64,000 nucleotides of DNA from Bugula neritina (Eukaryota > Animalia > Bryozoa), in assembly GCA_964035545.1 (NCBI GenBank), contig OZ037773.1:3005751-3069750 (forward strand), written 5' to 3'. The position numbers and the translations under genes are program-made. Under the pieces are notes generated by a model. It was given only the letters and a program-made list of their open reading frames with translations, ran no database searches and had not been told where the DNA came from. Positions 1-64,000 of this stretch are shown in pieces (the stretch's first letter is position 1; every line of letters begins with the position of its first letter).

Positions 1-253
1 AGACAAATAATATTAATGGCTTAGTGAGTATGTCTGCTGATACAAGACAAATGGTAATTCTAGGCACAAAATTTAAACCTCACAAAGGTCCTTAGTGATG
101 GTAGAAGGGCAACTATGTACAAACTGACTTTGTGCTATATAAGATAAAAAGCTTTCACATTGCATTGTCAACATGATTAAACACAGAAGAATGTAGCCTG
201 CCGAAGTATTGTGAAGGAAAGTGAGGGCGGAAATCAGTATCAGCTTAACTTAC

Positions 254-962
254 TGGTTAATAGATGGGATATCTGGGTTTTTATTAAACAGGGAGGATAT
301 GACATGTTTAGACTGGGTTCTGGGTTGAGCCTTGCGACTAGACTCAGTGGTGACAGATTTCCCATCTTTCTGAGAAACTACTTTTTCAGACAACTCTGAT
401 GTCAATTGCTCATTATTCTTATTAGTAGTATCTGAAACAAAAAATGATATGTAGTTGAACAGCAAAGACAAACAACTACAACTTGTTGCTACAGTGACAA
501 AACGTTAGCAACTTACCAGAGGTTTCAGTATTCTGCTTCAGTCTAGCCTCATTATAGGTGCCAAGCTCTTTTCTTGAAACTTTGTTACCAGCTATAAACT
601 TCTTTATTTTAGAAAGCTTTCTTTTCCGTATTCGCTTTTTCTACAACATTATCCCTTATTAGTTATTAGGTATAGTAACTAGAACATATCTTGAGCTGAA
701 TTTAATTTTATACAATTGCATTTGCTGATTAATTATTTAATAATTATAACTAATAAATAGCAATAATAATGATAATATAAATCATGTTATCCAGTTAAAT
801 TTCAAAAGTGAATGAATGAAACTCAAACTAAAAATCAAAATGTGTTTCAATTTCAATTTGTAAGCGTCTAACTTTATCATTTCCATAGGATTGCTTGTTG
901 GACTTCGTTGGGCCATCTCCCAGATTGATATTCAAAAGAAGAGAGCTGTCAGGCAGGTCCAT
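254..962 (-). CDS. DDX31: DEAD-box RNA helicase DDX31/Dbp7-like, first three coding exons (gene continues off the left edge)
   Basis: Phase-consistent exons 962-873, 640-517 and 431-254 with GT/AG ends. The N-terminus MDLPDSSLLLNINL resembles the Dbp7/DDX31 start, and SSLFNKNPDIP matches the DDX31 motif just before the helicase core. The core itself is outside the window. Confidence 0.75.
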
Positions 963-1619
963 TTTGAAGTTGGCGAGTACTTGATTTACAAAGTGCTTCA
1001 GCTTCAAAATGTATAACAATTATTATTTGTTTCAGGAGCCTTGAACTTGAAGCAAATGAAGCGACTCAATATTACTAATACTAAATTGTTGATTACATTT
1101 ACTGATTTACCAAAATGCTCACGATATTAACTAAACAAGACACCGGTAGAGCGGGTTACAGAGGCAACATCCAAAAGGTTGAAGATTACATCTATTTCAG
1201 TTTACCGAAGTTCTACAAAGTATAGAATTATAAGCTAAATATAGTATAATCTGCCATCCTATATAAATCGTTCATGCTTCGCAAAACAGCATGATCAGTG
1301 ACGTCTTAGTATACACTGGTTACAGCTTAAATATTTCTATTATGAGATGTCAGGGGTTAATTTCCGTTTAACAAACACTTGGTGAAATGCGCTAGTTGAA
1401 TTTTTTTCTCCAAACATAAGCTGAAACTGAGCGTGTTACAAGTAATTATTTCAATTTGTAAAGAATAAAGATTATCATTAATTGTTATATGACCTATCAT
1501 TTTATTTTAACATAACTACTATCATTAAACCCAAAATCTAATTGAAAATAAAATTTTGATCAAATTTAAATTGAACTTGGCCTCTAAACCTGGGGCTGGA
1601 TAACGTTCGAATTCTAAGA

Positions 1620-2120
1620 CGAAGTCTAACAGTAACTCTTACTCTAACCCCACAAGTGACACTCACACTGACAGTATTTCTCTTACTCTTAGGTTTTTAA
1701 TTATTAGTATTTTTTTTTAAAAAAAGTTCTAGTTTTTAACGGCTAATGCTTGAATATAAATGACAGAATATCGATAGGCCACACGATACTCATACTCATA
1801 CTGACTCATACTCATAGTCAGTCATACTGATTGTAATACTTGAGACCCAGTCGTAGTCCGTAGCGGTAGTGAGTCCGTAGTCGTACTGATACTGATTATG
1901 ATACCATTATCACTACCTCATAATCATAGATTAATTTTAATAAACTTTATATTAATTATATTGATGCACTTGCAGTCTAGTGATGGTCTCATACTCTTAG
2001 TCTACTGAATACTCAATATCAAACTGAAAGTGAATCTGAATGCAGATTTGGTACTAGTTAGTGTTACTGATAGCGATACTGATAGTGATACCGATTGAAT
2101 CCTCAGGGCTCAGTGTCGTA
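1620..2120. repeat. 6-bp periodic NWN-A[C/G]T tract between DDX31 and CIAO2B
   Basis: For example catact catact catact gact catact catagt cagt catact; gatagc gatact gatagt gatacc. Confidence 0.75.
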
Positions 2121-2503
2121 CTCATTATTTTAGTTACATATTTGTTATTGCTCATGCATTTATTGAGTTTTTTGACACTAGTATTTTAATACAAACACGA
2201 ATGGCGATATCTAATTCTATGGTCAATATCATTTTATTTTTATTATAAATATGAATTTTAACTAATACATAATTTAATTATCATTATGATCAGCAATATT
2301 TAATAATATGTAGTTATCAGTTAAAAATTTAAAATATTAAGCTTACTAGTTTTATAGACTAAGTATAGAATAATTTTATATTGAGCTTATTTCAAATTCA
2401 ATTCTGATTTTTGTCTTGTATTAGCATGATGTTGATTTATTGTTAACATCTATTTGTGAGACAAACCAATGTATTGTTTTCAGCATACACAGTTGCTTCT
2501 GTC

Positions 2504-4503
2504 ATGGACAACACAAATCCCGAGATATATAAAATCAGCAGTGAAAGAGAAGTTACGCAAACAGAGCTTTCCGATGACGTTGAAGATGAATTCGACAGCT
2601 GGGAGGTGTTTGATATTCTAAGATGTGAGCATTACTTGGTGGTGATGTCCATCATTGGATTTTAATGAAATAAAATTAAGATATTTTCACTGACTTACCA
2701 CTATTTAGGGTAGTAGCTGCAAACTTTAAATCAAACTAATTGAAGTATATTGCCAATATAAGTCGTGTCATTAGTTTTATTAGAAATTGATAAATTCTCA
2801 AATTTTTACTCTTATATTATAATATAAATATTAACGCTTATATTAAAACTCTGTAGTAAAACAATGGCCAGTTTATTTTGTTGTCATCTGCAGTTATGAT
2901 ATAAGCTCTAGTCACTAAAACTAGTGCAATAACTAGCTTAACCTTAGTATCCTTGTGTGTTCCGAGTAAAAGACAAAATAGCCTGTTTTAAGTGTTTAAG
3001 ATTTTTTATAGTCCTTTTAGCATTTCTCATGTGATTGCCATAATTTGAATGCAAATTACAATTGTTTAAAAATAGCATATTGCCTAATTTGGCTTCATTA
3101 TGCACAATAGGCTGTTGCACTATGACAATATTGGTATTGCACCCAGTTTTCAACTGATTTGACACCTTTTTGTTTAATTGTGTAACAGCAAGTATTGCAA
3201 TTTTAAAAAATATATCATTTTTTATGTATTTATTAATTATGGTATCTTGCTAATACTTTGCTGCTTAAGTGTAAGTTCACAGCTGTAAGGGCCAACATTA
3301 TTGTCACTAGTTGTTTACAGAGAATTTGTGTAGAGAGTTGCATGCAGGTTTCTTATGTTTCAGCTATTAAAGACCCAGAGCATCCACTCACACTGGAGGA
3401 GCTGAATGTTGTTGATAAATCTTTGATTCAGGTAGTCAGCATGCTATAGTATATAGGTCAACCTTATCTAGGTCAACATTAACTAGGTCAGCTTCATATA
3501 GGTCAACCTTATGTAGGTCAGCTTTATCTAGGCCAATCCAATCTAGGACAACCTTATCTAGGTCAGCTTTTTCTAGGTCATCTCTATCTAGGTAAACCCT
3601 ATCTATATAGGTTTAGACTGTTCAAATCACAAGTATTGTGTCAATCATAATACTACAACCCTAAGGATGTTATAGCCTATGTTAAAGAGACTGGCTTTGT
3701 TTAATATTGGTTTATTTTGGTTGTTTTGATTTTTTCTCCATTCAATGGTTATTTAGGTTTTTAAAAAAGATACTGTTAATCTTTTCTAATTTTAACCTTC
3801 AGTTCTCGCAATTTTTTAATAGCTGGTGTAATAATTGCATAACTCTACAATTAAGCAAGGAAAGAGTGAGTTGTGATGCTAATTATTTTTAGACATAATA
3901 TGCTATTTGAGGAACTTTTCAAGAATTCTATAAAATAATATATAATATGTGTTGTGTTGTATTTTAGTTCATGGGATATCTGGAATTATGTTATCATCAC
4001 TTTCAAGCTGAGTAAATATGTAATAATTATAAAGAATAACATATGCTGCAGGTGGATAACAAAAATAATTCTATATCAATACAATTCACACCCACAGTTC
4101 CTCACTGTAGTTTGGCAACTCTGATTGGTCTATCAATACGAGTGAAACTAGTGAGGTAAGTGTATAATGAGTTAGTGAGTTTGATTGCAATGTTGAATAT
4201 AATGGAGTATTGAGAATGAAGTCATAAATACAGTAAGAAAATAAAATGCCAAGTTGTACATTGTCTGATGAATCTTGCAGCCTGAAACGTAGAGTATGTG
4301 TGTCCTTGATTGGCTGCAGTCACTAGTTACATGGTTGTAGATCCTTGCCGCCAAGGTTCAAGGTTGACGTGAAGATAAACCCAGGGAGTCACGTTTCAGA
4401 GATTGCCGTAAACAAACAACTCAACGACAAGGAGAGAGTCGCTGCAGCTTTAGAGAACTTTGATTTACTTCGAACTGTCAATAGATGTTTAGCAGAAGAA
4501 TGA
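2504..4503 (+). CDS. CIAO2B: Cytosolic Fe-S assembly component 2B (MIP18/FAM96B)
   Basis: Exons 2504-2624, 3364-3431, 4052-4155, 4341-4503 splice in frame. Motifs [36 protein letters not shown] and [17 protein letters not shown]; the N-terminal DNTNPEIY favours 2B over 2A. Confidence 0.93.
3451..3605. repeat. 15-bp minisatellite (about TAGGTCAACCTTATC, about 10 copies) in CIAO2B intron 2
   Basis: Tandem degenerate units read directly. Confidence 0.85.
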
Positions 4504-5379
4504 GCAGAAATTTCGGCAGTGAAAAGTTTTTTAAAGAAGGGAGCGCCATTATTTCTTCTTGCATCATTGTCATCATTTACTGAAATAATATTTTTGTACT
4601 TTTATTTTTTTACAAGTATCGATGAAGTTGTTGAATGTGATTGGTGCTGAAATTAAAACCTTATATAAAAGCAATATTCTGTGGAGATATTTCTACCATA
4701 TATAATACTTGCTCTAATATAATGTAAGCTATAATGTTGACGCTTTGCTGGGTGGGTTGTATTGTATTTTGCAGTTTTCTTTTTAGCATCTACTAGTTAT
4801 TATGATGTTGAAAATGTTTTTAAAATATTTCAGCTCTGCTGGCAGTCATTATTAAAACCTCAATAATTTAAATTATTACAACTTGTCTTTTTGTGATGGT
4901 GTATTTCTGTAGCCTAGATTGTCCTCCATCTCTCTATTTTAACTACAAACTCATCAACGCCACACATACCTTGCATATTACAATAATTAAGAAGAACTGT
5001 TGACGTATTCTTACCTACTGAACTGAAACTCTATAGCTCAATGCTCTTACCAGCTACGCTGTAGATTTCGAGTTATCTCATCATTATTTCAACAAGCTTT
5101 ATAAAATTAAGGATAAATGCGTAGTTTGGTTATTCGGTCAAGGTCAAAACAATATTTCCGGACTCGCAAGATATCGGGTTGATATTGACTAGTACTGTCA
5201 AATTTTTATAGATTCTTGCAATATTGACTGTAAAACTTGCAGGTATGTATTCAAATGTCACTCACAGAAAACATGTGTATTTCAATAATTTAGTTAAAAC
5301 CGTATGGGTTACAGTGCATATTTTCTCAAAAATGATTATATGAATCCGGTATTGCAGCTATTGCTAATGCTATTCTGAA

Positions 5380-6290
5380 TAGTATAACATTAACTGTAAC
5401 ATTAACAGATTAACTATTAGTATTACTATGAGTATAAGTTATACTTATACTATTACTATAAGTATAAGTTTAAGTATTCAATATGAAACTGAGTCTGATG
5501 GCATACACTTGAAGTTGGATAAAGATAAACTAGAAGTGAAAGTTAATCTTGTCCTTAGGCGTAGACTTACTCACCTAGAAATAGATACTAGATAGGATTA
5601 TGCTTTACTTTTACTTTTAGACCCAAAAGTAAATGATAAAAGACAATAAATTATAGTGAATAAAAGGCCAAATTGAAATTGATAAATATTATTACCAAAT
5701 TTATATTGATATTAATATTATTAATATTATAATTATTTTTATTATTATTACTATTACTATTAGGTTTCAATCGAATTTTTGTCATGATCATGAAGATTAT
5801 AATCATTTATTATTTATTTTCATTTTGGCTAGTATCAAATACAATAACTGATAAGAATCACAATTTGTTAATTATTTATATTTTATACTTATAGTTGCAG
5901 TTATAATCAATGAATTACAGTAATCATAATCACAATCATAATCACAATAATAATGATTGTTATAAATTTCAAAATTCAGGGTAGGCCTAATTTGAAAATG
6001 GATCATTATAATTAATAATTAATGTTATATACTTATAGTTATACTTTTTTATTTCATTCATCATTAAATAATAAATGATTGCGATTGGTAATTGAATTAA
6101 GCTGTTTTTATAGTATTGCCATTGGATTTGCCTTTGGTATAACATTAACATAAACACCATGTTAATCTATAACTATAAGTATATTCCTACTAGTATTACA
6201 CTATTAGTATATTACTATAACTATTGCTAAGTCTAATGTCTTGTAGTAATACTAATAGTAGTAGCCTATGGCTATAATAATAATTACAAG
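5380..6290. repeat. 6-bp periodic NWN-A[C/G]T and AT-rich tract in the putative first intron of tropomodulin
   Basis: attagt attact atgagt ataagt tatact tatact attact ataagt. It follows a candidate donor CAG|GTATGT at about 5241. Confidence 0.65.
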
Positions 6291-9007
6291 TCAAAAATAA
6301 AAGTGTTTTAATATTATATTGTTATTCATTCTTTATAAATATTAATATCATAATGGTAATGCACAATGCTAGCAATAAATCAAGAATAATTTTAAATTTA
6401 AAAGCTAAAATGTGAAACTTTCACTGTTGGTACCGGTGACACTAAGTATAAAAATTCTAATCAAATTAGCATACTTACTCATCACTTTCGGCTATCACTC
6501 ATTGACAAGTCAAAGTGTCATACATTTACAAATGATTTTCTCCCATATATTGTTAATTGTTTATAGTAGTAATACTACTACCATTTAAACATTACTCTGT
6601 TTCACATGTATGACTTGCATACTCTTTTATTATTTTAAGTTGCAATTGTAAAAGTAACTATGTAGCTCTGATTATATCTTTATAAAGCGTAATATGTCTT
6701 TAAGATTTATTCAATTACTTATTTCATGGGGCTTTTTTACTATGTTGCAAATGACAATTTATTTGGTATCTAATGCCATCGTGGCTCATTTTTAGCTTAA
6801 TGACTACTTGCATCTGCTTTTTACTTGACTAAACCCTAAATCCAACTGATGTTTATGTTATATTGCTCCCTATAATTTATGTAAACTGAGGTAGTAGAGG
6901 CGAGGTATAAATATTTGGGTCAGACAATAGCTTCTTCTGCAATACTGCACATTACTATTTTATTTCAATAATGTTTTTAGCTTTAATTATTTAAATATTA
7001 GTAAAGTTAAATACCCATGAGTTATTTTGACACTGTTTGCCTTCTATCACTATTGTGAAATCTAAACATTTGCTTCACAAACTTTAATGTGTCTTTATTA
7101 CAAATTGCCTTCTTATTTTTCTAATAGACTGAGTCACCTAGATCATTGCCCCCCTCCATGTCTTTAGATAGGGAGTAGTGACCCAACATTAACACATGCT
7201 AGTTCAATAGAAATACCTAGACTGTTCTAAAGAATGTCAACTTTCTCATTTGTCTTGAAAACATGAATGTTTCTTAGTCAGCAGTGTTTCCAGTGTCTAA
7301 AGCAGTTGTAACTTGCTAATGTTGAGTAAAGCTTCAACACTGGATATAGTGGAACCTTTCTTTGTTCAACAACACTTTATCTGATAGGCATTATGAATTT
7401 TCAACAATCTGTTAGGAGAGTGTATACAGAGCATAGATTCCTTAATGGGATCAAAATTCTTCTTCAACTCATTACTTATCTCATTTCCCACTAGCTCATG
7501 CCTATTTAGTTGCTTAGATTGCAAATTGAACCTAGCCTGTGCTGTAATTTACTCCATGTAAGCAGTAGACATTCCAATGTGGCAGACACATTTTGTAAGA
7601 GCCAAGGCTAGCCTGTGTTATCTCTGGATATGTTTGGATAGCATTTTTATGACTTCTCTCCCATCAGATAAACAATTACTAGGTGATACAAATGAGCTAT
7701 TACATCATGTTTATGGGAACTCATTTCATGGGAGATCGACTTACTGTGTAGTGCAGCATGCTATAAAATGTAATCATTGCTTATAGGCTCTGTGTAATGC
7801 ACACTTCATACCTAGCGTGTGTGCTTGGGCTGAGATATCTCATACTCTGTGTTATTTCAGCTGCCGTAGCTTCCTCAACCTGTAACTGGCTGTCTTAACC
7901 CCCCCCCCTCCTGTCTTAGAAACCTGATATGTCACTAAATTTATGACCCTGTAACGATAGGCTGATTTTGTACTTTAATTTGGCAATTTCCACCAATTGT
8001 TTCTTTCTTGTTTACTAAATGACACCACTATTGATTTCGATGGTGGAAGACAGTTGGCATTATATGCTAACAGTTGGGTATCTTATAGCCCTATGCACTG
8101 GCTGTAGAAAGTTCGGCTAATAATGTACACTTTAGATTATGACCCTGATTTGTTCTTATATTATAATCATTTCTCTTGGCTTGGAGTTCAGACTGACGTT
8201 GAAAACTAAGCCCTAGATCTAATGCCCCTCTTTGTTACAAAAACTCGTGCCAGCATTATCTGGTTAATACACAAGTATAAGATAATGAGATTATGATGAA
8301 CAGCAGCTAAAGCTGGTAGTTGAATTCCTCCATTAATTAAATACTATCTTTTGTTTATAATATAATGAATAGAAGTGAATATTTTAAGCCAGATTATGAC
8401 ATGCACTGCAGCTTATTCTTGCTTCTGTTATATTATCATCTATAGTTATATTTATATTAGTAACATTTATATTATAGTACTAACTATTAGTCCACAGTTA
8501 TACTGCAGTACTAAGTATTAGTAGAAGTTATATCATAGTCCTAGGTATTAGTCAACAGTTATACTGCAGTTTGAGTGCCAGTAGTAATAATCAACTGTTG
8601 GCTGATCAACAGTTCTGTTGCCTTGCCCTCACTCTGTCATTAGTTGTAGCTTTTTATTCCATTGACTTTGCTTGACCCTGCTATTGCACACTCATTAAAT
8701 AACATATTGGCCTGTCAAGTGTTGTGATGTTAAGGAAGGGCTGTACCCCCTCCTCCTATAGTAAATAGGGTGTGCCCGTAATGTTATTCTCCAGTGTAAG
8801 CTATCATGGGGCACTAGCTGTAGCTGTACTCCTGTTTATGGCTACTACTTCACTTTATAGCCCCTTTCTGGGTTACAGGTTCAATATACATGGCTGCAAG
8901 CTATTGTAACTTAAAGAGAAAGATGTTTCATAAACTTGGTGATGTGTTTTGTAGGCTAACTGTTTTAGTTGACAGTGTAAGTAAATCTTCTGGTAGCCAT
9001 TATGGAT

Positions 9008-9178
9008 GAGTCATTCTATGAGCAGCGCTGAGTTAGGGGTGACTGAGTGCAGTAGTTTGGGTTCTCGGGTTTGGGGTTCTCGGATTGAGTTGAAGCTTGA
9101 ACCCTCAACTCCAAACTCAAAAATCTCAAACTACTGCACCCAGTCACCCCCAACTCGGTGCTGCTTATAGAGCGACTC
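9008..9178. mobile_element. Short hairpin MITE-like element, copy 1
   Basis: GAGTCATTCTATGAGCAGC...GGGGTGACTGAGTGCAGTAGTTTG is mirrored by CAAACTACTGCACCCAGTCACCCC...GCTGCTTATAGAGCGACTC. Confidence 0.7.
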
Positions 9179-9530
9179 CTATACCCACACCACCTTCTCT
9201 TGTAGGAAGTTAATCCAATCCTAGCTGCTGGTGTTGTCTCTTGTTTTTCGGTGAAATATTGTTTTAGAGTAGATGCCCACTGCCTCTGCTGTTGTCAAAC
9301 ATATCATTGCTTTACCTGTGTAGCTGTTTAACACGGTATTGTTGCTGCTTTTATGTATTAAACTATTTGGTTTTATTTTCTATACATGTGCACTGGTGAT
9401 GCAATTTAGCAGTATATTGGTGTAGGGTTTTGTAGTTGTGTTTCTAAGTTGCATTGTTGAATAGGGTATTGCCCCCACCCCACTGTCAATTATCAGCAAG
9501 GGACATCTCTCTTCACCCACTAAACCAGCA

Positions 9531-9678
9531 GAGTTGTTCTATATGCAGCTCCGAGTGGGGTGACTGAGTGCAGTAGTTTGCACTGACAAGTTTGGAGTTG
9601 GAGGTTTAAGTTGGAACTTGGAACTCCAAACTCCAGCACTCGGTCACCCCTAACTAGGAGCTGCTTGTAGAACGATTC
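9531..9678. mobile_element. Short hairpin MITE-like element, copy 2
   Basis: Same arms as copy 1 (GGGGTGACTGAGTGCAGTAGTTTG ... CACTCGGTCACCCCTAACT...GCTGCTTGTAGAACGATTC). Confidence 0.7.
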
Positions 9679-10369
9679 ACACCAGCATTCCTAATTCTGA
9701 GCTTATTGTACTACCACTCAGTCTAGCTGCCTGTATTTTTCTGCAATGTTTAGCTAATACCACTGTTTTCTCACCAAGCATTCCTTGACTCTTGTGTCAT
9801 TAGTTTATGTCAGCTAAGTCTTTCTGCTGCCAAGTCTATACTGTCCACCAGTAGAAGATTTATCTTTTCTTAGCAATTTTCAGTTAGCAGTAGATATTTG
9901 GACCACCATGTTACTTCTATTCTGTATCTTCCAGACTACAATATCAGCATTGTTGTACATCACTATTAGATCTGCCTGCATATTACCTGGATAACAGGTA
10001 TTCAGGGTATGGTGTCATATCGTAGCTAGTAAAGATGTGATTAGTAGAACTAATTGGATATTATCTTCCATGGCTAGCATACCCTAAATATCTACTAGTC
10101 ATGGCCTTTCACTAGACATCCTCTGCATTAGAATGGCAGCAGTAAATGTTAACTATGCTGACTGACATACATATGCAGGTGCTACAGGGTGCTATGAGCA
10201 GTAAAAGTGTGTATTTACTGGAATAGCTGTAATGAAAACTCTCTTGGCATCTATCACTGACATAGCAGAGACCATATTGTGGGGACACCGAAATAATACT
10301 GAGATGCCATTCAAACTTTGTATTTTGTTCCTCTATTAGATAATGTAGTCTCAGCATTTCATAGATATA

Positions 10370-10735
10370 AGTGTACCAGGTGCTAGAAGGCCTTCAGAGT
10401 ACAGCATAGCACACAGTGTACCAGGTGCTAGAAGGCCTTTAGAGTAAAGCATAGCACACAGTGTACCAGGTGCTAGAAGGCCTTTAGAGTACAGCATAGC
10501 ACACAGTGTACCAGGTGCTAGAAGGCCTTTAGAGTACAGCATAGCACACAGTGTACCAGGTGCTAGAAGGCCTTTAGAGTAAAGCATAGCACACAGTGTA
10601 CCAGGTGCTAGAAGGCCTTTAGAGTACAGCATATAGCACACAGTGTACCAGGTGCTAGAAGGCCTTTAGAGTACAGCATAGCACACAGTGTACCAGGTGC
10701 TAGAAGGCCTTTAGAGTACAGCATAGCACACAGTG
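10370..10735. repeat. 45-bp minisatellite, 8 near-identical copies
   Basis: Unit AGTGTACCAGGTGCTAGAAGGCCTTTAGAGTACAGCATAGCACAC repeated head-to-tail with no spacers. Confidence 0.95.
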
Positions 10736-10784
10736 CAGCTCTCTTTTCAATTCACCTTTCTCTTTGACTAAAACTCAAAATGTG

Positions 10785-11000
10785 CTCTACTGCACTCTGT
10801 ACCACTGCAACACTAGTTCTTACTCCACTCTACTGCACTCTGTGCCACTACAATACTAGTTCTTACTCCACTCTACTACACTCTGTACCACCACAAAATC
10901 CATCCTATTTCCACCACACTCTGTAACACTACAATACTAGTTCTTACTCTACTACACTCTGTAACACTACAATACCAGTTCCTACTCTACTCTACCGCCA
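10785..11000. repeat. Degenerate 40-43 bp tandem repeat ending at the tropomodulin splice acceptor
   Basis: Recurrent ctctactgcactctgtaccactacaatactagttcttact units. Confidence 0.75.
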
Positions 11001-11011
11001 CTCTTGCAGAT

Positions 11012-14000
11012 ATGACTGGAGCAGAGACAGACATGGATGCTCCATGGGCTAAGAATATGGGTGTCGCTGCGTTTGAGGAGTTTGATATTGACGACCTGTT
11101 GGCTAAGCTGACGCCAGAGGAGATCGAAGAGCTCGCCAACGAAACCGACCCAGACGTGAGTAGCCATGTTTGTTGTGCCGTCGCCCACTTCAGGTTGATT
11201 CCTATAGTAACTTTAAGGTAGATGGGATATTGTATGAGGATAAGTTGAAACAGCAACTTATTCATCAAAGTTCAGCAAAGCTAAGTTATAACTTGTATAA
11301 GTTTTAACTTGTAAACAGGTTGGTTTTACTAGAACTTTCCATATTTTATACACTTTAGCATGGTTAAAATTGCTGTGAGTTTTGTTCCAATTTCAATGTT
11401 GTCAAAACATTGGTGAGATTGTCTTAAATTTCATGTGACTATGAATTTATCAGTGCAGCTATATGCAGAATAGTGTGGTTATAGCCTCCAGCTGTTGGTC
11501 TATCAACTAATTCTCTATCTCTTACAGTTGTCGAGTATTTCAGATGTTGGCAAGACTTTGGCTTCACTTGTTCAGTAATTAGTGTAGAAAAATTCATTTA
11601 ACCATTATTTTGACAGTCAGTCATGAGTTTTTAATGGAAATGTATTTTGGATTCAAGTTCGGATAAGTTAGATGTATCGTTACCATGACAACCTATGGGG
11701 GTGCAGTGAAATGCGTTGGCCTATTGGGCCTAGTAGTGAATGACTGTAGGCAGATTCAACTAACATATAATAGTATAGTCAGCATTTTCAGACAACTTTG
11801 TGCCTTAAGTTTTCCTCCCTTGAGGTGTTGTCAGCTGAACTGATGTTGTATCACTTAGCTGACTTGGCATACACAATCCTATTGAACTGATCAATAATAA
11901 AATATTGATATTTATCTGGCATTGTGTAACTCAGAATGTTATGGCTGAGGCTGTTCCTCAATTTTTGTTTCTGGACTGCAATAAAAAGTTCAAGTCTGTG
12001 AAAGTGAGCTGGTAAGAAAATAAAATCATAGGTAGGGTTTATGTTTTAAAATCAGCGCAAGTTAGTGTTTTAAATAATAGACTGAGTTCTCATATGTTTA
12101 CAGAACTCCTTACTACCACCCGCAGACAGGTGTAAAAATCAGACTACAAAGTCGGACACTGGGCCACTGAACCGAGAGGCTCTGCTAAAGTGGCTGGAAG
12201 ATAAGGCACTCTCCGAGGCAGACTGGGATGAGCCAAAACCCTACACTAAGGTAACTGGAACAGTCTCTCAGTCTATGATCTCATCATGTTGTAAACCCTC
12301 TACTTGAGTTACCTTCTCTTGTCATTTGGGTTTACTGACTTGATAAAGAGCATCTCAATGCAGTGCATAGCATGTCCTTGTTGCCACACCTCACCCAGCT
12401 AATCCCCATAACAGAGTCAATGAACTGCTATTGACTCTGGTAACCTCCGCAAAGGTTAGTTGGTGGGCAGTAAACTCTATGAAGGCATGTAAAGTTATGA
12501 TTCTAACAACTAAAGATGAAGTGTGGACCAATATGGTTTTGGTATTCCAAATGCTGTTCAACTCCTGAGATATTGAACTAAATTTCTAAGAAAAGCCAAG
12601 AGGGCAATGCTTAATGCTAATAACACTCCCCTTCCCAAGATTTCAAAAAATTATAATATATGCATTTTTTAATTACATTTAAAATATTGACTCCCTATTG
12701 AATAATTCAACTTTTACATTGTTATTTAAATACAATGGGCAATATAAAAAGTTTTAATATTTCAAATTACATGCGGAGATTGGAATATTATTTTAGTTGT
12801 AATCCATTACTATTAAATCTAAAACCCTAATGAAAACCAGGCCGTCTGTTTCTATAAAAATTCAACGGTTACAGTGAAACGAAAAACATACCAATAAAAC
12901 AGTATTTCAGTACTTAAAACCCTCACCAACAGAATTGTGGTATATGTAGATAAAGAGAGGGAAGGCGTATGTGCCAAAGGATTCAGATACCAATATTGAT
13001 GACATAAGCGAGAACTCCGGGGAACTGAAAACAGATTTTGATGACATATTAAATAAGGCAACAGAAGAAGAGCTAGTTGATCTAGCAGGTATCTTTTCAT
13101 TATCTTATAGTTTAGTGCCGTCAGCATATAATTTGATGACATCAGCACATATTCTGGTGACATGTGCACATATTCTGGTGACATCAGCACATTTTCTGGT
13201 GACATCAACACATATTTTGGCGACATCAGCACAGTCTGGTGACATGAGCACACATTCTGGTTACAGTAATATATTTAAACCATGAGACATTATTACATAA
13301 TTGGTCGCATGATAGCATTATGACTGACTCAACATTACACATTGTAGCCGCTCTTGGATTTCATGCCATGTTGAATCAGGACCAGTACAATGCCTCAGTT
13401 CTCGAAAAGCCTGTTCATGGAGGGTTTAAGGGTATCGCAAAGGCCACCCTGCCTGCTGTCTCGGAACCTGTTGCTCCGAATAGCACAGATGTTGATAAGA
13501 GTATAGAAAGGCTGACTAGTAACGACGCCTCTCTCACAGAGCTTAATCTCAATAATATTAAGGTTGGTCTTGTTGAAGATCCGTTCTCTCTTGTGATGTC
13601 ATAAGTTGATGCCGCTTGTTAATTGTTTTTATTACGGAAGAAAGCTAAAAGTTAACATTCACTGCTGATTTCTTGTGGTATGACAACTCTCCAAGTGTTG
13701 GAAGAGATTTGATTATGTAACTCGTACGCTTTTTTCTAGAATATTTCTGCACAGAAGTTTGAGAGGTTGTTTTCAGCAGTAGAATCCAACACACACCTGG
13801 TTACCTTAGCCGTGGCCAGTACTGGTATCACAGATAGGGTGGCAAAGGTGAGCAGCTCTTAGGACTATTTTTTCGAAATACCATTTCAAGCTTCTAATAT
13901 CCAGTGATGAATATTTTCTTATTTGCTTTTCATAACAACTTAGGTCAGCTAAACTATATAGAAAGAAGTTCAAGCTGCATCCGTAAACTTGCTTATGATT

Positions 14001-14927
14001 TCTGAGGCAGTTGTGGTTGTTTCTAGTTTCTAGCCTCAGCTATTCAGGCGAACAGGTCACTGAGGGTAGTGGTAGCCGACTCCAACTACATCAGGAGAGA
14101 CATGGTTCTAGAACTCGTGTCGTCTGCTGTCAGTGGAAACTCGCTTGTGGAACTTTCGTTAGAGAATCAGGTAAAGATAACTCCCAACAGTGTGCAATGT
14201 CGATCTAACTATTGCCTGAAGCATATTATTGGTCTATTACTGCATTGTCACTAAAATGTTTATTATTGAAAAAGTAATTTTAATTATATATTATCCGTCG
14301 TTGAATTCAATAGAAACATATCATTGTCTATTAATAGGAGCATATTATTATCTAATGTTAGAGGCATCTAATGGTCTATCATTAAAAATATACTGTCTAT
14401 TGATAGAAAAATATCTATGAGAAATATATTGTCTATTAAAAGAAACCCATTTTACTGGGGGTGAAAGCAGAGCAAGAGATTGCTAAGATTATAGAAAGCA
14501 GTGAAACCATAGAGAAGCTTGGCATACAGTTTGAAACATTGAATGCTAGGATCAGGGTACAAGACAAACTACAGTCCAATTATGATAAAAGTAAGTTGTC
14601 ATGTAAACAACACAATTGATTTACTGTATAATGTAAAATTTTGTGGTGAAATGCATTGGAGTTATCTTCTCATTGAACTTGCACTTTCTTGATATTTATA
14701 AACTTCATTTCTTCATCTCACTTCCACATTGTTAGGAAATATTATTTACTTATGCCTATTGCATTGGCAAAGAGTTAGTATACTACTGGTTCAGTAGAAT
14801 TAGCTAAATTAATTTGTGATTCAGAGTTGTTTTCTCATGATCTGTACTTTTTTCAATAGTGGACAACTCCAAACAAAACTTTATTTTCACTACATTTTTA
14901 GGGCGCAAACAAAGAGCAGATATCTGA
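11012..14927 (+). CDS. TMOD: Tropomodulin
   Basis: Exons 11012-11155, 12104-12250, 12950-13088, 13348-13562, 13740-13847, 14027-14170, 14443-14590, 14902-14927, all in phase. Motifs DIDDLLAKLTPEEIEEL...DPDNSLLPPADRCKNQTTK, ATEEELVDLAAALGFH and the LRR segment PNSTDVDKSIERLTSNDASLTELNLNNIK. Confidence 0.95.
13133..13262. repeat. 21-bp minisatellite (GTGACATCAGCACATATTCTG, about 6 copies) in a tropomodulin intron
   Basis: Tandem units read directly; they explain the spurious repetitive ORF at 12852-13253. Confidence 0.85.
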
Positions 14928-15760
14928 GAGCCTAAAAGATTTTCAAGAAGCCTGAGTTTACTTTAAGCTATTCAGATGAAGCCGGGTGGGCTTGTGCTCT
15001 GCCTAATTTAGTAGCCTATAGTTTCGGTTTTTTCTATACATCAATTTATATTCTTCCTCTGCAATGTTAGCCTCTGCCCTTTAATATGAATATAGAGCTT
15101 CTGATGTGTGGATCCTCCCTGTATGTGTCAAATGATTGTAGTATTTTTCTAGGCATATGTTAGGTTCACAAGCCATATTTTAGAAAGCTTGTCTTGTTAT
15201 AGTAAACAATTGTATTTGTGTTGTTTTTGTTATTTTATTTATGGACACCAGAAACTTGTAATGAATGTAATCTTCTATAATAATTTATTTTTTATTGTGG
15301 GTTATTAATTTTTTAACCTCCTGTATAGCCGCATAGTAGAAGTCTGTCAGCTCTAATGGGTTGAGGATCATTCATAATGTTTTGTCTGACCAACTGTCTT
15401 ATTTCTGCACCAATCCAACACTTTTAGTATATTGAAGAAAATCATGCAATTTTAGGAACTATTTTACGTGCAAGTTGCTTATAATATGTAGTGGCATAAG
15501 TCAATTTATCTTCAATCCTGTAAATTTATTTTATTATAGCTGTAAAATTATTTATCAAAAATCATTGCATAGCTTCAATAAATGTCTGTTTTAAAGAAAA
15601 TTGTGCTTTTGTTTAAAAATGACTAGATATGTTGAAACAGAGATTAGAATTTTCGAATCATTGCAAAAACATACATTAATAGATTAGAGATTTGAGGTTA
15701 TTTTGGAAATAGACTAACTGAACATTTTGGCTAAGCGCTGGCTCTGGCATGCTGTGTCCT

Positions 15761-17476
<1,716 letters not shown>

Positions 17477-17529
17477 TTTATTGGTACGAGTGTAGCAGAT
17501 AGAGATACTCAGATAGAAAATAAAGCTCA

Positions 17530-17830
17530 TAAAAATTTGTCACGGGAACTGATTGGACACGTGTAAAGTTGATGCGCTGTTTTGTCCCTAACCTTAGTTT
17601 TACTTACATATTTTCATAATTATATGCGGTGGGCACCGAGATTAGCACCAACATCATAACGCGGGAAATCGCTCGTTTTAAATACTGGTTATATGCATGA
17701 GCGATGGTGCGGTAAATTAAAGATATTTTTATCAGTTTGAAACTAATTAAGTTGTAAAACTAAATGGTACAATTACTATTAGTATTAGCAACCATTTGTT
17801 GTAGTGGTTAGCACGAAACTTGAGAAAACC
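17530..17830. promoter_or_regulatory. Probable bidirectional NENF/EXO1 promoter
   Basis: Locally CpG-containing segment between divergent genes. ATTGG (reverse CCAAT) 17552-17556, E-box CACGTG 17558-17563, E2F-type GCGGGAAA 17661-17668, CHR-type TTTAAA 17677-17682 and TTTGAA 17736-17741. Confidence 0.55.
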
Positions 17831-17889
17831 ATGCGTTTTTATTTGACAGTCTATTTTAAATAACTTGATTATAATTTTATTTCCTCTGA

Positions 17890-18500
17890 TTCTTGAATCT
17901 TACTTTTACTTTTACTTTTAGTTTTAGTTTTACTTTAACTTTTAGTTTTACTTTAGGTTTCTGGTAATTCTTATACTAAGCCTGATACTGATAGTAATAT
18001 TAATAGTAATATTTATGCTTATAGACTTATACTTATACAGTTATACTTATACTTATAGTAATCTTATAGTTAATCACTTAATGTTATACTCCCACCGTCC
18101 ACCGTCTCGCACAATGACACTCTGAGTTAGCTGTTGTTCTTCCTTAGACATTTAGTTTTAGTTTTACTTTTAGTTTTAGTTTTACAATGTGAATGTCATA
18201 CTCATAGTCATAGTCATAGTGATACTGACTCAGTTACTGTGAGACTGAGTGTCAGTGTCACTCACATGATGATGACGCTTACACTGAAAGTGAATGTCAC
18301 AGTGACACTGAGTCTGACAGTGACTGTGTGCGTGACCGTCTCAGAATCGAAATGAGGATCAGAATGAGTCTGAGCCACTCTGACTCACACTCACAGCCTC
18401 ACTCTGACAGTGGCTTAGGCAAACATCACAAATAAAATATTGAAAGTAAACTCTTTTGCACCAAATTAACTAAATTGACTGTAACTGTAAGTTAGTTACA
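17890..18500. repeat. 6-bp periodic NWN-A[C/G]T tract upstream of the EXO1 coding start
   Basis: tttact tttact ttttagt; catact catagt catagt catagt gatact; cacagt gacact gagtct gacagt. Confidence 0.8.
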
Positions 18501-19288
18501 AATATTTATATTGAAATAACTTCAAGTTTAAGTCAAGTGGCAGGTGATTAAAAATGAGTTTTAGTTTAACAACAACTGATGTCAAACTTATATTAATATA
18601 TTATAGGATAAGATGGTTACAACTTACAATTATCATAAACTTTAACAAAAATAAAGTTGAACAACAAATAGTAGTAATGATAACATTATGATATCGATTG
18701 TATAATTCATCAGTTATACTTATTATTATAATAGTAATAATATTAATTTTTTACTTATTATGATTATCATCATGATCACCATTGTAAATAAATAATTATT
18801 ATGATTGCAAATGATAATCATAATCATAATGAGGTAACCAGTTATTGTTACACCTAATCAGTAATCACTTGAGTTAATGCTTGGCTAATCATCATCAAGG
18901 CATTATCACAATTATTATTTTTAATTCATCACATATAATTATCGATGATTATTTATGAGTAAATAATAATCGTTAATTATGTTCAAAGTTCATGTTCATT
19001 AATTTGATCAAAGTAACTTTCAAAGGACATTCACAATATATTATTCATCAATATTATGCTTAGACATTTTTCAAATTCATAAATCACCGTTTCGTGGTAA
19101 TAGACCGTAAGTGATCATTGCATGTGGTTATAGATATTAAACTTTCTTTTAAAATAGTTATTAAAAAGAGTTGATGAACTATTTTAAAAACAAAATGTAC
19201 TGGTAAGTATTATAATCATTATGCACAAATCAAAGCTATAATTTACATTCTGCTTGTCATTGTTCTAATCTCAGGTTAATAACCAAAT

Positions 19289-22200
19289 ATGGGCATTAAA
19301 GGACTTCTTCAAATGCTGAAGGAGCAGCAAGAAATTGTTAATCTCAAGTCTTTCAGAGGTTGCACTGCAGCTGTTGATGTTTACTGCTGGTTGCATAAAG
19401 CTGTGTATGGCTGCGTAGAGCAAATAGCTATTGCAGGGAATGACCAGGGACAGTAAGTGTGCAACTGCATTTTGTTAAGTGGGACCTTAAGAACACCTGA
19501 TCAAACATTTTAGCGATTTTAATTGAAATTAGACATTAGCATTTTTGCCTATCTGCTAAGCTGATGGAAAGTGTAAAGTTTATTTGGAAAGCAATAATAG
19601 ATCACTAAAATTAAGAATTTTTTGCTGTGAAACTGGTATAGACTGATTTTACTACTCTCCAATGTTGTGTTATAATATTATGGTCTCAGCTATATTTTTG
19701 CTGTTGCATAGTCAAAGCTTAACAATGGAAGTTTATGGCTACACCCATACTGGCTGTGTTAAAATATAATTTGTAAAACAGTACAGCAAAGAGCTAAATG
19801 GCTATAAAAATTGTACATTTGTAGGTATATTGCTTACTGTGAAAGATATTGGAATACTTTGAAAAAATTTGGCATAAAGCCAATTCTTGTGTTTGATGGT
19901 CAAAATTTGCCAGCCAAGTCTCACACGGAAAAGGAGCGCAGAGAGTAAGTTGATAGGATACTATATAATCACAACCACCAATAGTATGTGACCATATAAT
20001 CACACCGACCAGTAGTATGTTACTATGAAAGCGTACTCACTATTGTTTAGTTACCATAAAATCACAGTGACACTAGCGCTAGCAAGATTTAAGTTTTATC
20101 ACTGTGAACATTTGCACAGACAGAAGACTAACTCTGGTGGAGCTTTGTACATTACATGCTCCTTTGATATCGGGCATAGGTTTATGGTTTTATCATAGAT
20201 TGTACTTAAGGAATCACTTATGTTGGGTCCTCAAAACCTAAAAAGCTTATTAAAAAAATTGGCTCTGGTATTCTATATTAAAGTTCTAACAGATAACTTA
20301 TTACCCTGGAGATTTGCTCATACTTATGTCAATCTATAGGAGAAGAAAAGCCAACAGGGATAAGGCGAATTCACTGCTAGCTGAAGGCAAGAGATCTGAA
20401 GCCCGACAGTATTTCGAGAGGTGCATAGACATCACCCCTCAAATGGCACACAAAGTCATCGTGGTATGTTGAGTCCTAGATTCTCCTTCACATCTCAATT
20501 ATGTTTATCAATCTAATGAAAAGCAGTTATTTGTTGATCTTATTTTCACCTGTCAAAAGTTGCCAGTTATACCGTGCAGATCAGTAACTAGTAACCGACT
20601 TCAGCTCTGTATCATTCCGTTAGTGTTGCTGTTTGAGTTGAGTTTGGTTGTCATGGTTACTGCTGTAGGCGGCTGTATCGCAGGGAATCGACTGCATTGT
20701 TGCTCCATATGAAGCAGATGCTCAGCTGGCTTACCTCAGTTTGTCGGGCACAGCCCAGCTTATCATCTCAGAAGACAGTGATCTCTTATGTTTTGGTTGT
20801 GAAAGGGTAGCTATACATTGAGTTACATTCATGATCACATGATCCAATCAATTAGCATGTATTAGTTTATTTTAATTGAGTAGTTCATTAAAGCTACATG
20901 TACACAGGCCGATTTTTCATGAAAATCGGCCGATAAACTGTTAGCGATTTTTTAGGATTTTTGAAAAATCGGCGATTTTTGCTTTTGGCCGATTTTTGAA
21001 GCGATTTTCAAAATTGAACATGTTCAATTTTTCGCCGATTTTCTGTGGAACCAGCCAATCAAAAGGTGGCAGAAAATTATGATAGCGAGCAAGGTTAACA
21101 CCATTGTTGAAATTACAACCAGGAAGTAATTAATACGTTGCTATCACTACGATACATCATATATAAAATACAAATAACTAAAATAACTATCAATAGCAGT
21201 AGTAGCAATAATAACAACGCATTGGTTGTTGTGTAACTTTGAGAAAGTTAGTTTCACTTCCGTGGAAACTCATTAAATTTTGCTCTTTTTTAAAAAGACA
21301 AATATTATTATTCTTAACTTTTACTCATGTAAAATATAATTTATAACTTGTAGTTTATAGGTTGTTGTTTTTATATTCATGTAACCAGTATTAGTATGAG
21401 ATTGAGCATCTCAACTTCACGATTTAAATATTTTCTTAGAGAGAAGATTTGCCGTGCTCTACAGTTTTCATTACCTGTATAAACAATAACGCTTGAGTTA
21501 AACTTCTAGTTTTAAACTAAATAGCTTAAAAAATCGATAAGTGATGTTAATAGTGTAGCTTAGTGATTTATGGATAATTATAGATAATAAATATGGTTAA
21601 ATAGAAAGCTACCAAGCCAGCTATTTGCTTTTTGAATTAATACTAAAATTAGTGATAAGTTTTTACGCAATTTTCAAATGCAGCAAGCTGCTAACAAATT
21701 ATACGCGGCCAGTTTACTTTATTCCTTTTTTATTTATCAGAATAAACATATTGCTTTTTTAAATAGAGCGCTGGTATTATTCTTAACTTTCATTTATAAT
21801 ATAATTTATAACTTGTTGTTTTACTTTTTATATTCATGTAACCAGTATCAGCATCTTAACTTTACAGTTTAAATTTTTGTTGACAGTTTCTAGCCATTTC
21901 ACTTGTGAAAATAACGTATATAAAATGCCGATGTATGTTTACTATGCTAATGCACATGCAACTAATCTTGACCTTTGCGTATGAACCTAAAAGAAAGTTA
22001 TATAGACCGAGAACCATCTGCCAGTAAAACAAAAGCAGGAAAATAACGCGGGAAATAAAATCGCCTAGAAAATCGGCTGATTTTTCAATCAGCAATAGCG
22101 AAATCTACAAGCACAAAATCGGCTGAAAAAATCGACCTGTGTACATGTAGCTTAAGACAATAATTTCTAAGTTTTCTGTTGTCAAGTATTATTTTATTCT

Positions 22201-25200
22201 CAGTAAAGCTTAAAACTCAAAGATTTTAACCGTCATGGTGTTTTGCACACTCTGGGAATAATATACTTCACCATGTAGAAATACAGCGCTGTGCAGATAA
22301 ATGACCATTTTTATCTCTACCTGAGAAATTCCTACATACTTGTTGCATTTTTATAACATGAACCTTATTTTTCTGTTGTACATGCCTTTGTGCTAAGTAT
22401 AGTAGATGAATATCATGTTTTTCAGTGGTTTACTGTTTTGACGCTTCTGTAGTTTTTATTGCAAATTGATTTCTAACTGTTTATCAATATAGTTCCCATC
22501 TTTTGAGAGTTTATACTGAAAACAAATTCAGTATCACATGTACGCAGCTCATGTATTTCTCTAGATCCTGTTCAAGATGGATCTGAACGGTAACGGAATA
22601 CTGCAAGAGCGTTCTAGTGTACTGGAACACAAGGCTTTCCGTAAAAGGTTTACTATGGACCATTTTGTCATGATGTGCATACTGTCGGGCTGTGACTACC
22701 TCCCGTCTCTACCCGGCATTGGCCTGGCTAAGGCTACAAAGTTCATGTCTCAGAGTTACAACTCTACTGATATTTCCAGTGTATGTTTTGACCAACTTTA
22801 TTATCCAGCTTCAGCAACAATATCATTTAAAATGCCCTGTAAAGTGCGGTTACATTGGCCATCTCTGTGTCAACTGCTGTGTGTTGTGAACAGTCAGTGA
22901 TCTGAGTAGTATGCTCTCAGTTTTTATTTTATATCAATAAATTGACTCTTTGCTAAAAGAAAGTTATAATATGAAAAAGAGTATGTAGCCCAACTGTTAT
23001 TCTGTGAAGTCTACAGAGAATAATAATGATTTTCTAATGTTGCCTCGTGTATGACGCAATGCTGGCTGTTTGTAGATGCTAAGAAGACTTCCTCTCTCCG
23101 TCAAACTGCCCTCTGGAGTGATTACAGATGAATATATTCAACAGTTCACCAATGCTGTGGTGACATTCAAGCATCAGGTTGTGTTTAACCCCAAAACCAG
23201 GAAACGTCAACCTCTGACACCTGTCACAGACACCTGTTGTGGTATTCAAGGGCATCCTCAAGACATGACATTTGCCGGCAGGTAGTTGTTGGACAACCAT
23301 TTTAAGTGATGACAAATAAAATGAATTATTTATTGGTTTTGAGTTGAATCTGCTTCCATTGCCTTATTTTTTTCTAACTAACGCAGCTTCATTATAGCAG
23401 TTTCTAAATACACGACTATAATTTCCTGATACTCACAGTTAGTGCTCAGATCTGTTCGCAATTTGCGTTATTGTCTGCAGGTTTTACCCGGCTGACCAGG
23501 CGCTGCAGATGGCACTCGGTAACACTGACCTGCGCACAATGGAGACCCTTTTACCTGAGATAGACCCTGACCTTCTACTTTCTAGAGAAAATGTAAAAAT
23601 GTAAATCTAGCATTTGCTCTTCCTTTAGCTTTGTCTGTCTGTACGCCAGTCTTATCTCTGTTTAAATATCATTTCCTGTTTTAGCGCTAAAAGCAACCAT
23701 TCGACAGACCATTCCTTGTTGTAAATCATTGTTTGAGAAAGCATGTGAGTTAGGGAAGTTGTTAAACCTCATACTGTACACAGAAAGCTTTATATAAGTG
23801 GTTGCTATGGTAACTGTTGGCTAGACAAGAAACTCTCGCCTTTTTCTGTATGCTAGTTTTACATATGCTACTCCTGCACATGAGTTACCTAACTGAAGAT
23901 GTTTTTTAACAATATCAGCCAGCCAATATTTTTGTTTTGCGTTTGCTCAATATATCTGTAGTGAAGCTATGTGTGCTGTATTCAACTGTTTTATATACTC
24001 ATTACAAATGTGTGTAGATGATAGCATCATTGCTCTTGTTAGGAGTTTTGTTCTCCTACATGATACACATTTGCCTGCGAGTTGTAAGGGTGTACAACCA
24101 TGAAATAGACTGAGTGAATCTTAAATACTTTGAGATAATCTATTTTGGCTACAGCTTTTTACTACAAAAAATTATTATGCACAGTTTGTGTGTTCATCAA
24201 AAGTTATCTACTGGCCTATCAGTATGAACTATGTTCTGCCTTGTTTGGCTAGGGTAAACTGAGTATATGGCATCCTGAGTATAAACCAAAGGGAGAGTGG
24301 AGCAGGGGAGATAATCGCTCTGTTGACAAGGTTGAACATACCAGCAGAGAGGCTTGTGTTCTTATTCCAACTACGAGAATCGCAAGAAAACGAGCACTCA
24401 GTCAGACGGAGTCTCAAGGTATTTCCTGTGTCATGTTTGTTTCCTGTGTTGAGTTTATTTTTACGTCACATTCAGCTTGAGTATATGTTTTAGAAAATTT
24501 TGCCAAGTTCAAGGAAACACCATAGCAAATGCTTTTGTAACAATTCTAAATGTATAGAATTGGTTGCTATATATAAAATTAATTGCTATATATAGAATTA
24601 GTTCAAAAAACTATTTTTAAAACTATTTTGTAGGCTAGCGTCACATCATGTCCGATTTTTAAAAGCTTTCTAAGACTTTGTAGATTTGTCTTGATTGAAG
24701 TTGTTTTGTTCCCAGGCTTACTGATTTTGACTCCCATTTGGTTGGTTTTACAGAATCTGCTACAGACATATCTCAGAATAGCCAACTCTCTCAGTCCAGT
24801 CAACAAGAGAGTCTTTCAACTGTACAAGTTATCAATAAAGTAGATTATTCAGCATATTTGTAAATGGGATTTTAGCTTACTATTTCTACCACTAACAGTT
24901 TATATTGGTCGTTTTCTATAACACATCATTAGCCATAAACTGCTAAATATTTAAATATTAACACTCTTGAGTCTCAATGAATTTCAATAATTTGATTTCT
25001 TCCTCATTGCTATGAAAAAAAAACATAAGAAGAATTTTTTTAACTTTCTGTTGAACCAACACGACCAGCTTCATATACCAGACGCGTCTATTAAAATAAA
25101 GTTATAATTTTGGTGTCCAGACCAGTCAAAGTTGCTCTTTTCTAACGAATGTAGCGTGACTAGTGCTAGTCTAGAAGTATTGTAACTGTTTCTATTTTCT

Positions 25201-28200
25201 CTCCTTTTATTCAATCGAATAGGTTATGAAAATGGAGAGTCAAGAATTAGGTAATTCTGACAATGAAGAAGGCGTTGAAAATGAGATTCAAGATTTTCTG
25301 ACAGGTTCGAAGTTTGCACACGTAGATAAATAACTATGCATGTGTAATATAAATACATGTAGATGCACAATCCTTCATGCTTCTTCCTGCCTAAGGAAAG
25401 GTTGTTGAATGTTGTCTGCTCTACATACCGAGTACATGTCAACCTATTCTGATCTCGCAGGACCCGCAGATCCCCCCAAACCTCAAACAAGTAGCTTTGC
25501 CAGAGATAAGTTGAGGAATCTTTACCATGAAGAGCAGAGCATGGGACAGGAGCTGACAGTGAAAAGCAGGTAATACTATTAGTTCTGGTGGTAGCGATGT
25601 GGTAGTGGTAGTAATGGTGGTGGCGGTAGTAGTACTGGTGGTGGTGGCGGTAGTAGTAGTAGTAGTAGTAGCAGCAGTAGTGGTAGTAGTAGTGGTGGTA
25701 GTACTGGTAGTGGTAGTAGTAGTGGTAGTAGCGGTAGTGGTAGTAGTAGCAGTAGTGGTAGTAGTAGTAGTGGTGGTGGTTGTAGTACTGGTGGTGGTGG
25801 CGGTAGTAGTAGCAGTAGTAGTAGTACTGGTAATAGTAGCAGTAGTGGTAGTAGTACTGGTAGTAGTACTAGTAGTAGTAGTAGTATTAGTGGTATTAGT
25901 AATAGTAGTGGTAGTAGTACTGGTAGTGGTGGTGGTACTGGTAGTAGTACTAGTGGTAGTAGTAGTGTTAGTAGTAGTAGTAGTATTGGTAACAGTAGCA
26001 GAAATGGGTGAGGTAATTGTGTTGAAGCAGTATTTTTACTGTTTCTATATTTACAGGTTTTTCAGCAAAGGCAGCGAGCTAGTTGACTCTCCCAGACGCT
26101 CTCAGTCTCACTCACTCTCTCAGTCTCACTCACTCTCTCAGTCTCACTCACTCTCTCAGTCTCACTCACTCTCTCAGTCACAGGACGTTGTCTTGCAAGA
26201 ACCTCTCAAAAACACGCCCACTTCACCCTACAAGTCAAACTTACTCAAAGTCTTAGAGGATAATGTTGAGACGAAACCCTCTCCCCAGGTCTGTATGTTA
26301 TAAAAATCTCCCTGTAACCAAGTAATGTCGCAGTTCTTCTACTTACTGTCACCTTGACAGGCGAGTCACTCTTGCAGTGTTGAGCCAGTTATGTCATAAG
26401 GTGAAGTGTTATACTAGACCGTGAAGTGGTTTTTGAGGACCCACTTTTCAACGGCTGTTGTTTGATGAGCCATACAAGCACCTGTAATCACATGTTAGGT
26501 CTGAGACAGCGAAACCTTGACTGCCTCCTTGTCACTTTACTCATCTCACTCCGTACTTGTAGTCGAGGGCATTTCGCTGGTCCAAGTCCTCTCTTCATAG
26601 CATCGATGCTATGAAAGAAACGAAATCTCCAAACCTACAGTTCAAGTCTCCATTGCTTAAGTCAAAACTTGTGCAACAGCTGCAGCAGTCACCAGCTAGG
26701 TATATATTAGTCAGCTAGGTGTGTATATTAGTCAGCTAGGTGTATATTAGTCAGCTAGGTGTATATTAGTCAGCTAGGTGTATATTAGTCAGCTAGGTAT
26801 ATATATTAGTCAGCTAGGTGTGTATTAGTCAGCTAGGTGTATATATTAGTCAGCTAGGTGTATATATTAGTCAGCTAGGTATATATATTAGTCAGCTAGG
26901 TATATATATTAGTCAGCTAGGTGTATATATTAGTCAGCTAGGTATATATATTAGTCAGCTAGGTGTGTATATTAGTCAGCTAGGTGTATATTAGTCAGCT
27001 AGGTGTGTATTAGTCAGCTAGGTATATATTAGTCAGCTAGGTGTGTATTAGTCAGCTAGGTGTGTATTTATTGATAGTAATTTATGTCACATTATTCAGT
27101 GAAGACACAGCAGACAAGCTTCCAGTCGCTGACTCTAGTGGTCTGACAGCAGGAACACCACTCAGTGCGCACCTTTCAGCCAACTCCACCAACAGCAGCA
27201 GCAGTTCACAGGCTAGCGCCGTTAATGGCAACTCTTCTAATCCGTTCAAGAAGAGCAACACCTCCACTCCCTCAGCTACACCAACCCCTGTGTTCGGAAA
27301 GTGTGTTCAGGAGATTGCAACTCCTAAAGAAGACAACTCTAAAGATGTGTTTTCCATGTCGCCTCTCAGCAGAATTGGTGAGTTGAATTAATTCATGTTT
27401 GGAGGTGGTAATTTGTACATTGTTTGGTGAGAAGGTAAGGTTGGTGTTTGGGGTCGAAATGTTTCATGCTGAAGCTTATAAAAAATTTTGCAATAATTCT
27501 TGACATCCATAAACACAAACTGCTAAACTCTAAACTTTATTACTGTTGACCAAATATGAGATATGATGAATTTCCTTTCGATCATGGTCTACTCTATGAC
27601 TTCCTCATATTAATAAATAACATGTAATCCAATCACATTTTAGGGAAATTTTAGTAAATATTGAATTTGATTTTCCTATTTGGGATAAAATTAGAACATT
27701 GCTGTAAGGTAACATTTGATGCTTTATTTGAATATTTCATTCTGCAGGTAAAAGTCCCTCATCTAAGGAGAAGTTGTTAACAACTCAAAAACTGACAAAG
27801 TATCAGACGTCGAAGAGAAAATCACTGCTGGGCAGTATCACTGGGAACAAGGATCTGGAAATGGAAACTGCTGATGCAATGGCTTCAGAGGAACAGCTCA
27901 ACAAGGTACCTTTGTTTGTGATACAGATTGTTCAATTTAATGTCGAATTGCAATTGTTTGTGTTGTAGCTGTTTCATGGTAAATTACTTTATTCAACCCA
28001 ATTAGGAGAAAAAATGATCCATGGCAAATTTAGGTATTATGACTTAGTTTTGCCTGTGTATGTTAGTAGCTGCATGCCTTTTCATTTCTTTGAATGTAAT
28101 ATTATAGTTACAGTAATTTGTTCGATGTCTCCCATATAGGCCACAACAGAAACCTCCCACACCTCAGATTTGTTGTCTCCACCAAATGCTAGAAGACCAG

Positions 28201-28469
28201 GTGAACAAAAAACCCTGTCCAACAGTTTCCAGTCAAATAAAATTGCGATGTCCGATTCCCCCACCAAGTCTGGATCAACTAAATTCTACAACACTGTGCC
28301 AGTGACCAGCAAGGAAGTGGCAGTGGCTATTTCAAACTCTCAAGGGTCTAAATCGGAAATCAGCGAAGTAGTTGGAACATCGTGCAAGGTGGAACACTTG
28401 AGAGATAGTAAAGAGAACAAAAGATCTGCCATCAGCAATTTTTTAGCTCAATTTAAACGTGTAAAGTGA
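19289..28469 (+). CDS. EXO1: Exonuclease 1 (XPG/FEN1 family)
   Basis: Nuclease exons 19289-19452, 19825-19944, 20340-20463, 20669-20806, 22565-22780, 23076-23281, 23481-about 23592 with [38 protein letters not shown] and [20 protein letters not shown]. The C-terminal exons are less certain (about 24253-24418, 24754-24821, 25223-25304, 25461-25569, 26058-26288, 26563-26699, 27100-27378, 27748-27905, 28140-28469) and include SIW and a spliced KSRFF MIP-box-like motif. Confidence 0.93.
20892..22152. mobile_element. Non-autonomous PIF/Harbinger-like DNA transposon in EXO1 intron 4
   Basis: About 26-bp TIR AGCTACATGTACACAGG[C/T]CGATTTTT at both ends; TAA duplicated at 20889-20891 and 22153-22155; subterminal CGATTTT/AAAATCG motifs; no transposase ORF. 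Confidence 0.85.
25585..26000. repeat. (GTA/GTG)n trinucleotide microsatellite in an EXO1 intron
   Basis: Read directly; it produces the spurious poly-Val ORF 25599-26303. Confidence 0.95.
26100..26183 (+). repeat. Coding 18-bp tandem repeat (SQSHSL x4 plus SQSQ) inside an EXO1 exon
   Basis: TCTCAGTCTCACTCACTC repeated in frame. Confidence 0.85.
26688..27065. repeat. 20-24 bp minisatellite (TATTAGTCAGCTAGGT[G/A]TA) starting at an EXO1 exon/intron junction
   Basis: About 17 copies read directly. Confidence 0.95.
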
Positions 28470-28899
28470 GTTTACTAATTTTGTCCAGCTTTTTCAAAAT
28501 ATACCATAAATTAGTAACATTTGATGGATCTATAAACCTGCTGGTTTCAATTCGTAGACCTTAATTAGACTGAATGAAAGTAATGTGTGAAAAATTTGCC
28601 ATTATATTTTAGTTTCGAACTGAATATACAGTAGGCCCATCGTCTATGTATGCTATCTTTCCATCATTTTATTATATAGTACATCATTAGTTTGTGTGAA
28701 ATCATTATGTTGCAGACCAGGTAAAGTCAAGGCACCTCCTAATGCTCCATCCAACAGCATCATAGATCTCACTTGACAGCTCTGTCAGCAGAAGGGCAGC
28801 TTTGAAAACACATTGTAGTCATTCAGATTTAAGTGTATATTTATTTTATTTTTACAATTTATACAATAAAATATAAAAGTACTTCTAATTAATGTGTGT

Positions 28900-31440
28900 T
28901 TATCCTGCGTCACTATCCGTATCTGGGTCTTCTCCTGAATTGTTCTCACCAGCTGAACTTTCATCATCGTCTTTATCCCAATCTTTCATAGACTGAGCTC
29001 CCATTGCAAAATCATCTCTAAGGGCACTCCATGTTGGCTCCTCCTACAGAAAAGCTCGTTACTTACAGAAATTATAACAAACTAGTTTTGTCCTTATTTT
29101 CAACTACAACTGAAACAGAAGTATTTATTTATTTCAAGTTCAAAATACAGTATAAAAATGTTTAAGTGCAAATCAAAAAGTAAGTCAGAAGCAAATCTCA
29201 GTATTTAGTTCAACATATGCCTATGTAATCACTAAATGAAATCTGAATGTATCAAATATCATTATGTATAGACAGCAATAAAATTTTTCTTTCTGCATAT
29301 GGTGTAAGCTCTAAAAAATCTGAACCAGAATTAACTATTATCCATATAAACCACCGCTACTGTTCAAAACTATAGCAATTTGCACAACTTAGCCCTGATG
29401 GAGGGAACATTTGCAATGGAACTGGAAACTAACCTTAATTTCTGATTTGATAGAATCTTCAGCTGACGTCACTGATTTAACTTTCTGTGACTTCAGACGA
29501 TCGAGAAAATCTCCAGAGGTGAATTCCGATATTACCTAACAGTGAATAAACAAAGTGATGATGAAACACAAAACCTTTAGCTAGCTTAATTGCTGTCAAT
29601 GTGCCAAGATAAATTTTTAATAGACCAAGTAGCAATGCAGATGGCGAATAAGAAACTCTTACTTTATCTGTTTTGGCTATAGATTTCTTCACCTCACCAA
29701 CTTTCTCCTTTATTTTTCCTTGTTGTTGTTTAACTGCGTTGAACAGTTGCACTACGCCCCTGCAACACACCAGAGCATGCAGTAAAGCTTTAATTACAGC
29801 AACAATTACAATATTAACCAATAATATTCACTTGACACTAGATATGTGCCATGGCAAGGAATCAATATACTTTCACTTGATATCTAAATGTGTGTTTTTA
29901 ACCTACAAGCTGACTAAATTAAAACTGAATAGGGGACTTTACTAGTAGAAGTATAGTGTCATACCTCGTTGCTATTTTGATGAGGTTATGTTCTTTATTT
30001 CTATCTAGAACATCTGGAGTAACATGGCAAAGCTCTTCTTTTTCTCTTTTCTAGGAAAAGTGCAATATCTAGAGTGAAGGCAGCAATAACAACAATGATG
30101 ACTTCCAAAATCAATTCTATGTTTTGGATAATAATCAACACCAAGATGATAATATCAATATACTGTCAAGTATTAACACAGTAACAGTATTTAACCTACG
30201 AATGCATCCTTAAGGATGGATTTGTGGTTGCAGTTTGGATTAACTTATGATTTTGGCTTCATTCATAGCAACTGTTCCCCCTAACATCAAACGAAAAATC
30301 CACTCGCATGATGTGAAGCAATGGAAACGCAGTGACTATACATACCAGTTTTAGGGAAGTGGATGATTGGGTAAGTTTACGCTGTTTTAGTGACCTCTGC
30401 TTTCCAGTCACAGGGTCAATAGGCTCAGTTTTAATATCTCCAGCTTCTATCTTTACCACCTCCACATTGTCATTCTGATTAGAAATCATATATCAACACA
30501 AATTATTGACAGAGTTTAATGAGAGCAAGAATTTCAATCAATTAGTTCAAATAATATTTGTAAAAAATTCAGAAACTCCACACTTTCAGATGATCAATGT
30601 TGTAGGAATTATTGTTTTACATTGAAAAATTGGTGTCCATACTTCCGGTTTCCAACTCATTTCAGGAGAATATTATAAAATTTGTAAAAATAAAAACACA
30701 CCACCAGAAATAAAGTTCGAAAGACATTAAATTTCCAAAATCTTCAAGAGAATTAATTTACCACTGCAAAGCATTATATAATGAAAACCAACTCACTGGG
30801 TCAGCGTTCTCAAGATGCTTTCTTTTTCTGGCAGCAAGCTGTTTCTCAGAGACCGCTTTACTCATAATAGTTGTTGTGTTGGCAGGTACAGCTTTCCCTA
30901 AAATCTTCGCCATTACAGAGGCCATGCCTTTATTGCCATTTTCTGGATTGTTGATTTCCTGAACACAATATCACAGTGGATCAGCAACGAACAATCCCCA
31001 AACTAGAATATACTCGAGTGAATCATATTTCAATTTCAATTCATAGTAAAAAACTTTAGCAGTTGAGAAATGACTTGGGTTTTTTACTGTAACTATCTCT
31101 AGTTCGTTTTAAAACCAACTAAAACTGCCAACGATGAACAGAACTCATAAAAGACAGACTGATATTTACACAAAATGAAGTGAAAATCAACTCACACCAG
31201 CTTCATCACTGTCACCCTCCTCACTACCTGTTGGCTCTGTTTTAATCTCAGCGTCTAGAAAAAAATTGTGCACACATGTGATACAAGGAGTACTCACTCA
31301 ACAAGCATTACCAAGGATACAAAAGATAAATGCAGAAGCATACACTATATACTATGAGGTGATGGGAACCCACCGATTTCTGTTAATTCTTCATCGCTAG
31401 ACATACACTGTACGGTGGCAACAGCAGACAATCGAGTCAT
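28900..31440 (-). CDS. RRP15: RRP15-like ribosomal RNA processing protein
   Basis: Exons about 31440-31374, 31254-31196, 30958-30797, one near 30350-30480, 30050-29965, 29759-29663, 29535-29434, 29043-28900. Motifs GMASVMAKILGK, LIKIATRGVVQLFNAVKQQQ and WSALRDDFAMGAQSMKDWD. Confidence 0.9.
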
Positions 31441-31889
31441 TTTAGCGCAGGGGAGAACTGGAACTGGGCACAGTGCTGAAAATATGTTTACAGAAAAATC
31501 AAACTATCTACATAACAGGTTACAAGGCTTTTAAATTTATTCAATGTATAACTCTGAATACGGATACAGCGGTGTTTGAAATATTAGCCTTCTTTAATAA
31601 CACAGAAAGTAATAAACAAATAAAATGTGTCTTATTTACTTATTTTTAATAAAATTCCTAGCTCGTAAAAATAGATTTAAATTGAATAAAAAATATACAA
31701 AAAATAACAGTTAATAAAAATACTTATAATAAAGTTTTAATTATTAGCTATATTTCAATAGTCAAACTCATACTTATAAACTACAAACAAAGAGTTATCG
31801 TTGGGCATAATCCTTATGACTTTTTGTGATATGAAGTTAATACTTATTGTTGGTGAGGCTGAAAAAACTGTCGCAAATTATAATTATCA

Positions 31890-32760
31890 CTGACACCCAT
31901 AGTTATAGTGACGGTTAATTGTAATGCCAATTATTAGCCACCGCAATCATCTTGCTATAACTATGACTATAACATTTATAATAATGATGGCTGTTGACAC
32001 TCAAATGTAAAACTACCAGTCGCAGTAAGTGTAACAATAAGACTAACTCTAGTAGTTGTATTGATTGAATAGTATTACCATAAAGTTAAGCCTACAACAG
32101 TAAGTCTTAGTCTTGTACTGCTGACGTTGGTGTTACAACTAATATTAGGCCTACTATTAGTATTACTATTACAAAAGCAATATGTTACCTGTTCACACAT
32201 ATTGATACTGATAGTGATACTGATAGTGCTACCCATAGCCATAGTGATAGTCTTACCCATTACACAGTGATACTACAGTATAACTAATCAGTAGTGTAAC
32301 TAACAGTAACACTAACAGAGTAACACGGTCACGGTGTTACTGTTACATTTACTGATTTAGTGTTTACTGCTAGACTTAGTGTAAGACTAAGTGTCTGTGT
32401 CAGTGTTAGACTTACACTTACTCTTACGTCTTAGTCTTACAGTAACAGTCACTGTTAGAGTTACTCTAACTCTTGCTCTTAGATCTTAGTCATAGACTAG
32501 AGTTAGTCACTTAAACTTAAAGTTAGACTTACTCTTAGACAGAGTTCCGGTTCGTGTTAGTAACAGACTAACAGAGTAACAGAGTAACACTAAGACAGGT
32601 AAAAGTAACAGTAACTCTAAGTCTTAGTCTAAGAATAAGTGAATAACACTAACAGTATGAGTAACACTAACAGTAACACTCAAACAGTAACACTAAGTCT
32701 AACAGTAACACTAACACTAACAGTAACTGTAAGTGGTAACAGTAACTGTAAAGTGTAAGG
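31890..32760. repeat. 6-bp periodic NWN-A[C/G]T tract upstream of RRP15
   Basis: gatact gatagt gatact gatagt; aacagt aacact aacact aacagt; cttagt cttact tagact. Confidence 0.85.
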
Positions 32761-32929
32761 GCAACACCAACTGGATTCCAAGTATAAGAGTAAAAAAGTT
32801 ACTTAGAAATAACTAGATTAATCTTAGTAATACAAATGGTCATATCAATAAATGAATAATCTAAACTAAAGAAAAAATGAGATGTGAAAAAAACAGGTAA
32901 GTGAGTTAGGAAAAAGTACAGTGAAAGCA

Positions 32930-33130
32930 ACTGTCATGCTGGTTTTAGCCGGAAACTGAGCAAGCTTTTTTGTGTTTCGAGGTTAAGAAAATCGGCTTCT
33001 TTACTGCACTATCACAGTAATAGACTAATAGCGCGTTTAACCCCGCCCACTTTTAATCGGCACGTGGAAAACGATAGCATAGGCATAGGCAACAAACTTC
33101 AATGTTTTATTTTGTTTGTATTTTCGCAAG
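32930..33130. promoter_or_regulatory. Probable RRP15 promoter region
   Basis: CpG-containing patch with GC-box CCCCGCCC at 33041-33048 and E-box CACGTG at 33061-33066. Confidence 0.45.
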
Positions 33131-33439
33131 TAGTTTACAAAAATTACATTTGAAGACACCAGTGTATTCAGAAAACTGATTCAATTTAACATTTTTATTA
33201 TGACCCTTCTACGTCTAAAGTCTAGACCCTGCTGTCGTAGTGGCAAGTTGAACTTGATACAAACTCAAAGTTTGACTGCACTACTATTAGTATTACTATT
33301 AGTATTACTATTACCAGTAAATGTAATACTATTAGTATTACTATTACTATTAGTATTACTATTACTATTAGTATTAGTATTAGTTATATTAACAGTAATA
33401 GTAATACTAATATTATTAGTCATACATTTACTGTAATAT

Positions 33440-33782
33440 TGTAATGGGATTACGTAGCATAATAATGCATTTGTCTCCTCCTGTTTGGGAATACTTATAA
33501 CCATGTTCTACTATCCAATCAGAAGGACCGGAAGGCAAGGTTCCGGTCAAGTGACTGTTTGCGGGTTAGCTAGCAGAAACCATGTTGTTGAGAGCAGGGG
33601 CTCGTAGTAGCTAGACGTGTTTATAATTGATTGATGTATTGTGGTTTTGACATACTGTTATAATTATGTTTATCGAATTAAATAAAGGTTATCGTACGCA
33701 AGCTCTGTTAGTAGTTGCTAGTTAAATTGAAACTAAATACGCAGGCAATCCACGCTTGATAATTGTGCTAAAACTCACAACA
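33440..33782 (+). repeat. 5' LTR (343 bp)
   Basis: Starts TGTAATGGG, ends CACAACA, contains AATAAA. One visible difference from the 3' LTR (GACTGTTTGCGG vs GACTGTTCGCGG). Confidence 0.97.
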
Positions 33783-33783
33783 G

Positions 33784-33802
33784 TGGTGGCAGCGGTGGGA
33801 TT
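33784..33802 (+). promoter_or_regulatory. Primer-binding site complementary to the tRNA-Leu 3' end
   Basis: TGGTGGCAGCGGTGGGATT is the reverse complement of ...AATCCCACCGCTGCCA-CCA, the eukaryotic tRNA-Leu(AAG/TAG)-type 3' end; it lies 1 nt after the LTR. Confidence 0.9.
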
Positions 33803-33816
33803 TCGCGTATTTCAAG

Positions 33817-34746
33817 ATGACAGAAAGAGGCACAGAGCTACCCCTTCGGAGAAATGAAGGTGAGGAAGATAACATTGCTATACCTATAGAACCAGAAGTG
33901 CGAGTACATAGGGAATGTTACGAAGAGAAGTACCGGCTGAGGGTACCCACCTTCTCAGGTGAAGAGCCGGTGGAGCAATTTGTTCAGGAATTCCAAGATG
34001 TGATGGAGGTTGCACAATGGCCACCTAGAATAGCATTGCTCAAGCTCAGGACGGCGCTGTCAGACAAAGCCAAGCCGTACGGAGTGGGACCAGACATTGA
34101 CGGCATCTTTGCTTCTCTGCGGGCCCGTTTTGGTATCTCCGCTGTAGATGCGCGGGCCCGTCTGCAAAGACTACGGCGTGATCCTCACACGCCGCTACAA
34201 GAGCACGCTACCACGGTTATGAGACTGGCGCAGATTGCATTCCGCGATCTGCCGCCAGTAAACCGTGAGAGGTATACCTATGATGCCTTCGTGCAGTCCA
34301 TCAACGACTTGGGACTCCATCACCAACTCTTGGCGAGGGGAGTCACCACGGTCGAAGGTGCGCTGGCAGAAGGGGAGGTTTACCTTCTGGCCAGCCAGCT
34401 GCACCGGAGCCGTGTGACTTCTCGTCAGGTGGACATGGAGCCCTCCGCTGCTCCTACCGCTTCTCACGCGGAAACTCCAGCGGTGGGCAAGGTGACGCAG
34501 ATGACGGTGGCATCACAGGTCGCACAAATGACCGACATGCTAGCCGAACTGGTCTCCGCCTTGGAAAGCCAGCTAGGCGTAGCCAGTGAGCCTAACGGGC
34601 CACCGGTGCAGTCGCCTAGTAGAGGACACCCCTCCTGCTGGGGGTGCGGAAGACCAGGACACTTCCAGAAGCATTGTCCCCGACTTCAACCAGGGTTAAA
34701 CTACGACGGCCCGCGGATGCTCCCACATCCGGCGGGCCGCCGTTAA
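33817..34746 (+). CDS. gag: Gag (capsid-like region plus CCHC zinc knuckle)
   Basis: 309-aa intact ORF right after the PBS; PTFSGEEPVEQF capsid-like start; CWGCGRPGHFQKHC knuckle. Confidence 0.9.
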   Translation: MTERGTELPLRRNEGEEDNIAIPIEPEVRVHRECYEEKYRLRVPTFSGEEPVEQFVQEFQDVMEVAQWPPRIALLKLRTALSDKAKPYGVGPDIDGIFASLRARFGISAVDARARLQRLRRDPHTPLQEHATTVMRLAQIAFRDLPPVNRERYTYDAFVQSINDLGLHHQLLARGVTTVEGALAEGEVYLLASQLHRSRVTSRQVDMEPSAAPTASHAETPAVGKVTQMTVASQVAQMTDMLAELVSALESQLGVASEPNGPPVQSPSRGHPSCWGCGRPGHFQKHCPRLQPGLNYDGPRMLPHPAGRR

Positions 34747-36103
34747 AACCCCAAGGGAGGACACAGTGGCGTCCGCCACGCCGAACACCCGTCCGGGACC
34801 TCGCGGAACGGCCACCAGGACGGCAAGCAGGCTGTACAAGCCGCTCGCCGCCGGTGTTCTCAATGCCAGGTATCTGCTGGACACGGGCTGCACCACCAAC
34901 CTCCTGGGTCGTCGATTCTTCGACACACTCAGCGCTCAGATCAGAAGCAGGTTGGAACCGTATGAAGGCGATCATGGCACCCTGGCAGATGGGTCGTGCA
35001 TCCCCTTCTACGGTATCATTGAACTCCCTGGGAGCGTCTGTAACCAGACCATCCAGGAAAGGTTCATTGTAGGACAACTCCAGGAGGACGCCATCCTTGG
35101 GATGCCATTCTTACAACGACACGGATGTCGCATTGATTTTGGTAAATCTGCGATGATTATGGGCGGCAGGGAGCTCGCCTGTGTCGATAAGTTTGGCCAT
35201 CCCCTAACGGGAGAAGAGCCGGTAGTACGTACTTGTACTATGCCTGGCCACTCCCGGGGCACCGTCCACCGCAAGGTAGACGGTGGCCGTACCTCCAGGC
35301 CGGGAGCTGTAGAGAGCGCGCACCCGAAAGTCCCACCTGTCCGCAGCTCTAACCAGCTGACACGGAAAGGAAGGACCTCGGTGCCATGCCTCCACTCCCC
35401 CTCTGAACCAGTGAGCCTACCACCCACCTCTCCACCAAGCTGTACTCCTTCTGTTCAAGAAGATAACAGCAGGCCATCACGGGAAACCGCGATGAAAAGT
35501 CCTCTAGAGAAGCCGCCCTACGGGCGAAGGACTGCCTCACCCCACAGCCAGGAGACCCGTGGGAGAACATCAGACGGTTGCGTGGATGACGAACAGCGCC
35601 CAGAGACGGCCACGTCACTACACAAAACCGAGGCTACACCTCACCTTAAGAACCTTGACATGCCCCCAGAAGTGGCACAGGACCCCCACGCCGAACCTGT
35701 CTCAACCGATGGCGTCAAGGAGCTAGGACACCTCCAGGAAATTATTCCGGGGGTGGTAGCCGACGTCTATCGAATGAAACGGGAAGGGCGACGACCCAGT
35801 GACAGACAACGGAAGCAGGGCTGCCCTGAGTGGCAGCTGTACTGCCGACGTTGGAACGCACTGCGGATCGGGCCGGATGGTCTACTGACCATATCTTTGG
35901 CCGATAACCACCACCAGCCAGACCAGGAGAGGACCCTCTGTCCTGCCGCCATCCGCCAAGAGTTGATAGAAGAGGTACACCAACAGGCTCACGGGGAAGC
36001 CCAACAGGTGTTCACCGAACTACAACTCTGGTGGTATTGGCCTCACATGGAGCGTGATGTACGACACAGCGTTGGGCAGTGCGGAGTCTGCCTGGGTCAG
36101 TAA
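34700..36103 (+). CDS. Truncated Pol: aspartic protease fused in frame to the integrase HHCC zinc-binding domain, with no RT or RNase H
   Basis: The frame opens after TAA at 34697-34699. Retropepsin motifs LLDTGCTTNLL and DAILGMPFL; H-x4-H...YWPHM...C-x2-C integrase Zn motif. No YxDD or RNase H motif lies between them. Confidence 0.85.
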   Translation, partial: TTTARGCSHIRRAAVKTPREDTVASATPNTRPGPRGTATRTASRLYKPLAAGVLNARYLLDTGCTTNLLGRRFFDTLSAQIRSRLEPYEGDHGTLADGSCIPFYGIIELPGSVCNQTIQERFIVGQLQEDAILGMPFLQRHGCRIDFGKSAMIMGGRELACVDKFGHPLTGEEPVVRTCTMPGHSRGTVHRKVDGGRTSRPGAVESAHPKVPPVRSSNQLTRKGRTSVPCLHSPSEPVSLPPTSPPSCTPSVQEDNSRPSRETAMKSPLEKPPYGRRTASPHSQETRGRTSDGCVDDEQRPETATSLHKTEATPHLKNLDMPPEVAQDPHAEPVSTDGVKELGHLQEIIPGVVADVYRMKREGRRPSDRQRKQGCPEWQLYCRRWNALRIGPDGLLTISLADNHHQPDQERTLCPAAIRQELIEEVHQQAHGEAQQVFTELQLWWYWPHMERDVRHSVGQCGVCLGQ

Positions 36104-36839
36104 GCACGGCCCCCCTACTGAGGAAGTAGGGCGACGAAGGCAAAGTGCAGAAAGACCCGGGCAGACGGAGACTGCTAACCTGGTCGACAAACCGCCTAGG
36201 ATGCAACCCAAAGCAGTGGCGAGGCAGGAAAAGCCACCCCCGTTCAGGGAAGTGCGCTCACCGCCGTTAGCGTGCAAGCCGCCACCGCCACTTCCTAGGT
36301 CAGGAACCGACCTGGAAGTGCAAAAACCCCCCAAGGGAGGGGCTCCGTGCGGAGGTACTGGGAAAGCTCCATTTGTTACAAATTGGCTGGAAGCACCACC
36401 CAAGAGACGTGACCGTCCACGGGTGCGTAAACCACCATGGCTGGAGATAACACTTCCCCAGGCTCCGAACGGAGATGCTAGGAAAGCTCCATTTGTCACA
36501 AACTGGCTGGAAGCACCACCCAAGAGACTTGACCGTCCACGGGTGCGTAAACCGCCTTGGTTAGTGACGACACCTTGGAAACGGTGTCCTAAGCCAGGCC
36601 CCGCGTATCGCAAGGACTTACCACGTTCCGTTCAGGGCGCGGTCAAACGTCCTACGAGACGCCGTGAGGGGAAGAGAGCAAAGCGTGGGAGTTGTGAGCA
36701 CCACGAAAATATCAACTTTTGTCTCGGCGGAAATTCAAACGAGATTCATACGCCGGAGGTAATAAGTCATAGTCACGTTTCACAACCACGCTGCTCGCTC
36801 TTTCATCACATTAATACAGCTTTGAGTAGACGTACGTAG
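36095..36839 (+). pseudogene. Frameshifted integrase remnant and Pol C-terminal tail with an internal duplication
   Basis: SKHGPPT...GRRR...ERPGQTETANLV resembles the linker into the DDE core (DLV changed to NLV), and the core is absent. About 80-bp direct repeats at 36361-36440 and 36481-36560 encode KAPFVTNWLEAPPKRxDRPRVRKPPWL. Confidence 0.6.
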
Positions 36840-37223
36840 AATTCATAAACATACCACTCTCATTCACAATGGCTTGCCAAGAATCGAGGGGTGAGTTAGT
36901 TATGTTTTTGGTACGAGGGCTAAACTGTATTAATCAGCTTAACTACAATAGAGTAAGCTGGAGACTCGGTAATGATTTTTAGTGGTGAGAATTCACATTG
37001 ACGCTAAGACTTAACAGTCTGTTACAGCAGTGTGTGTTTTTGATCAACTATTCATTAGCTGAGTCTCACGAGTGTCTAATTGAGTTAAGTACCCACCAGG
37101 CTGTATACGCCGGTTGTACTCGGTGTATCCTCTTACACTGTTATACTCTTGCAGATCACACTCGATCGACCAACTCTGGGTCACAGGATCTACACTCTCT
37201 CCTCCTTGGATAACGGACTGGAA

Positions 37224-37895
37224 ATGGACAACGGACTGCCCGCGGTGCTGCGTCGAAGACACAGATGGGTGTCGCGACGAACGGAGCGGCAGATTGAAGA
37301 AGCCTGGGGACCGAGTAGGTCTCAACACACCTGCCACGTGTGTTACGAAGAGCTTCCCTCACACCAAGGACTACGGCTGCATGTGAATGCACACTTCCTG
37401 CTACGGTTCTGTCCGTGTGGATTTCACGACGTGTACCCATACCCCGTCGTGGCTCATATGATGGACTGTTTCGCGGGCGAGGGCTATGTAGTAGACGCGG
37501 ACAACTACGATAAATACCTAGAAGCGGTCAAACCAATGGTTAAGAAGGCTTTAACCTGGGCCGCATTATCCTCCGGATTTTATACATCGCTAACAGCCGC
37601 CCGTCAGAAGTCCCCTATGGTGAAAACGGTCGCCGCAATCATACCGTGGCTAGACAATACCCCTATGGAAGCATCAGACTCCCCAGAAGAGGCGACGCCA
37701 ACTCCACCCAGACCTACCCGACTAGCAACCGTCGAAGAAAGACTCCTACGGCTGCAGGATGAATTCACCCAGTTGGCTCCCGACTTACTCAGCACTTCGG
37801 TGAGCCTTAATGAACTAAAGGGCTCAGTGGGACGCCTTAAGCGTAGACTACGTGCACGGCAAGCACGACACCGGATCCAGTCCCTACAAAAATAG
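37224..37895 (+). CDS. Accessory ORF3 of the LTR element: C2H2 and C2HC zinc fingers, coiled coil, basic tail
   Basis: Stop-free frame from 37149, first ATG at 37224, in-frame acceptor CTCTTGCAG| at 37154. CHVCYEELPSHQGLRLHVNAH; CPCGFHDVYPYPVVAHMMDC; heptad leucines LATVEERLLRLQDEF...LNELKGSVGRLKRRLRAR. Confidence 0.75.
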   Translation: MDNGLPAVLRRRHRWVSRRTERQIEEAWGPSRSQHTCHVCYEELPSHQGLRLHVNAHFLLRFCPCGFHDVYPYPVVAHMMDCFAGEGYVVDADNYDKYLEAVKPMVKKALTWAALSSGFYTSLTAARQKSPMVKTVAAIIPWLDNTPMEASDSPEEATPTPPRPTRLATVEERLLRLQDEFTQLAPDLLSTSVSLNELKGSVGRLKRRLRARQARHRIQSLQK

Positions 37896-38161
37896 GAGCT
37901 GACAGTTGACAATTCCACCCCGCATGTTCCCGGGGTACTACATTGTGATCATGCAAATGCTTGACTGCTAAAGACCTACGATCCAGGACTCTCTCTCTAT
38001 AGCTGGCCAGTTGTACGCTGGCCCTTCATTATCTTACTTACATGTTTATATATGTCGTACATTTGGTATTTCTCTTCTTTCTCTTTGTGGATTTTCTTGA
38101 CTTATGTTATTTTGCATTATTATACTATTTCTGTTTTTATCAGAAAGTATGGCTTTCTGCT

Positions 38162-38172
38162 GGTGGGGGCGG
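38162..38172 (+). promoter_or_regulatory. Polypurine tract
   Basis: GGTGGGGGCGG immediately before the 3' LTR. Confidence 0.75.
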
Positions 38173-38515
38173 TGTAATGGGATTACGTAGCATAATAATG
38201 CATTTGTCTCCTCCTGTTTGGGAATACTTATAACCATGTTCTACTATCCAATCAGAAGGACCGGAAGGCAAGGTTCCGGTCAAGTGACTGTTCGCGGGTT
38301 AGCTAGCAGAAACCATGTTGTTGAGAGCAGGGGCTCGTAGTAGCTAGACGTGTTTATAATTGATTGATGTATTGTGGTTTTGACATACTGTTATAATTAT
38401 GTTTATCGAATTAAATAAAGGTTATCGTACGCAAGCTCTGTTAGTAGTTGCTAGTTAAATTGAAACTAAATACGCAGGCAATCCACGCTTGATAATTGTG
38501 CTAAAACTCACAACA
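38173..38515 (+). repeat. 3' LTR (343 bp)
   Basis: Direct repeat of 33440-33782. Confidence 0.97.
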
Positions 38516-38814
38516 ATATTAATATTAATACAGTAATAAATATAAATTTATAATAATACTGATAGTCTAATAGTAATAGTAATACTAATGTTATTGTAAT
38601 CATTGAGTGATTATGCCAAATTAAAGTAGTATCACTATCAGTATTACTATTAGTATGGCTATCAGTATGAGTATCAGTATGAGTATAACTGTTTTAAAGT
38701 CATAGTACTAAGTCTAATGGTAATACAAGCTCACCACTATTCATAGTGTCGGCTCGCCTGCCATGATTGGTTATTCACTTGCTTTTGCGCACCAATTAAA
38801 TATGGTTATGATAT

Positions 38815-40090
38815 TTAGTAGTAGGTAGGCATCTGTCGGTCGATTTGATCTTGGATTAAACCATATAATTGGGTTGAACAGTGGTGCCTGTGACAATGTA
38901 GATCAATGCGTAAGTGACACTTTTTATTGCAAAGTCACATTTTCATGTAAACTCTAGTCTGTTGGTAGTGGCTTAAGCCTTCTTTCATGCCTTTGTTTTA
39001 GCAGCTGCACTGAAATGTTTTCTTTCCTTAATGCGAGATGGTGTTTTAGTTTGCTCCTACAACTCGCGGGCAGATCCAAAATCTTCCCAGAATGCTGTGT
39101 CTATGGCGACAGGCTTTATATCTCTCTTGCAGACATTTTTGTAGTGTAGGTGAAGTCGCTCACGATTTCGGTTCCTGCTGGTTAGTTTGTCATAGAAGAT
39201 GTCCTTGGGAATGTGTCCTTTGTCCATCCATCGTACATGACCAAGCCAGCGCAGTCTGCATCGTCTCAGAAGGGTAAACACGTTTTGAAGACTAGCTTGA
39301 GAAAAAACCTCTGCATTGGCCACTCAGTTTTGCCATGTGGTCCCCAGGATGTGGCGAATGTTACCCTAATGGAAAGTGTTCAACCTCCTCTCTCCTACCT
39401 GGCATATATGGTAAAAAAAGTGTAGATGTGAAGATTGCAGTCTGCTGTTCAGTTGTCCCTCATTCCCTGAGCACCTTAGTGGTAGCTGTCTAGTGAGATC
39501 TGAAAAGCTTTCCCACCATCAGAAGCAACCCCGGCGCTTTTCTCTACGCCAATTGAGCTACAGATTATGACCGGTATCTTCTGCGCCTTCTGTTATGTCT
39601 ACAAAAAAAGTGAAGCTTTAGTGTCTTTTCCAGTGTGGTGTTGTGCGGGTGTATGCTTGGGCATTGACTATATGAAGGACAGGCTATTACCCATGTAACT
39701 TTTCCCCTCCACGTAGCTGGCATATCTAAAGAAACAGCAGGACTGTTACTGTTTGGCACCAGCGTCCTTGCAGAAGCTGTCGGTGAAAGGTTGTAAACAA
39801 CCACGAAATGTCTTAGGGGCTGCAACTCCGGATTTGTTATTGGCGTTTACTCTCCTAGCCATTCCGTTAGTTGGGTATTGCCATAAGGCAGCAAACGTTT
39901 GAGATCACAGTTTACATTCTCCTAGATGAGCTGTCTTTCCAGACTAATAAGCCCCATCTGCCCAAAGCACTGGTTTTAAGGCACCAGTAACTCACCTTTA
40001 TCCCTTTTGTCAGTAGAAACATGTCCATCGGGCTTATACTTATGCCACATGAACAGGCTAGAAGTTGGACTTTGTTATCAGAGGCTATTT
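38815..40090 (-). mobile_element. Degenerate, internally deleted RTE-clade LINE
   Basis: Minus-strand NAEVFSQASLQNVFTLLRRCRLRWLGHVRWMDKGHIPKDIFY (RTE C-terminal region), terminal C..CNKKCHLRIDLHCHRHHC and a short CTA tail. The stretch 39430-40090 resembles RTE 5' UTRs as recalled. Endonuclease and RT core are missing. Confidence 0.75.
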
Positions 40091-42762
40091 GTGACAGCGA
40101 GAACTTATCCTTACTGCAGCTTTTTCATTGTAACAACCCTTAAAAACTATTTAGTAAACAACAGATATAATTATTACTATCAGTATTGCTATAATAGTAT
40201 TACTATTACTATTAGTATTACTATCAATGTAATGTTACTTTTAATTTTGTTGTATAAAATGTCAGTTGTAGGTCACAGCCCATAGAACTTCTATTAATTC
40301 ATTCCATGATAATTACTTAAAAGTTATTGCTGCTAGCTCTAAGTCAGTATAAGTGTTATAATAATTGTTTTCTCAAATTGAACAAATTAGCTTATAAATG
40401 TAACCTAATAAAATTAAAATAACAATAAACCTGTAAGGTATAAAGCTTAAGCTAATGTTGAAATGGTTAATTGTAGTTTAATATAAATGTAATTATAGCT
40501 TATGTAATGTAGGCTATTTCTGTAGTTTTAATTTACTGGGTTTGAATTATTATAATATTGCATATAATTTATAGTAACATGTGTAGTTAATAACCTGTTT
40601 GTATTTGATACAAACATGTTACATAATATGTATAATTCTAGCCTTTATATAAATACTTGCTTGACTGTTGGCAAAATTTTACTGCACCGGCACAATGAAG
40701 CTATGAACTATTACAATATATATTTTAGTTGTATTTCAAATCTGATGCAATTGTGTGTGTATATTTTTATGAACATTGTTTTAATTTTAGATATTTGAAA
40801 GCTGGCACTGAAACTAGAACAGGACGTTTAACTTTGCTCTGCCTTTTATATTTAAGAATCCCTACCTCACTAACTTTCACCAATCAACTTTGCCATCATT
40901 TTTTCGCCATGGCTTATGATGAACTGTATAGGTCTTACACTTTTGATCTCATGCTGCTCCAGCTGATTTGAGTTCTTTAAAAAATGGACGTATTGTTTCT
41001 TTAGCTTGGGAACTTTTTAAAAGCTAAAGATGCTTTTAAAAAGTTGCCTGATAAGTTTGCTAGCATGTAAACTGCAGGTGATCTTCGTAAATTTCAGAAG
41101 ATCATAAGCGCTTGAATAAAAATGTTAGACGTTCACATGTATGTAATTCGTTAAAAGCATTTTGATGTAGCTCTTGTATATGCTGCACCAGAGCAGCACT
41201 TTCTCTTCACAACACCTTATCCTCTTATATTTCACAATGCTTGTAATTTTGATACAATTATTTTGATATGTTAATAACATAATTAGCAAGTGTGTTCTTG
41301 ACCGTTAATACAGCGCATTGCTTCTAATATTACTCTCTGTGAAAGTTTTCTATTTTAAATATGAATATCAAGTATTTTTAATGCTACAGGTGTAAAACTT
41401 ATCTTGAATAATCAATAAATAAAATTTACCATCCAAAAATTGCTTTATTCATTGGTTTATAGATGTATGTTATGGAGACCAAAGCAGTTAGCTCCATCAC
41501 ATATGTCATCTGAAACAGTACTGTCTTCATAATGTAAATGACTAACACCTGTGTATGTGTATATAACAGGTACATATTTGTATATATGCATGTATATGTA
41601 TACACACAAGCTTATGCATAAGTACATACATACACTGCGTTTCCATGACTGCGCATAATTCGAATGAATGCTTCGTACGGATTATTTGTGGTTTGTGGTT
41701 TGCATTAACTTATAGTTGCGGTTTCATGCGATGTAACTGTTTCCATTAGCCGAATGAAAAAATCCATTCGCATAATGCGATAATGGAAACGCAGTGATAC
41801 AATGCACATAATATATACACTGCGTGTTAAAATTGCAACAGTGAAAAACCTATCAAACCAAACAATTGCGGCCAGTGAGCATATGAAAAAGACCATTGTA
41901 TTAGTTATAAATTAGCCAAACATGTGGTATAAAATAAATTTACTGACAGCATAGTCATGGTGCTGACTACACACTATTTTAATTCATGCGTGTCATCCCA
42001 CTTGGACGCTTCCCACTTAGACGATATTTATAGATTTTAGTGTAATATATGTATTTTATGTTATTATTTAGCACATAATAGAAAGCAAAAAAGCCACCAG
42101 CAGTAACGATGCTTCTATAAAAAGCCATCTTTCGCAAACCTTAAACTTAAAGGTAAAAGATAGACAAAATATAATAAGAAAAAGTTGTAATATACAAGCA
42201 GTATGTGATATACCACAAAATGCATTTGTGTATTTTATTTTGATAATTCTGAATAAAATAAACTGTAGCTAAATTTGTATTGAGTTAAAGCAAATAGCTG
42301 GCTTTGTAGCTTATTTCATGTTTAGCAGTAAATGCAACAGTTATATTTGTATATTACTATATATTGTACCAAAATAAAAAAAATCGTCAAAGTGGGACAA
42401 AACCAATTGATGATGCTGCAGTAAAAATAAATGATAGCAATAAAATTATCAAAGTTTTATAGGGCATTGGTACATGACTCATTATTTAGCAGCTTTCTTG
42501 CAGTAATGTTTGCTAACAGCTGGCAGCTTCCAGAGAATTGACTTCCTTATAGTAATTTTTTTCCGTTTACTGCTGTTTCTTGAGTAAAGTATTGAACAAT
42601 TAGATTTCCTCTGTAGAAAATAGCAATTTCATACTATTTGAATTGGAAGGCTTTATTTTGAAGCTTTATAGTTTCATGTACACATTTGACCAGTGGAAGT
42701 TATGTTAACATTGCGTATAGCATATCTTTCAAGAAAGAGAATATTCCAAATCCACCGGCGTA

Positions 42763-43713
42763 GGGGAAACCTGGGTGATATGGGCCACTTAAGCCCACAG
42801 CCCAGACTGACTATGGTTGATTGAAAATTAGTATTTCAGCATGTGGGTGCTATCTCTACTGACATACAAACAGAATTTGAAGCTCCTATACAGATGCTTG
42901 ACTGAGCTATAACTGAAAATTGGTGGACCATATCACCCGGAGTTTTTTTGAAATTTCGGGTGATATGGGCCACCACAGATTCTGTCACATAAAGTCGGCT
43001 TTTTTGTTTCAAAGATGTATTTTGCTATATTAAAAAGTAACATAAAACAATGGATTTAAAATAAGTGTGTAACAGCTTATTTTAGTGCCTCCTAACTCCA
43101 AGCATTTCAAATATTTGTGAAAGAATATCTTGGCATCTAAAATACATTGCATGAGTATGAATATCTCAAGCACACATTCTACAGCAACCGGCTATAATGT
43201 TGTCTAATCAATATTGAGGGGTTTAATGCTTCATCATTTTTGAAATACTTGAGGAATAGCATTCTTTTTCTCCAAACAAGTATATGAACCGAAAAATTCA
43301 ATTTGCTGAGTGATATGGACCCCAAGTGGCGGTCCATATATCACCCAAAAATCATGTCACCAAAAATTTTGAATTCCTACAGACAGAGAGTGGACAAGTA
43401 TTATATATACTATTTGGGTATTTATACATACTTTTCACACATTATCTGTAGATACAGGCCGCTTACTTCAGGTAATTTTTTTCAATGAAAATATATCCAC
43501 AAAAGTTGTGAAAAGTTATAAGAAAATGGGCAAAAAGAGAAAATATGTCTTTATTTTCTAAGACAAAGAGACAAGTTTAAAATATGTAGACAGGAAGTTA
43601 GATATTTCTATTTCTAAACAACAAGACACTTTCCAACTTTCTGGTAACCTTGGATACTGCAAAACATGCATGGTCCATATCACCCGGGTGGTTCATATCA
43701 CCCAGGTTTCCCC
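42763..43713. mobile_element. Non-autonomous Tc1/mariner-pogo-like MITE
   Basis: TIR GGGGAAACCTGGGTGATATG / CATATCACCCAGGTTTCCCC with TA on both sides; internal CATATCACCC motif copies in both orientations. Confidence 0.85.
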
Positions 43714-44582
43714 TACCAAACAATCCAAGGCAATATAGCATATAGACTTCCAGCAATGTGCACTACATTTCCAATCTCTACAGCTGGGGGTTTTTTCTCA
43801 GCTTTACTTGATATCAGCACAACTATATTATATATTAGGATGATGTGGACAAGACTACTCTTACGTCATATTATCATGCCGGTGTGTCAGAGAAAGTGAT
43901 CAATTCAGCTTCCAGTCTAAAAAAGTTCATATTTGCAATGATTGGATTATTTTCAAAATATCTCTTTAGTTAACTGGGAAAAGTATGAGCAGGGCAATAT
44001 TATTGTGAAAATGAATGTAGCTTAAGTTAATGCAGGTTGACGTGATTTAACTAAATTAATCCTATGGAAGAGATTCACCATGCCCAAGCTATACCTACTG
44101 AGACATCACCCTTCCTCCAAGCACCAATCTGACTGTACGTAAAAGTACCATTCACATCCTGACAGATTAAAGGAGTTGCATTCTTCCTGCGTCAGGTTAC
44201 ATAGCGTTTCCCCCACTTGAAACCACAGGCAATGCCACGCTTTTACCAGGTAGATTACTCATTCATCCCACCTGCACAGCATAAGGCATGGATAATTATA
44301 ACTCAACTGAGCAAATAACTTCTAAATAACCAGTACTTGGTTTATTAGCACTTCTCTTAGAGATAAGATTTTTCGTAAACTGCCAGCTAGCAAACAATTC
44401 TATGAATATATAATAATGATATATTTGAAACGCCTTATATAATAATAATAATAAGTTTCACAAGCCTTGTTGTTAACTTCATTGTTGCTATAATGTTCTG
44501 TGTTACATTGTTGGTTATATATAGTTTGTTGTTTAGCAGAATTAATATGAAGAAATCATACATACATATAGCTTATGTATAT

Positions 44583-44586
<4 letters not shown>

Positions 44587-44640
<54 letters not shown>
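44587..44640. repeat. (TA)n microsatellite
   Basis: Read directly. Confidence 0.97.
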
Positions 44641-44644
<4 letters not shown>

Positions 44645-45072
44645 GATATGTACTACATATAATATAAATATACTGAAATTATTATTTTGTCAGTTGATTA
44701 ATAAATATATGTTTCAAATATATTTTCTTTTGAAGGTACATGATTAAACGTTCCAATTTGCTTTGTGTTTCACTGTAGTTGAACTGTTCACGCTGTGTAA
44801 TTAAATTTCAAGATTAAAATCAATAAAAAATAAAGTTAGCAACATGAGGTTTCATAAATGTAATGGAAATGTTCAATTGAAAGTTTTACATTTAAAAGTT
44901 TTGATTAAAAGTATACTTTTTGATGTTGCAGAGAATGAAGGACTGAGTGAAGCATCTTTCTTGTTCCATTCTAACCAGTAGCTATCATCTCAGTATAAAA
45001 CATTCAACTTGTAAGCAGCTAAAGACAGTTAGAAGAGAGAGTAGAAGTCTTGCACACATGGAGTTTGTCACT

Positions 45073-48000
45073 ATGAATATTCCAGCTTCATGCATCCTAT
45101 TGGTAATCCTGTGTGAGTATAATATTGATATTTGCTTATATATATAGATGTGTGTGTGCTTGAAGGGTAAAGTTGATATAGAATTCTGATGACGCTATAA
45201 AATTTATTCTTTATACAATATGGCAGAAACAGACAGAATCAGTAAATTTTGGTAGAAATAGAGAATATAATAATTATATCCATCACCATATTGTAAGTAT
45301 TATTATAAGTATAATATATTTAACAGTCAAGGTTCCTTACTCCAACTTGACTGTGTGTTGCACCTGTTATTGATTTAGCTAAGAAAACTATTACAGCGTG
45401 ACAGCTTTTGTAACTCTTGAAGGTGCGCCCCTATTAGAAGCCGTTTCTGTAACAATTCCCCGTTCACGAGGTCCTGTAGATGAGATTGATGTACGCGTGT
45501 TTGGTGAACATACAACCTCCATGATACCAACGTTTGAAAACCATATTGAGAATGAATTTTATTTAATTCCCACTGAAATTTGCTTTGGCTTCTCTTGTGC
45601 TATACAATTTTGTGTTACTTCACCTGTTCGTGTATATTGTACCAAACTCTGCAATCTGGGTAAGTAATAATCCATTTTGATTTGTTGACTGTTTTTCTGC
45701 TAAATAAATAAATTTATTATTATATATTTTTGTTACATATATTTCAATACATTTATTTAGAGCAATATTATACTTAGAATATTATAGTATTATACTCTAG
45801 AGTCTACTATATATAATGCATCAAATTATGGAGTTTTGTCATAGCTACATGGCTGTGCAAGCAGTAAAGGTAAAACTTGCTATAGAACAAAATCTTTGTC
45901 TTACTGCAGTTGTACATGGTGAGTTCTTGGATGCAATTGCTATGGACTCTTTGATAATTATTCTGACCAGACAGAACTCGATTCTTGTCTTAGAGAAACC
46001 AACAGGACTGGTAGATTCTGACAAGCTCTGTACATTTGAACCGTCAAGTTTTTCATTTTTTTCAACAGATAAAAAGTATATTGAAAATGTAAAGGTAAGG
46101 AGGTCATGCAACTATACTAGTTCTATCAAACACTAGAGCTTTCACTGAAATAAGGGAACACATGTGTTATCTCAAAGTTGAAGGCATTAGCATGAGAATA
46201 ATTATATATTAGGAGAAACTATCAGTTGTGCCATAAGCTACATGTCAACATCCAGGTATCCCAACTTATATTATATAGAAGAATATCAATGAATATTATA
46301 TGCATTATGAACCTAACATGTGTACCCATACTTAATAGAAGTGGCAGAGGTTTTTCATACTAAATGAAACAAGAACAGATATTCTAGTTAATTTAAATAA
46401 ATGTAATAGTTACTGAAACTTAACCTAGATATAAATTATTATGCAGCAGACTACAGTTGCCTGTACCTCATTTCAAGATGAACATACTAAAAGTACCTCT
46501 AGTCTAGGTTGTCATACTTATTGTTTCAGATCTTCCCCTACAGCTCAGTAGAGTTCTTTGCAAGTTGGACAGATTCTAAGAAAGACAAGGTAGTAATAGC
46601 TCTGTTGAACACTGAAACCAGTTCTCACACTTACCTGTCTCACAGCTACAACAATGGACCTCTCTCAGCTCTAACTCTGTCAAACTGTGACCAGTACAAT
46701 CTTGTTACCGCAGAGTTTATTTGGAGAACCGAAGAGATTTGTGTTCAGTTCAGCAAACTCAACACGAAACATGATTTTGTTAGTGTTAAGAGATTCTGCT
46801 TACCTGTCCCAGAAAGTGGTGAGAAGTTTAATATATTGCAAATTTCAACTAATTGTTAGCTATACCGTTGTATACACCTGTCAGATCGCAGGGAAGGGAA
46901 ATGATATAGTAGCTAGACATATTATTCTTTCCCTCCTGATTTGTCTAGTGAAAAATGTTTTTATGATTTTGGAATTCCATAGAGCTTCTTCAAATCTAAG
47001 CTACAAGTCTGAGTTCAAAGTTGGGTCAATAGCAAATGCGCAGACATGTTAGGTAAATGTTGGTAAACTCAAGAGACTATTGGTCAAAACTGGGACTAAA
47101 ATTTGTCTACTGCTCAGTCTAAAATAGCCTAGAGACCCATCTATACTAGCTGCCATGAATCCTCATATATATATTAACATTCAAAGTAATATCTGCACTG
47201 CAAGTCACAGGAGTTATGTCATCCTGATACAACTTGGATATGTTGTAGATGTTGAGGGAATCCTCGATCTGTTTGTGAGCTGTAACTACATACTCTATCT
47301 TATTGTGACCAATACAAGGCTAAGCAATGTCCTTTACAAATGGGAGTGGCCAACCATAACAGACTTCACTGAAGAGCTCAAAGTAACCAATGCCAACCCT
47401 CCACTGGTAGGAAGTAAGAGTAAACTACTCTTCTACAATAACAAAGGAAACATCCTGTTAGTGGATTTGGGTAAGTGGGTTTATATTTCCACTCAATATA
47501 CATAAGGTTCTCAATATATTATATTATATTCTATATGCATGGTTGTTGTTGTGTTGCATGTAAGCTGTAATTAATCTCTTCATAGCCCACATTTCTAGAT
47601 TATAATGAATGTAGATTGTCTCCCTTGCAGAAAAGACTTCAAAAGGTCAAGACCCAGACACTTCTGCTGACAACAGCCCAACATTTTCAATTTCTGACTT
47701 CCCTGCTGTTCTCCAGACATTTCCTAGTATAGCTGACACTGCAACCAGTCCGGCAGCGTATCCCGACAGCTTGGCAGCATCAGAGGCAGCACCAGAGGCT
47801 GTACCACAGGCAGTGCCACAGGCATCATCAGAGCTAACACAACCAGGCACATGCTCTAAACGTGCTGGGAACTTTCCCAATGCAGTAAACCAAATGCAGA
47901 TGAAGAGGTATAGGTTCAAAATCTCCTCATTCTGTAGACATAGATACCATCGGTATAGAGAAGCTGCCAGACTTCAGCTGGCTCCAGGAGAATCTACCCG

Positions 48001-48175
48001 TGAATGTGCTGTAGAGTGTGCTTTTGCTCACCAACAAACCCAGTGTGTAGGATTTGTCTTCAATTTGGCTCAAGGCAGCTGTAGCTTGCTTACATGGGCT
48101 GAATCTAAAAATTCCTTTTCATATCATGATTATCGTGATGAAAATTATGTTTGTTATGAAAGGATTGACAACTAA
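45073..48175 (+). CDS. Secreted protein with a Ser/Thr/Pro/Ala-rich linker and a C-terminal PAN/apple-like domain
   Basis: Phase-consistent exons 45073-45112, 45405-45659, 45910-46094, 46530-46819, 47249-47470, 47631-48175. Signal peptide MNIPASCILLVILSFVTLEG; PAN-like STRECAVECAF...CVGFVFNLAQGSCSLL. Confidence 0.7.
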
Positions 48176-48249
48176 GTTCTGTTTTGGTTAAAACTCACAA
48201 CTTGAATGTAGCATTTATCTATGTGTGCGTGCGTGCGTGTGTGCTCTCG

Positions 48250-49060
48250 TAACGAACTCGTGCCGTGTGCTTGTGGTTAGGTTCTATTCCCATTTCTGTT
48301 GTTGAGGGATGCTTCATTAGCTTCGTTAAGTATATATATAGCCCTTTTCTCACAAGCGTAGATTGCGTCTTTTACATGTTTTGTTAAAGGAAGTGTTGTA
48401 TACATTTCCATGTTGTATCATATTCTATTTTTTATCTTTGTTGCTAGATGGGTTTACAGTGCTGGTTGTAAATTATATTTCTGATGTTGATACATCTATT
48501 TGTTGTACCAGTTATATTTTATTAAACCTGCTGCTTGATGTATCATGCATTTACTAAGACACTTTCCATTTAGTGGACACTATTGGCTACATTTACTAGC
48601 TGGTCTGTTTGCTGCGTTTGGGGCTCTCTGATCATGGTTCCTAATGATACAGTTAATTGGTTTTTACAGCATCTGTGGCCCAGTTTGATATTCTTTCTGT
48701 TTGGGTAGCTTAAGTACAGTTTCAGCCCTCAAACATTTATTGTTCTCATATTAATAAAATTGCTTCTTCAAGATATTCGATAGTTTTACGAAAATGGTGA
48801 GTTACACCATCATATATTTCCTCTTGTTCTTATAGGTTTGAGTGGGTTGAGTATAAACTTTGATTTAGACTTTAGCTTGTATGCATATATCCACTTTTGC
48901 CTGGTACTTTTTGGTGTTGCTTGATGGTCTGTTGGAAATTGTTTCCAAATCACTGATTGATTTTGAGTAGAAAAGTACGCCAATCAAAGTGCAACATTTT
49001 GCACCTTCATCTCTGCCCATGGTGATGTCATATAGAGAGTTGCTCTCCTTACTCATAGAA
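48250..49060 (-). mobile_element. Highly degenerate Penelope-like element fragment
   Basis: Minus-strand NSLYDITMGRDEGAKCCTLIG resembles the Penelope RT motif FDVTMGSYDGAE.CELVG; CPLNGKCLSKCMIHQA resembles the lead-in to the GIY-YIG domain; a CKRRNL..EK...SLNNR-like end follows. Many stops and deletions. Confidence 0.6.
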
Positions 49061-50701
49061 AATTACAGTAAGCTCAATTTATGTTACAGTTGTGTCTTCT
49101 GAAGTCATAAGTCAACTGCAATATTCAGCAAGTTTTTGGTTAAACAGAAATGAAATCAACAATGAATATATAACAAATAATCAATGTGCCTGCTACCTTG
49201 ATTGGTGGACTATTAATGTTTACTGCAGATGTGTTGATCCAAATAATTAGAGTTGGTATAACTAGCTTGTAGATTTGGTCTGTGTACTCAGCTTTCATAG
49301 GCCATTATATCACCATGACTATTGTCAAAACATTTTACAGTGACTTAGTAAATAATACTATTCGAGTATATATATATCATAATTTTCATTTAGCAAACTT
49401 ATAGTATTTCAAATATTGTATACAATGATAGAGTACACTATCACACGTAACACAAAGTATAGAATGTAAGACATGATTTATTGATTATGTTCTCCAGTAT
49501 GGAAAATAGAATGTAATAATAGTATTACATTCATTTAGCATTGCATAATGTTATCGCTGCTTATAATAATTAGGTAATGTTGTAAACTTTTATTTATTTG
49601 TTGAGACGCATATAAACAGTCTCTTCTGCCGTTTCATCAGGAAAAGTTATTACTTTTCTTTTCATTTAGGCATCGTCAGTTTGAAAACATAAAATTTATT
49701 GGTAAAACAAAAGCTATAATTAATGAGAATGGGAAATATTACGTATAAATGAGTTAGTCAGTGTATTAATTTGCATGTTCAAAGTTGTACTGTAATATTT
49801 TAATGTTATACTAGTTATAAAAGGTATAAAAGTCATATTAAAGCTGCAATTTAAATGAAACTAAGAAAAGGTAGTATAAATCAGTTACTCAGTGTTTTAA
49901 TTAGAATAATATATTGAAGTTGGAATTTGACTCAAATTGTTTTATGTCCAATAGTTATATTTTGTTTTATTATTTGACATACTGGACTTGTGTTTACAAG
50001 AATAGTGTCGTTTGTTTTAGATGCTAACAAATACTATATAACTCATTGTTTTGTGTTTTTTGTTGTACTGCTGGTTATATAATTTGTAAGAATATTTATT
50101 TTTGTTGTTGTTATATGTGTAAGATCTTGTTTATATAAAAATGACACGGGCCAATGAGGACGATGTCACAGTTTGTAACTGGATTTATTTGAAATAGTTC
50201 AGCAATAAAAACCAATGGGAAAGTAATAACAATATTGGCTTTTTTTTCTTAACCCTAAATATATGAAATAATTGGATACATTCTGCAAATGATTATGAAA
50301 TAAAAAAATTTAATAAAGAGCAATTTCATTCTTTATCTGAGCATATATACATGTGGTATAATAATGAAATAAGGTACAGTTATTATAATAAAATATATAA
50401 ATAACTGTTTCTCATAACAAAACAAAACGGTATTGGATTATAGTCTGTTACCAATATGATACTGAACCCGGTTTTCCTAGCAGAAGAAAAATCTAGAGAG
50501 TTATCTTCTCTCGATGAGCTGACAACTCCTAGTATAGCAAGTTATTATTCCTGCAAGCTAAATTATGAAGATAATATGAAGGTGTAAAATATGTTGCAGT
50601 TTGTAGAGTACCTTACAGGTTTTCAGTAGTTAACAAACTCCATCTGTGCTTAAGACTGTATCACTCATACGCTCATGAAAATACGAAACCATTTCATATA
50701 T

Positions 50702-50789
<88 letters not shown>

Positions 50790-50790
50790 C
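50702..50790. repeat. (TA)n microsatellite
   Basis: Read directly. Confidence 0.97.
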
Positions 50791-51470
50791 ATGAAATCTT
50801 TACAATGTGACACAGCATATAATTATGATACACTGTATATAGACTTTTACTGTTGGTATTATAGTAGAGATTAACTGAAACTGAATGTGAGGATCTAATC
50901 ACAACACTGTCAAAAAATGTATAAACGTAAAACATAGAGTATAACATTCTTGAATTTGTCACAACAAAAGCCATTAAAATATTATGCATTGTATATCACA
51001 GTAAACTTTTGATTAGTAGTATAAGTGTTATTGCTAGAAATTTTCATCATGGTGAGCTCATTTGATTTGCTTCCTTTAAAAACATTCAGAGTTATGTTAG
51101 TGATGACGCTTTAAGGTGACAAGAAAAAAGTGTAAGTATATTAAGCACTAACAAATAATATAGTAGAGTCATATGACACTTTTTATAGACAAGCCTAGAG
51201 CACTTTATTGCCAAGTTGTTTAAAATAAATATAGGCAACAGCATTAAAAATATTTCTCTATACATCCATATACAACTATTTTTTCAAACATTTAATAACC
51301 TTTGTAAACAATCAGTTATTTAATGTTGATCGAGTTTATGAATAAAAATATTATGGATAATTATAAAGTAGTGTGGAAGCCAGGTTAAGTACACAGGAGG
51401 AATTTTATGTGACACTATTAATGCAGATTCTTTACAGATCTGATATATCTCCAATATATATTGTATAATC

Positions 51471-54400
51471 TCAGTAAATACTGTTGGTGATGTCAAGAGG
51501 AGCATTCATGCAGTCAGTTTCTCCTGTTCCACATATAAATAAGTTCTTATATTCTGTCATATGAAAATCTTTTCCTTCAAGGTTTCTCGAAGGGATATGG
51601 ACTACAATGTTTCAAGTGAGTATTAGTTCGGTGTGAAAGTCATCATATATGTTTAAAAGCAGTGTTAGAGCTGATACATTGACAATGTTTTGTAACAGCA
51701 CAGTTACTATAGCTAGAACTGCTAATATGAGCATCTATAATTGTTGGTAGTAACATTGCATGAACTGAAACCATACTTCAATAGGTAGTAATGCATCATT
51801 GTTTATCATCATATATGAGCGGAAGATTATATCCTATCAACAACCACTGTATGTTAAGGGTTACAGTATTTTTTTCAAAGACATTAACAATGAACTCTTT
51901 TTCACAAATACTATTTTATTTAAAATTATTTGAACGTATATAAACACAGTATTCTTGTCATTTAAAACTGTCTTTAATGTTTTAATGAGCCATTCAATGG
52001 ATAATTTAGAAATGGGAATATTGAAGTTGCAGCCTATTATTTGCTCTGTGGTTATTTTTGTTTTCCCAGCTCACTTACACAGTGCATCACACGGCTTTTA
52101 CGACTGTCAGGGTCGATCCTCATTTTGCCATTTCGCGATATTAGCCGCAATAAACAATATATTTTCGTGCGATAACATCGACTGTCTAGGGCGCTACTGT
52201 TGACGAATCAGAACAAAGAGAGCACATGAGTGCTGTAAACATGTACGTGTTGTTATGGTTACTAATGATGATCTGCTACGTAATTTTTGTAGTAGACAAC
52301 TCTCACAGAAATCATTAATTTGTCTTTTCCTTATTTAGCTAACAACTTTTGCCTAGAAAAGAGAGAAGGCAAGGTGGCTCAAGCGATGCTGTATTTTTTT
52401 AGAATGTTTTAGCTTAAATTCTGTTTGGTTTATCCTACTAGAATGTTACCTGCTGCAGCATCAACACTATCATTGCAAAACTATATCTACTTATAACAAA
52501 ATCTTGATGCCCATAGCAAAATTATATACTTTATTGTGGCGGATGTGCAAGAGTTTGGAGTCATCTCATCAATTACACATAGCAACAGAAGAACACAATA
52601 TAGAAATAACAGAAAGCCAAAGACGGTATACCTTTATTTTTAACCAAGAAAGAATTTTGTTAAACATTATATTGTTAAGTTCACCATAAAAAAACTGATT
52701 TTACAAGTGGTTACATCTTTTCCGAAAATAAAGGTGCCATGAAGCAGCCGAAAATGAAGTCGTCCGCTCACCAGACACCTAAAAAATAATTATGCAACAT
52801 GATATTTTCAAAATTAAACACAGATATGCAACAGTCATCACCTACATAATTTTTTATAAATTTAACAAGCTTGTTTAGTGAAAGTGTATAATACAAACAC
52901 TAATGTTGATAGCGAAAATGCCATGTTCATGCAAGATAGTAAATCAATATAAATAAGAAGTCATATCATATCTATGTTATATATGTATTCAATTCTGGTT
53001 TATGCTTTATGCCTTCAACTATGAGTGCACAACCACTAATCCTATTTCTACCAACACCATCTCTACCGCTAACAGTACTAACGTCAGAACCAAAAACAAC
53101 TTCACCACTACTACTAATAATTCTATTATTTTATTATTATTACTTCTACTACTATACTACTGCTACTGCTACTACTACTACTACTAGTGCTACTGCTACT
53201 GCTACTACTACTTCTACTACTGCTGCTGCTGCTACTACTTCTACTACTGCTACTACTGCTGCTACTACTACTACTGCTACTACTACTACTGCTACTACTA
53301 CTTTTACCACTACTAATATTGTTTCTACTACAAATACTGTAAATCTTACCAGCAGCAAGTTATATTGGAAACTGTTTGCTCATATTTTTATCATTGTATT
53401 AGTGCAATAACAAAATGTTTATATTTTAATATAGTCAAACCTTTTAAAAAGCTACGCTGCTACTTATGAACTAAGAAGTTGTGCTACCCACCTTGATATG
53501 CACTCAGCTCTAACACCAAGCAGGTGGTTATGATGCTTCTCCACAATAGCCAGGCTATCCAGCTGTCCGATTGTATGCATCTACGTAAAAATTATTGGCA
53601 TATGGTGCAAGAAATGATTAAAAACCAGATAGGTGTGCTAGAATTTATACAGCATAATATAGAGTAAGGTAAAAGAGAACAGACCGTCAAGTGGTACAGC
53701 ATAGAAACAATTACTAGCTATTATATGCTTTATAGAAGTTGGCAAATTGTAGCCCACTAGATATGAACTTTAGTTAGCATTTTATTTTGGCTTTCAGCAA
53801 CTGCTTTAATCACTGATCTTGGTAAAACCAATATGTTTACAAATTAACACCTCCACTAGATAGGTATACAGGTCAAAATATTCCAATTGGTGACATACTA
53901 AAAGAAAATGTATATTTATTCATTTTTAAAAGATTGCTAATAATTTATAAAACAGCGTCGAAATCACTAAAGTAACAGCGCAAATAAGTTTATTAAACAG
54001 CATTATAGGATTGCCTATTACTAGTTTCATGATTTCTATTATTTTACTGGTTTCAAACATAATATAGGCTGAAAAAGCAATATTAGTTCTCTCACTTTTG
54101 CTAACTACATTGCTTGGAAGGCCATCATAATTAGATTAGATCAAACAAATGTGTTGACAGGTAGACTGGAACAGGCCTAAAATTTGCAAGGTATAATTTA
54201 AATTTATCTGGCCTGAAATTGCTGAAACTGACAATACAATAATATGAGAAACGAGCAGGGTTTTTTATTAAAGCTAGCAAAAATAATTCCTCTACATATA
54301 ATTAACATACAGTCCATACATATAATATATTACTATGTCCAGGCAGCAGTGCTTGTTCTAGCCAAAAGAAAACTGATTTAATGGCTGATTTTAATGGCCA

Positions 54401-54686
54401 ACAAGAAATTTATGGCGCACAGTGGCATTGTCATATTTTTAATATTCAAAATTACAGTTCTAATCTATCAATCATTTTATCAATACTACTATACTATAAT
54501 CTACTCCTGCTGCTGCTGCTGCTGGTTCTACCACTGCTACCATACTGTTGAGTAATGCAAGCTAAGTAATTTAAATTACAATTAAAAAAATTATCGGACT
54601 TTCTTTTCTATTACCTGTCTAGTTTAGCATTTCTTTCATCATAGCTTGCCATATTAACTTGAAAATTCACAGGGTTTGAGTTAGAC
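51471..54686 (-). pseudogene. Probable multi-exon gene or pseudogene of unknown product
   Basis: Exon-like segments with AG/GT ends: about 54686-54616, 53580-53492, 52778-52715 (in phase with the previous one), 52197-52075, and terminal 51602-51471 (HIPSRNLEGKDF...NSIY*). Other candidate exons near 54.1, 53.8 and 52.3 kb contain stops or frameshifts. Confidence 0.35.
53105..53320. repeat. (CTA/CTG)n trinucleotide microsatellite
   Basis: Read directly; source of the poly-Thr and poly-Val ORFs. Confidence 0.93.
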
Positions 54687-55149
54687 CTATGGAATATACT
54701 TACAAGTAGAATGAACCCACAGTTCTGCAATATATCATAAAAACATTCAAAATAAAACTATAGGAAAACCAAGTAAATGCTTCTAAGTATTAGCGCAAGT
54801 AAAGATGCTATGCAATCTATCCAACATGCAGCCAAATGTCTCAAAATAGGCTTCAGAGTTATAAATATAAAATGTTTCCAAATCAAGGCTAGCAACACTT
54901 CTGTTGTTGTGATAGCAAATTTTGCTTAATAAAGTAAGGAAACCAGCTTCCCTTGCATGACTCAATTTCTATTAAAGAAAAATTATACTCTCCTATAATC
55001 GCTGAAACACAGGCCTGTCACAAGTACATGAATGGTAAATTTAGATGTTTTCCTAAAACCATCATCAAAACAGTAAACACACTGCAAAATATTTATTTTT
55101 ACTTTTTCTGCTCAAACATTTAAATGGGCTCTGCAGGATATGACAAATA

Positions 55150-55670
55150 CCAAAATAATTCGGCTTTGTGAACTAGCAAATATGGACAAACAAACACCCT
55201 AATATTCACGCCAAAAGAAAAGTCTACGCAGTTGGTGTTCTCAGCATTCTTCCTTGTGAATCAAAAACATGGGCAACATGTGGACTGCAAGAATCAAAGC
55301 TCAGCACTTTTCATACCTGGAGTTTAAGATGCATGTTGAGTAAAATCTGGGAAGATAAAATGATAAATGAAGATGTATTTGAAATCACAGACCCGGATTC
55401 TCTTTCTTCAAAACTGAATTTCTTCTGTCTTCACTGGGCTGGTCAACATGCCAAAGTATCTCATCCGCCGCACTCGATTGCATGCATTAATATCAAAAGG
55501 AACTCATCCAGCTAGAAGAACTTATATCTAAGGTTTGAGGATGTCCTGAAACAAGAGCTTAAGGAATTTTACATAAAATCCAATCAATTTACCACCTCTC
55601 AAATGGAGGCAAAGCATTCTTGCAGGATGGGCATTCAACACTGGAAACAATATAAAGGGAGCTATGGCTA
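55150..55670 (+). mobile_element. Degenerate RTE-type LINE 3' fragment
   Basis: KVYAVGVLSILPCESKTWAT...KLSTFHTWSLRCMLSKIWEDKMINEDVF...CLHWAGQ matches the post-RT region of RTE elements. Confidence 0.7.
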
Positions 55671-57089
55671 GATGTTCAAGACATGAATGCTAAGGGTGTC
55701 ATGTATATGATCACTGAGATATTTATGACAATCTCTCAATATACCTTAGCATATTAAATATGCTTGTAGTTATAGCTATTACTATAGTTGTTATATATGC
55801 TACTAACTAACAAGCAATAACCGTATTACAAACATAGGTGAATAAGAAAAATAATTCAACAGTGGTGATATCAGTATAGGTATTATAATTTAGCAATTGG
55901 CATACAAATTAAAAATGATGAATATAATGATGGTTAAAGTTATTAGATACCTAAACTTATACCTATATTAATTAAAACAGTGACTTGTTGAAAAATAAAT
56001 AAATTAATATTCATTAAAACTTTATTAAATTAAAAGATAATGTTGAAGTAAAATGAACAGTTAAAATTAATTTATTCACAATAATTTTAACTTTTTATGA
56101 TCAACCTTAAAATAAAAACTCAAGTATTTGTAGCAAAGTTTTGAATAAAGTTGGATTTTGCAACGGTTTGAGATACTTTCACTAGCACTATGTGCATAAC
56201 TGTATAAGTTTTATCATATTAATACAGTTACATACTCATACTCAAATATATAGTAACATTTTCAATAAATCAGGTATTGGTATTGAGATTGCGTTGGTCG
56301 AGATAACATCATGGTTACTCACTTATGGTTGTATACTTTAGCTTATACTTTTAGTTACATGTACTACTGCCCTATTATTAAACTTAATCTTAGTCTGTCA
56401 TCACTTAGAAAACATAGTTCAGTCTTGAGGCAAATCAGTTTGAGTGTCGTTAGTTTCATTACCACTAATCATTAGATTTAGTCAGTGTACTTAAAATTTA
56501 TTGATCAATATTACCATCAAATTTAAGTGACTATTATTATGAATACTATATCTATCAAATATCAAAAACTGCAAGCTTAATAAGTATGATTAAGAAAATC
56601 ACAGCCAACATGGCGATGATTGAATTGTATGCTCGTGCTATTGAGATTCCTAACATAAAGGTTAACCTTACATAATGATTAGATAACAATCATATTCAAT
56701 TTTTCATTACTGTCATTTGTTAGGAAAAGCATCCAGTCATAATTACTCCTATGCTCCAACCAAATAATTGCTTAGCCCCATTTAACAAAAAACCTTTCCC
56801 ATCAGGGGTTTCTCACAGGGATGCCAACTATAAACTTGCACAAGTTTTATTTAATAGTAAATTAATTTACTTATATAAAAATTATTACATTCACAGTGAT
56901 ACATTGATGGTCATAATGTTTTATATATCAATATCATCATTATGATACAATTATCACTATTACTATATGATATCTTATCAATAAAATTTCATAAAGTTCA
57001 TGAAAAACATTAAATATAACAATTTAATTAAAACTAAATCACTGCCAAAGGGCAAGGTAAAGTCAAAATTAAATAAGCTATAGGGTGTA

Positions 57090-58270
57090 GGCTATAAGTG
57101 TAAGTATAATTATCACTATAAAACTAAGTGACTGATGAGTTGGTACTTGGTAGAATAAACATAAAATGAACATAAACAATCATAAACTAAAACACCATTA
57201 CATATATGATTTATGACCCTTTGGTTTCTATTTTTAATTTTAGCTTTACCTTGTCTTTTGGCATTGGTTATAGTATTAGTTTAGGTTACACCACTATCAG
57301 TTACTATGACTATGAGTATGAGTGAGTAGCCTTGCCCGTAGAACTAGGAGTAAGAGTAGATCACTAGAAGTAGAAGTATGGGTATCGGGGTGTGACTATA
57401 AGTATAACTCATAGTCATAGTATGATTATCTTACTGAAAGTGATACTCATAAACCTCAAGTGATAATCATAATGATACTCAGCATGACATGTAAGGTGTA
57501 TGATAGTCAGTCTCGGTTATACAGAGTAGAATATCAAACTTTAAGTTTAACTGCTACTTTGAAGTAGGACTTAGACATCACCATTTATGGGTATGTCATG
57601 CCGTCATAGACTATAGACATAGTATAAGGTTCTAATACTATAAGTATAACTATTACTACTATAAGTATAAGTCTTTAAGTTTAAGTATAACTATATTTAC
57701 TATTGATTAATTTCGATTTGATACTATTACTATTACTATTAGTAATACTGTATTAGTATTAGTATTACACTTTACAGTATTACTATTAGTATTAGTTGAT
57801 CCCATACTGATAGTGATACTCATACCACTACCATTATGATTATGATTAAGAGTACTACAGTGAGTTATACTCACAGCTATACTGATTACTAATTTAAGAT
57901 CACTCTAATCAGTAACTGTTATCACTAAGTATTAGTGGATTATTTATCATTTTATGATTTTATCATAGTCATAGTGAAACTGATTGAGTAATACTTATAG
58001 TTATAGCTATATTCATATTGGTAGTGATACTGATAGTGATGCTGATAGACTTAGACTTAGAGTGTGAGTCAGAGTGAGAGCGATATTCATGTTTATAAAT
58101 ATGATTATAACTAAGACTAAGAGTAAGAGCAAATGTAAAGTCTAATCGTGACATTATAACTATTACCATTAGTGCATTCGTATTACTATTAGTATTAGTA
58201 TTACTAATTATTAATCTATTTTCCAATAATAACCATGCATATGCCCTAGCCTATAACTATAAGTTTGAGC
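57090..58270. repeat. 6-bp periodic NWN-A[C/G]T tract next to the CpG-containing patch at 58270-58620
   Basis: tatgac tatgag tatgag; catact gatagt gatact catacc; gatact gatagt gatgct; attact attagt attagt. Confidence 0.8.
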
Positions 58271-61200
58271 ACGCCTATGGTATTCAAAATTGAAATTGAA
58301 TCTTTGGGTCATTTGACCAAAGGAGCCGCGGACTCAATTAGGCATTGGACCTTGGGGGCGATTCTAGTGTTCAAGTAGAACCGATATTCGGTCAAAACAG
58401 GTCTGGTCTATCATGGTGGCCAGTAATTTATCTGCGCAAATTTACTCGACTCTTGTGTTCATAATAAACTCGGCCTGACTACTCCGCAAATGGGGCGATA
58501 ATCATAAATTTCATAATAATATATTATTAGAGACTAATTTAGTATGTATACACATGTCGGTAATTACAATCTAGTTCCATTCTTCAGGAAAACCCATTAC
58601 GGATCAGGTTGGTACTATTGCTATTAGGTTGAGAATATTATTAGTAAAACAATCACAATGTGCTCATTTTTGATATAAATTATTATTACTACTAGTACAG
58701 TAGTAGTACTAGTAGTAGTAGTACTCTAGTTACTAGTACTAGTAGTAGTAGTACTAGTAGGCCCACTAGTAGTTATGGTGTCTAATACCTTGATTGAGAA
58801 CTGTGAAAATCATTAGATTTAGTGATAACAGACTACCACTGTAAGTCTGTAAGTGCTTTAGTACTAGATGTACCACAAGTATCAATGCTTTAGGTTTTTA
58901 TGGTGTTAAATACTCATTTTTTACAGTGATTGTTATTTTATTGGTACGTGTTCTGTTACTTGTGAGTATTGTTACAATTCCAAATGAATAAGCCATTTTA
59001 AGTAAATACTCTTATACGGTGTGAATATTGATATGAATTATATGTTTCACATTTACCGCTATAGTTTTATCAGTATGATATACATTTTTTTAATAATAAT
59101 GATCATAAAACATCATCATTAAAAGTGTAAAGTTTTACTCCACTTTTTGGGACCAGTTGCTGCTTCTGGTAGCATAGGTAGAGTCTTTGCTCATTTATCC
59201 TAACACACTAAGGTTTGAGTTTTATCTTTATTGCAACATCCAAAAACCTTTGCCGACCTTGTTCTTACAATCAACTATGAAACCTTGTGAGTCTATGCCT
59301 AGTAGATGCATTACTGATAAATAACTAATAATATCTGCTTGTTATATGGGGAAGAATTTTTTGCATAGTAATTTTTCTCGTGTTTGTATTTTGATTTTTC
59401 TAATGTCAATATACTTAAGAAATATCCTGGAAAGCATTTTTTGCCAGTTCATTTCTTCTCTTTATTTCTTGTTCATTTTAACCATGCAATATCAGTTATT
59501 AACTCTCCAAGGTATACTGTTTTAATTATTCGTTGCTCTGGTGTAGCATCTAGGATGGTGTTGATATTAAGTGTGGTGCAGACTTTTTGAAAATCATGGC
59601 TTTTGTTTTAAAACCTTTCTTATCCATATCACAAAGTTTTCTTGCTTGTTTACCGCAATGAGTCTTAATCTAAATAAAAAAGCAATATTTGATCAATTAA
59701 ATTTTCAATCTGAAATTGGTTTTCAAACTGCTTTTGCCATTTAGTGTTCTTTTGCTGATGCTATATTAATGTGATTTTAAAAGGGAGTTTGCTGCGTTAT
59801 TAGATGTACTTATAATATGGGTATTTAAGTTCAATGGGAATATAAATATCCTTTTCATTATTGAAATGTTCACAATGACAACTCTGTTCATATGAGCTGC
59901 TGACTACAACTTAAAAGTTATCTGTTTGGAATGATTTTTATAGACTCTTGATAATGATTGCGTATGATTTACAATACAATACTATTTACCAACTATTGTT
60001 CGATGGTCACATGTCTTGTTTTATTTTTTCATCTTTTTTGTTTTCAATATGAGCAAACAAATAAGAATTGTATGGGTACGTTAAATTATTATTTAATTTT
60101 TCAGAATATTTCAGTTGGTGACCACTGTGGAGGAATTGAATGGAAAGCTGCAAAGACGGTTTCAGGCACTTATATGTAAGGCATTGGATATGGAGAGAGG
60201 GAGATCTGTGCTTATCCTTATATAATGCAAGTAAGTTAATTAATGTATTGCTGGCTTTTATTTATATGCATATAAAGTTTGTTTAGTGACTATTTGTGCT
60301 TGAAATTATTTGCAAAATTTAATTTGTCCTCTGCTTATAAAAATCTATTCAGAACTTTTTGCCTGTAGAATCTTCAACGTTTTAATTATATTTTTTTGGA
60401 GTTTTAGAAACAATTTCTTGGTACACAATCTGTTGCTACCAATGTAAGGTGACGGTACTTCTCTTGACTTCTAAAATGCAAGCAAAGCTTGTTTCCTCTC
60501 ACGATTACTTTTTGAGTGTGATGTTCGCTAAGGCACACATTTGAACATGTCAGTTACTACACTTTAATAGATGTTTTAGTATTAGATATATTTTAGTTTT
60601 AGGTAACATGAAATATTGAAAATAATGTATGCGAATCTGGTGAATGTTTAGACTTCAACTACCCCTATGCAAATGCAGGTTTAAACCATATAATCAAACT
60701 AAAAATCAATTATTTTTCTTTATATTTGATTTCTAGTTTTTTAGGTGAGAACTTGTTTTGTTTTGTTAAAAATTGTGGTTGGAAAATATCCTTATTCACC
60801 AGGCCACAGCTGCAACATTTACACTGCATGTCATCGTGATTTATGATTGAAGGCTAAGTGCAGTGGTAGAGTGTGGCAAGGCATAGGTCTAAGTACTGAA
60901 GAGACCACGGAGCAGAAAAATATTTATATCTCAAGATGTGGCTTGATTACACAGCATATGAATTATGATGGTAACAAAATATATGCCTTTCAACTTTAAA
61001 GTTTTTTTAAGCTTGCATTAATCTTATTCAAGATAGTATCTGTCCAAGCATTTAACAGCACATTGTATAAGGTTTTGCAAATGTTATTTAACTTTGTTTA
61101 CTACTTGTTTTTTGCTATTTTCAACAACTCGAACATGCCGCCAGTTTTTGTAATTTTCAAACAAGAAATTTCACAAACTCCATCAAATTGATTCAAATAG

Positions 61201-61692
61201 ATGTTATATGCACTATGCAGTTACAAAAGAATATTTTATTAACTAATTATGAGTCATAGTGTGTTGTAAAAATCTAAAACTTAACTATGTATTATTATGT
61301 CTCGTAAGACTATTTTTCAAAAAATTCCAAAGGGTTTTATTTATATATAACTCAAAGCCTGAAAGTTTTTTTTTGTCCAAAGTTCTTATTGTGACAATTA
61401 AAAGTCGCATCATAGTTTTTATTCTGTTGAATTACTTCATCACCCTTCGAAATTATTTCTTTCACTATGATTATTATAGTTGCTACCTATGATTACCTAA
61501 TTCAACATATATTCTTATTGTTATCAATTTTTTTTCATAACTGTCTTAATTCCATTTTCAAAAACGTATTTAAAAATGATATTAGCAAGTTGAATAGTTA
61601 GTTAAATGTGGCTTCAGATGCCATACGTGCATACATTGTCACTTTTTACATAGGCAATCATTGTATTTCCTAAATTAATTATTTCTTTTTAG

Positions 61693-64000
61693 TTTAAAAT
61701 GAACTACTCGATGGCTGTTGTGGTGAAGCTGAAAAATGCTGACATAGAAGATGTAATGGAAAGACTTTGTTTTGCTTGTCCAGGTAAATCATTTGTACAA
61801 AATTAAAAGTCTATTATGATAACAGATGATCTAAAAATAAATTGCATATCTTAAGGCTTAGTGGTAATATAATATACTTTGAGCACAAATTTAAATGATT
61901 AAAAAGCCCTGCATTGCTTACCTAGTATATTATCTCTTTACACATATTAGAAAAAGAAGTCATCATAATTTTTTTACTACAGAACATAGTCAAATTATTA
62001 CATTTACTTTTACATGAATAATCAGTTTCTCAGTTTTTTTCTTTATCTTCATGAACAAGCATTAACTTTGAAGACCTAAAAATAATGCACACAATTTTGA
62101 GGTATTTTTCTTCTTAAGTGTTTAAAATGTTTGACAGTTGGAAGAATATTTGGACATGATGTCAGTATGTTTCCTAGTTTTTCATATGGTTGAACTTGAT
62201 TTTTGTCATTCTCCTATACTCCTCAAGTGTGGAGTCCTGAATGTACACTTTTACTACGCTATTGTTCAGGGTTGTTTTAATTTTACTCTGTTACTTTACT
62301 ATATTTTAATCAACAAACCCCTAATTTATATTGATGGTATTTATGGTTATATTTTAGTCAAGCTGACCTAACACTTGTTCAGTTCAGGCTCATCAATGTA
62401 TGTTTGGTTTAGAAAATTAAACTGCAATGTGAAGTATTCAGACTAGTTACTTAACTAAAAAATGCACTAAATGCAAGGAAATATTATGTTAATATTTGTT
62501 ACCATAGTTCATTTCAAACTCATACATGTGATCAACAAAATACTTCATTTTGTTTTGCAGTGTAATCAAGATGAAATTATGAATGATGAAATTATGGATG
62601 GCAGCCAATTTATTTTGACTATCAGACAAGGACTACAGTTTTTATGGTAATTTCAATTTTTGAATATATCTCTTATATTATACATAAAATGTTCACCTTC
62701 TGCTTTAATTTGCAGCCAGGTTTTACTCATGGCTGCTGTATTCAAGTCACCTCATCACACAGCCAATCTACAAGACTGTCATAAAAGTTGCTATTATATT
62801 TTTTCACCAATTAATTAAAAGAAATAGAACTTCGGCTTCACAAGTGGTGTCACTCTCATACTCATTGTTTTACTTAATTTTGCCATCCTCCTATTCTTCA
62901 CTGTATTCTTTTAGGTCGCAGTGTTCTGCACTAATCTATGATCTCTTTTGATTTTTAACCCCCATGTTTAAATGTTTTGGTCTTGCTCCCTTTTTCTGGA
63001 GTTTCACACTGATGTAGCTGATTCCCTTCTTGTTTTATTGTTCTCTGCTGCATAGGTGCCCATATTATTCCAGCCTTCTCTTTCCCACAAATATAGTTAC
63101 TGCATTTACTGCCGCCCTGTCTCAGATCCCTTCATTTCTGGGAACGAAGCAATATTCCGAAGGCCCATTGCTCCGAAGGTCCATTAGTCCGAAAATTAGT
63201 ACACACAGGCATCCTCACTGAGAATATCATTAATATCACTCACAATTCAGTTTAAGTTCTTGCTATATTATTGATCTGTGGGTGGCATGCGTGTTGCCTA
63301 TTTGTGATTGTTTAGCCTGAGATTACACTATGATCAATAAGGGCTGTATCGTTTATCAACATTCCATTATGGCTGCTCCATAAACAAAGTACACACCAAG
63401 CTATTCATTAGCCTGTCACCTCGCAAGCCTGTAATTAATAATGTACCGTACGCATAATCATGTTGATAGATGATGTAGCAAGTAGGCAACACACATGCCA
63501 CCCACAGAGCAATAACATAGCTAGAACTTAAACTGAATTGTGAGTGAAATTAATGATATTCTCATTGAGGATGCCTGTGTGTACTAATTTTCGGACTAAT
63601 GGACCTTCGGAGCAGTGGGCATTCAGAATATTGACTAGTTACCCTCATTGCTTATGTAGCACAACTCATCTCCATGAAACCTAATTGATCCTCTAGGTAC
63701 TAAGAACTAGGGGCTGTCTGCAGTCATAATTTATTGCCAAAAGACATTGTCAGTCAAATGCACATTTTATATCAGCATTTTCAATTTTGTTGGCGTCTTC
63801 TTGATGGAGCCTTACCCTATTTCTTTTTCTACCCCTGTTTTGCATACTCTGTTGCTATGTGTCACTTCAATGAAACCATCGCCTCAACTTATTTAGTTTG
63901 ACTGTTGAAATATATTTTGCTTTTACAGGTCTAAAAGAAAGTGGCCATTTGAGTTTAAGTGCAGCTTCACTATTGACAAGAACATCTACGTTAGAGAAGA
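61693..64000 (+). CDS. Partial multi-exon gene of unknown product (continues off the right edge; upstream exons near 60.1-60.8 kb unresolved)
   Basis: Four phase-consistent AG/GT exons 61693-61783, 62138-62160, 62561-62646, 63929-64000 give FKMNYSMAVVVKLKNADIEDVMERLCFACPVGRIFGHDCNQDEIMNDEIMDGSQFILTIRQGLQFLWSKRKWPFEFKCSFTIDKNIYVRE. Confidence 0.5.
63140..63643. mobile_element. MITE with about 165-bp terminal inverted repeats
   Basis: 63152-63304 is the near-exact reverse complement of 63478-63630. GGG...CCC ends; candidate 8-bp TSD TCATTTCT / TCATTGCT. Confidence 0.85.

Follow-up and report, generated by a model that had tools for sequence, protein, structure and literature searches.

Hexamer tracts with copied spacers and flipping A[C/G]T centres near gene 5' ends in Bugula neritina

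The 64-kb stretch of DNA analysed here (the window) contains tracts in which ACT or AGT recurs every 6 bp. The tracts are non-coding and lineage-restricted. Each is a patchwork in which short blocks of tandem hexamers, (A-[C/G]-T-N-N-N)n, follow one another, and within a block the spacer NNN passes from unit to unit while the central C or G does not. They probably arise as a side effect of DNA transactions in the chromatin that flanks promoters and are not a selected code. Tentatively, each unit may have been left behind when a cut-and-paste transposon inserted and excised once; more doubtfully, the tracts would be tandem stacks of excision footprints, left by a putative element cycling repeatedly at the same promoter-flanking triplets. 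A two-fold-symmetric protein that reads the arrays as a lineage-specific promoter boundary is less likely. The rule by which A[C/G]T recurs at 6-bp intervals and its central base is free to vary appears to be undescribed, and the literature on promoter hexamer periodicity, bryozoan microsatellites and cryptic simplicity with transversions offered no precedent.

Distribution of the tracts

The locus is compact, AT-rich, CpG-poor and metazoan in character. Its genes, tracts (T1 to T10) and one inserted element are as follows.

T1, 1621-2120, no strand: tract between a possible minus-strand gene start (962) on the left and the CIAO2B-like start codon (2504) on the right
2504-4500, plus strand: CIAO2B/FAM96-like gene from start to stop codon, as read in ORF translations
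T2, 5321-6290, no strand: tract that follows the CIAO2B-like stop at 0.8 kb and precedes the TMOD start codon by 4.7 kb
T3, 8441-8620, no strand: borderline, really a 31-bp minisatellite rich in AGT/ACT
11012-14616, plus strand: tropomodulin-like gene (TMOD), from ORF translations
15000-17530, minus strand: cytochrome-b5-domain gene, with a weak Cyt-b5 match in the exon at 15995-16153
T4, 16700-17310, no strand: tract in intron 1 of the cytochrome-b5-domain gene
T5, 17821-18580: tract between the divergent start codons of the cytochrome-b5-domain gene (17530, minus) and EXO1 (19289, plus)
19289-28466, plus strand: EXO1 gene
29480-31440, minus strand: RRP15-like gene, start codon uncertain
T6, 31890-32800: tract 0.45-1.4 kb upstream of the probable RRP15 start codon (31440, minus)
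T7, left half, 33181-33439, no strand
33440-38515, plus strand: young, internally deleted LTR retroelement of Ty3/gypsy type, inserted into T7
T7, right half, 38516-38780, no strand
T8, 40101-40280, no strand: small tract
T9, 57090-58270: the largest tract, with 18 blocks, 12 different major spacers and 32 C and 33 G centres
T10, 58600-58880: tract in which 58680-58790 is an (A[CG]T)n variant of period 3

A first-pass annotation of this DNA had proposed a strand-symmetric 6-bp periodicity of A[C/G]T, and a lag-6 autocorrelation across the window confirms it. Pairs of A[CG]T at lag 6 number 415, against 132±13 in order-2 Markov simulations, and the same simulations give 0.36 chains of at least four units where 25 are observed. 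The autocorrelation reaches 3.2, 2.7 and 2.3 times expectation at lags 6, 12 and 18, while lags 4, 5, 7 and 8 remain at 0.7-1.2 times; the phasing is sharp, with no excess at lags 5 and 7, and the window shows no peak at lag 10 (0.90 times expected). At lag 6, ACT and AGT can stand in for each other (2.8-3.2 times expected for cross pairs, 2.6-2.8 times for same-type pairs), whereas A[AT]T is depleted there (0.8-0.9 times) and does not replace A[CG]T. The preferred context of the core is T-A-[C/G]-T-A. Strand symmetry is seen in the chain centres, which comprise 114 C and 117 G. Units occur at a density of about 60 per kb of tract, and the longest chain, of 11 units, starts at 5413 within T2. 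Tandem Repeats Finder (TRF) reports many arrays of period 6, 12 and 18 inside the tracts, with period 6 across all of them. The annotation was also right that no one unit is repeated throughout: the tract at 57.3-58.2 kb alone holds 12 different major spacers.

The coordinates that it had listed were recovered by a tract caller, as segments at 1621-2080, 5321-5580 with 6141-6280, 17121-17300 and 17821-18580 in the left part of the window, at 32101-32800, 33181-33480 and 38521-38780 in the middle, and at 57201-58220 and 58601-58860 at the right end; the caller added 8441-8620 and 40101-40280. The intervals 33270-33439 and 38516-38740, listed together, are one tract split by the young LTR retroelement, whose LTRs lie at 33440-33782 and 38173-38515 and whose target duplication is the 4-bp ATAT. 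This element is not part of the tract system. An A[CG]T repeat is indeed present at 58680-58780, but as the period-3 variant and not as a hexamer tract. Two further arrays were rejected as trinucleotide repeats that mimic the signal, (GTA/GTG)n at 25541-26060 and (TAC)n at 53061-53380.

In the annotated half of the window, the three intergenic regions that contain a gene 5' end are filled with tract, at 12-28 lag-6 pairs per kb against a chance level of about 2 (12.3 in the region holding T1, 20.5 in that of T5 and 28.5 in that of T6). The start codons of the cytochrome-b5-domain gene and EXO1 are 1.76 kb apart, and tract makes up 0.76 kb of this distance. Neither of the two 3'-3' intergenic regions in this half contains a tract, and its gene bodies carry 0.8-3.6 pairs per kb, close to chance, with the exception of the first-intron tract T4. 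The proposed enrichment near gene 5' ends and scarcity in internal introns are thereby borne out for the annotated half. That tracts flank nearly every promoter was an overstatement: there is none within 2.4 kb of the TMOD start codon (11012) and none at the CpG patches at 41.6, 45.4, 48.2 and 52.0 kb. A Pfam search of 20 ORFs from the right half of the window returned one PAN-domain exon and nothing else, and no gene could be assigned to the promoters inferred at 38.75 and 58.3-58.6 kb. Rfam and tRNA scans gave no matches.

The same A[C/G]T grammar occurs in a second, unrelated metazoan, known from an independent short-read metagenome assembly, where tracts adjoin the first coding exons of ECI2-like and SIL1-like genes; three assemblies carrying a tract of this organism are 100% identical and represent the same underlying data. 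Upstream of EXO1 exon 1, no tract was found in relative L005-L007 (93% amino acid identity; 2 kb in L005) or in relative L008-L015 (84% amino acid identity; 0.5-1.1 kb), a comparison that covers one promoter in distant relatives with exon nucleotide identities of 70-82%. The distribution is patchy, taking in the window species and one unrelated metazoan and leaving out the EXO1 upstream region of two relatives. It agrees with the lineage restriction that had been suggested and argues against a conserved code; the first-pass reading of the tracts as a sequence code finds no support at this orthologous promoter.

Copied spacers and flipping centres

Adjacent units are identical at 74-81% of comparisons for each spacer position (about 78%), while the central C/G is identical in only 39-40% of them. 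Between well-matched units, A_T centres show 87 C<>G differences and eight of all other kinds, two of these being transitions; the centre has only two outcomes, the complementary C and G. Over all positions, differences between units are mostly of the complement type (C<>G 131, A<>T 78, transitions 68, others 39) and sit mainly at the centres of self-complementary triplets (AST, TSA, TWA, AWT and CWG), A<>T flips being frequent at the centres of self-complementary spacers. Blocks differ from one another in unit and register, and the tracts show no structure in their length, block order or register.

The A[CG]T centre is not simply hypermutable. In a 21-bp minisatellite in the window, AGT is kept in 19 of 19 units although other positions changed, and inverted duplicates within tracts keep C/G at 12 of 12 sites. 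Since centres are stable in both settings, the scrambling of C/G seems to date from the creation of the units. Inverted duplication is seen in the left half of T7, with 47-nt arms at 33324-33370 and 33372-33418, and T8 carries a perfect 21-nt inverted copy of 38567-38587.

These unit-level statistics bear on the two alternatives that the first-pass annotation had left side by side, a promoter-proximal code and a mutational process tied to promoter chromatin. The latter is the better supported, because conserved spacers combined with scrambled C/G fit a DNA process that generates units and would not be expected from selection on ordinary mutations. Were units first copied and then mutated, C<>G change at the centre would have to be at least about six times as frequent as all changes combined at one spacer site.

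Proposed excision footprints and competing origins

If units are excision scars, insertion of an element would duplicate a 3-bp target NNN, and its excision by 3-nt staggered cuts would leave an identical 3-nt 3' overhang (5'-ACT) on both flanks. The two overhangs would anneal as A·T, C×C and T·A, and random repair of the central mismatch would yield ACT or AGT, so that each cycle would add 6 bp, NNN plus A[C/G]T. Repeated cycling at one triplet would build a block and cycling at other triplets would build other blocks. Slippage over several units (periods 12 and 18) and inverted duplication at short range would later remodel the arrays. Their position would be explained if the element favoured open promoter chromatin and hopped locally. 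None of these transposon steps was observed in this analysis, and the transposon is hypothetical.

The proposal draws on Sleeping Beauty/mariner excision, in which 3-nt 3' overhangs stay on the donor DNA and the canonical footprints, TACAGTA or TACTGTA, hold a self-complementary triplet with either centre between copies of the target duplication (PMC7827188, PMC6943129). The tracts resemble these Tc1/mariner footprints, TAC(A/T)GTA, in their strand symmetry and self-complementary triplet with a two-way centre, for which the 87 C<>G differences against eight others are the evidence. The constant spacer within blocks would fit flanking target copies, and a test of block ends for such copies gave 24% full matches, the blocks being poorly delimited. 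Tc1/mariner footprints, however, occur singly, at a fixed TA target and with CWG as their core, whereas the tracts stack up to 11 units and would imply a variable 3-bp target and an A[CG]T core; no matching element was found.

Several observations count against stacked footprints. Such stacks should show 50% C/G flips between neighbours, and 60% are observed (p = 0.012); A<>T flips at self-complementary spacer centres are not predicted. The element must re-target the same triplet, with up to about 10 independent cycles per block and hundreds of cycles per 64 kb. Isolated NNN-A[CG]T-NNN scars outside arrays occurred at 1.4 times the overall rate, with several other triplets equal and tract-free loci at 1.25 times. 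Across the window and about 190 kb of the second organism, a small sample, no element was detected that has ACT/AGT termini and duplicates a 3-bp target. A scan for A[CG]T termini with perfect 11-mer terminal inverted repeats (TIRs) and 3-bp target-site duplications gave 0 matches, one with 9-mer TIRs gave eight, the same as for control triplets, and a relaxed 14-mer TIR scan was swamped by quasi-palindromes inside the tracts. To our knowledge, 3-bp target duplications, ACT/AGT termini and 3-nt staggered excision do not occur together in any known transposon superfamily.

An origin that dispenses with both transposon and function is unlikely. The tracts would then be compound microsatellites born of slippage, in which an array-specific repair flips the centres of self-complementary triplets; a candidate flip step is the correction of C×C or G×G when A[CG]T of different units pair in slipped or fold-back DNA. 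The TRF arrays of period 6, 12 and 18, the real inverted duplications and the concentration of complement-type differences at self-complementary triplets are in its favour, and pairing-driven correction would favour the above-chance rate (60%) at which neighbours differ. As in a microsatellite, copies of 1-6 bp run head to tail, in chains of up to 11 units, but the positive correlation between neighbours that a microsatellite shows at all positions is found here in the spacer and not in the centre. Inverted repeats show no significant excess over C/G-randomised tracts (56 vs 48.8±5.8, p ~0.12), most hexamers (for example ACTTTT, CATAGT and AACAGT) would pair at only 2-3 per 6 nt, AGT does not vary in the 21-bp minisatellite, and an A[CG]T core common to nearly all blocks is left unexplained.

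Among the closest described textures is cryptically simple sequence, a concept reportedly due to Tautz, Trick and Dover in 1986. The tracts share with it and with compound imperfect microsatellites a non-coding scramble of short tandem motifs (periods 6, 12 and 18 bp) and a rapid turnover, the EXO1 upstream region not being conserved in this respect. They are unlike both in that nearly all blocks have the self-complementary A[C/G]T core and in that the centre shows no correlation, or a negative one, from one unit to the next while the other positions are copied faithfully, for which slippage alone is insufficient.

Selection is a rather improbable origin. It would have assembled site arrays for a two-fold-symmetric DNA-binding factor, to which ACT and AGT are equal, or a nucleosome-excluding or boundary sequence that insulates promoters. 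Such a function would suit the concentration of tracts in 5'-containing intergenic regions and their absence from 3'-3' regions, and a fixed A-[C/G]-T beside an unconstrained spacer is what a symmetric reader of an odd palindrome could be expected to accept. The recurrence of the grammar near the first coding exons of ECI2-like and SIL1-like genes points the same way, and a 6-bp period lies out of helical phase, so that intrinsic bends would presumably cancel. Against this stand the tract-free EXO1 upstream regions of two relatives, the absence of tracts at TMOD and several CpG patches, and the unstructured length, block order and register of the tracts; moreover, C/G at 40% identity beside neutral spacers at 78% is impossible by selection on ordinary mutations.

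That the tracts belong to one dispersed transposon or satellite family, for example as a microsatellite-bearing tail, is highly improbable. The second organism has a miniature element (MITE) of about 650 bp with long terminal inverted repeats that adjoins tract-like sequence at five loci, but its termini (GGGTAGTGAG...) are not periodic and tracts also occur without it. A self-BLAST of the window found no shared non-simple sequence beside tracts, matches between tracts being confined to short hexamer blocks that differ in unit and register; the alignment to one such family that the first-pass annotation had named as refuting its interpretation was not seen in the window. No terminal repeats with target-site duplications bound the tracts, the LTR retroelement in T7 being the only bounded element. 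Mobile elements do lie in or next to tracts in both organisms, the young LTR element in the window and the MITE copies in the other, which is in line with the excision proposal, as are the patchy distribution and the 5' intergenic concentration of tracts. As a separate observation, the Harbinger transposase of the second organism matches metagenome proteins only.

The preferred context T-A-[C/G]-T-A coincides on both strands with the WRCY/RGYW hotspots (TACT/AGTA) of AID/APOBEC-like deaminases, which might act in transcribed promoter flanks, loosely as in immunoglobulin switch repeats. Switch regions also carry promoter-proximal tandem repeats around a strand-symmetric motif, their palindromic AID hotspots, but they lie downstream of promoters, whereas the tracts occur to either side of housekeeping-gene promoters and have a C<>G-only spectrum. 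No link of the tracts to a deaminase was found, and such an origin has very little probability: deamination should give mostly C>T and G>A, so the difference spectrum at A_T centres (87 C<>G vs 2 transitions) largely refutes it, and it would neither explain the depletion of A[AT]T at lag 6 nor create a 6-bp periodicity. Chance, assembly artefact or protein-coding Ser/Thr-X repeats (ACT encodes Thr and AGT Ser, and many metagenome matches are regular, probably coding, 12-mer repeats) are practically negligible and, for the window, refuted, given zero matches in 100 shuffles against 5-12 observed, far lower values in Markov simulations, the same grammar in an independent assembly, stop codons and register shifts between blocks that interrupt all frames, and no Pfam match.

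Implications and comparison with other promoter-associated repeats

Should the footprint interpretation be true, transposition into open promoter chromatin in the germline would have left a fossil record that can be counted in the arrays, and these would reveal a previously unrecognised route to microsatellite-like DNA. Mutational scars of any kind would indicate a promoter-targeted DNA process of very high density, with a unit-by-unit record that could be counted and dated and would bear on the origin of simple-sequence DNA and the expansion of promoter flanks. If a protein reads the tracts instead, or if they shape chromatin, they would give an under-studied phylum a promoter-flank signal that is compact and easy to recognise. 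Whichever reading holds, the A[C/G]T-every-6-bp rule is simple enough for scanning any genome.

The first-pass comparison with the PATCs of Caenorhabditis elegans holds for general traits, namely a periodic, non-alignable texture, an association with particular gene neighbourhoods and restriction to a lineage, and breaks down in the particulars. PATCs follow the 10-bp helical phase, consist of A/T runs (An/Tn) and spread through introns, whereas the tracts have a 6-bp period and an A[CG]T motif and lie in 5' intergenic DNA, with gene bodies near chance and almost none in internal introns. Closer in position are the promoter microsatellites of yeast and human, tandem repeats likewise enriched near gene starts (PMC3566118); these are single-motif repeats, mostly mono- to trinucleotide or GC-rich, for which no core with a flipping base is described.

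Periodic tracts and their position relative to genes

The window is gene-dense, CpG-depleted (observed/expected 0.49) and of 33-35% G+C, and it carries non-coding tracts assembled from short blocks of (A-[C/G]-T-N-N-N)n hexamers. Across it, A[CG]T autocorrelation is maximal at lags 6 (3.2x), 12 (2.7x) and 18 (2.3x) and flat at lags 4, 5, 7 and 8. Lag-6 A[CG]T pairs number 415, against 132±13 in order-2 Markov simulations, and chains of at least four units number 25, against 0.36 expected. A degenerate six-unit pattern has 5 matches in the window and a seven-unit pattern 12, with 0 in 100 shuffles. Autocorrelation, simulations and shuffles thus bear out the 6-bp periodic A[C/G]T tracts described in the first-pass annotation, whose tract positions were recovered together with small extra tracts at 8441-8620 and 40101-40280. 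At 58680-58780, the A[CG]T repeat is real but is not a hexamer tract, being instead a period-3 (A[CG]T)n variant at 58680-58790. Two strong lag-6 signals (25.5-26.1 kb and 53.1-53.4 kb) were set aside as trinucleotide arrays. These arrays, (GTA/GTG)n at 25541-26060 in the EXO1 span and (TAC)n at 53061-53380, are long and imperfect and mimic the lag-6 signal; on the EXO1 strand a Ser/Gly-rich frame stays open in the former, which is possibly low-complexity coding sequence.

Genes in the window, read from ORF translation
Start codon 2504, + strand: CIAO2B/FAM96-like gene
Start codon 11012, + strand: tropomodulin (TMOD)
Start codon 17530, - strand: cytochrome-b5-domain gene (weak Cyt-b5 Pfam match)
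Start codon 19289, + strand: EXO1 (confirmed by library-wide search)
Start codon about 31440, - strand: RRP15 (weak Rrp15p Pfam match)

For the left half of the window, which is annotated, tract density was expressed as lag-6 pairs per kb, about 2 being the chance level. The three intergenic regions with gene 5' ends reach 12.3, 20.5 and 28.5 pairs/kb, the tandem region from the CIAO2B 3' end to the TMOD 5' end 6.3, and the two convergent 3'-3' regions 2.6 and 1.0. Gene bodies hold 0.8-3.6 pairs/kb, and the cytochrome-b5-domain gene, with its first-intron tract, 7.1. These densities, from few regions and with start codons used rather than transcription start sites, support a link between tracts and gene 5' ends. 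The broader proposal that tracts flank nearly every promoter goes too far: density is high in 5'-containing intergenic regions, but the TMOD start codon lies more than 2.4 kb from any tract, and several CpG patches in the window lack one.

The TMOD promoter region has other repeats in place of hexamer tracts: two minisatellites directly upstream of the start at 10370-11004 (45 bp x 8, 97% identity; 43 bp x 5) and an inverted repeat pair at 9007-9178 / 9531-9679. A dispersed 135-bp repeat occurs at 30200-30335 and 41666-41797 (75% identity), the latter copy falling on a CpG-rich patch without an adjoining tract.

Anatomy of the unit

Printed in register, each tract resolves into a patchwork of blocks, 3-11 hexamers long, such as ACTttt/AGTttt, tatACT/tatAGT, catAGT/catACT, gacAGT/gacACT and aacAGT/aacACT, with register shifts and short non-repeat islands between them. 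The spacer separating successive cores has the consensus A-W-T (position 4 A-rich, position 5 83% A/T, position 6 T-rich). The centre of the core is C in 114 units and G in 117, an equal usage that upholds the strand symmetry noted earlier. Among self-complementary degenerate triplets, the lag-6 excess is highest for A[CG]T (2.85x; control lags 1.0x). Cross pairs (ACT then AGT 3.2x, AGT then ACT 2.8x) and same-type pairs (2.6x, 2.8x) are equally enriched at lag 6, and pairs of A[CG]T with a following A[AT]T fall below expectation (0.8-0.9x).

Adjacent units have spacers 74-81% identical per position and the same central base in only 39-40% of cases; the proportion of pairs with a flipped centre goes from 60% at lag 6 (p = 0.012) to 56% and 48% at lags 12 and 18. 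Differences between well-matched units are mainly of complement type (C<>G 131, A<>T 78, transitions 68, other transversions 39), and at their A_T centres C<>G changes number 87 against 8 for all other changes together. By our arithmetic, a copy-then-mutate process works only if C<>G changes at the centre outnumber all changes at a spacer site by a factor of about six or more. An internal control is provided by a 19-21-bp minisatellite of 18-19 units in the EXO1 span (26693-27068), in which AGT is invariant in 19 of 19 units and other positions vary through GT/AT dinucleotide slippage and G/A changes. Because AGT is invariant there, and C/G is kept at 12/12 sites in tract-internal inverted duplicates (pairs chosen for high complementarity), the centre is not generally unstable, and its scrambling seems tied to the making of units.

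Self-BLAST of the window finds no dispersed repeat, between-tract matches being short hexamer blocks only; this rules out a single transposon family for the window. Coding sequence is rejected by frames broken between blocks and the lack of Pfam matches, and RNA genes by Rfam and tRNA scans, which found none.

Tracts in other genomes

At least 120 stretches matched the six-unit pattern in a metagenome scan. Among the matches listed, most consist of regular 12-mers or of arrays that are close to homogeneous, and 25 come from two JGI samples, Ga0224501 and Ga0224511. The latter represent one CpG-depleted metazoan with transposon families common to its contigs, and 13 of these loci, among the matches listed, display the window grammar of several blocks, differing spacers and mixed C/G. 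This metazoan also carries the period-3 variant. This second organism has no detectable sequence in common with the window. Since an independent metagenome assembly carries the same grammar, the tracts are not an assembly artefact. In locus L029 an ECI2-like gene has a tract immediately upstream of its first coding exon, which carries the ACBP domain, and in L135 one overlaps a probable signal-peptide exon, which by eye is SIL1-like and has no Pfam match. On an unrelated contig (L117 2740-3520; Ga0099798_10765, 52% G+C), regular 12-15-mers AGTGAG ACTTTC / AGTGAG AGTTTC have ACT and AGT alternating at one position.

Orthologous EXO1 5' regions could be fetched from two related taxa because metagenome assemblies call exon-sized ORFs as proteins. 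The closest EXO1 exon-1 relative (93% at the amino acid level) comes from assembly BRYA16-1, a label that probably denotes the plastic-debris metagenomes of Bryant et al. 2016, in which encrusting bryozoans dominate (PMC5069773). No tract occurs in 2 kb upstream of EXO1 in one taxon (L005) or in 0.5-1.1 kb upstream in the other (L008-L015). The idea that tracts are kept at orthologous promoters thus fails at the one promoter compared, in two relatives that are both distant (exon nucleotide identity 70-82%).

Origin of the tracts and associated mobile elements

The tracts are probably a mutational by-product and not a selected code. The transposases of mariner and Sleeping Beauty cleave at a point 3 nt within the element, so that both donor flanks keep identical 3-nt 3' overhangs, which end joining converts to TACAGTA or TACTGTA (PMC7827188, PMC6943129). 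A tract-building process with a copied spacer and a centre drawn afresh from exactly two complementary options would match this reaction. The analogous footprint of an element that duplicates a 3-bp target and has ACT termini would be NNN-A[C/G]T-NNN, and repeated cycles at one triplet would give (A[C/G]TNNN)n. Such footprints would account for the 6-bp period, strand symmetry, register shifts, free central base and patchy phylogenetic distribution, and for spacers constant within blocks and different between them. The period-3 variant would be an insertion into an earlier scar, and the promoter bias would follow given an open-chromatin preference of the element. No element with matching A[CG]T termini was found in the window and about 190 kb of the second organism, isolated NNN-A[CG]T-NNN scars show no specific excess, and the model predicts neither 60% flips between neighbours nor the high frequency of A<>T flips at the centre of spacers. 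Because the direct predictions (matching element, isolated scars, flip rates) are not confirmed, we entertain stacked transposon excision footprints as a tentative explanation.

Slippage with mismatch correction in fold-back intermediates would cover complement-type changes at all positions, but it leaves the common A[C/G]T core unaccounted for and no hairpin signature was detected, making it unlikely. An array bound by a symmetric protein, or a chromatin boundary, agrees with tract position and ACT/AGT equivalence; it is quite improbable given tracts without conservation and a spacer-versus-centre contrast at odds with it. Deaminase hotspots are ruled out by the mutation spectrum. Literature on promoter microsatellites, PATC-type periodicities and footprint biochemistry yielded no hexamer arrays with an A[C/G]T core and free centre. 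We file the tracts with cryptically simple or compound microsatellite DNA, with a real chance that they represent a new way of generating microsatellite-like DNA.

Mobile elements in or beside tracts comprise a retroelement in the window and a MITE family in the second organism. The MITE, of roughly 650 bp, has long terminal inverted repeats of GGTACATGGTTTCGAG-like subrepeats and termini GGGTAGTGAGAAACTA, and at five loci it directly adjoins tract-like sequence. The two possible readings are that the MITE favours tracts as targets and that MITE and tracts share a chromatin preference.

MITE copies in the second organism
L135, 440-1071
L076, 2932-3589
L080, 1415-1997
L096, 386-1462
L087, about 2149-2615

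The same organism has a PIF/Harbinger-type transposon (L083 3013-7685 = L136 6159-10732) with a MADF-domain ORF and a DDE_Tnp_4 ORF, and a tract about 0.75 kb upstream of its first ORF. L083, L136 and L137 are 100% identical and therefore re-assemblies of the same data.

In the window, a Ty3/gypsy-type LTR retroelement (33440-38515; 59% G+C versus 33% for the genome) splits tract T7. Its 343-bp LTRs are 99.7% identical, and it is flanked by a 4-bp ATAT target duplication. The copy looks very recently inserted yet non-autonomous, because it lacks about 1.4 kb that a B. neritina-associated relative (L002) has, a segment spanning the bulk of the reverse transcriptase / RNase H region. Its closest relatives are nearly all on JGI scaffolds named AY690838_*, AY690838 being the mitochondrial genome accession of Bugula neritina. 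The window is not human; this retroelement and the EXO1 relative in BRYA16-1 are two clues to a bryozoan source. ORF fragments at 39060-39323 (-) and 55177-55512 (+) resemble, by eye, C-terminal tails of non-LTR retrotransposon proteins and have no Pfam match. At 44574-44672 and 50696-50789 lie (TA)n arrays, each about 50 units long, and an inverted repeat at 63150-63304 / 63479-63633, whose 155-bp arms are 93.5% identical and about 175 bp apart, may be a foldback element or MITE.

Follow-up and report, generated by a model that had tools for sequence, protein, structure and literature searches.

Retroviral regulators made from spliced RNA act on transcription, as Tax and foamy-virus Tas do, or on RNA export, as Rex does. 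Tat (transcription) and Rev (export) have corresponding roles (PMC7264820, PMC10309623). For LTR retrotransposons, the Gypsy element Cer1 of C. elegans encodes CERV, a spliced, GAG-sharing nuclear protein that is needed for the export of unspliced RNA and for which the published account reports no homologue outside nematodes (PMC10309623). Among the animal LTR-retrotransposon regulators in the literature that we found, only CERV has a function that was put to the test. In reviews, 3' ORFs in sense orientation are described as env-like and those in antisense orientation as candidates for a regulatory role (PMC7264820, PMC8220671), and the bryozoan errantiviruses described in PMC13524379 have the order GAG-ENV-POL with a gB-type ENV. 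In its main text, the metazoan errantivirus survey mentions neither zinc nor splicing. Here, we describe an accessory gene carried by a Gypsy-type element within a stretch of 64,000 nucleotides from the bryozoan Bugula neritina (contig OZ037773.1, positions 3,005,751 to 3,069,750), which we refer to as the window.

The Gypsy-type LTR element spans 33440-38515 of the window and was inserted recently, its LTRs differing at 1 of 343 bases. Its structural features are as follows.

33436..33439, plus strand: left target-site duplication of 4 bp (repeat copy at 38516-38519)
33440..33782, plus strand: 5' LTR of 343 bp, TG...CA, with one mismatch to the 3' LTR
33784..33801, plus strand: primer-binding site of the tRNA-Leu type, presumably 18 bases in extent
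33817..34746, plus strand: gag, open, with one CCHC knuckle (zf-CCHC E 0.079, weak)
34700..36103, plus strand: pol remnant, a protease-like part (Asp_protease_2 E 0.19) followed by an integrase H2C2 domain (Integrase_H2C2 E 3.5e-9)
38162..38172, plus strand: G-rich polypurine-tract-like stretch ahead of the 3' LTR, from sequence
38173..38515, plus strand: 3' LTR, from the LTR comparison

The element thus shows the LTRs bounded by TG...CA, primer-binding site, polypurine tract, target-site duplication and gag of a Ty3/Gypsy LTR retrotransposon. The first 12 bases of its primer-binding site stand as a Leu primer-binding site in the supplements of PMC13524379. Reverse transcriptase (RT) and RNase H are missing from the pol remnant, and a Pfam search detected no RT, RNase H or integrase core in the element. 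The sites of the missing pol domains are crossed with few differences by contigs of three public runs (e.g., X2 at 35330-35680, X3 at 35203-35718 and 35981-36498). In run X1, element-internal contigs had depths of 650-1240 compared to 55 for the flank, a hint that this stripped form is multi-copy. A 289-codon open frame 3' of the integrase remnant (35970-36839) contains two 113-bp direct repeats at 36341-36573, which are 87% identical and 120 apart. Parts of this frame are joined to the accessory gene in the proteins P0080 and P0152, which are probably deletion derivatives. Both LTRs carry, in the same place, a CCAAT box and, downstream of it, an inverted repeat whose 8-bp arms are separated by 7 bases (33516-33548 in the 5' LTR, with arms at 33526-33533 and 33541-33548). 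Each arm resembles an ETS site, and the repeat is a candidate site for a dimeric factor of either the host or the element.

Elsewhere in the window, host exons encode a tropomodulin-like segment (10817-11221, E 0.0003) and a PAN domain (47615-48175, E 8e-5). A decayed fragment on the minus strand at 38900-39950, in which Pfam found nothing for an 88-aa piece, reads like the end of a LINE reverse transcriptase. A MITE-like inverted repeat occupies 63140-63643, with 165-bp arms that are 92% complementary and 174 apart.

The region that separates the pol remnant from the 3' LTR contains a stop-to-stop frame of 268 codons (37089-37895), whose first ATG at 37224 opens a product of 223 aa.

37190..37200, plus strand: frame break of the window copy relative to the family, from contig gaps and the frame of relatives
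37224..37895, plus strand: open 223-codon core of the accessory gene, from the ORF list and relatives
37266..37496, plus strand: conserved domain, from alignment and model
37719..37892, plus strand: Arg-rich tail (aa 206-223), preceded by a coiled coil predicted at aa 166-205, from alignment and model

A preliminary description of this DNA had reported an intact ORF of 223-248 codons between pol and the 3' LTR. The place and the open 223-codon core are upheld by our analysis, while intactness and the 248-codon reading have to be given up because of the frame break. Of the 25 close relatives whose protein extends to the splice acceptor upstream of the core, 24 use the phase-1 frame for the post-acceptor bases, and not one uses the frame of the window. 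In the window copy, the phase-1 frame stops at 37211-37213. Contigs covering 37190-37200 mostly differ from the window by a gap, which was found at all depth in X1, at most of the depth in X2 and X3, and at nearly all contig depth in four RNA-like runs. The frame break may stem from a recent mutation or from an assembly error. Judging from the relatives, the family does not use the 248-codon reading that starts at the acceptor. The window copy could at most yield the 223-aa core, if translation re-initiates at 37224, and might yield no product; the 223-aa product would hold every conserved part.

How the gene might be expressed is indicated by the following sites and by contigs of public runs.

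33817..33859, plus strand: coding segment of exon 1 (43 nt), made up of the first 14 gag codons and one further base, with the donor AAG/GTGAGG in phase 1
33860..37154, plus strand: intron comprising the whole of gag-pol (joint 33859/37155), in which several windows fold better than shuffles
36050..36200, plus strand: long RNA stem-loop, predicted where the pol remnant ends (z -6.2), a candidate cis element
36869..36890, plus strand: short ATG exon of 22 nt with a donor-like site, phase 1; a possible alternative first exon whose use was not seen
37115..37154, plus strand: pyrimidine tract and splice acceptor CAG/ATC, from sequence and contig joints

The preliminary description had called for junction reads at 37155, and contigs of this kind exist in three of four probable RNA runs (X8 and X6 of study P3, X11 of study P4): they begin on the window at 37153. 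Their loose 5' end equals gag 33828-33857 at 25 of 30 bases, with 18 at the next best place in the window, and the matched gag stretch ends directly before AG/GT. The RNA type of the four runs is a guess, and all evidence for the joint comes from contigs; X5 gave no joint-type match among those listed. A search of runs recorded as RNA listed none that contains the stretch, an outcome that speaks neither for nor against transcription. As the joint-bearing contigs are ~86% identical to the window, they belong to a sister subfamily and not to the window locus. The database protein P0002, which stems from a 5320-base contig of either DNA or RNA, matches the gag start at 10 of its 14 N-terminal residues and continues with the post-acceptor sequence in the family frame. 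These sequences suggest that the sister subfamily likely joins the gag start to the accessory gene by splicing out gag-pol. Alternatively, the gag-37155 joint could represent a reverse-transcribed spliced copy standing in DNA.

The donor-like site 36890/GTGAGT and the acceptor 37154/37155 stand where they had been placed before. Of the three options offered for the accessory RNA, the gag-37155 joint of the sister subfamily agrees with a subgenomic RNA spliced from the 5' region. The short ATG exon and the acceptor had been considered out of phase, which does not hold: the 22-nt ATG exon and the 43-nt gag exon are both of phase 1, as is the frame of 24 of the 25 relatives, so that no microexon is needed and we dropped this requirement. 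Nor did we find support for the internal ATG exon in the part of a required first exon: no joint using the internal donor at 36890 occurred among the 15 of 18 joints listed. A second acceptor-like site (pyrimidine tract and CAG/) is located at 36785-36819, 49 bases upstream of the internal ATG, and could together with the donor at 36890 delimit a 71-base cassette exon.

The accessory protein contains a family domain of ~100 residues, which we defined from 92 sequences with identities down to ~20%. It is formed by a Trp-x-Ser/Thr helix, finger 1 (C-x2-C-x12-H-x3-H), a linker of five residues, finger 2 (C-x-C-x12-H-x3-C), a Val-Asp motif and further helices. In the window protein, these are the Trp-helix at aa 15-28, the C2H2 finger at aa 37-57, the CxC-x12-H-x3-C finger at aa 63-82 and the V-D motif at aa 90-91, after which helices continue to aa 129. 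The C2H2 finger and the second, C2HC-type finger were already recognized in the preliminary description; their ligand columns are kept in 86-92 of the 92 aligned relatives, except for the last Cys of finger 2 (69 of 92). A classical C2H2 array with the standard linker was not found: the inter-finger linker is short and hydrophobic, finger 2 is of the CxC-type and its last ligand is mostly Cys. A domain model obtained from the 92-sequence alignment reached a pLDDT of 93 and a pTM of 0.86, and predicts the fingers and their flanking helices as one compact domain without a whole-domain match in the chains compared. A first model, built on close relatives, had a pLDDT of 59 and was left out of the fold search. 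The C-terminal coil and Arg-rich tail reported earlier are likewise present, the former as a long helix predicted at pLDDT 70-91.

Database searches did not assign the domain to a described family. Pfam returned no family at cut-off for the ORF and, over the 92 aligned members, generic C2H2 matches in 3 rows only. An Atlas search retrieved unnamed clusters and generic C2H2 entries only, Foldseek gave no match at E 0.001 against the PDB and viral models, and VIA-align found nothing at Z of at least 5 (top Z 4.2) among 48,161 chains. Local structural likeness was restricted to DNA-bound tandem C2H2 pairs and to the two-finger part, with the low, generic scores of Kaiso (Z 3.8, rmsd 3.4, 58 aa) and SALL4 (Z 3.7, rmsd 2.6, 50 aa); finger 1 scores alongside C2H2 transcription factors. 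A match to a well-described Gypsy accessory family, which had been named as a possible outcome, was thus looked for and not found in Pfam, fold or literature searches. The literature search yielded no description of the accessory gene; Repbase, Dfam, GyDB, subscription journals and bioRxiv supplements were outside of it and may hold one.

A word-indexed search identified 119 relatives of the 3' frame at 49-90% identity, and a profile search 127 representatives. In a 54-sequence alignment of the window and 53 of the 119 relatives, mean identity to the window was 64% for finger 1, 74% for finger 2, 75% for the coil and 81% for the basic tail, compared to 32% for the linker. This pattern supports the earlier suggestion that retention of the gene reflects selection. 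Of the differences listed, 8 of 12 are synonymous in the accessory ORF and 7 of 12 in gag, counts that come from the best 40 of 710 and the best 40 of 834 differences over the stretch and do not represent a dN/dS. At the sequence level, the accessory gene appears to be conserved like a selected gene.

With the domain profile, we found 251 complete domains among 382 proteins, falling into 48 groups of which two are large (86 and 79 domains). The helix faces of finger 1 are conserved and basic in the 67 distant rows, with Arg or Lys at +2 in 56 and Arg at +3 in 47, and finger 2 presents Arg at +1 in 47 and Asp at +2 in 51. In the window subfamily, which sits on a long branch (1.71) of the domain tree, Tyr-Pro-Tyr-Pro replaces this Arg-Asp face. 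A heptad repeat above shuffles was seen in 21 of 34 distant relatives with a tail of at least 70 residues. Of 41 distant relatives picked by hand, 34 have an N-terminal part with a net acidic composition, and an acidic Leu/aromatic window, by thresholds of our own choice, occurs in the N-terminal part of 20 of the 41 compared to 3 of 30 C-terminal parts. The N-terminus of the window subfamily is short and mildly acidic; midway along the post-acceptor stretch, the net charge is about -3.

All relatives with a species name, among 20 distant proteins looked up, are bryozoan (Bugula neritina and Watersipora subatra). Truncated sequences are frequent among the database relatives, as is expected of dead copies and short contigs. 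Whether homologues occur only inside elements or derive from a host gene had been posed as a question, and both forms were found: the gag-fused element form, and host-like bryozoan genes (P0254, P0255, P0185, P0240, P0179) that carry the domain once or twice. An extra N-terminal region common to one Watersipora and one Bugula protein suggests true host genes. The locus numbers of the two Bugula host-like genes follow each other directly and their scaffold lengths are equal, which points to a tandem pair. The host-like proteins are scattered in the domain tree, which is unrooted, largely unresolved and built from 60 rows of the 251 domains. A weak search among 7980 candidates gave no fused forms of 971-2770 aa. 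No locus with the gene was found in viral contigs, nor in metagenome contigs with the alignment as query; two metagenome loci were discarded as chance matches in wrong frames of bacterial genes.

We consider a nuclear regulator the best reading of the accessory protein. More specifically, and with a probability of roughly 0.45, we propose a nuclear zinc-finger/coiled-coil transactivator of the LTR that is made by gag splicing, binds element DNA and raises transcription. An acidic region, fingers, a basic patch and a coiled coil are the layout of a transcription activator. This proposal is favoured by the gag joint, the domain-wise conservation, the acidic N-termini and heptad repeats of distant relatives, their conserved basic helix faces and the local likeness to DNA-bound tandem C2H2 pairs. 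Following this layout, the basic tracts would direct the protein to the nucleus, the coiled coil would mediate self-association, the tandem fingers might contact DNA and the acidic N-terminus could provide activation. Positive feedback may result, in that the fully spliced early RNA would make the switch for the unspliced RNA. We further propose that a non-autonomous copy keeps the gene because the gene raises its own RNA supply, while RT and integrase are borrowed. Several observations count against a transactivator. The activator-like features reside mostly in distant relatives, which we know from their protein sequences. The structural Z-scores are low and generic, and the atypical linker and, in the window subfamily, the Tyr-Pro-Tyr-Pro of finger 2, the long branch and the short N-terminus point in the same direction. 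Moreover, a site shared by LTR and spacer, as in foamy viruses, was not found: the LTR and the spacer at 36600-37154 have no exact word of at least 10 bases in common.

It is rather unlikely, though it comes next in order, that the protein acts in the manner of Rev or CERV, as a product of spliced RNA that binds structured intron RNA so that unspliced RNA exits the nucleus or escapes splicing. The intron comprises all of gag-pol with consensus sites, and unspliced RNA would therefore need protection; the protein offers two Arg-rich tracts. In run X11, the joint-bearing contig had a depth of 444 compared to 14-36 for gag-pol contigs, which we regard as a weak hint. CERV likewise derives from an RNA that is spliced and has the N-terminus of GAG in common, and its description includes a Cys finger and a leucine zipper (PMC10309623). 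RNA folding speaks in part for this mode of action, as windows that are more stable than shuffles are commoner in the intron than in the exons: 6 of 21 intron windows and 1 of 11 exon windows fall below z -2, with an intron mean z of -1.44 (p 0.03). In addition to the stem-loop at the end of the pol remnant, a further one is predicted at 36660-36820 (z -3.7), both having been chosen after a scan of 66 windows. However, the folding excess of the intron is equally strong on the minus strand, its G+C is higher, and p rises to 0.08 when only ORF windows are compared; 2 of 14 host windows pass the folding threshold as well. The host window 41000-41150 folds far better than shuffles (z -5.3) and is probably an inverted repeat. 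Furthermore, the only match resembling a nuclear export signal falls within finger 1, the acidic N-termini suit activation better than export, and many env-splicing elements are not known to rely on a Rev-like protein.

Still less probable than direct activation or export is a nuclear role in anti-silencing or chromatin tethering, or a role as a decoy that engages host zinc-finger proteins with the same domain. A decoy would be in line with the host-like bryozoan genes bearing this domain, and with a window subfamily that lost its finger-2 recognition residues yet retained a coil of 75% identity. For anti-silencing, domain searches found no chromatin-reader or enzyme domain, and nothing ties the protein to the silencing machinery. 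We consider it quite improbable that the gene is a captured host-gene fragment travelling as a passenger without benefit to the element. The existence of host-like genes with the domain, the broken window copy and the many truncated relatives would fit such a passenger, but domain-wise conservation over 50-85% divergence, the in-phase gag joint and the two large domain groups argue against it. An env function was rejected, in agreement with the preliminary description, because the protein has no signal peptide or membrane segment (the top 19-residue Kyte-Doolittle mean is 0.77).

The family presents a second and apparently unrelated solution next to CERV, with a mapped splice joint and a confidently modelled domain that is unnamed in libraries. 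It also brings hundreds of natural variants together with host genes carrying the same domain. It makes testable whether retrotransposons without env bring along a transcriptional or export switch of their own, and whether this switch is what selection preserves in non-autonomous families. A broader proposal, which we regard as possible but doubtful, is that the unnamed double-zinc-finger domain marks a widespread 'complex' class of env-less Gypsy elements in bryozoans and perhaps other marine animals. Such elements would encode their own gag-spliced transcription factor, a counterpart of Tas and Tax, which non-autonomous families would have kept after the loss of RT and integrase, and which would have been swapped between elements and host genes more than once.

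Compared to known systems, the protein resembles SALL4 and Kaiso/ZBTB33 in the spacing of finger 1 and in the superposition of its two-finger part over ~50 residues, and differs from them by the CxC-x12-H-x3-C finger 2, the short hydrophobic linker and the compact, helix-flanked domain. As described in PMC7264820, gene23 of the plant element Grande is another accessory gene at the 3' side, whose product is nuclear and has been proposed to be regulatory; it is antisense with its own promoter, whereas the gene presented here is sense and, probably by splicing, fused to gag. With env of Gypsy elements and errantiviruses it shares the sense strand, the position between pol and the 3' LTR and the expression by splicing, as far as these sources describe them (PMC13524379, PMC7264820, PMC8220671), but not the signal peptide or membrane segment. 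Tat, Tax and Tas, as well as Rev and Rex, are likewise small nuclear regulators made from spliced RNA of a gene 3' of pol. No sequence or fold likeness to them was found, the element here is without env and has lost RT, and the common response element of LTR and internal promoter that characterizes a foamy Tas-type circuit was not detected by the exact-word comparison. Our results thus agree with the preliminary description in that the gene is element-borne, not env and spliced, while its closest precedent, CERV of Cer1, had been missed. Both are accessory proteins that LTR elements produce from spliced RNA with the N-terminus of GAG, here in the sister subfamily, and the published description of CERV also includes a Cys-rich finger, a leucine zipper and a basic nuclear signal (PMC10309623). 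According to the same description, CERV has 517 aa, five exons, H, M and G-protein-like domains and a possible C4 loop, which sets it apart from a protein of 223-261 aa with one intron, an exon 3' of pol, His-ligated C2H2 and CxC-H-C fingers, a C-terminal coil and no room for a G domain. Taken together, the family and CERV, as far as the latter is described, are alike in their expression logic and differ in size, finger type, domains and gene position.
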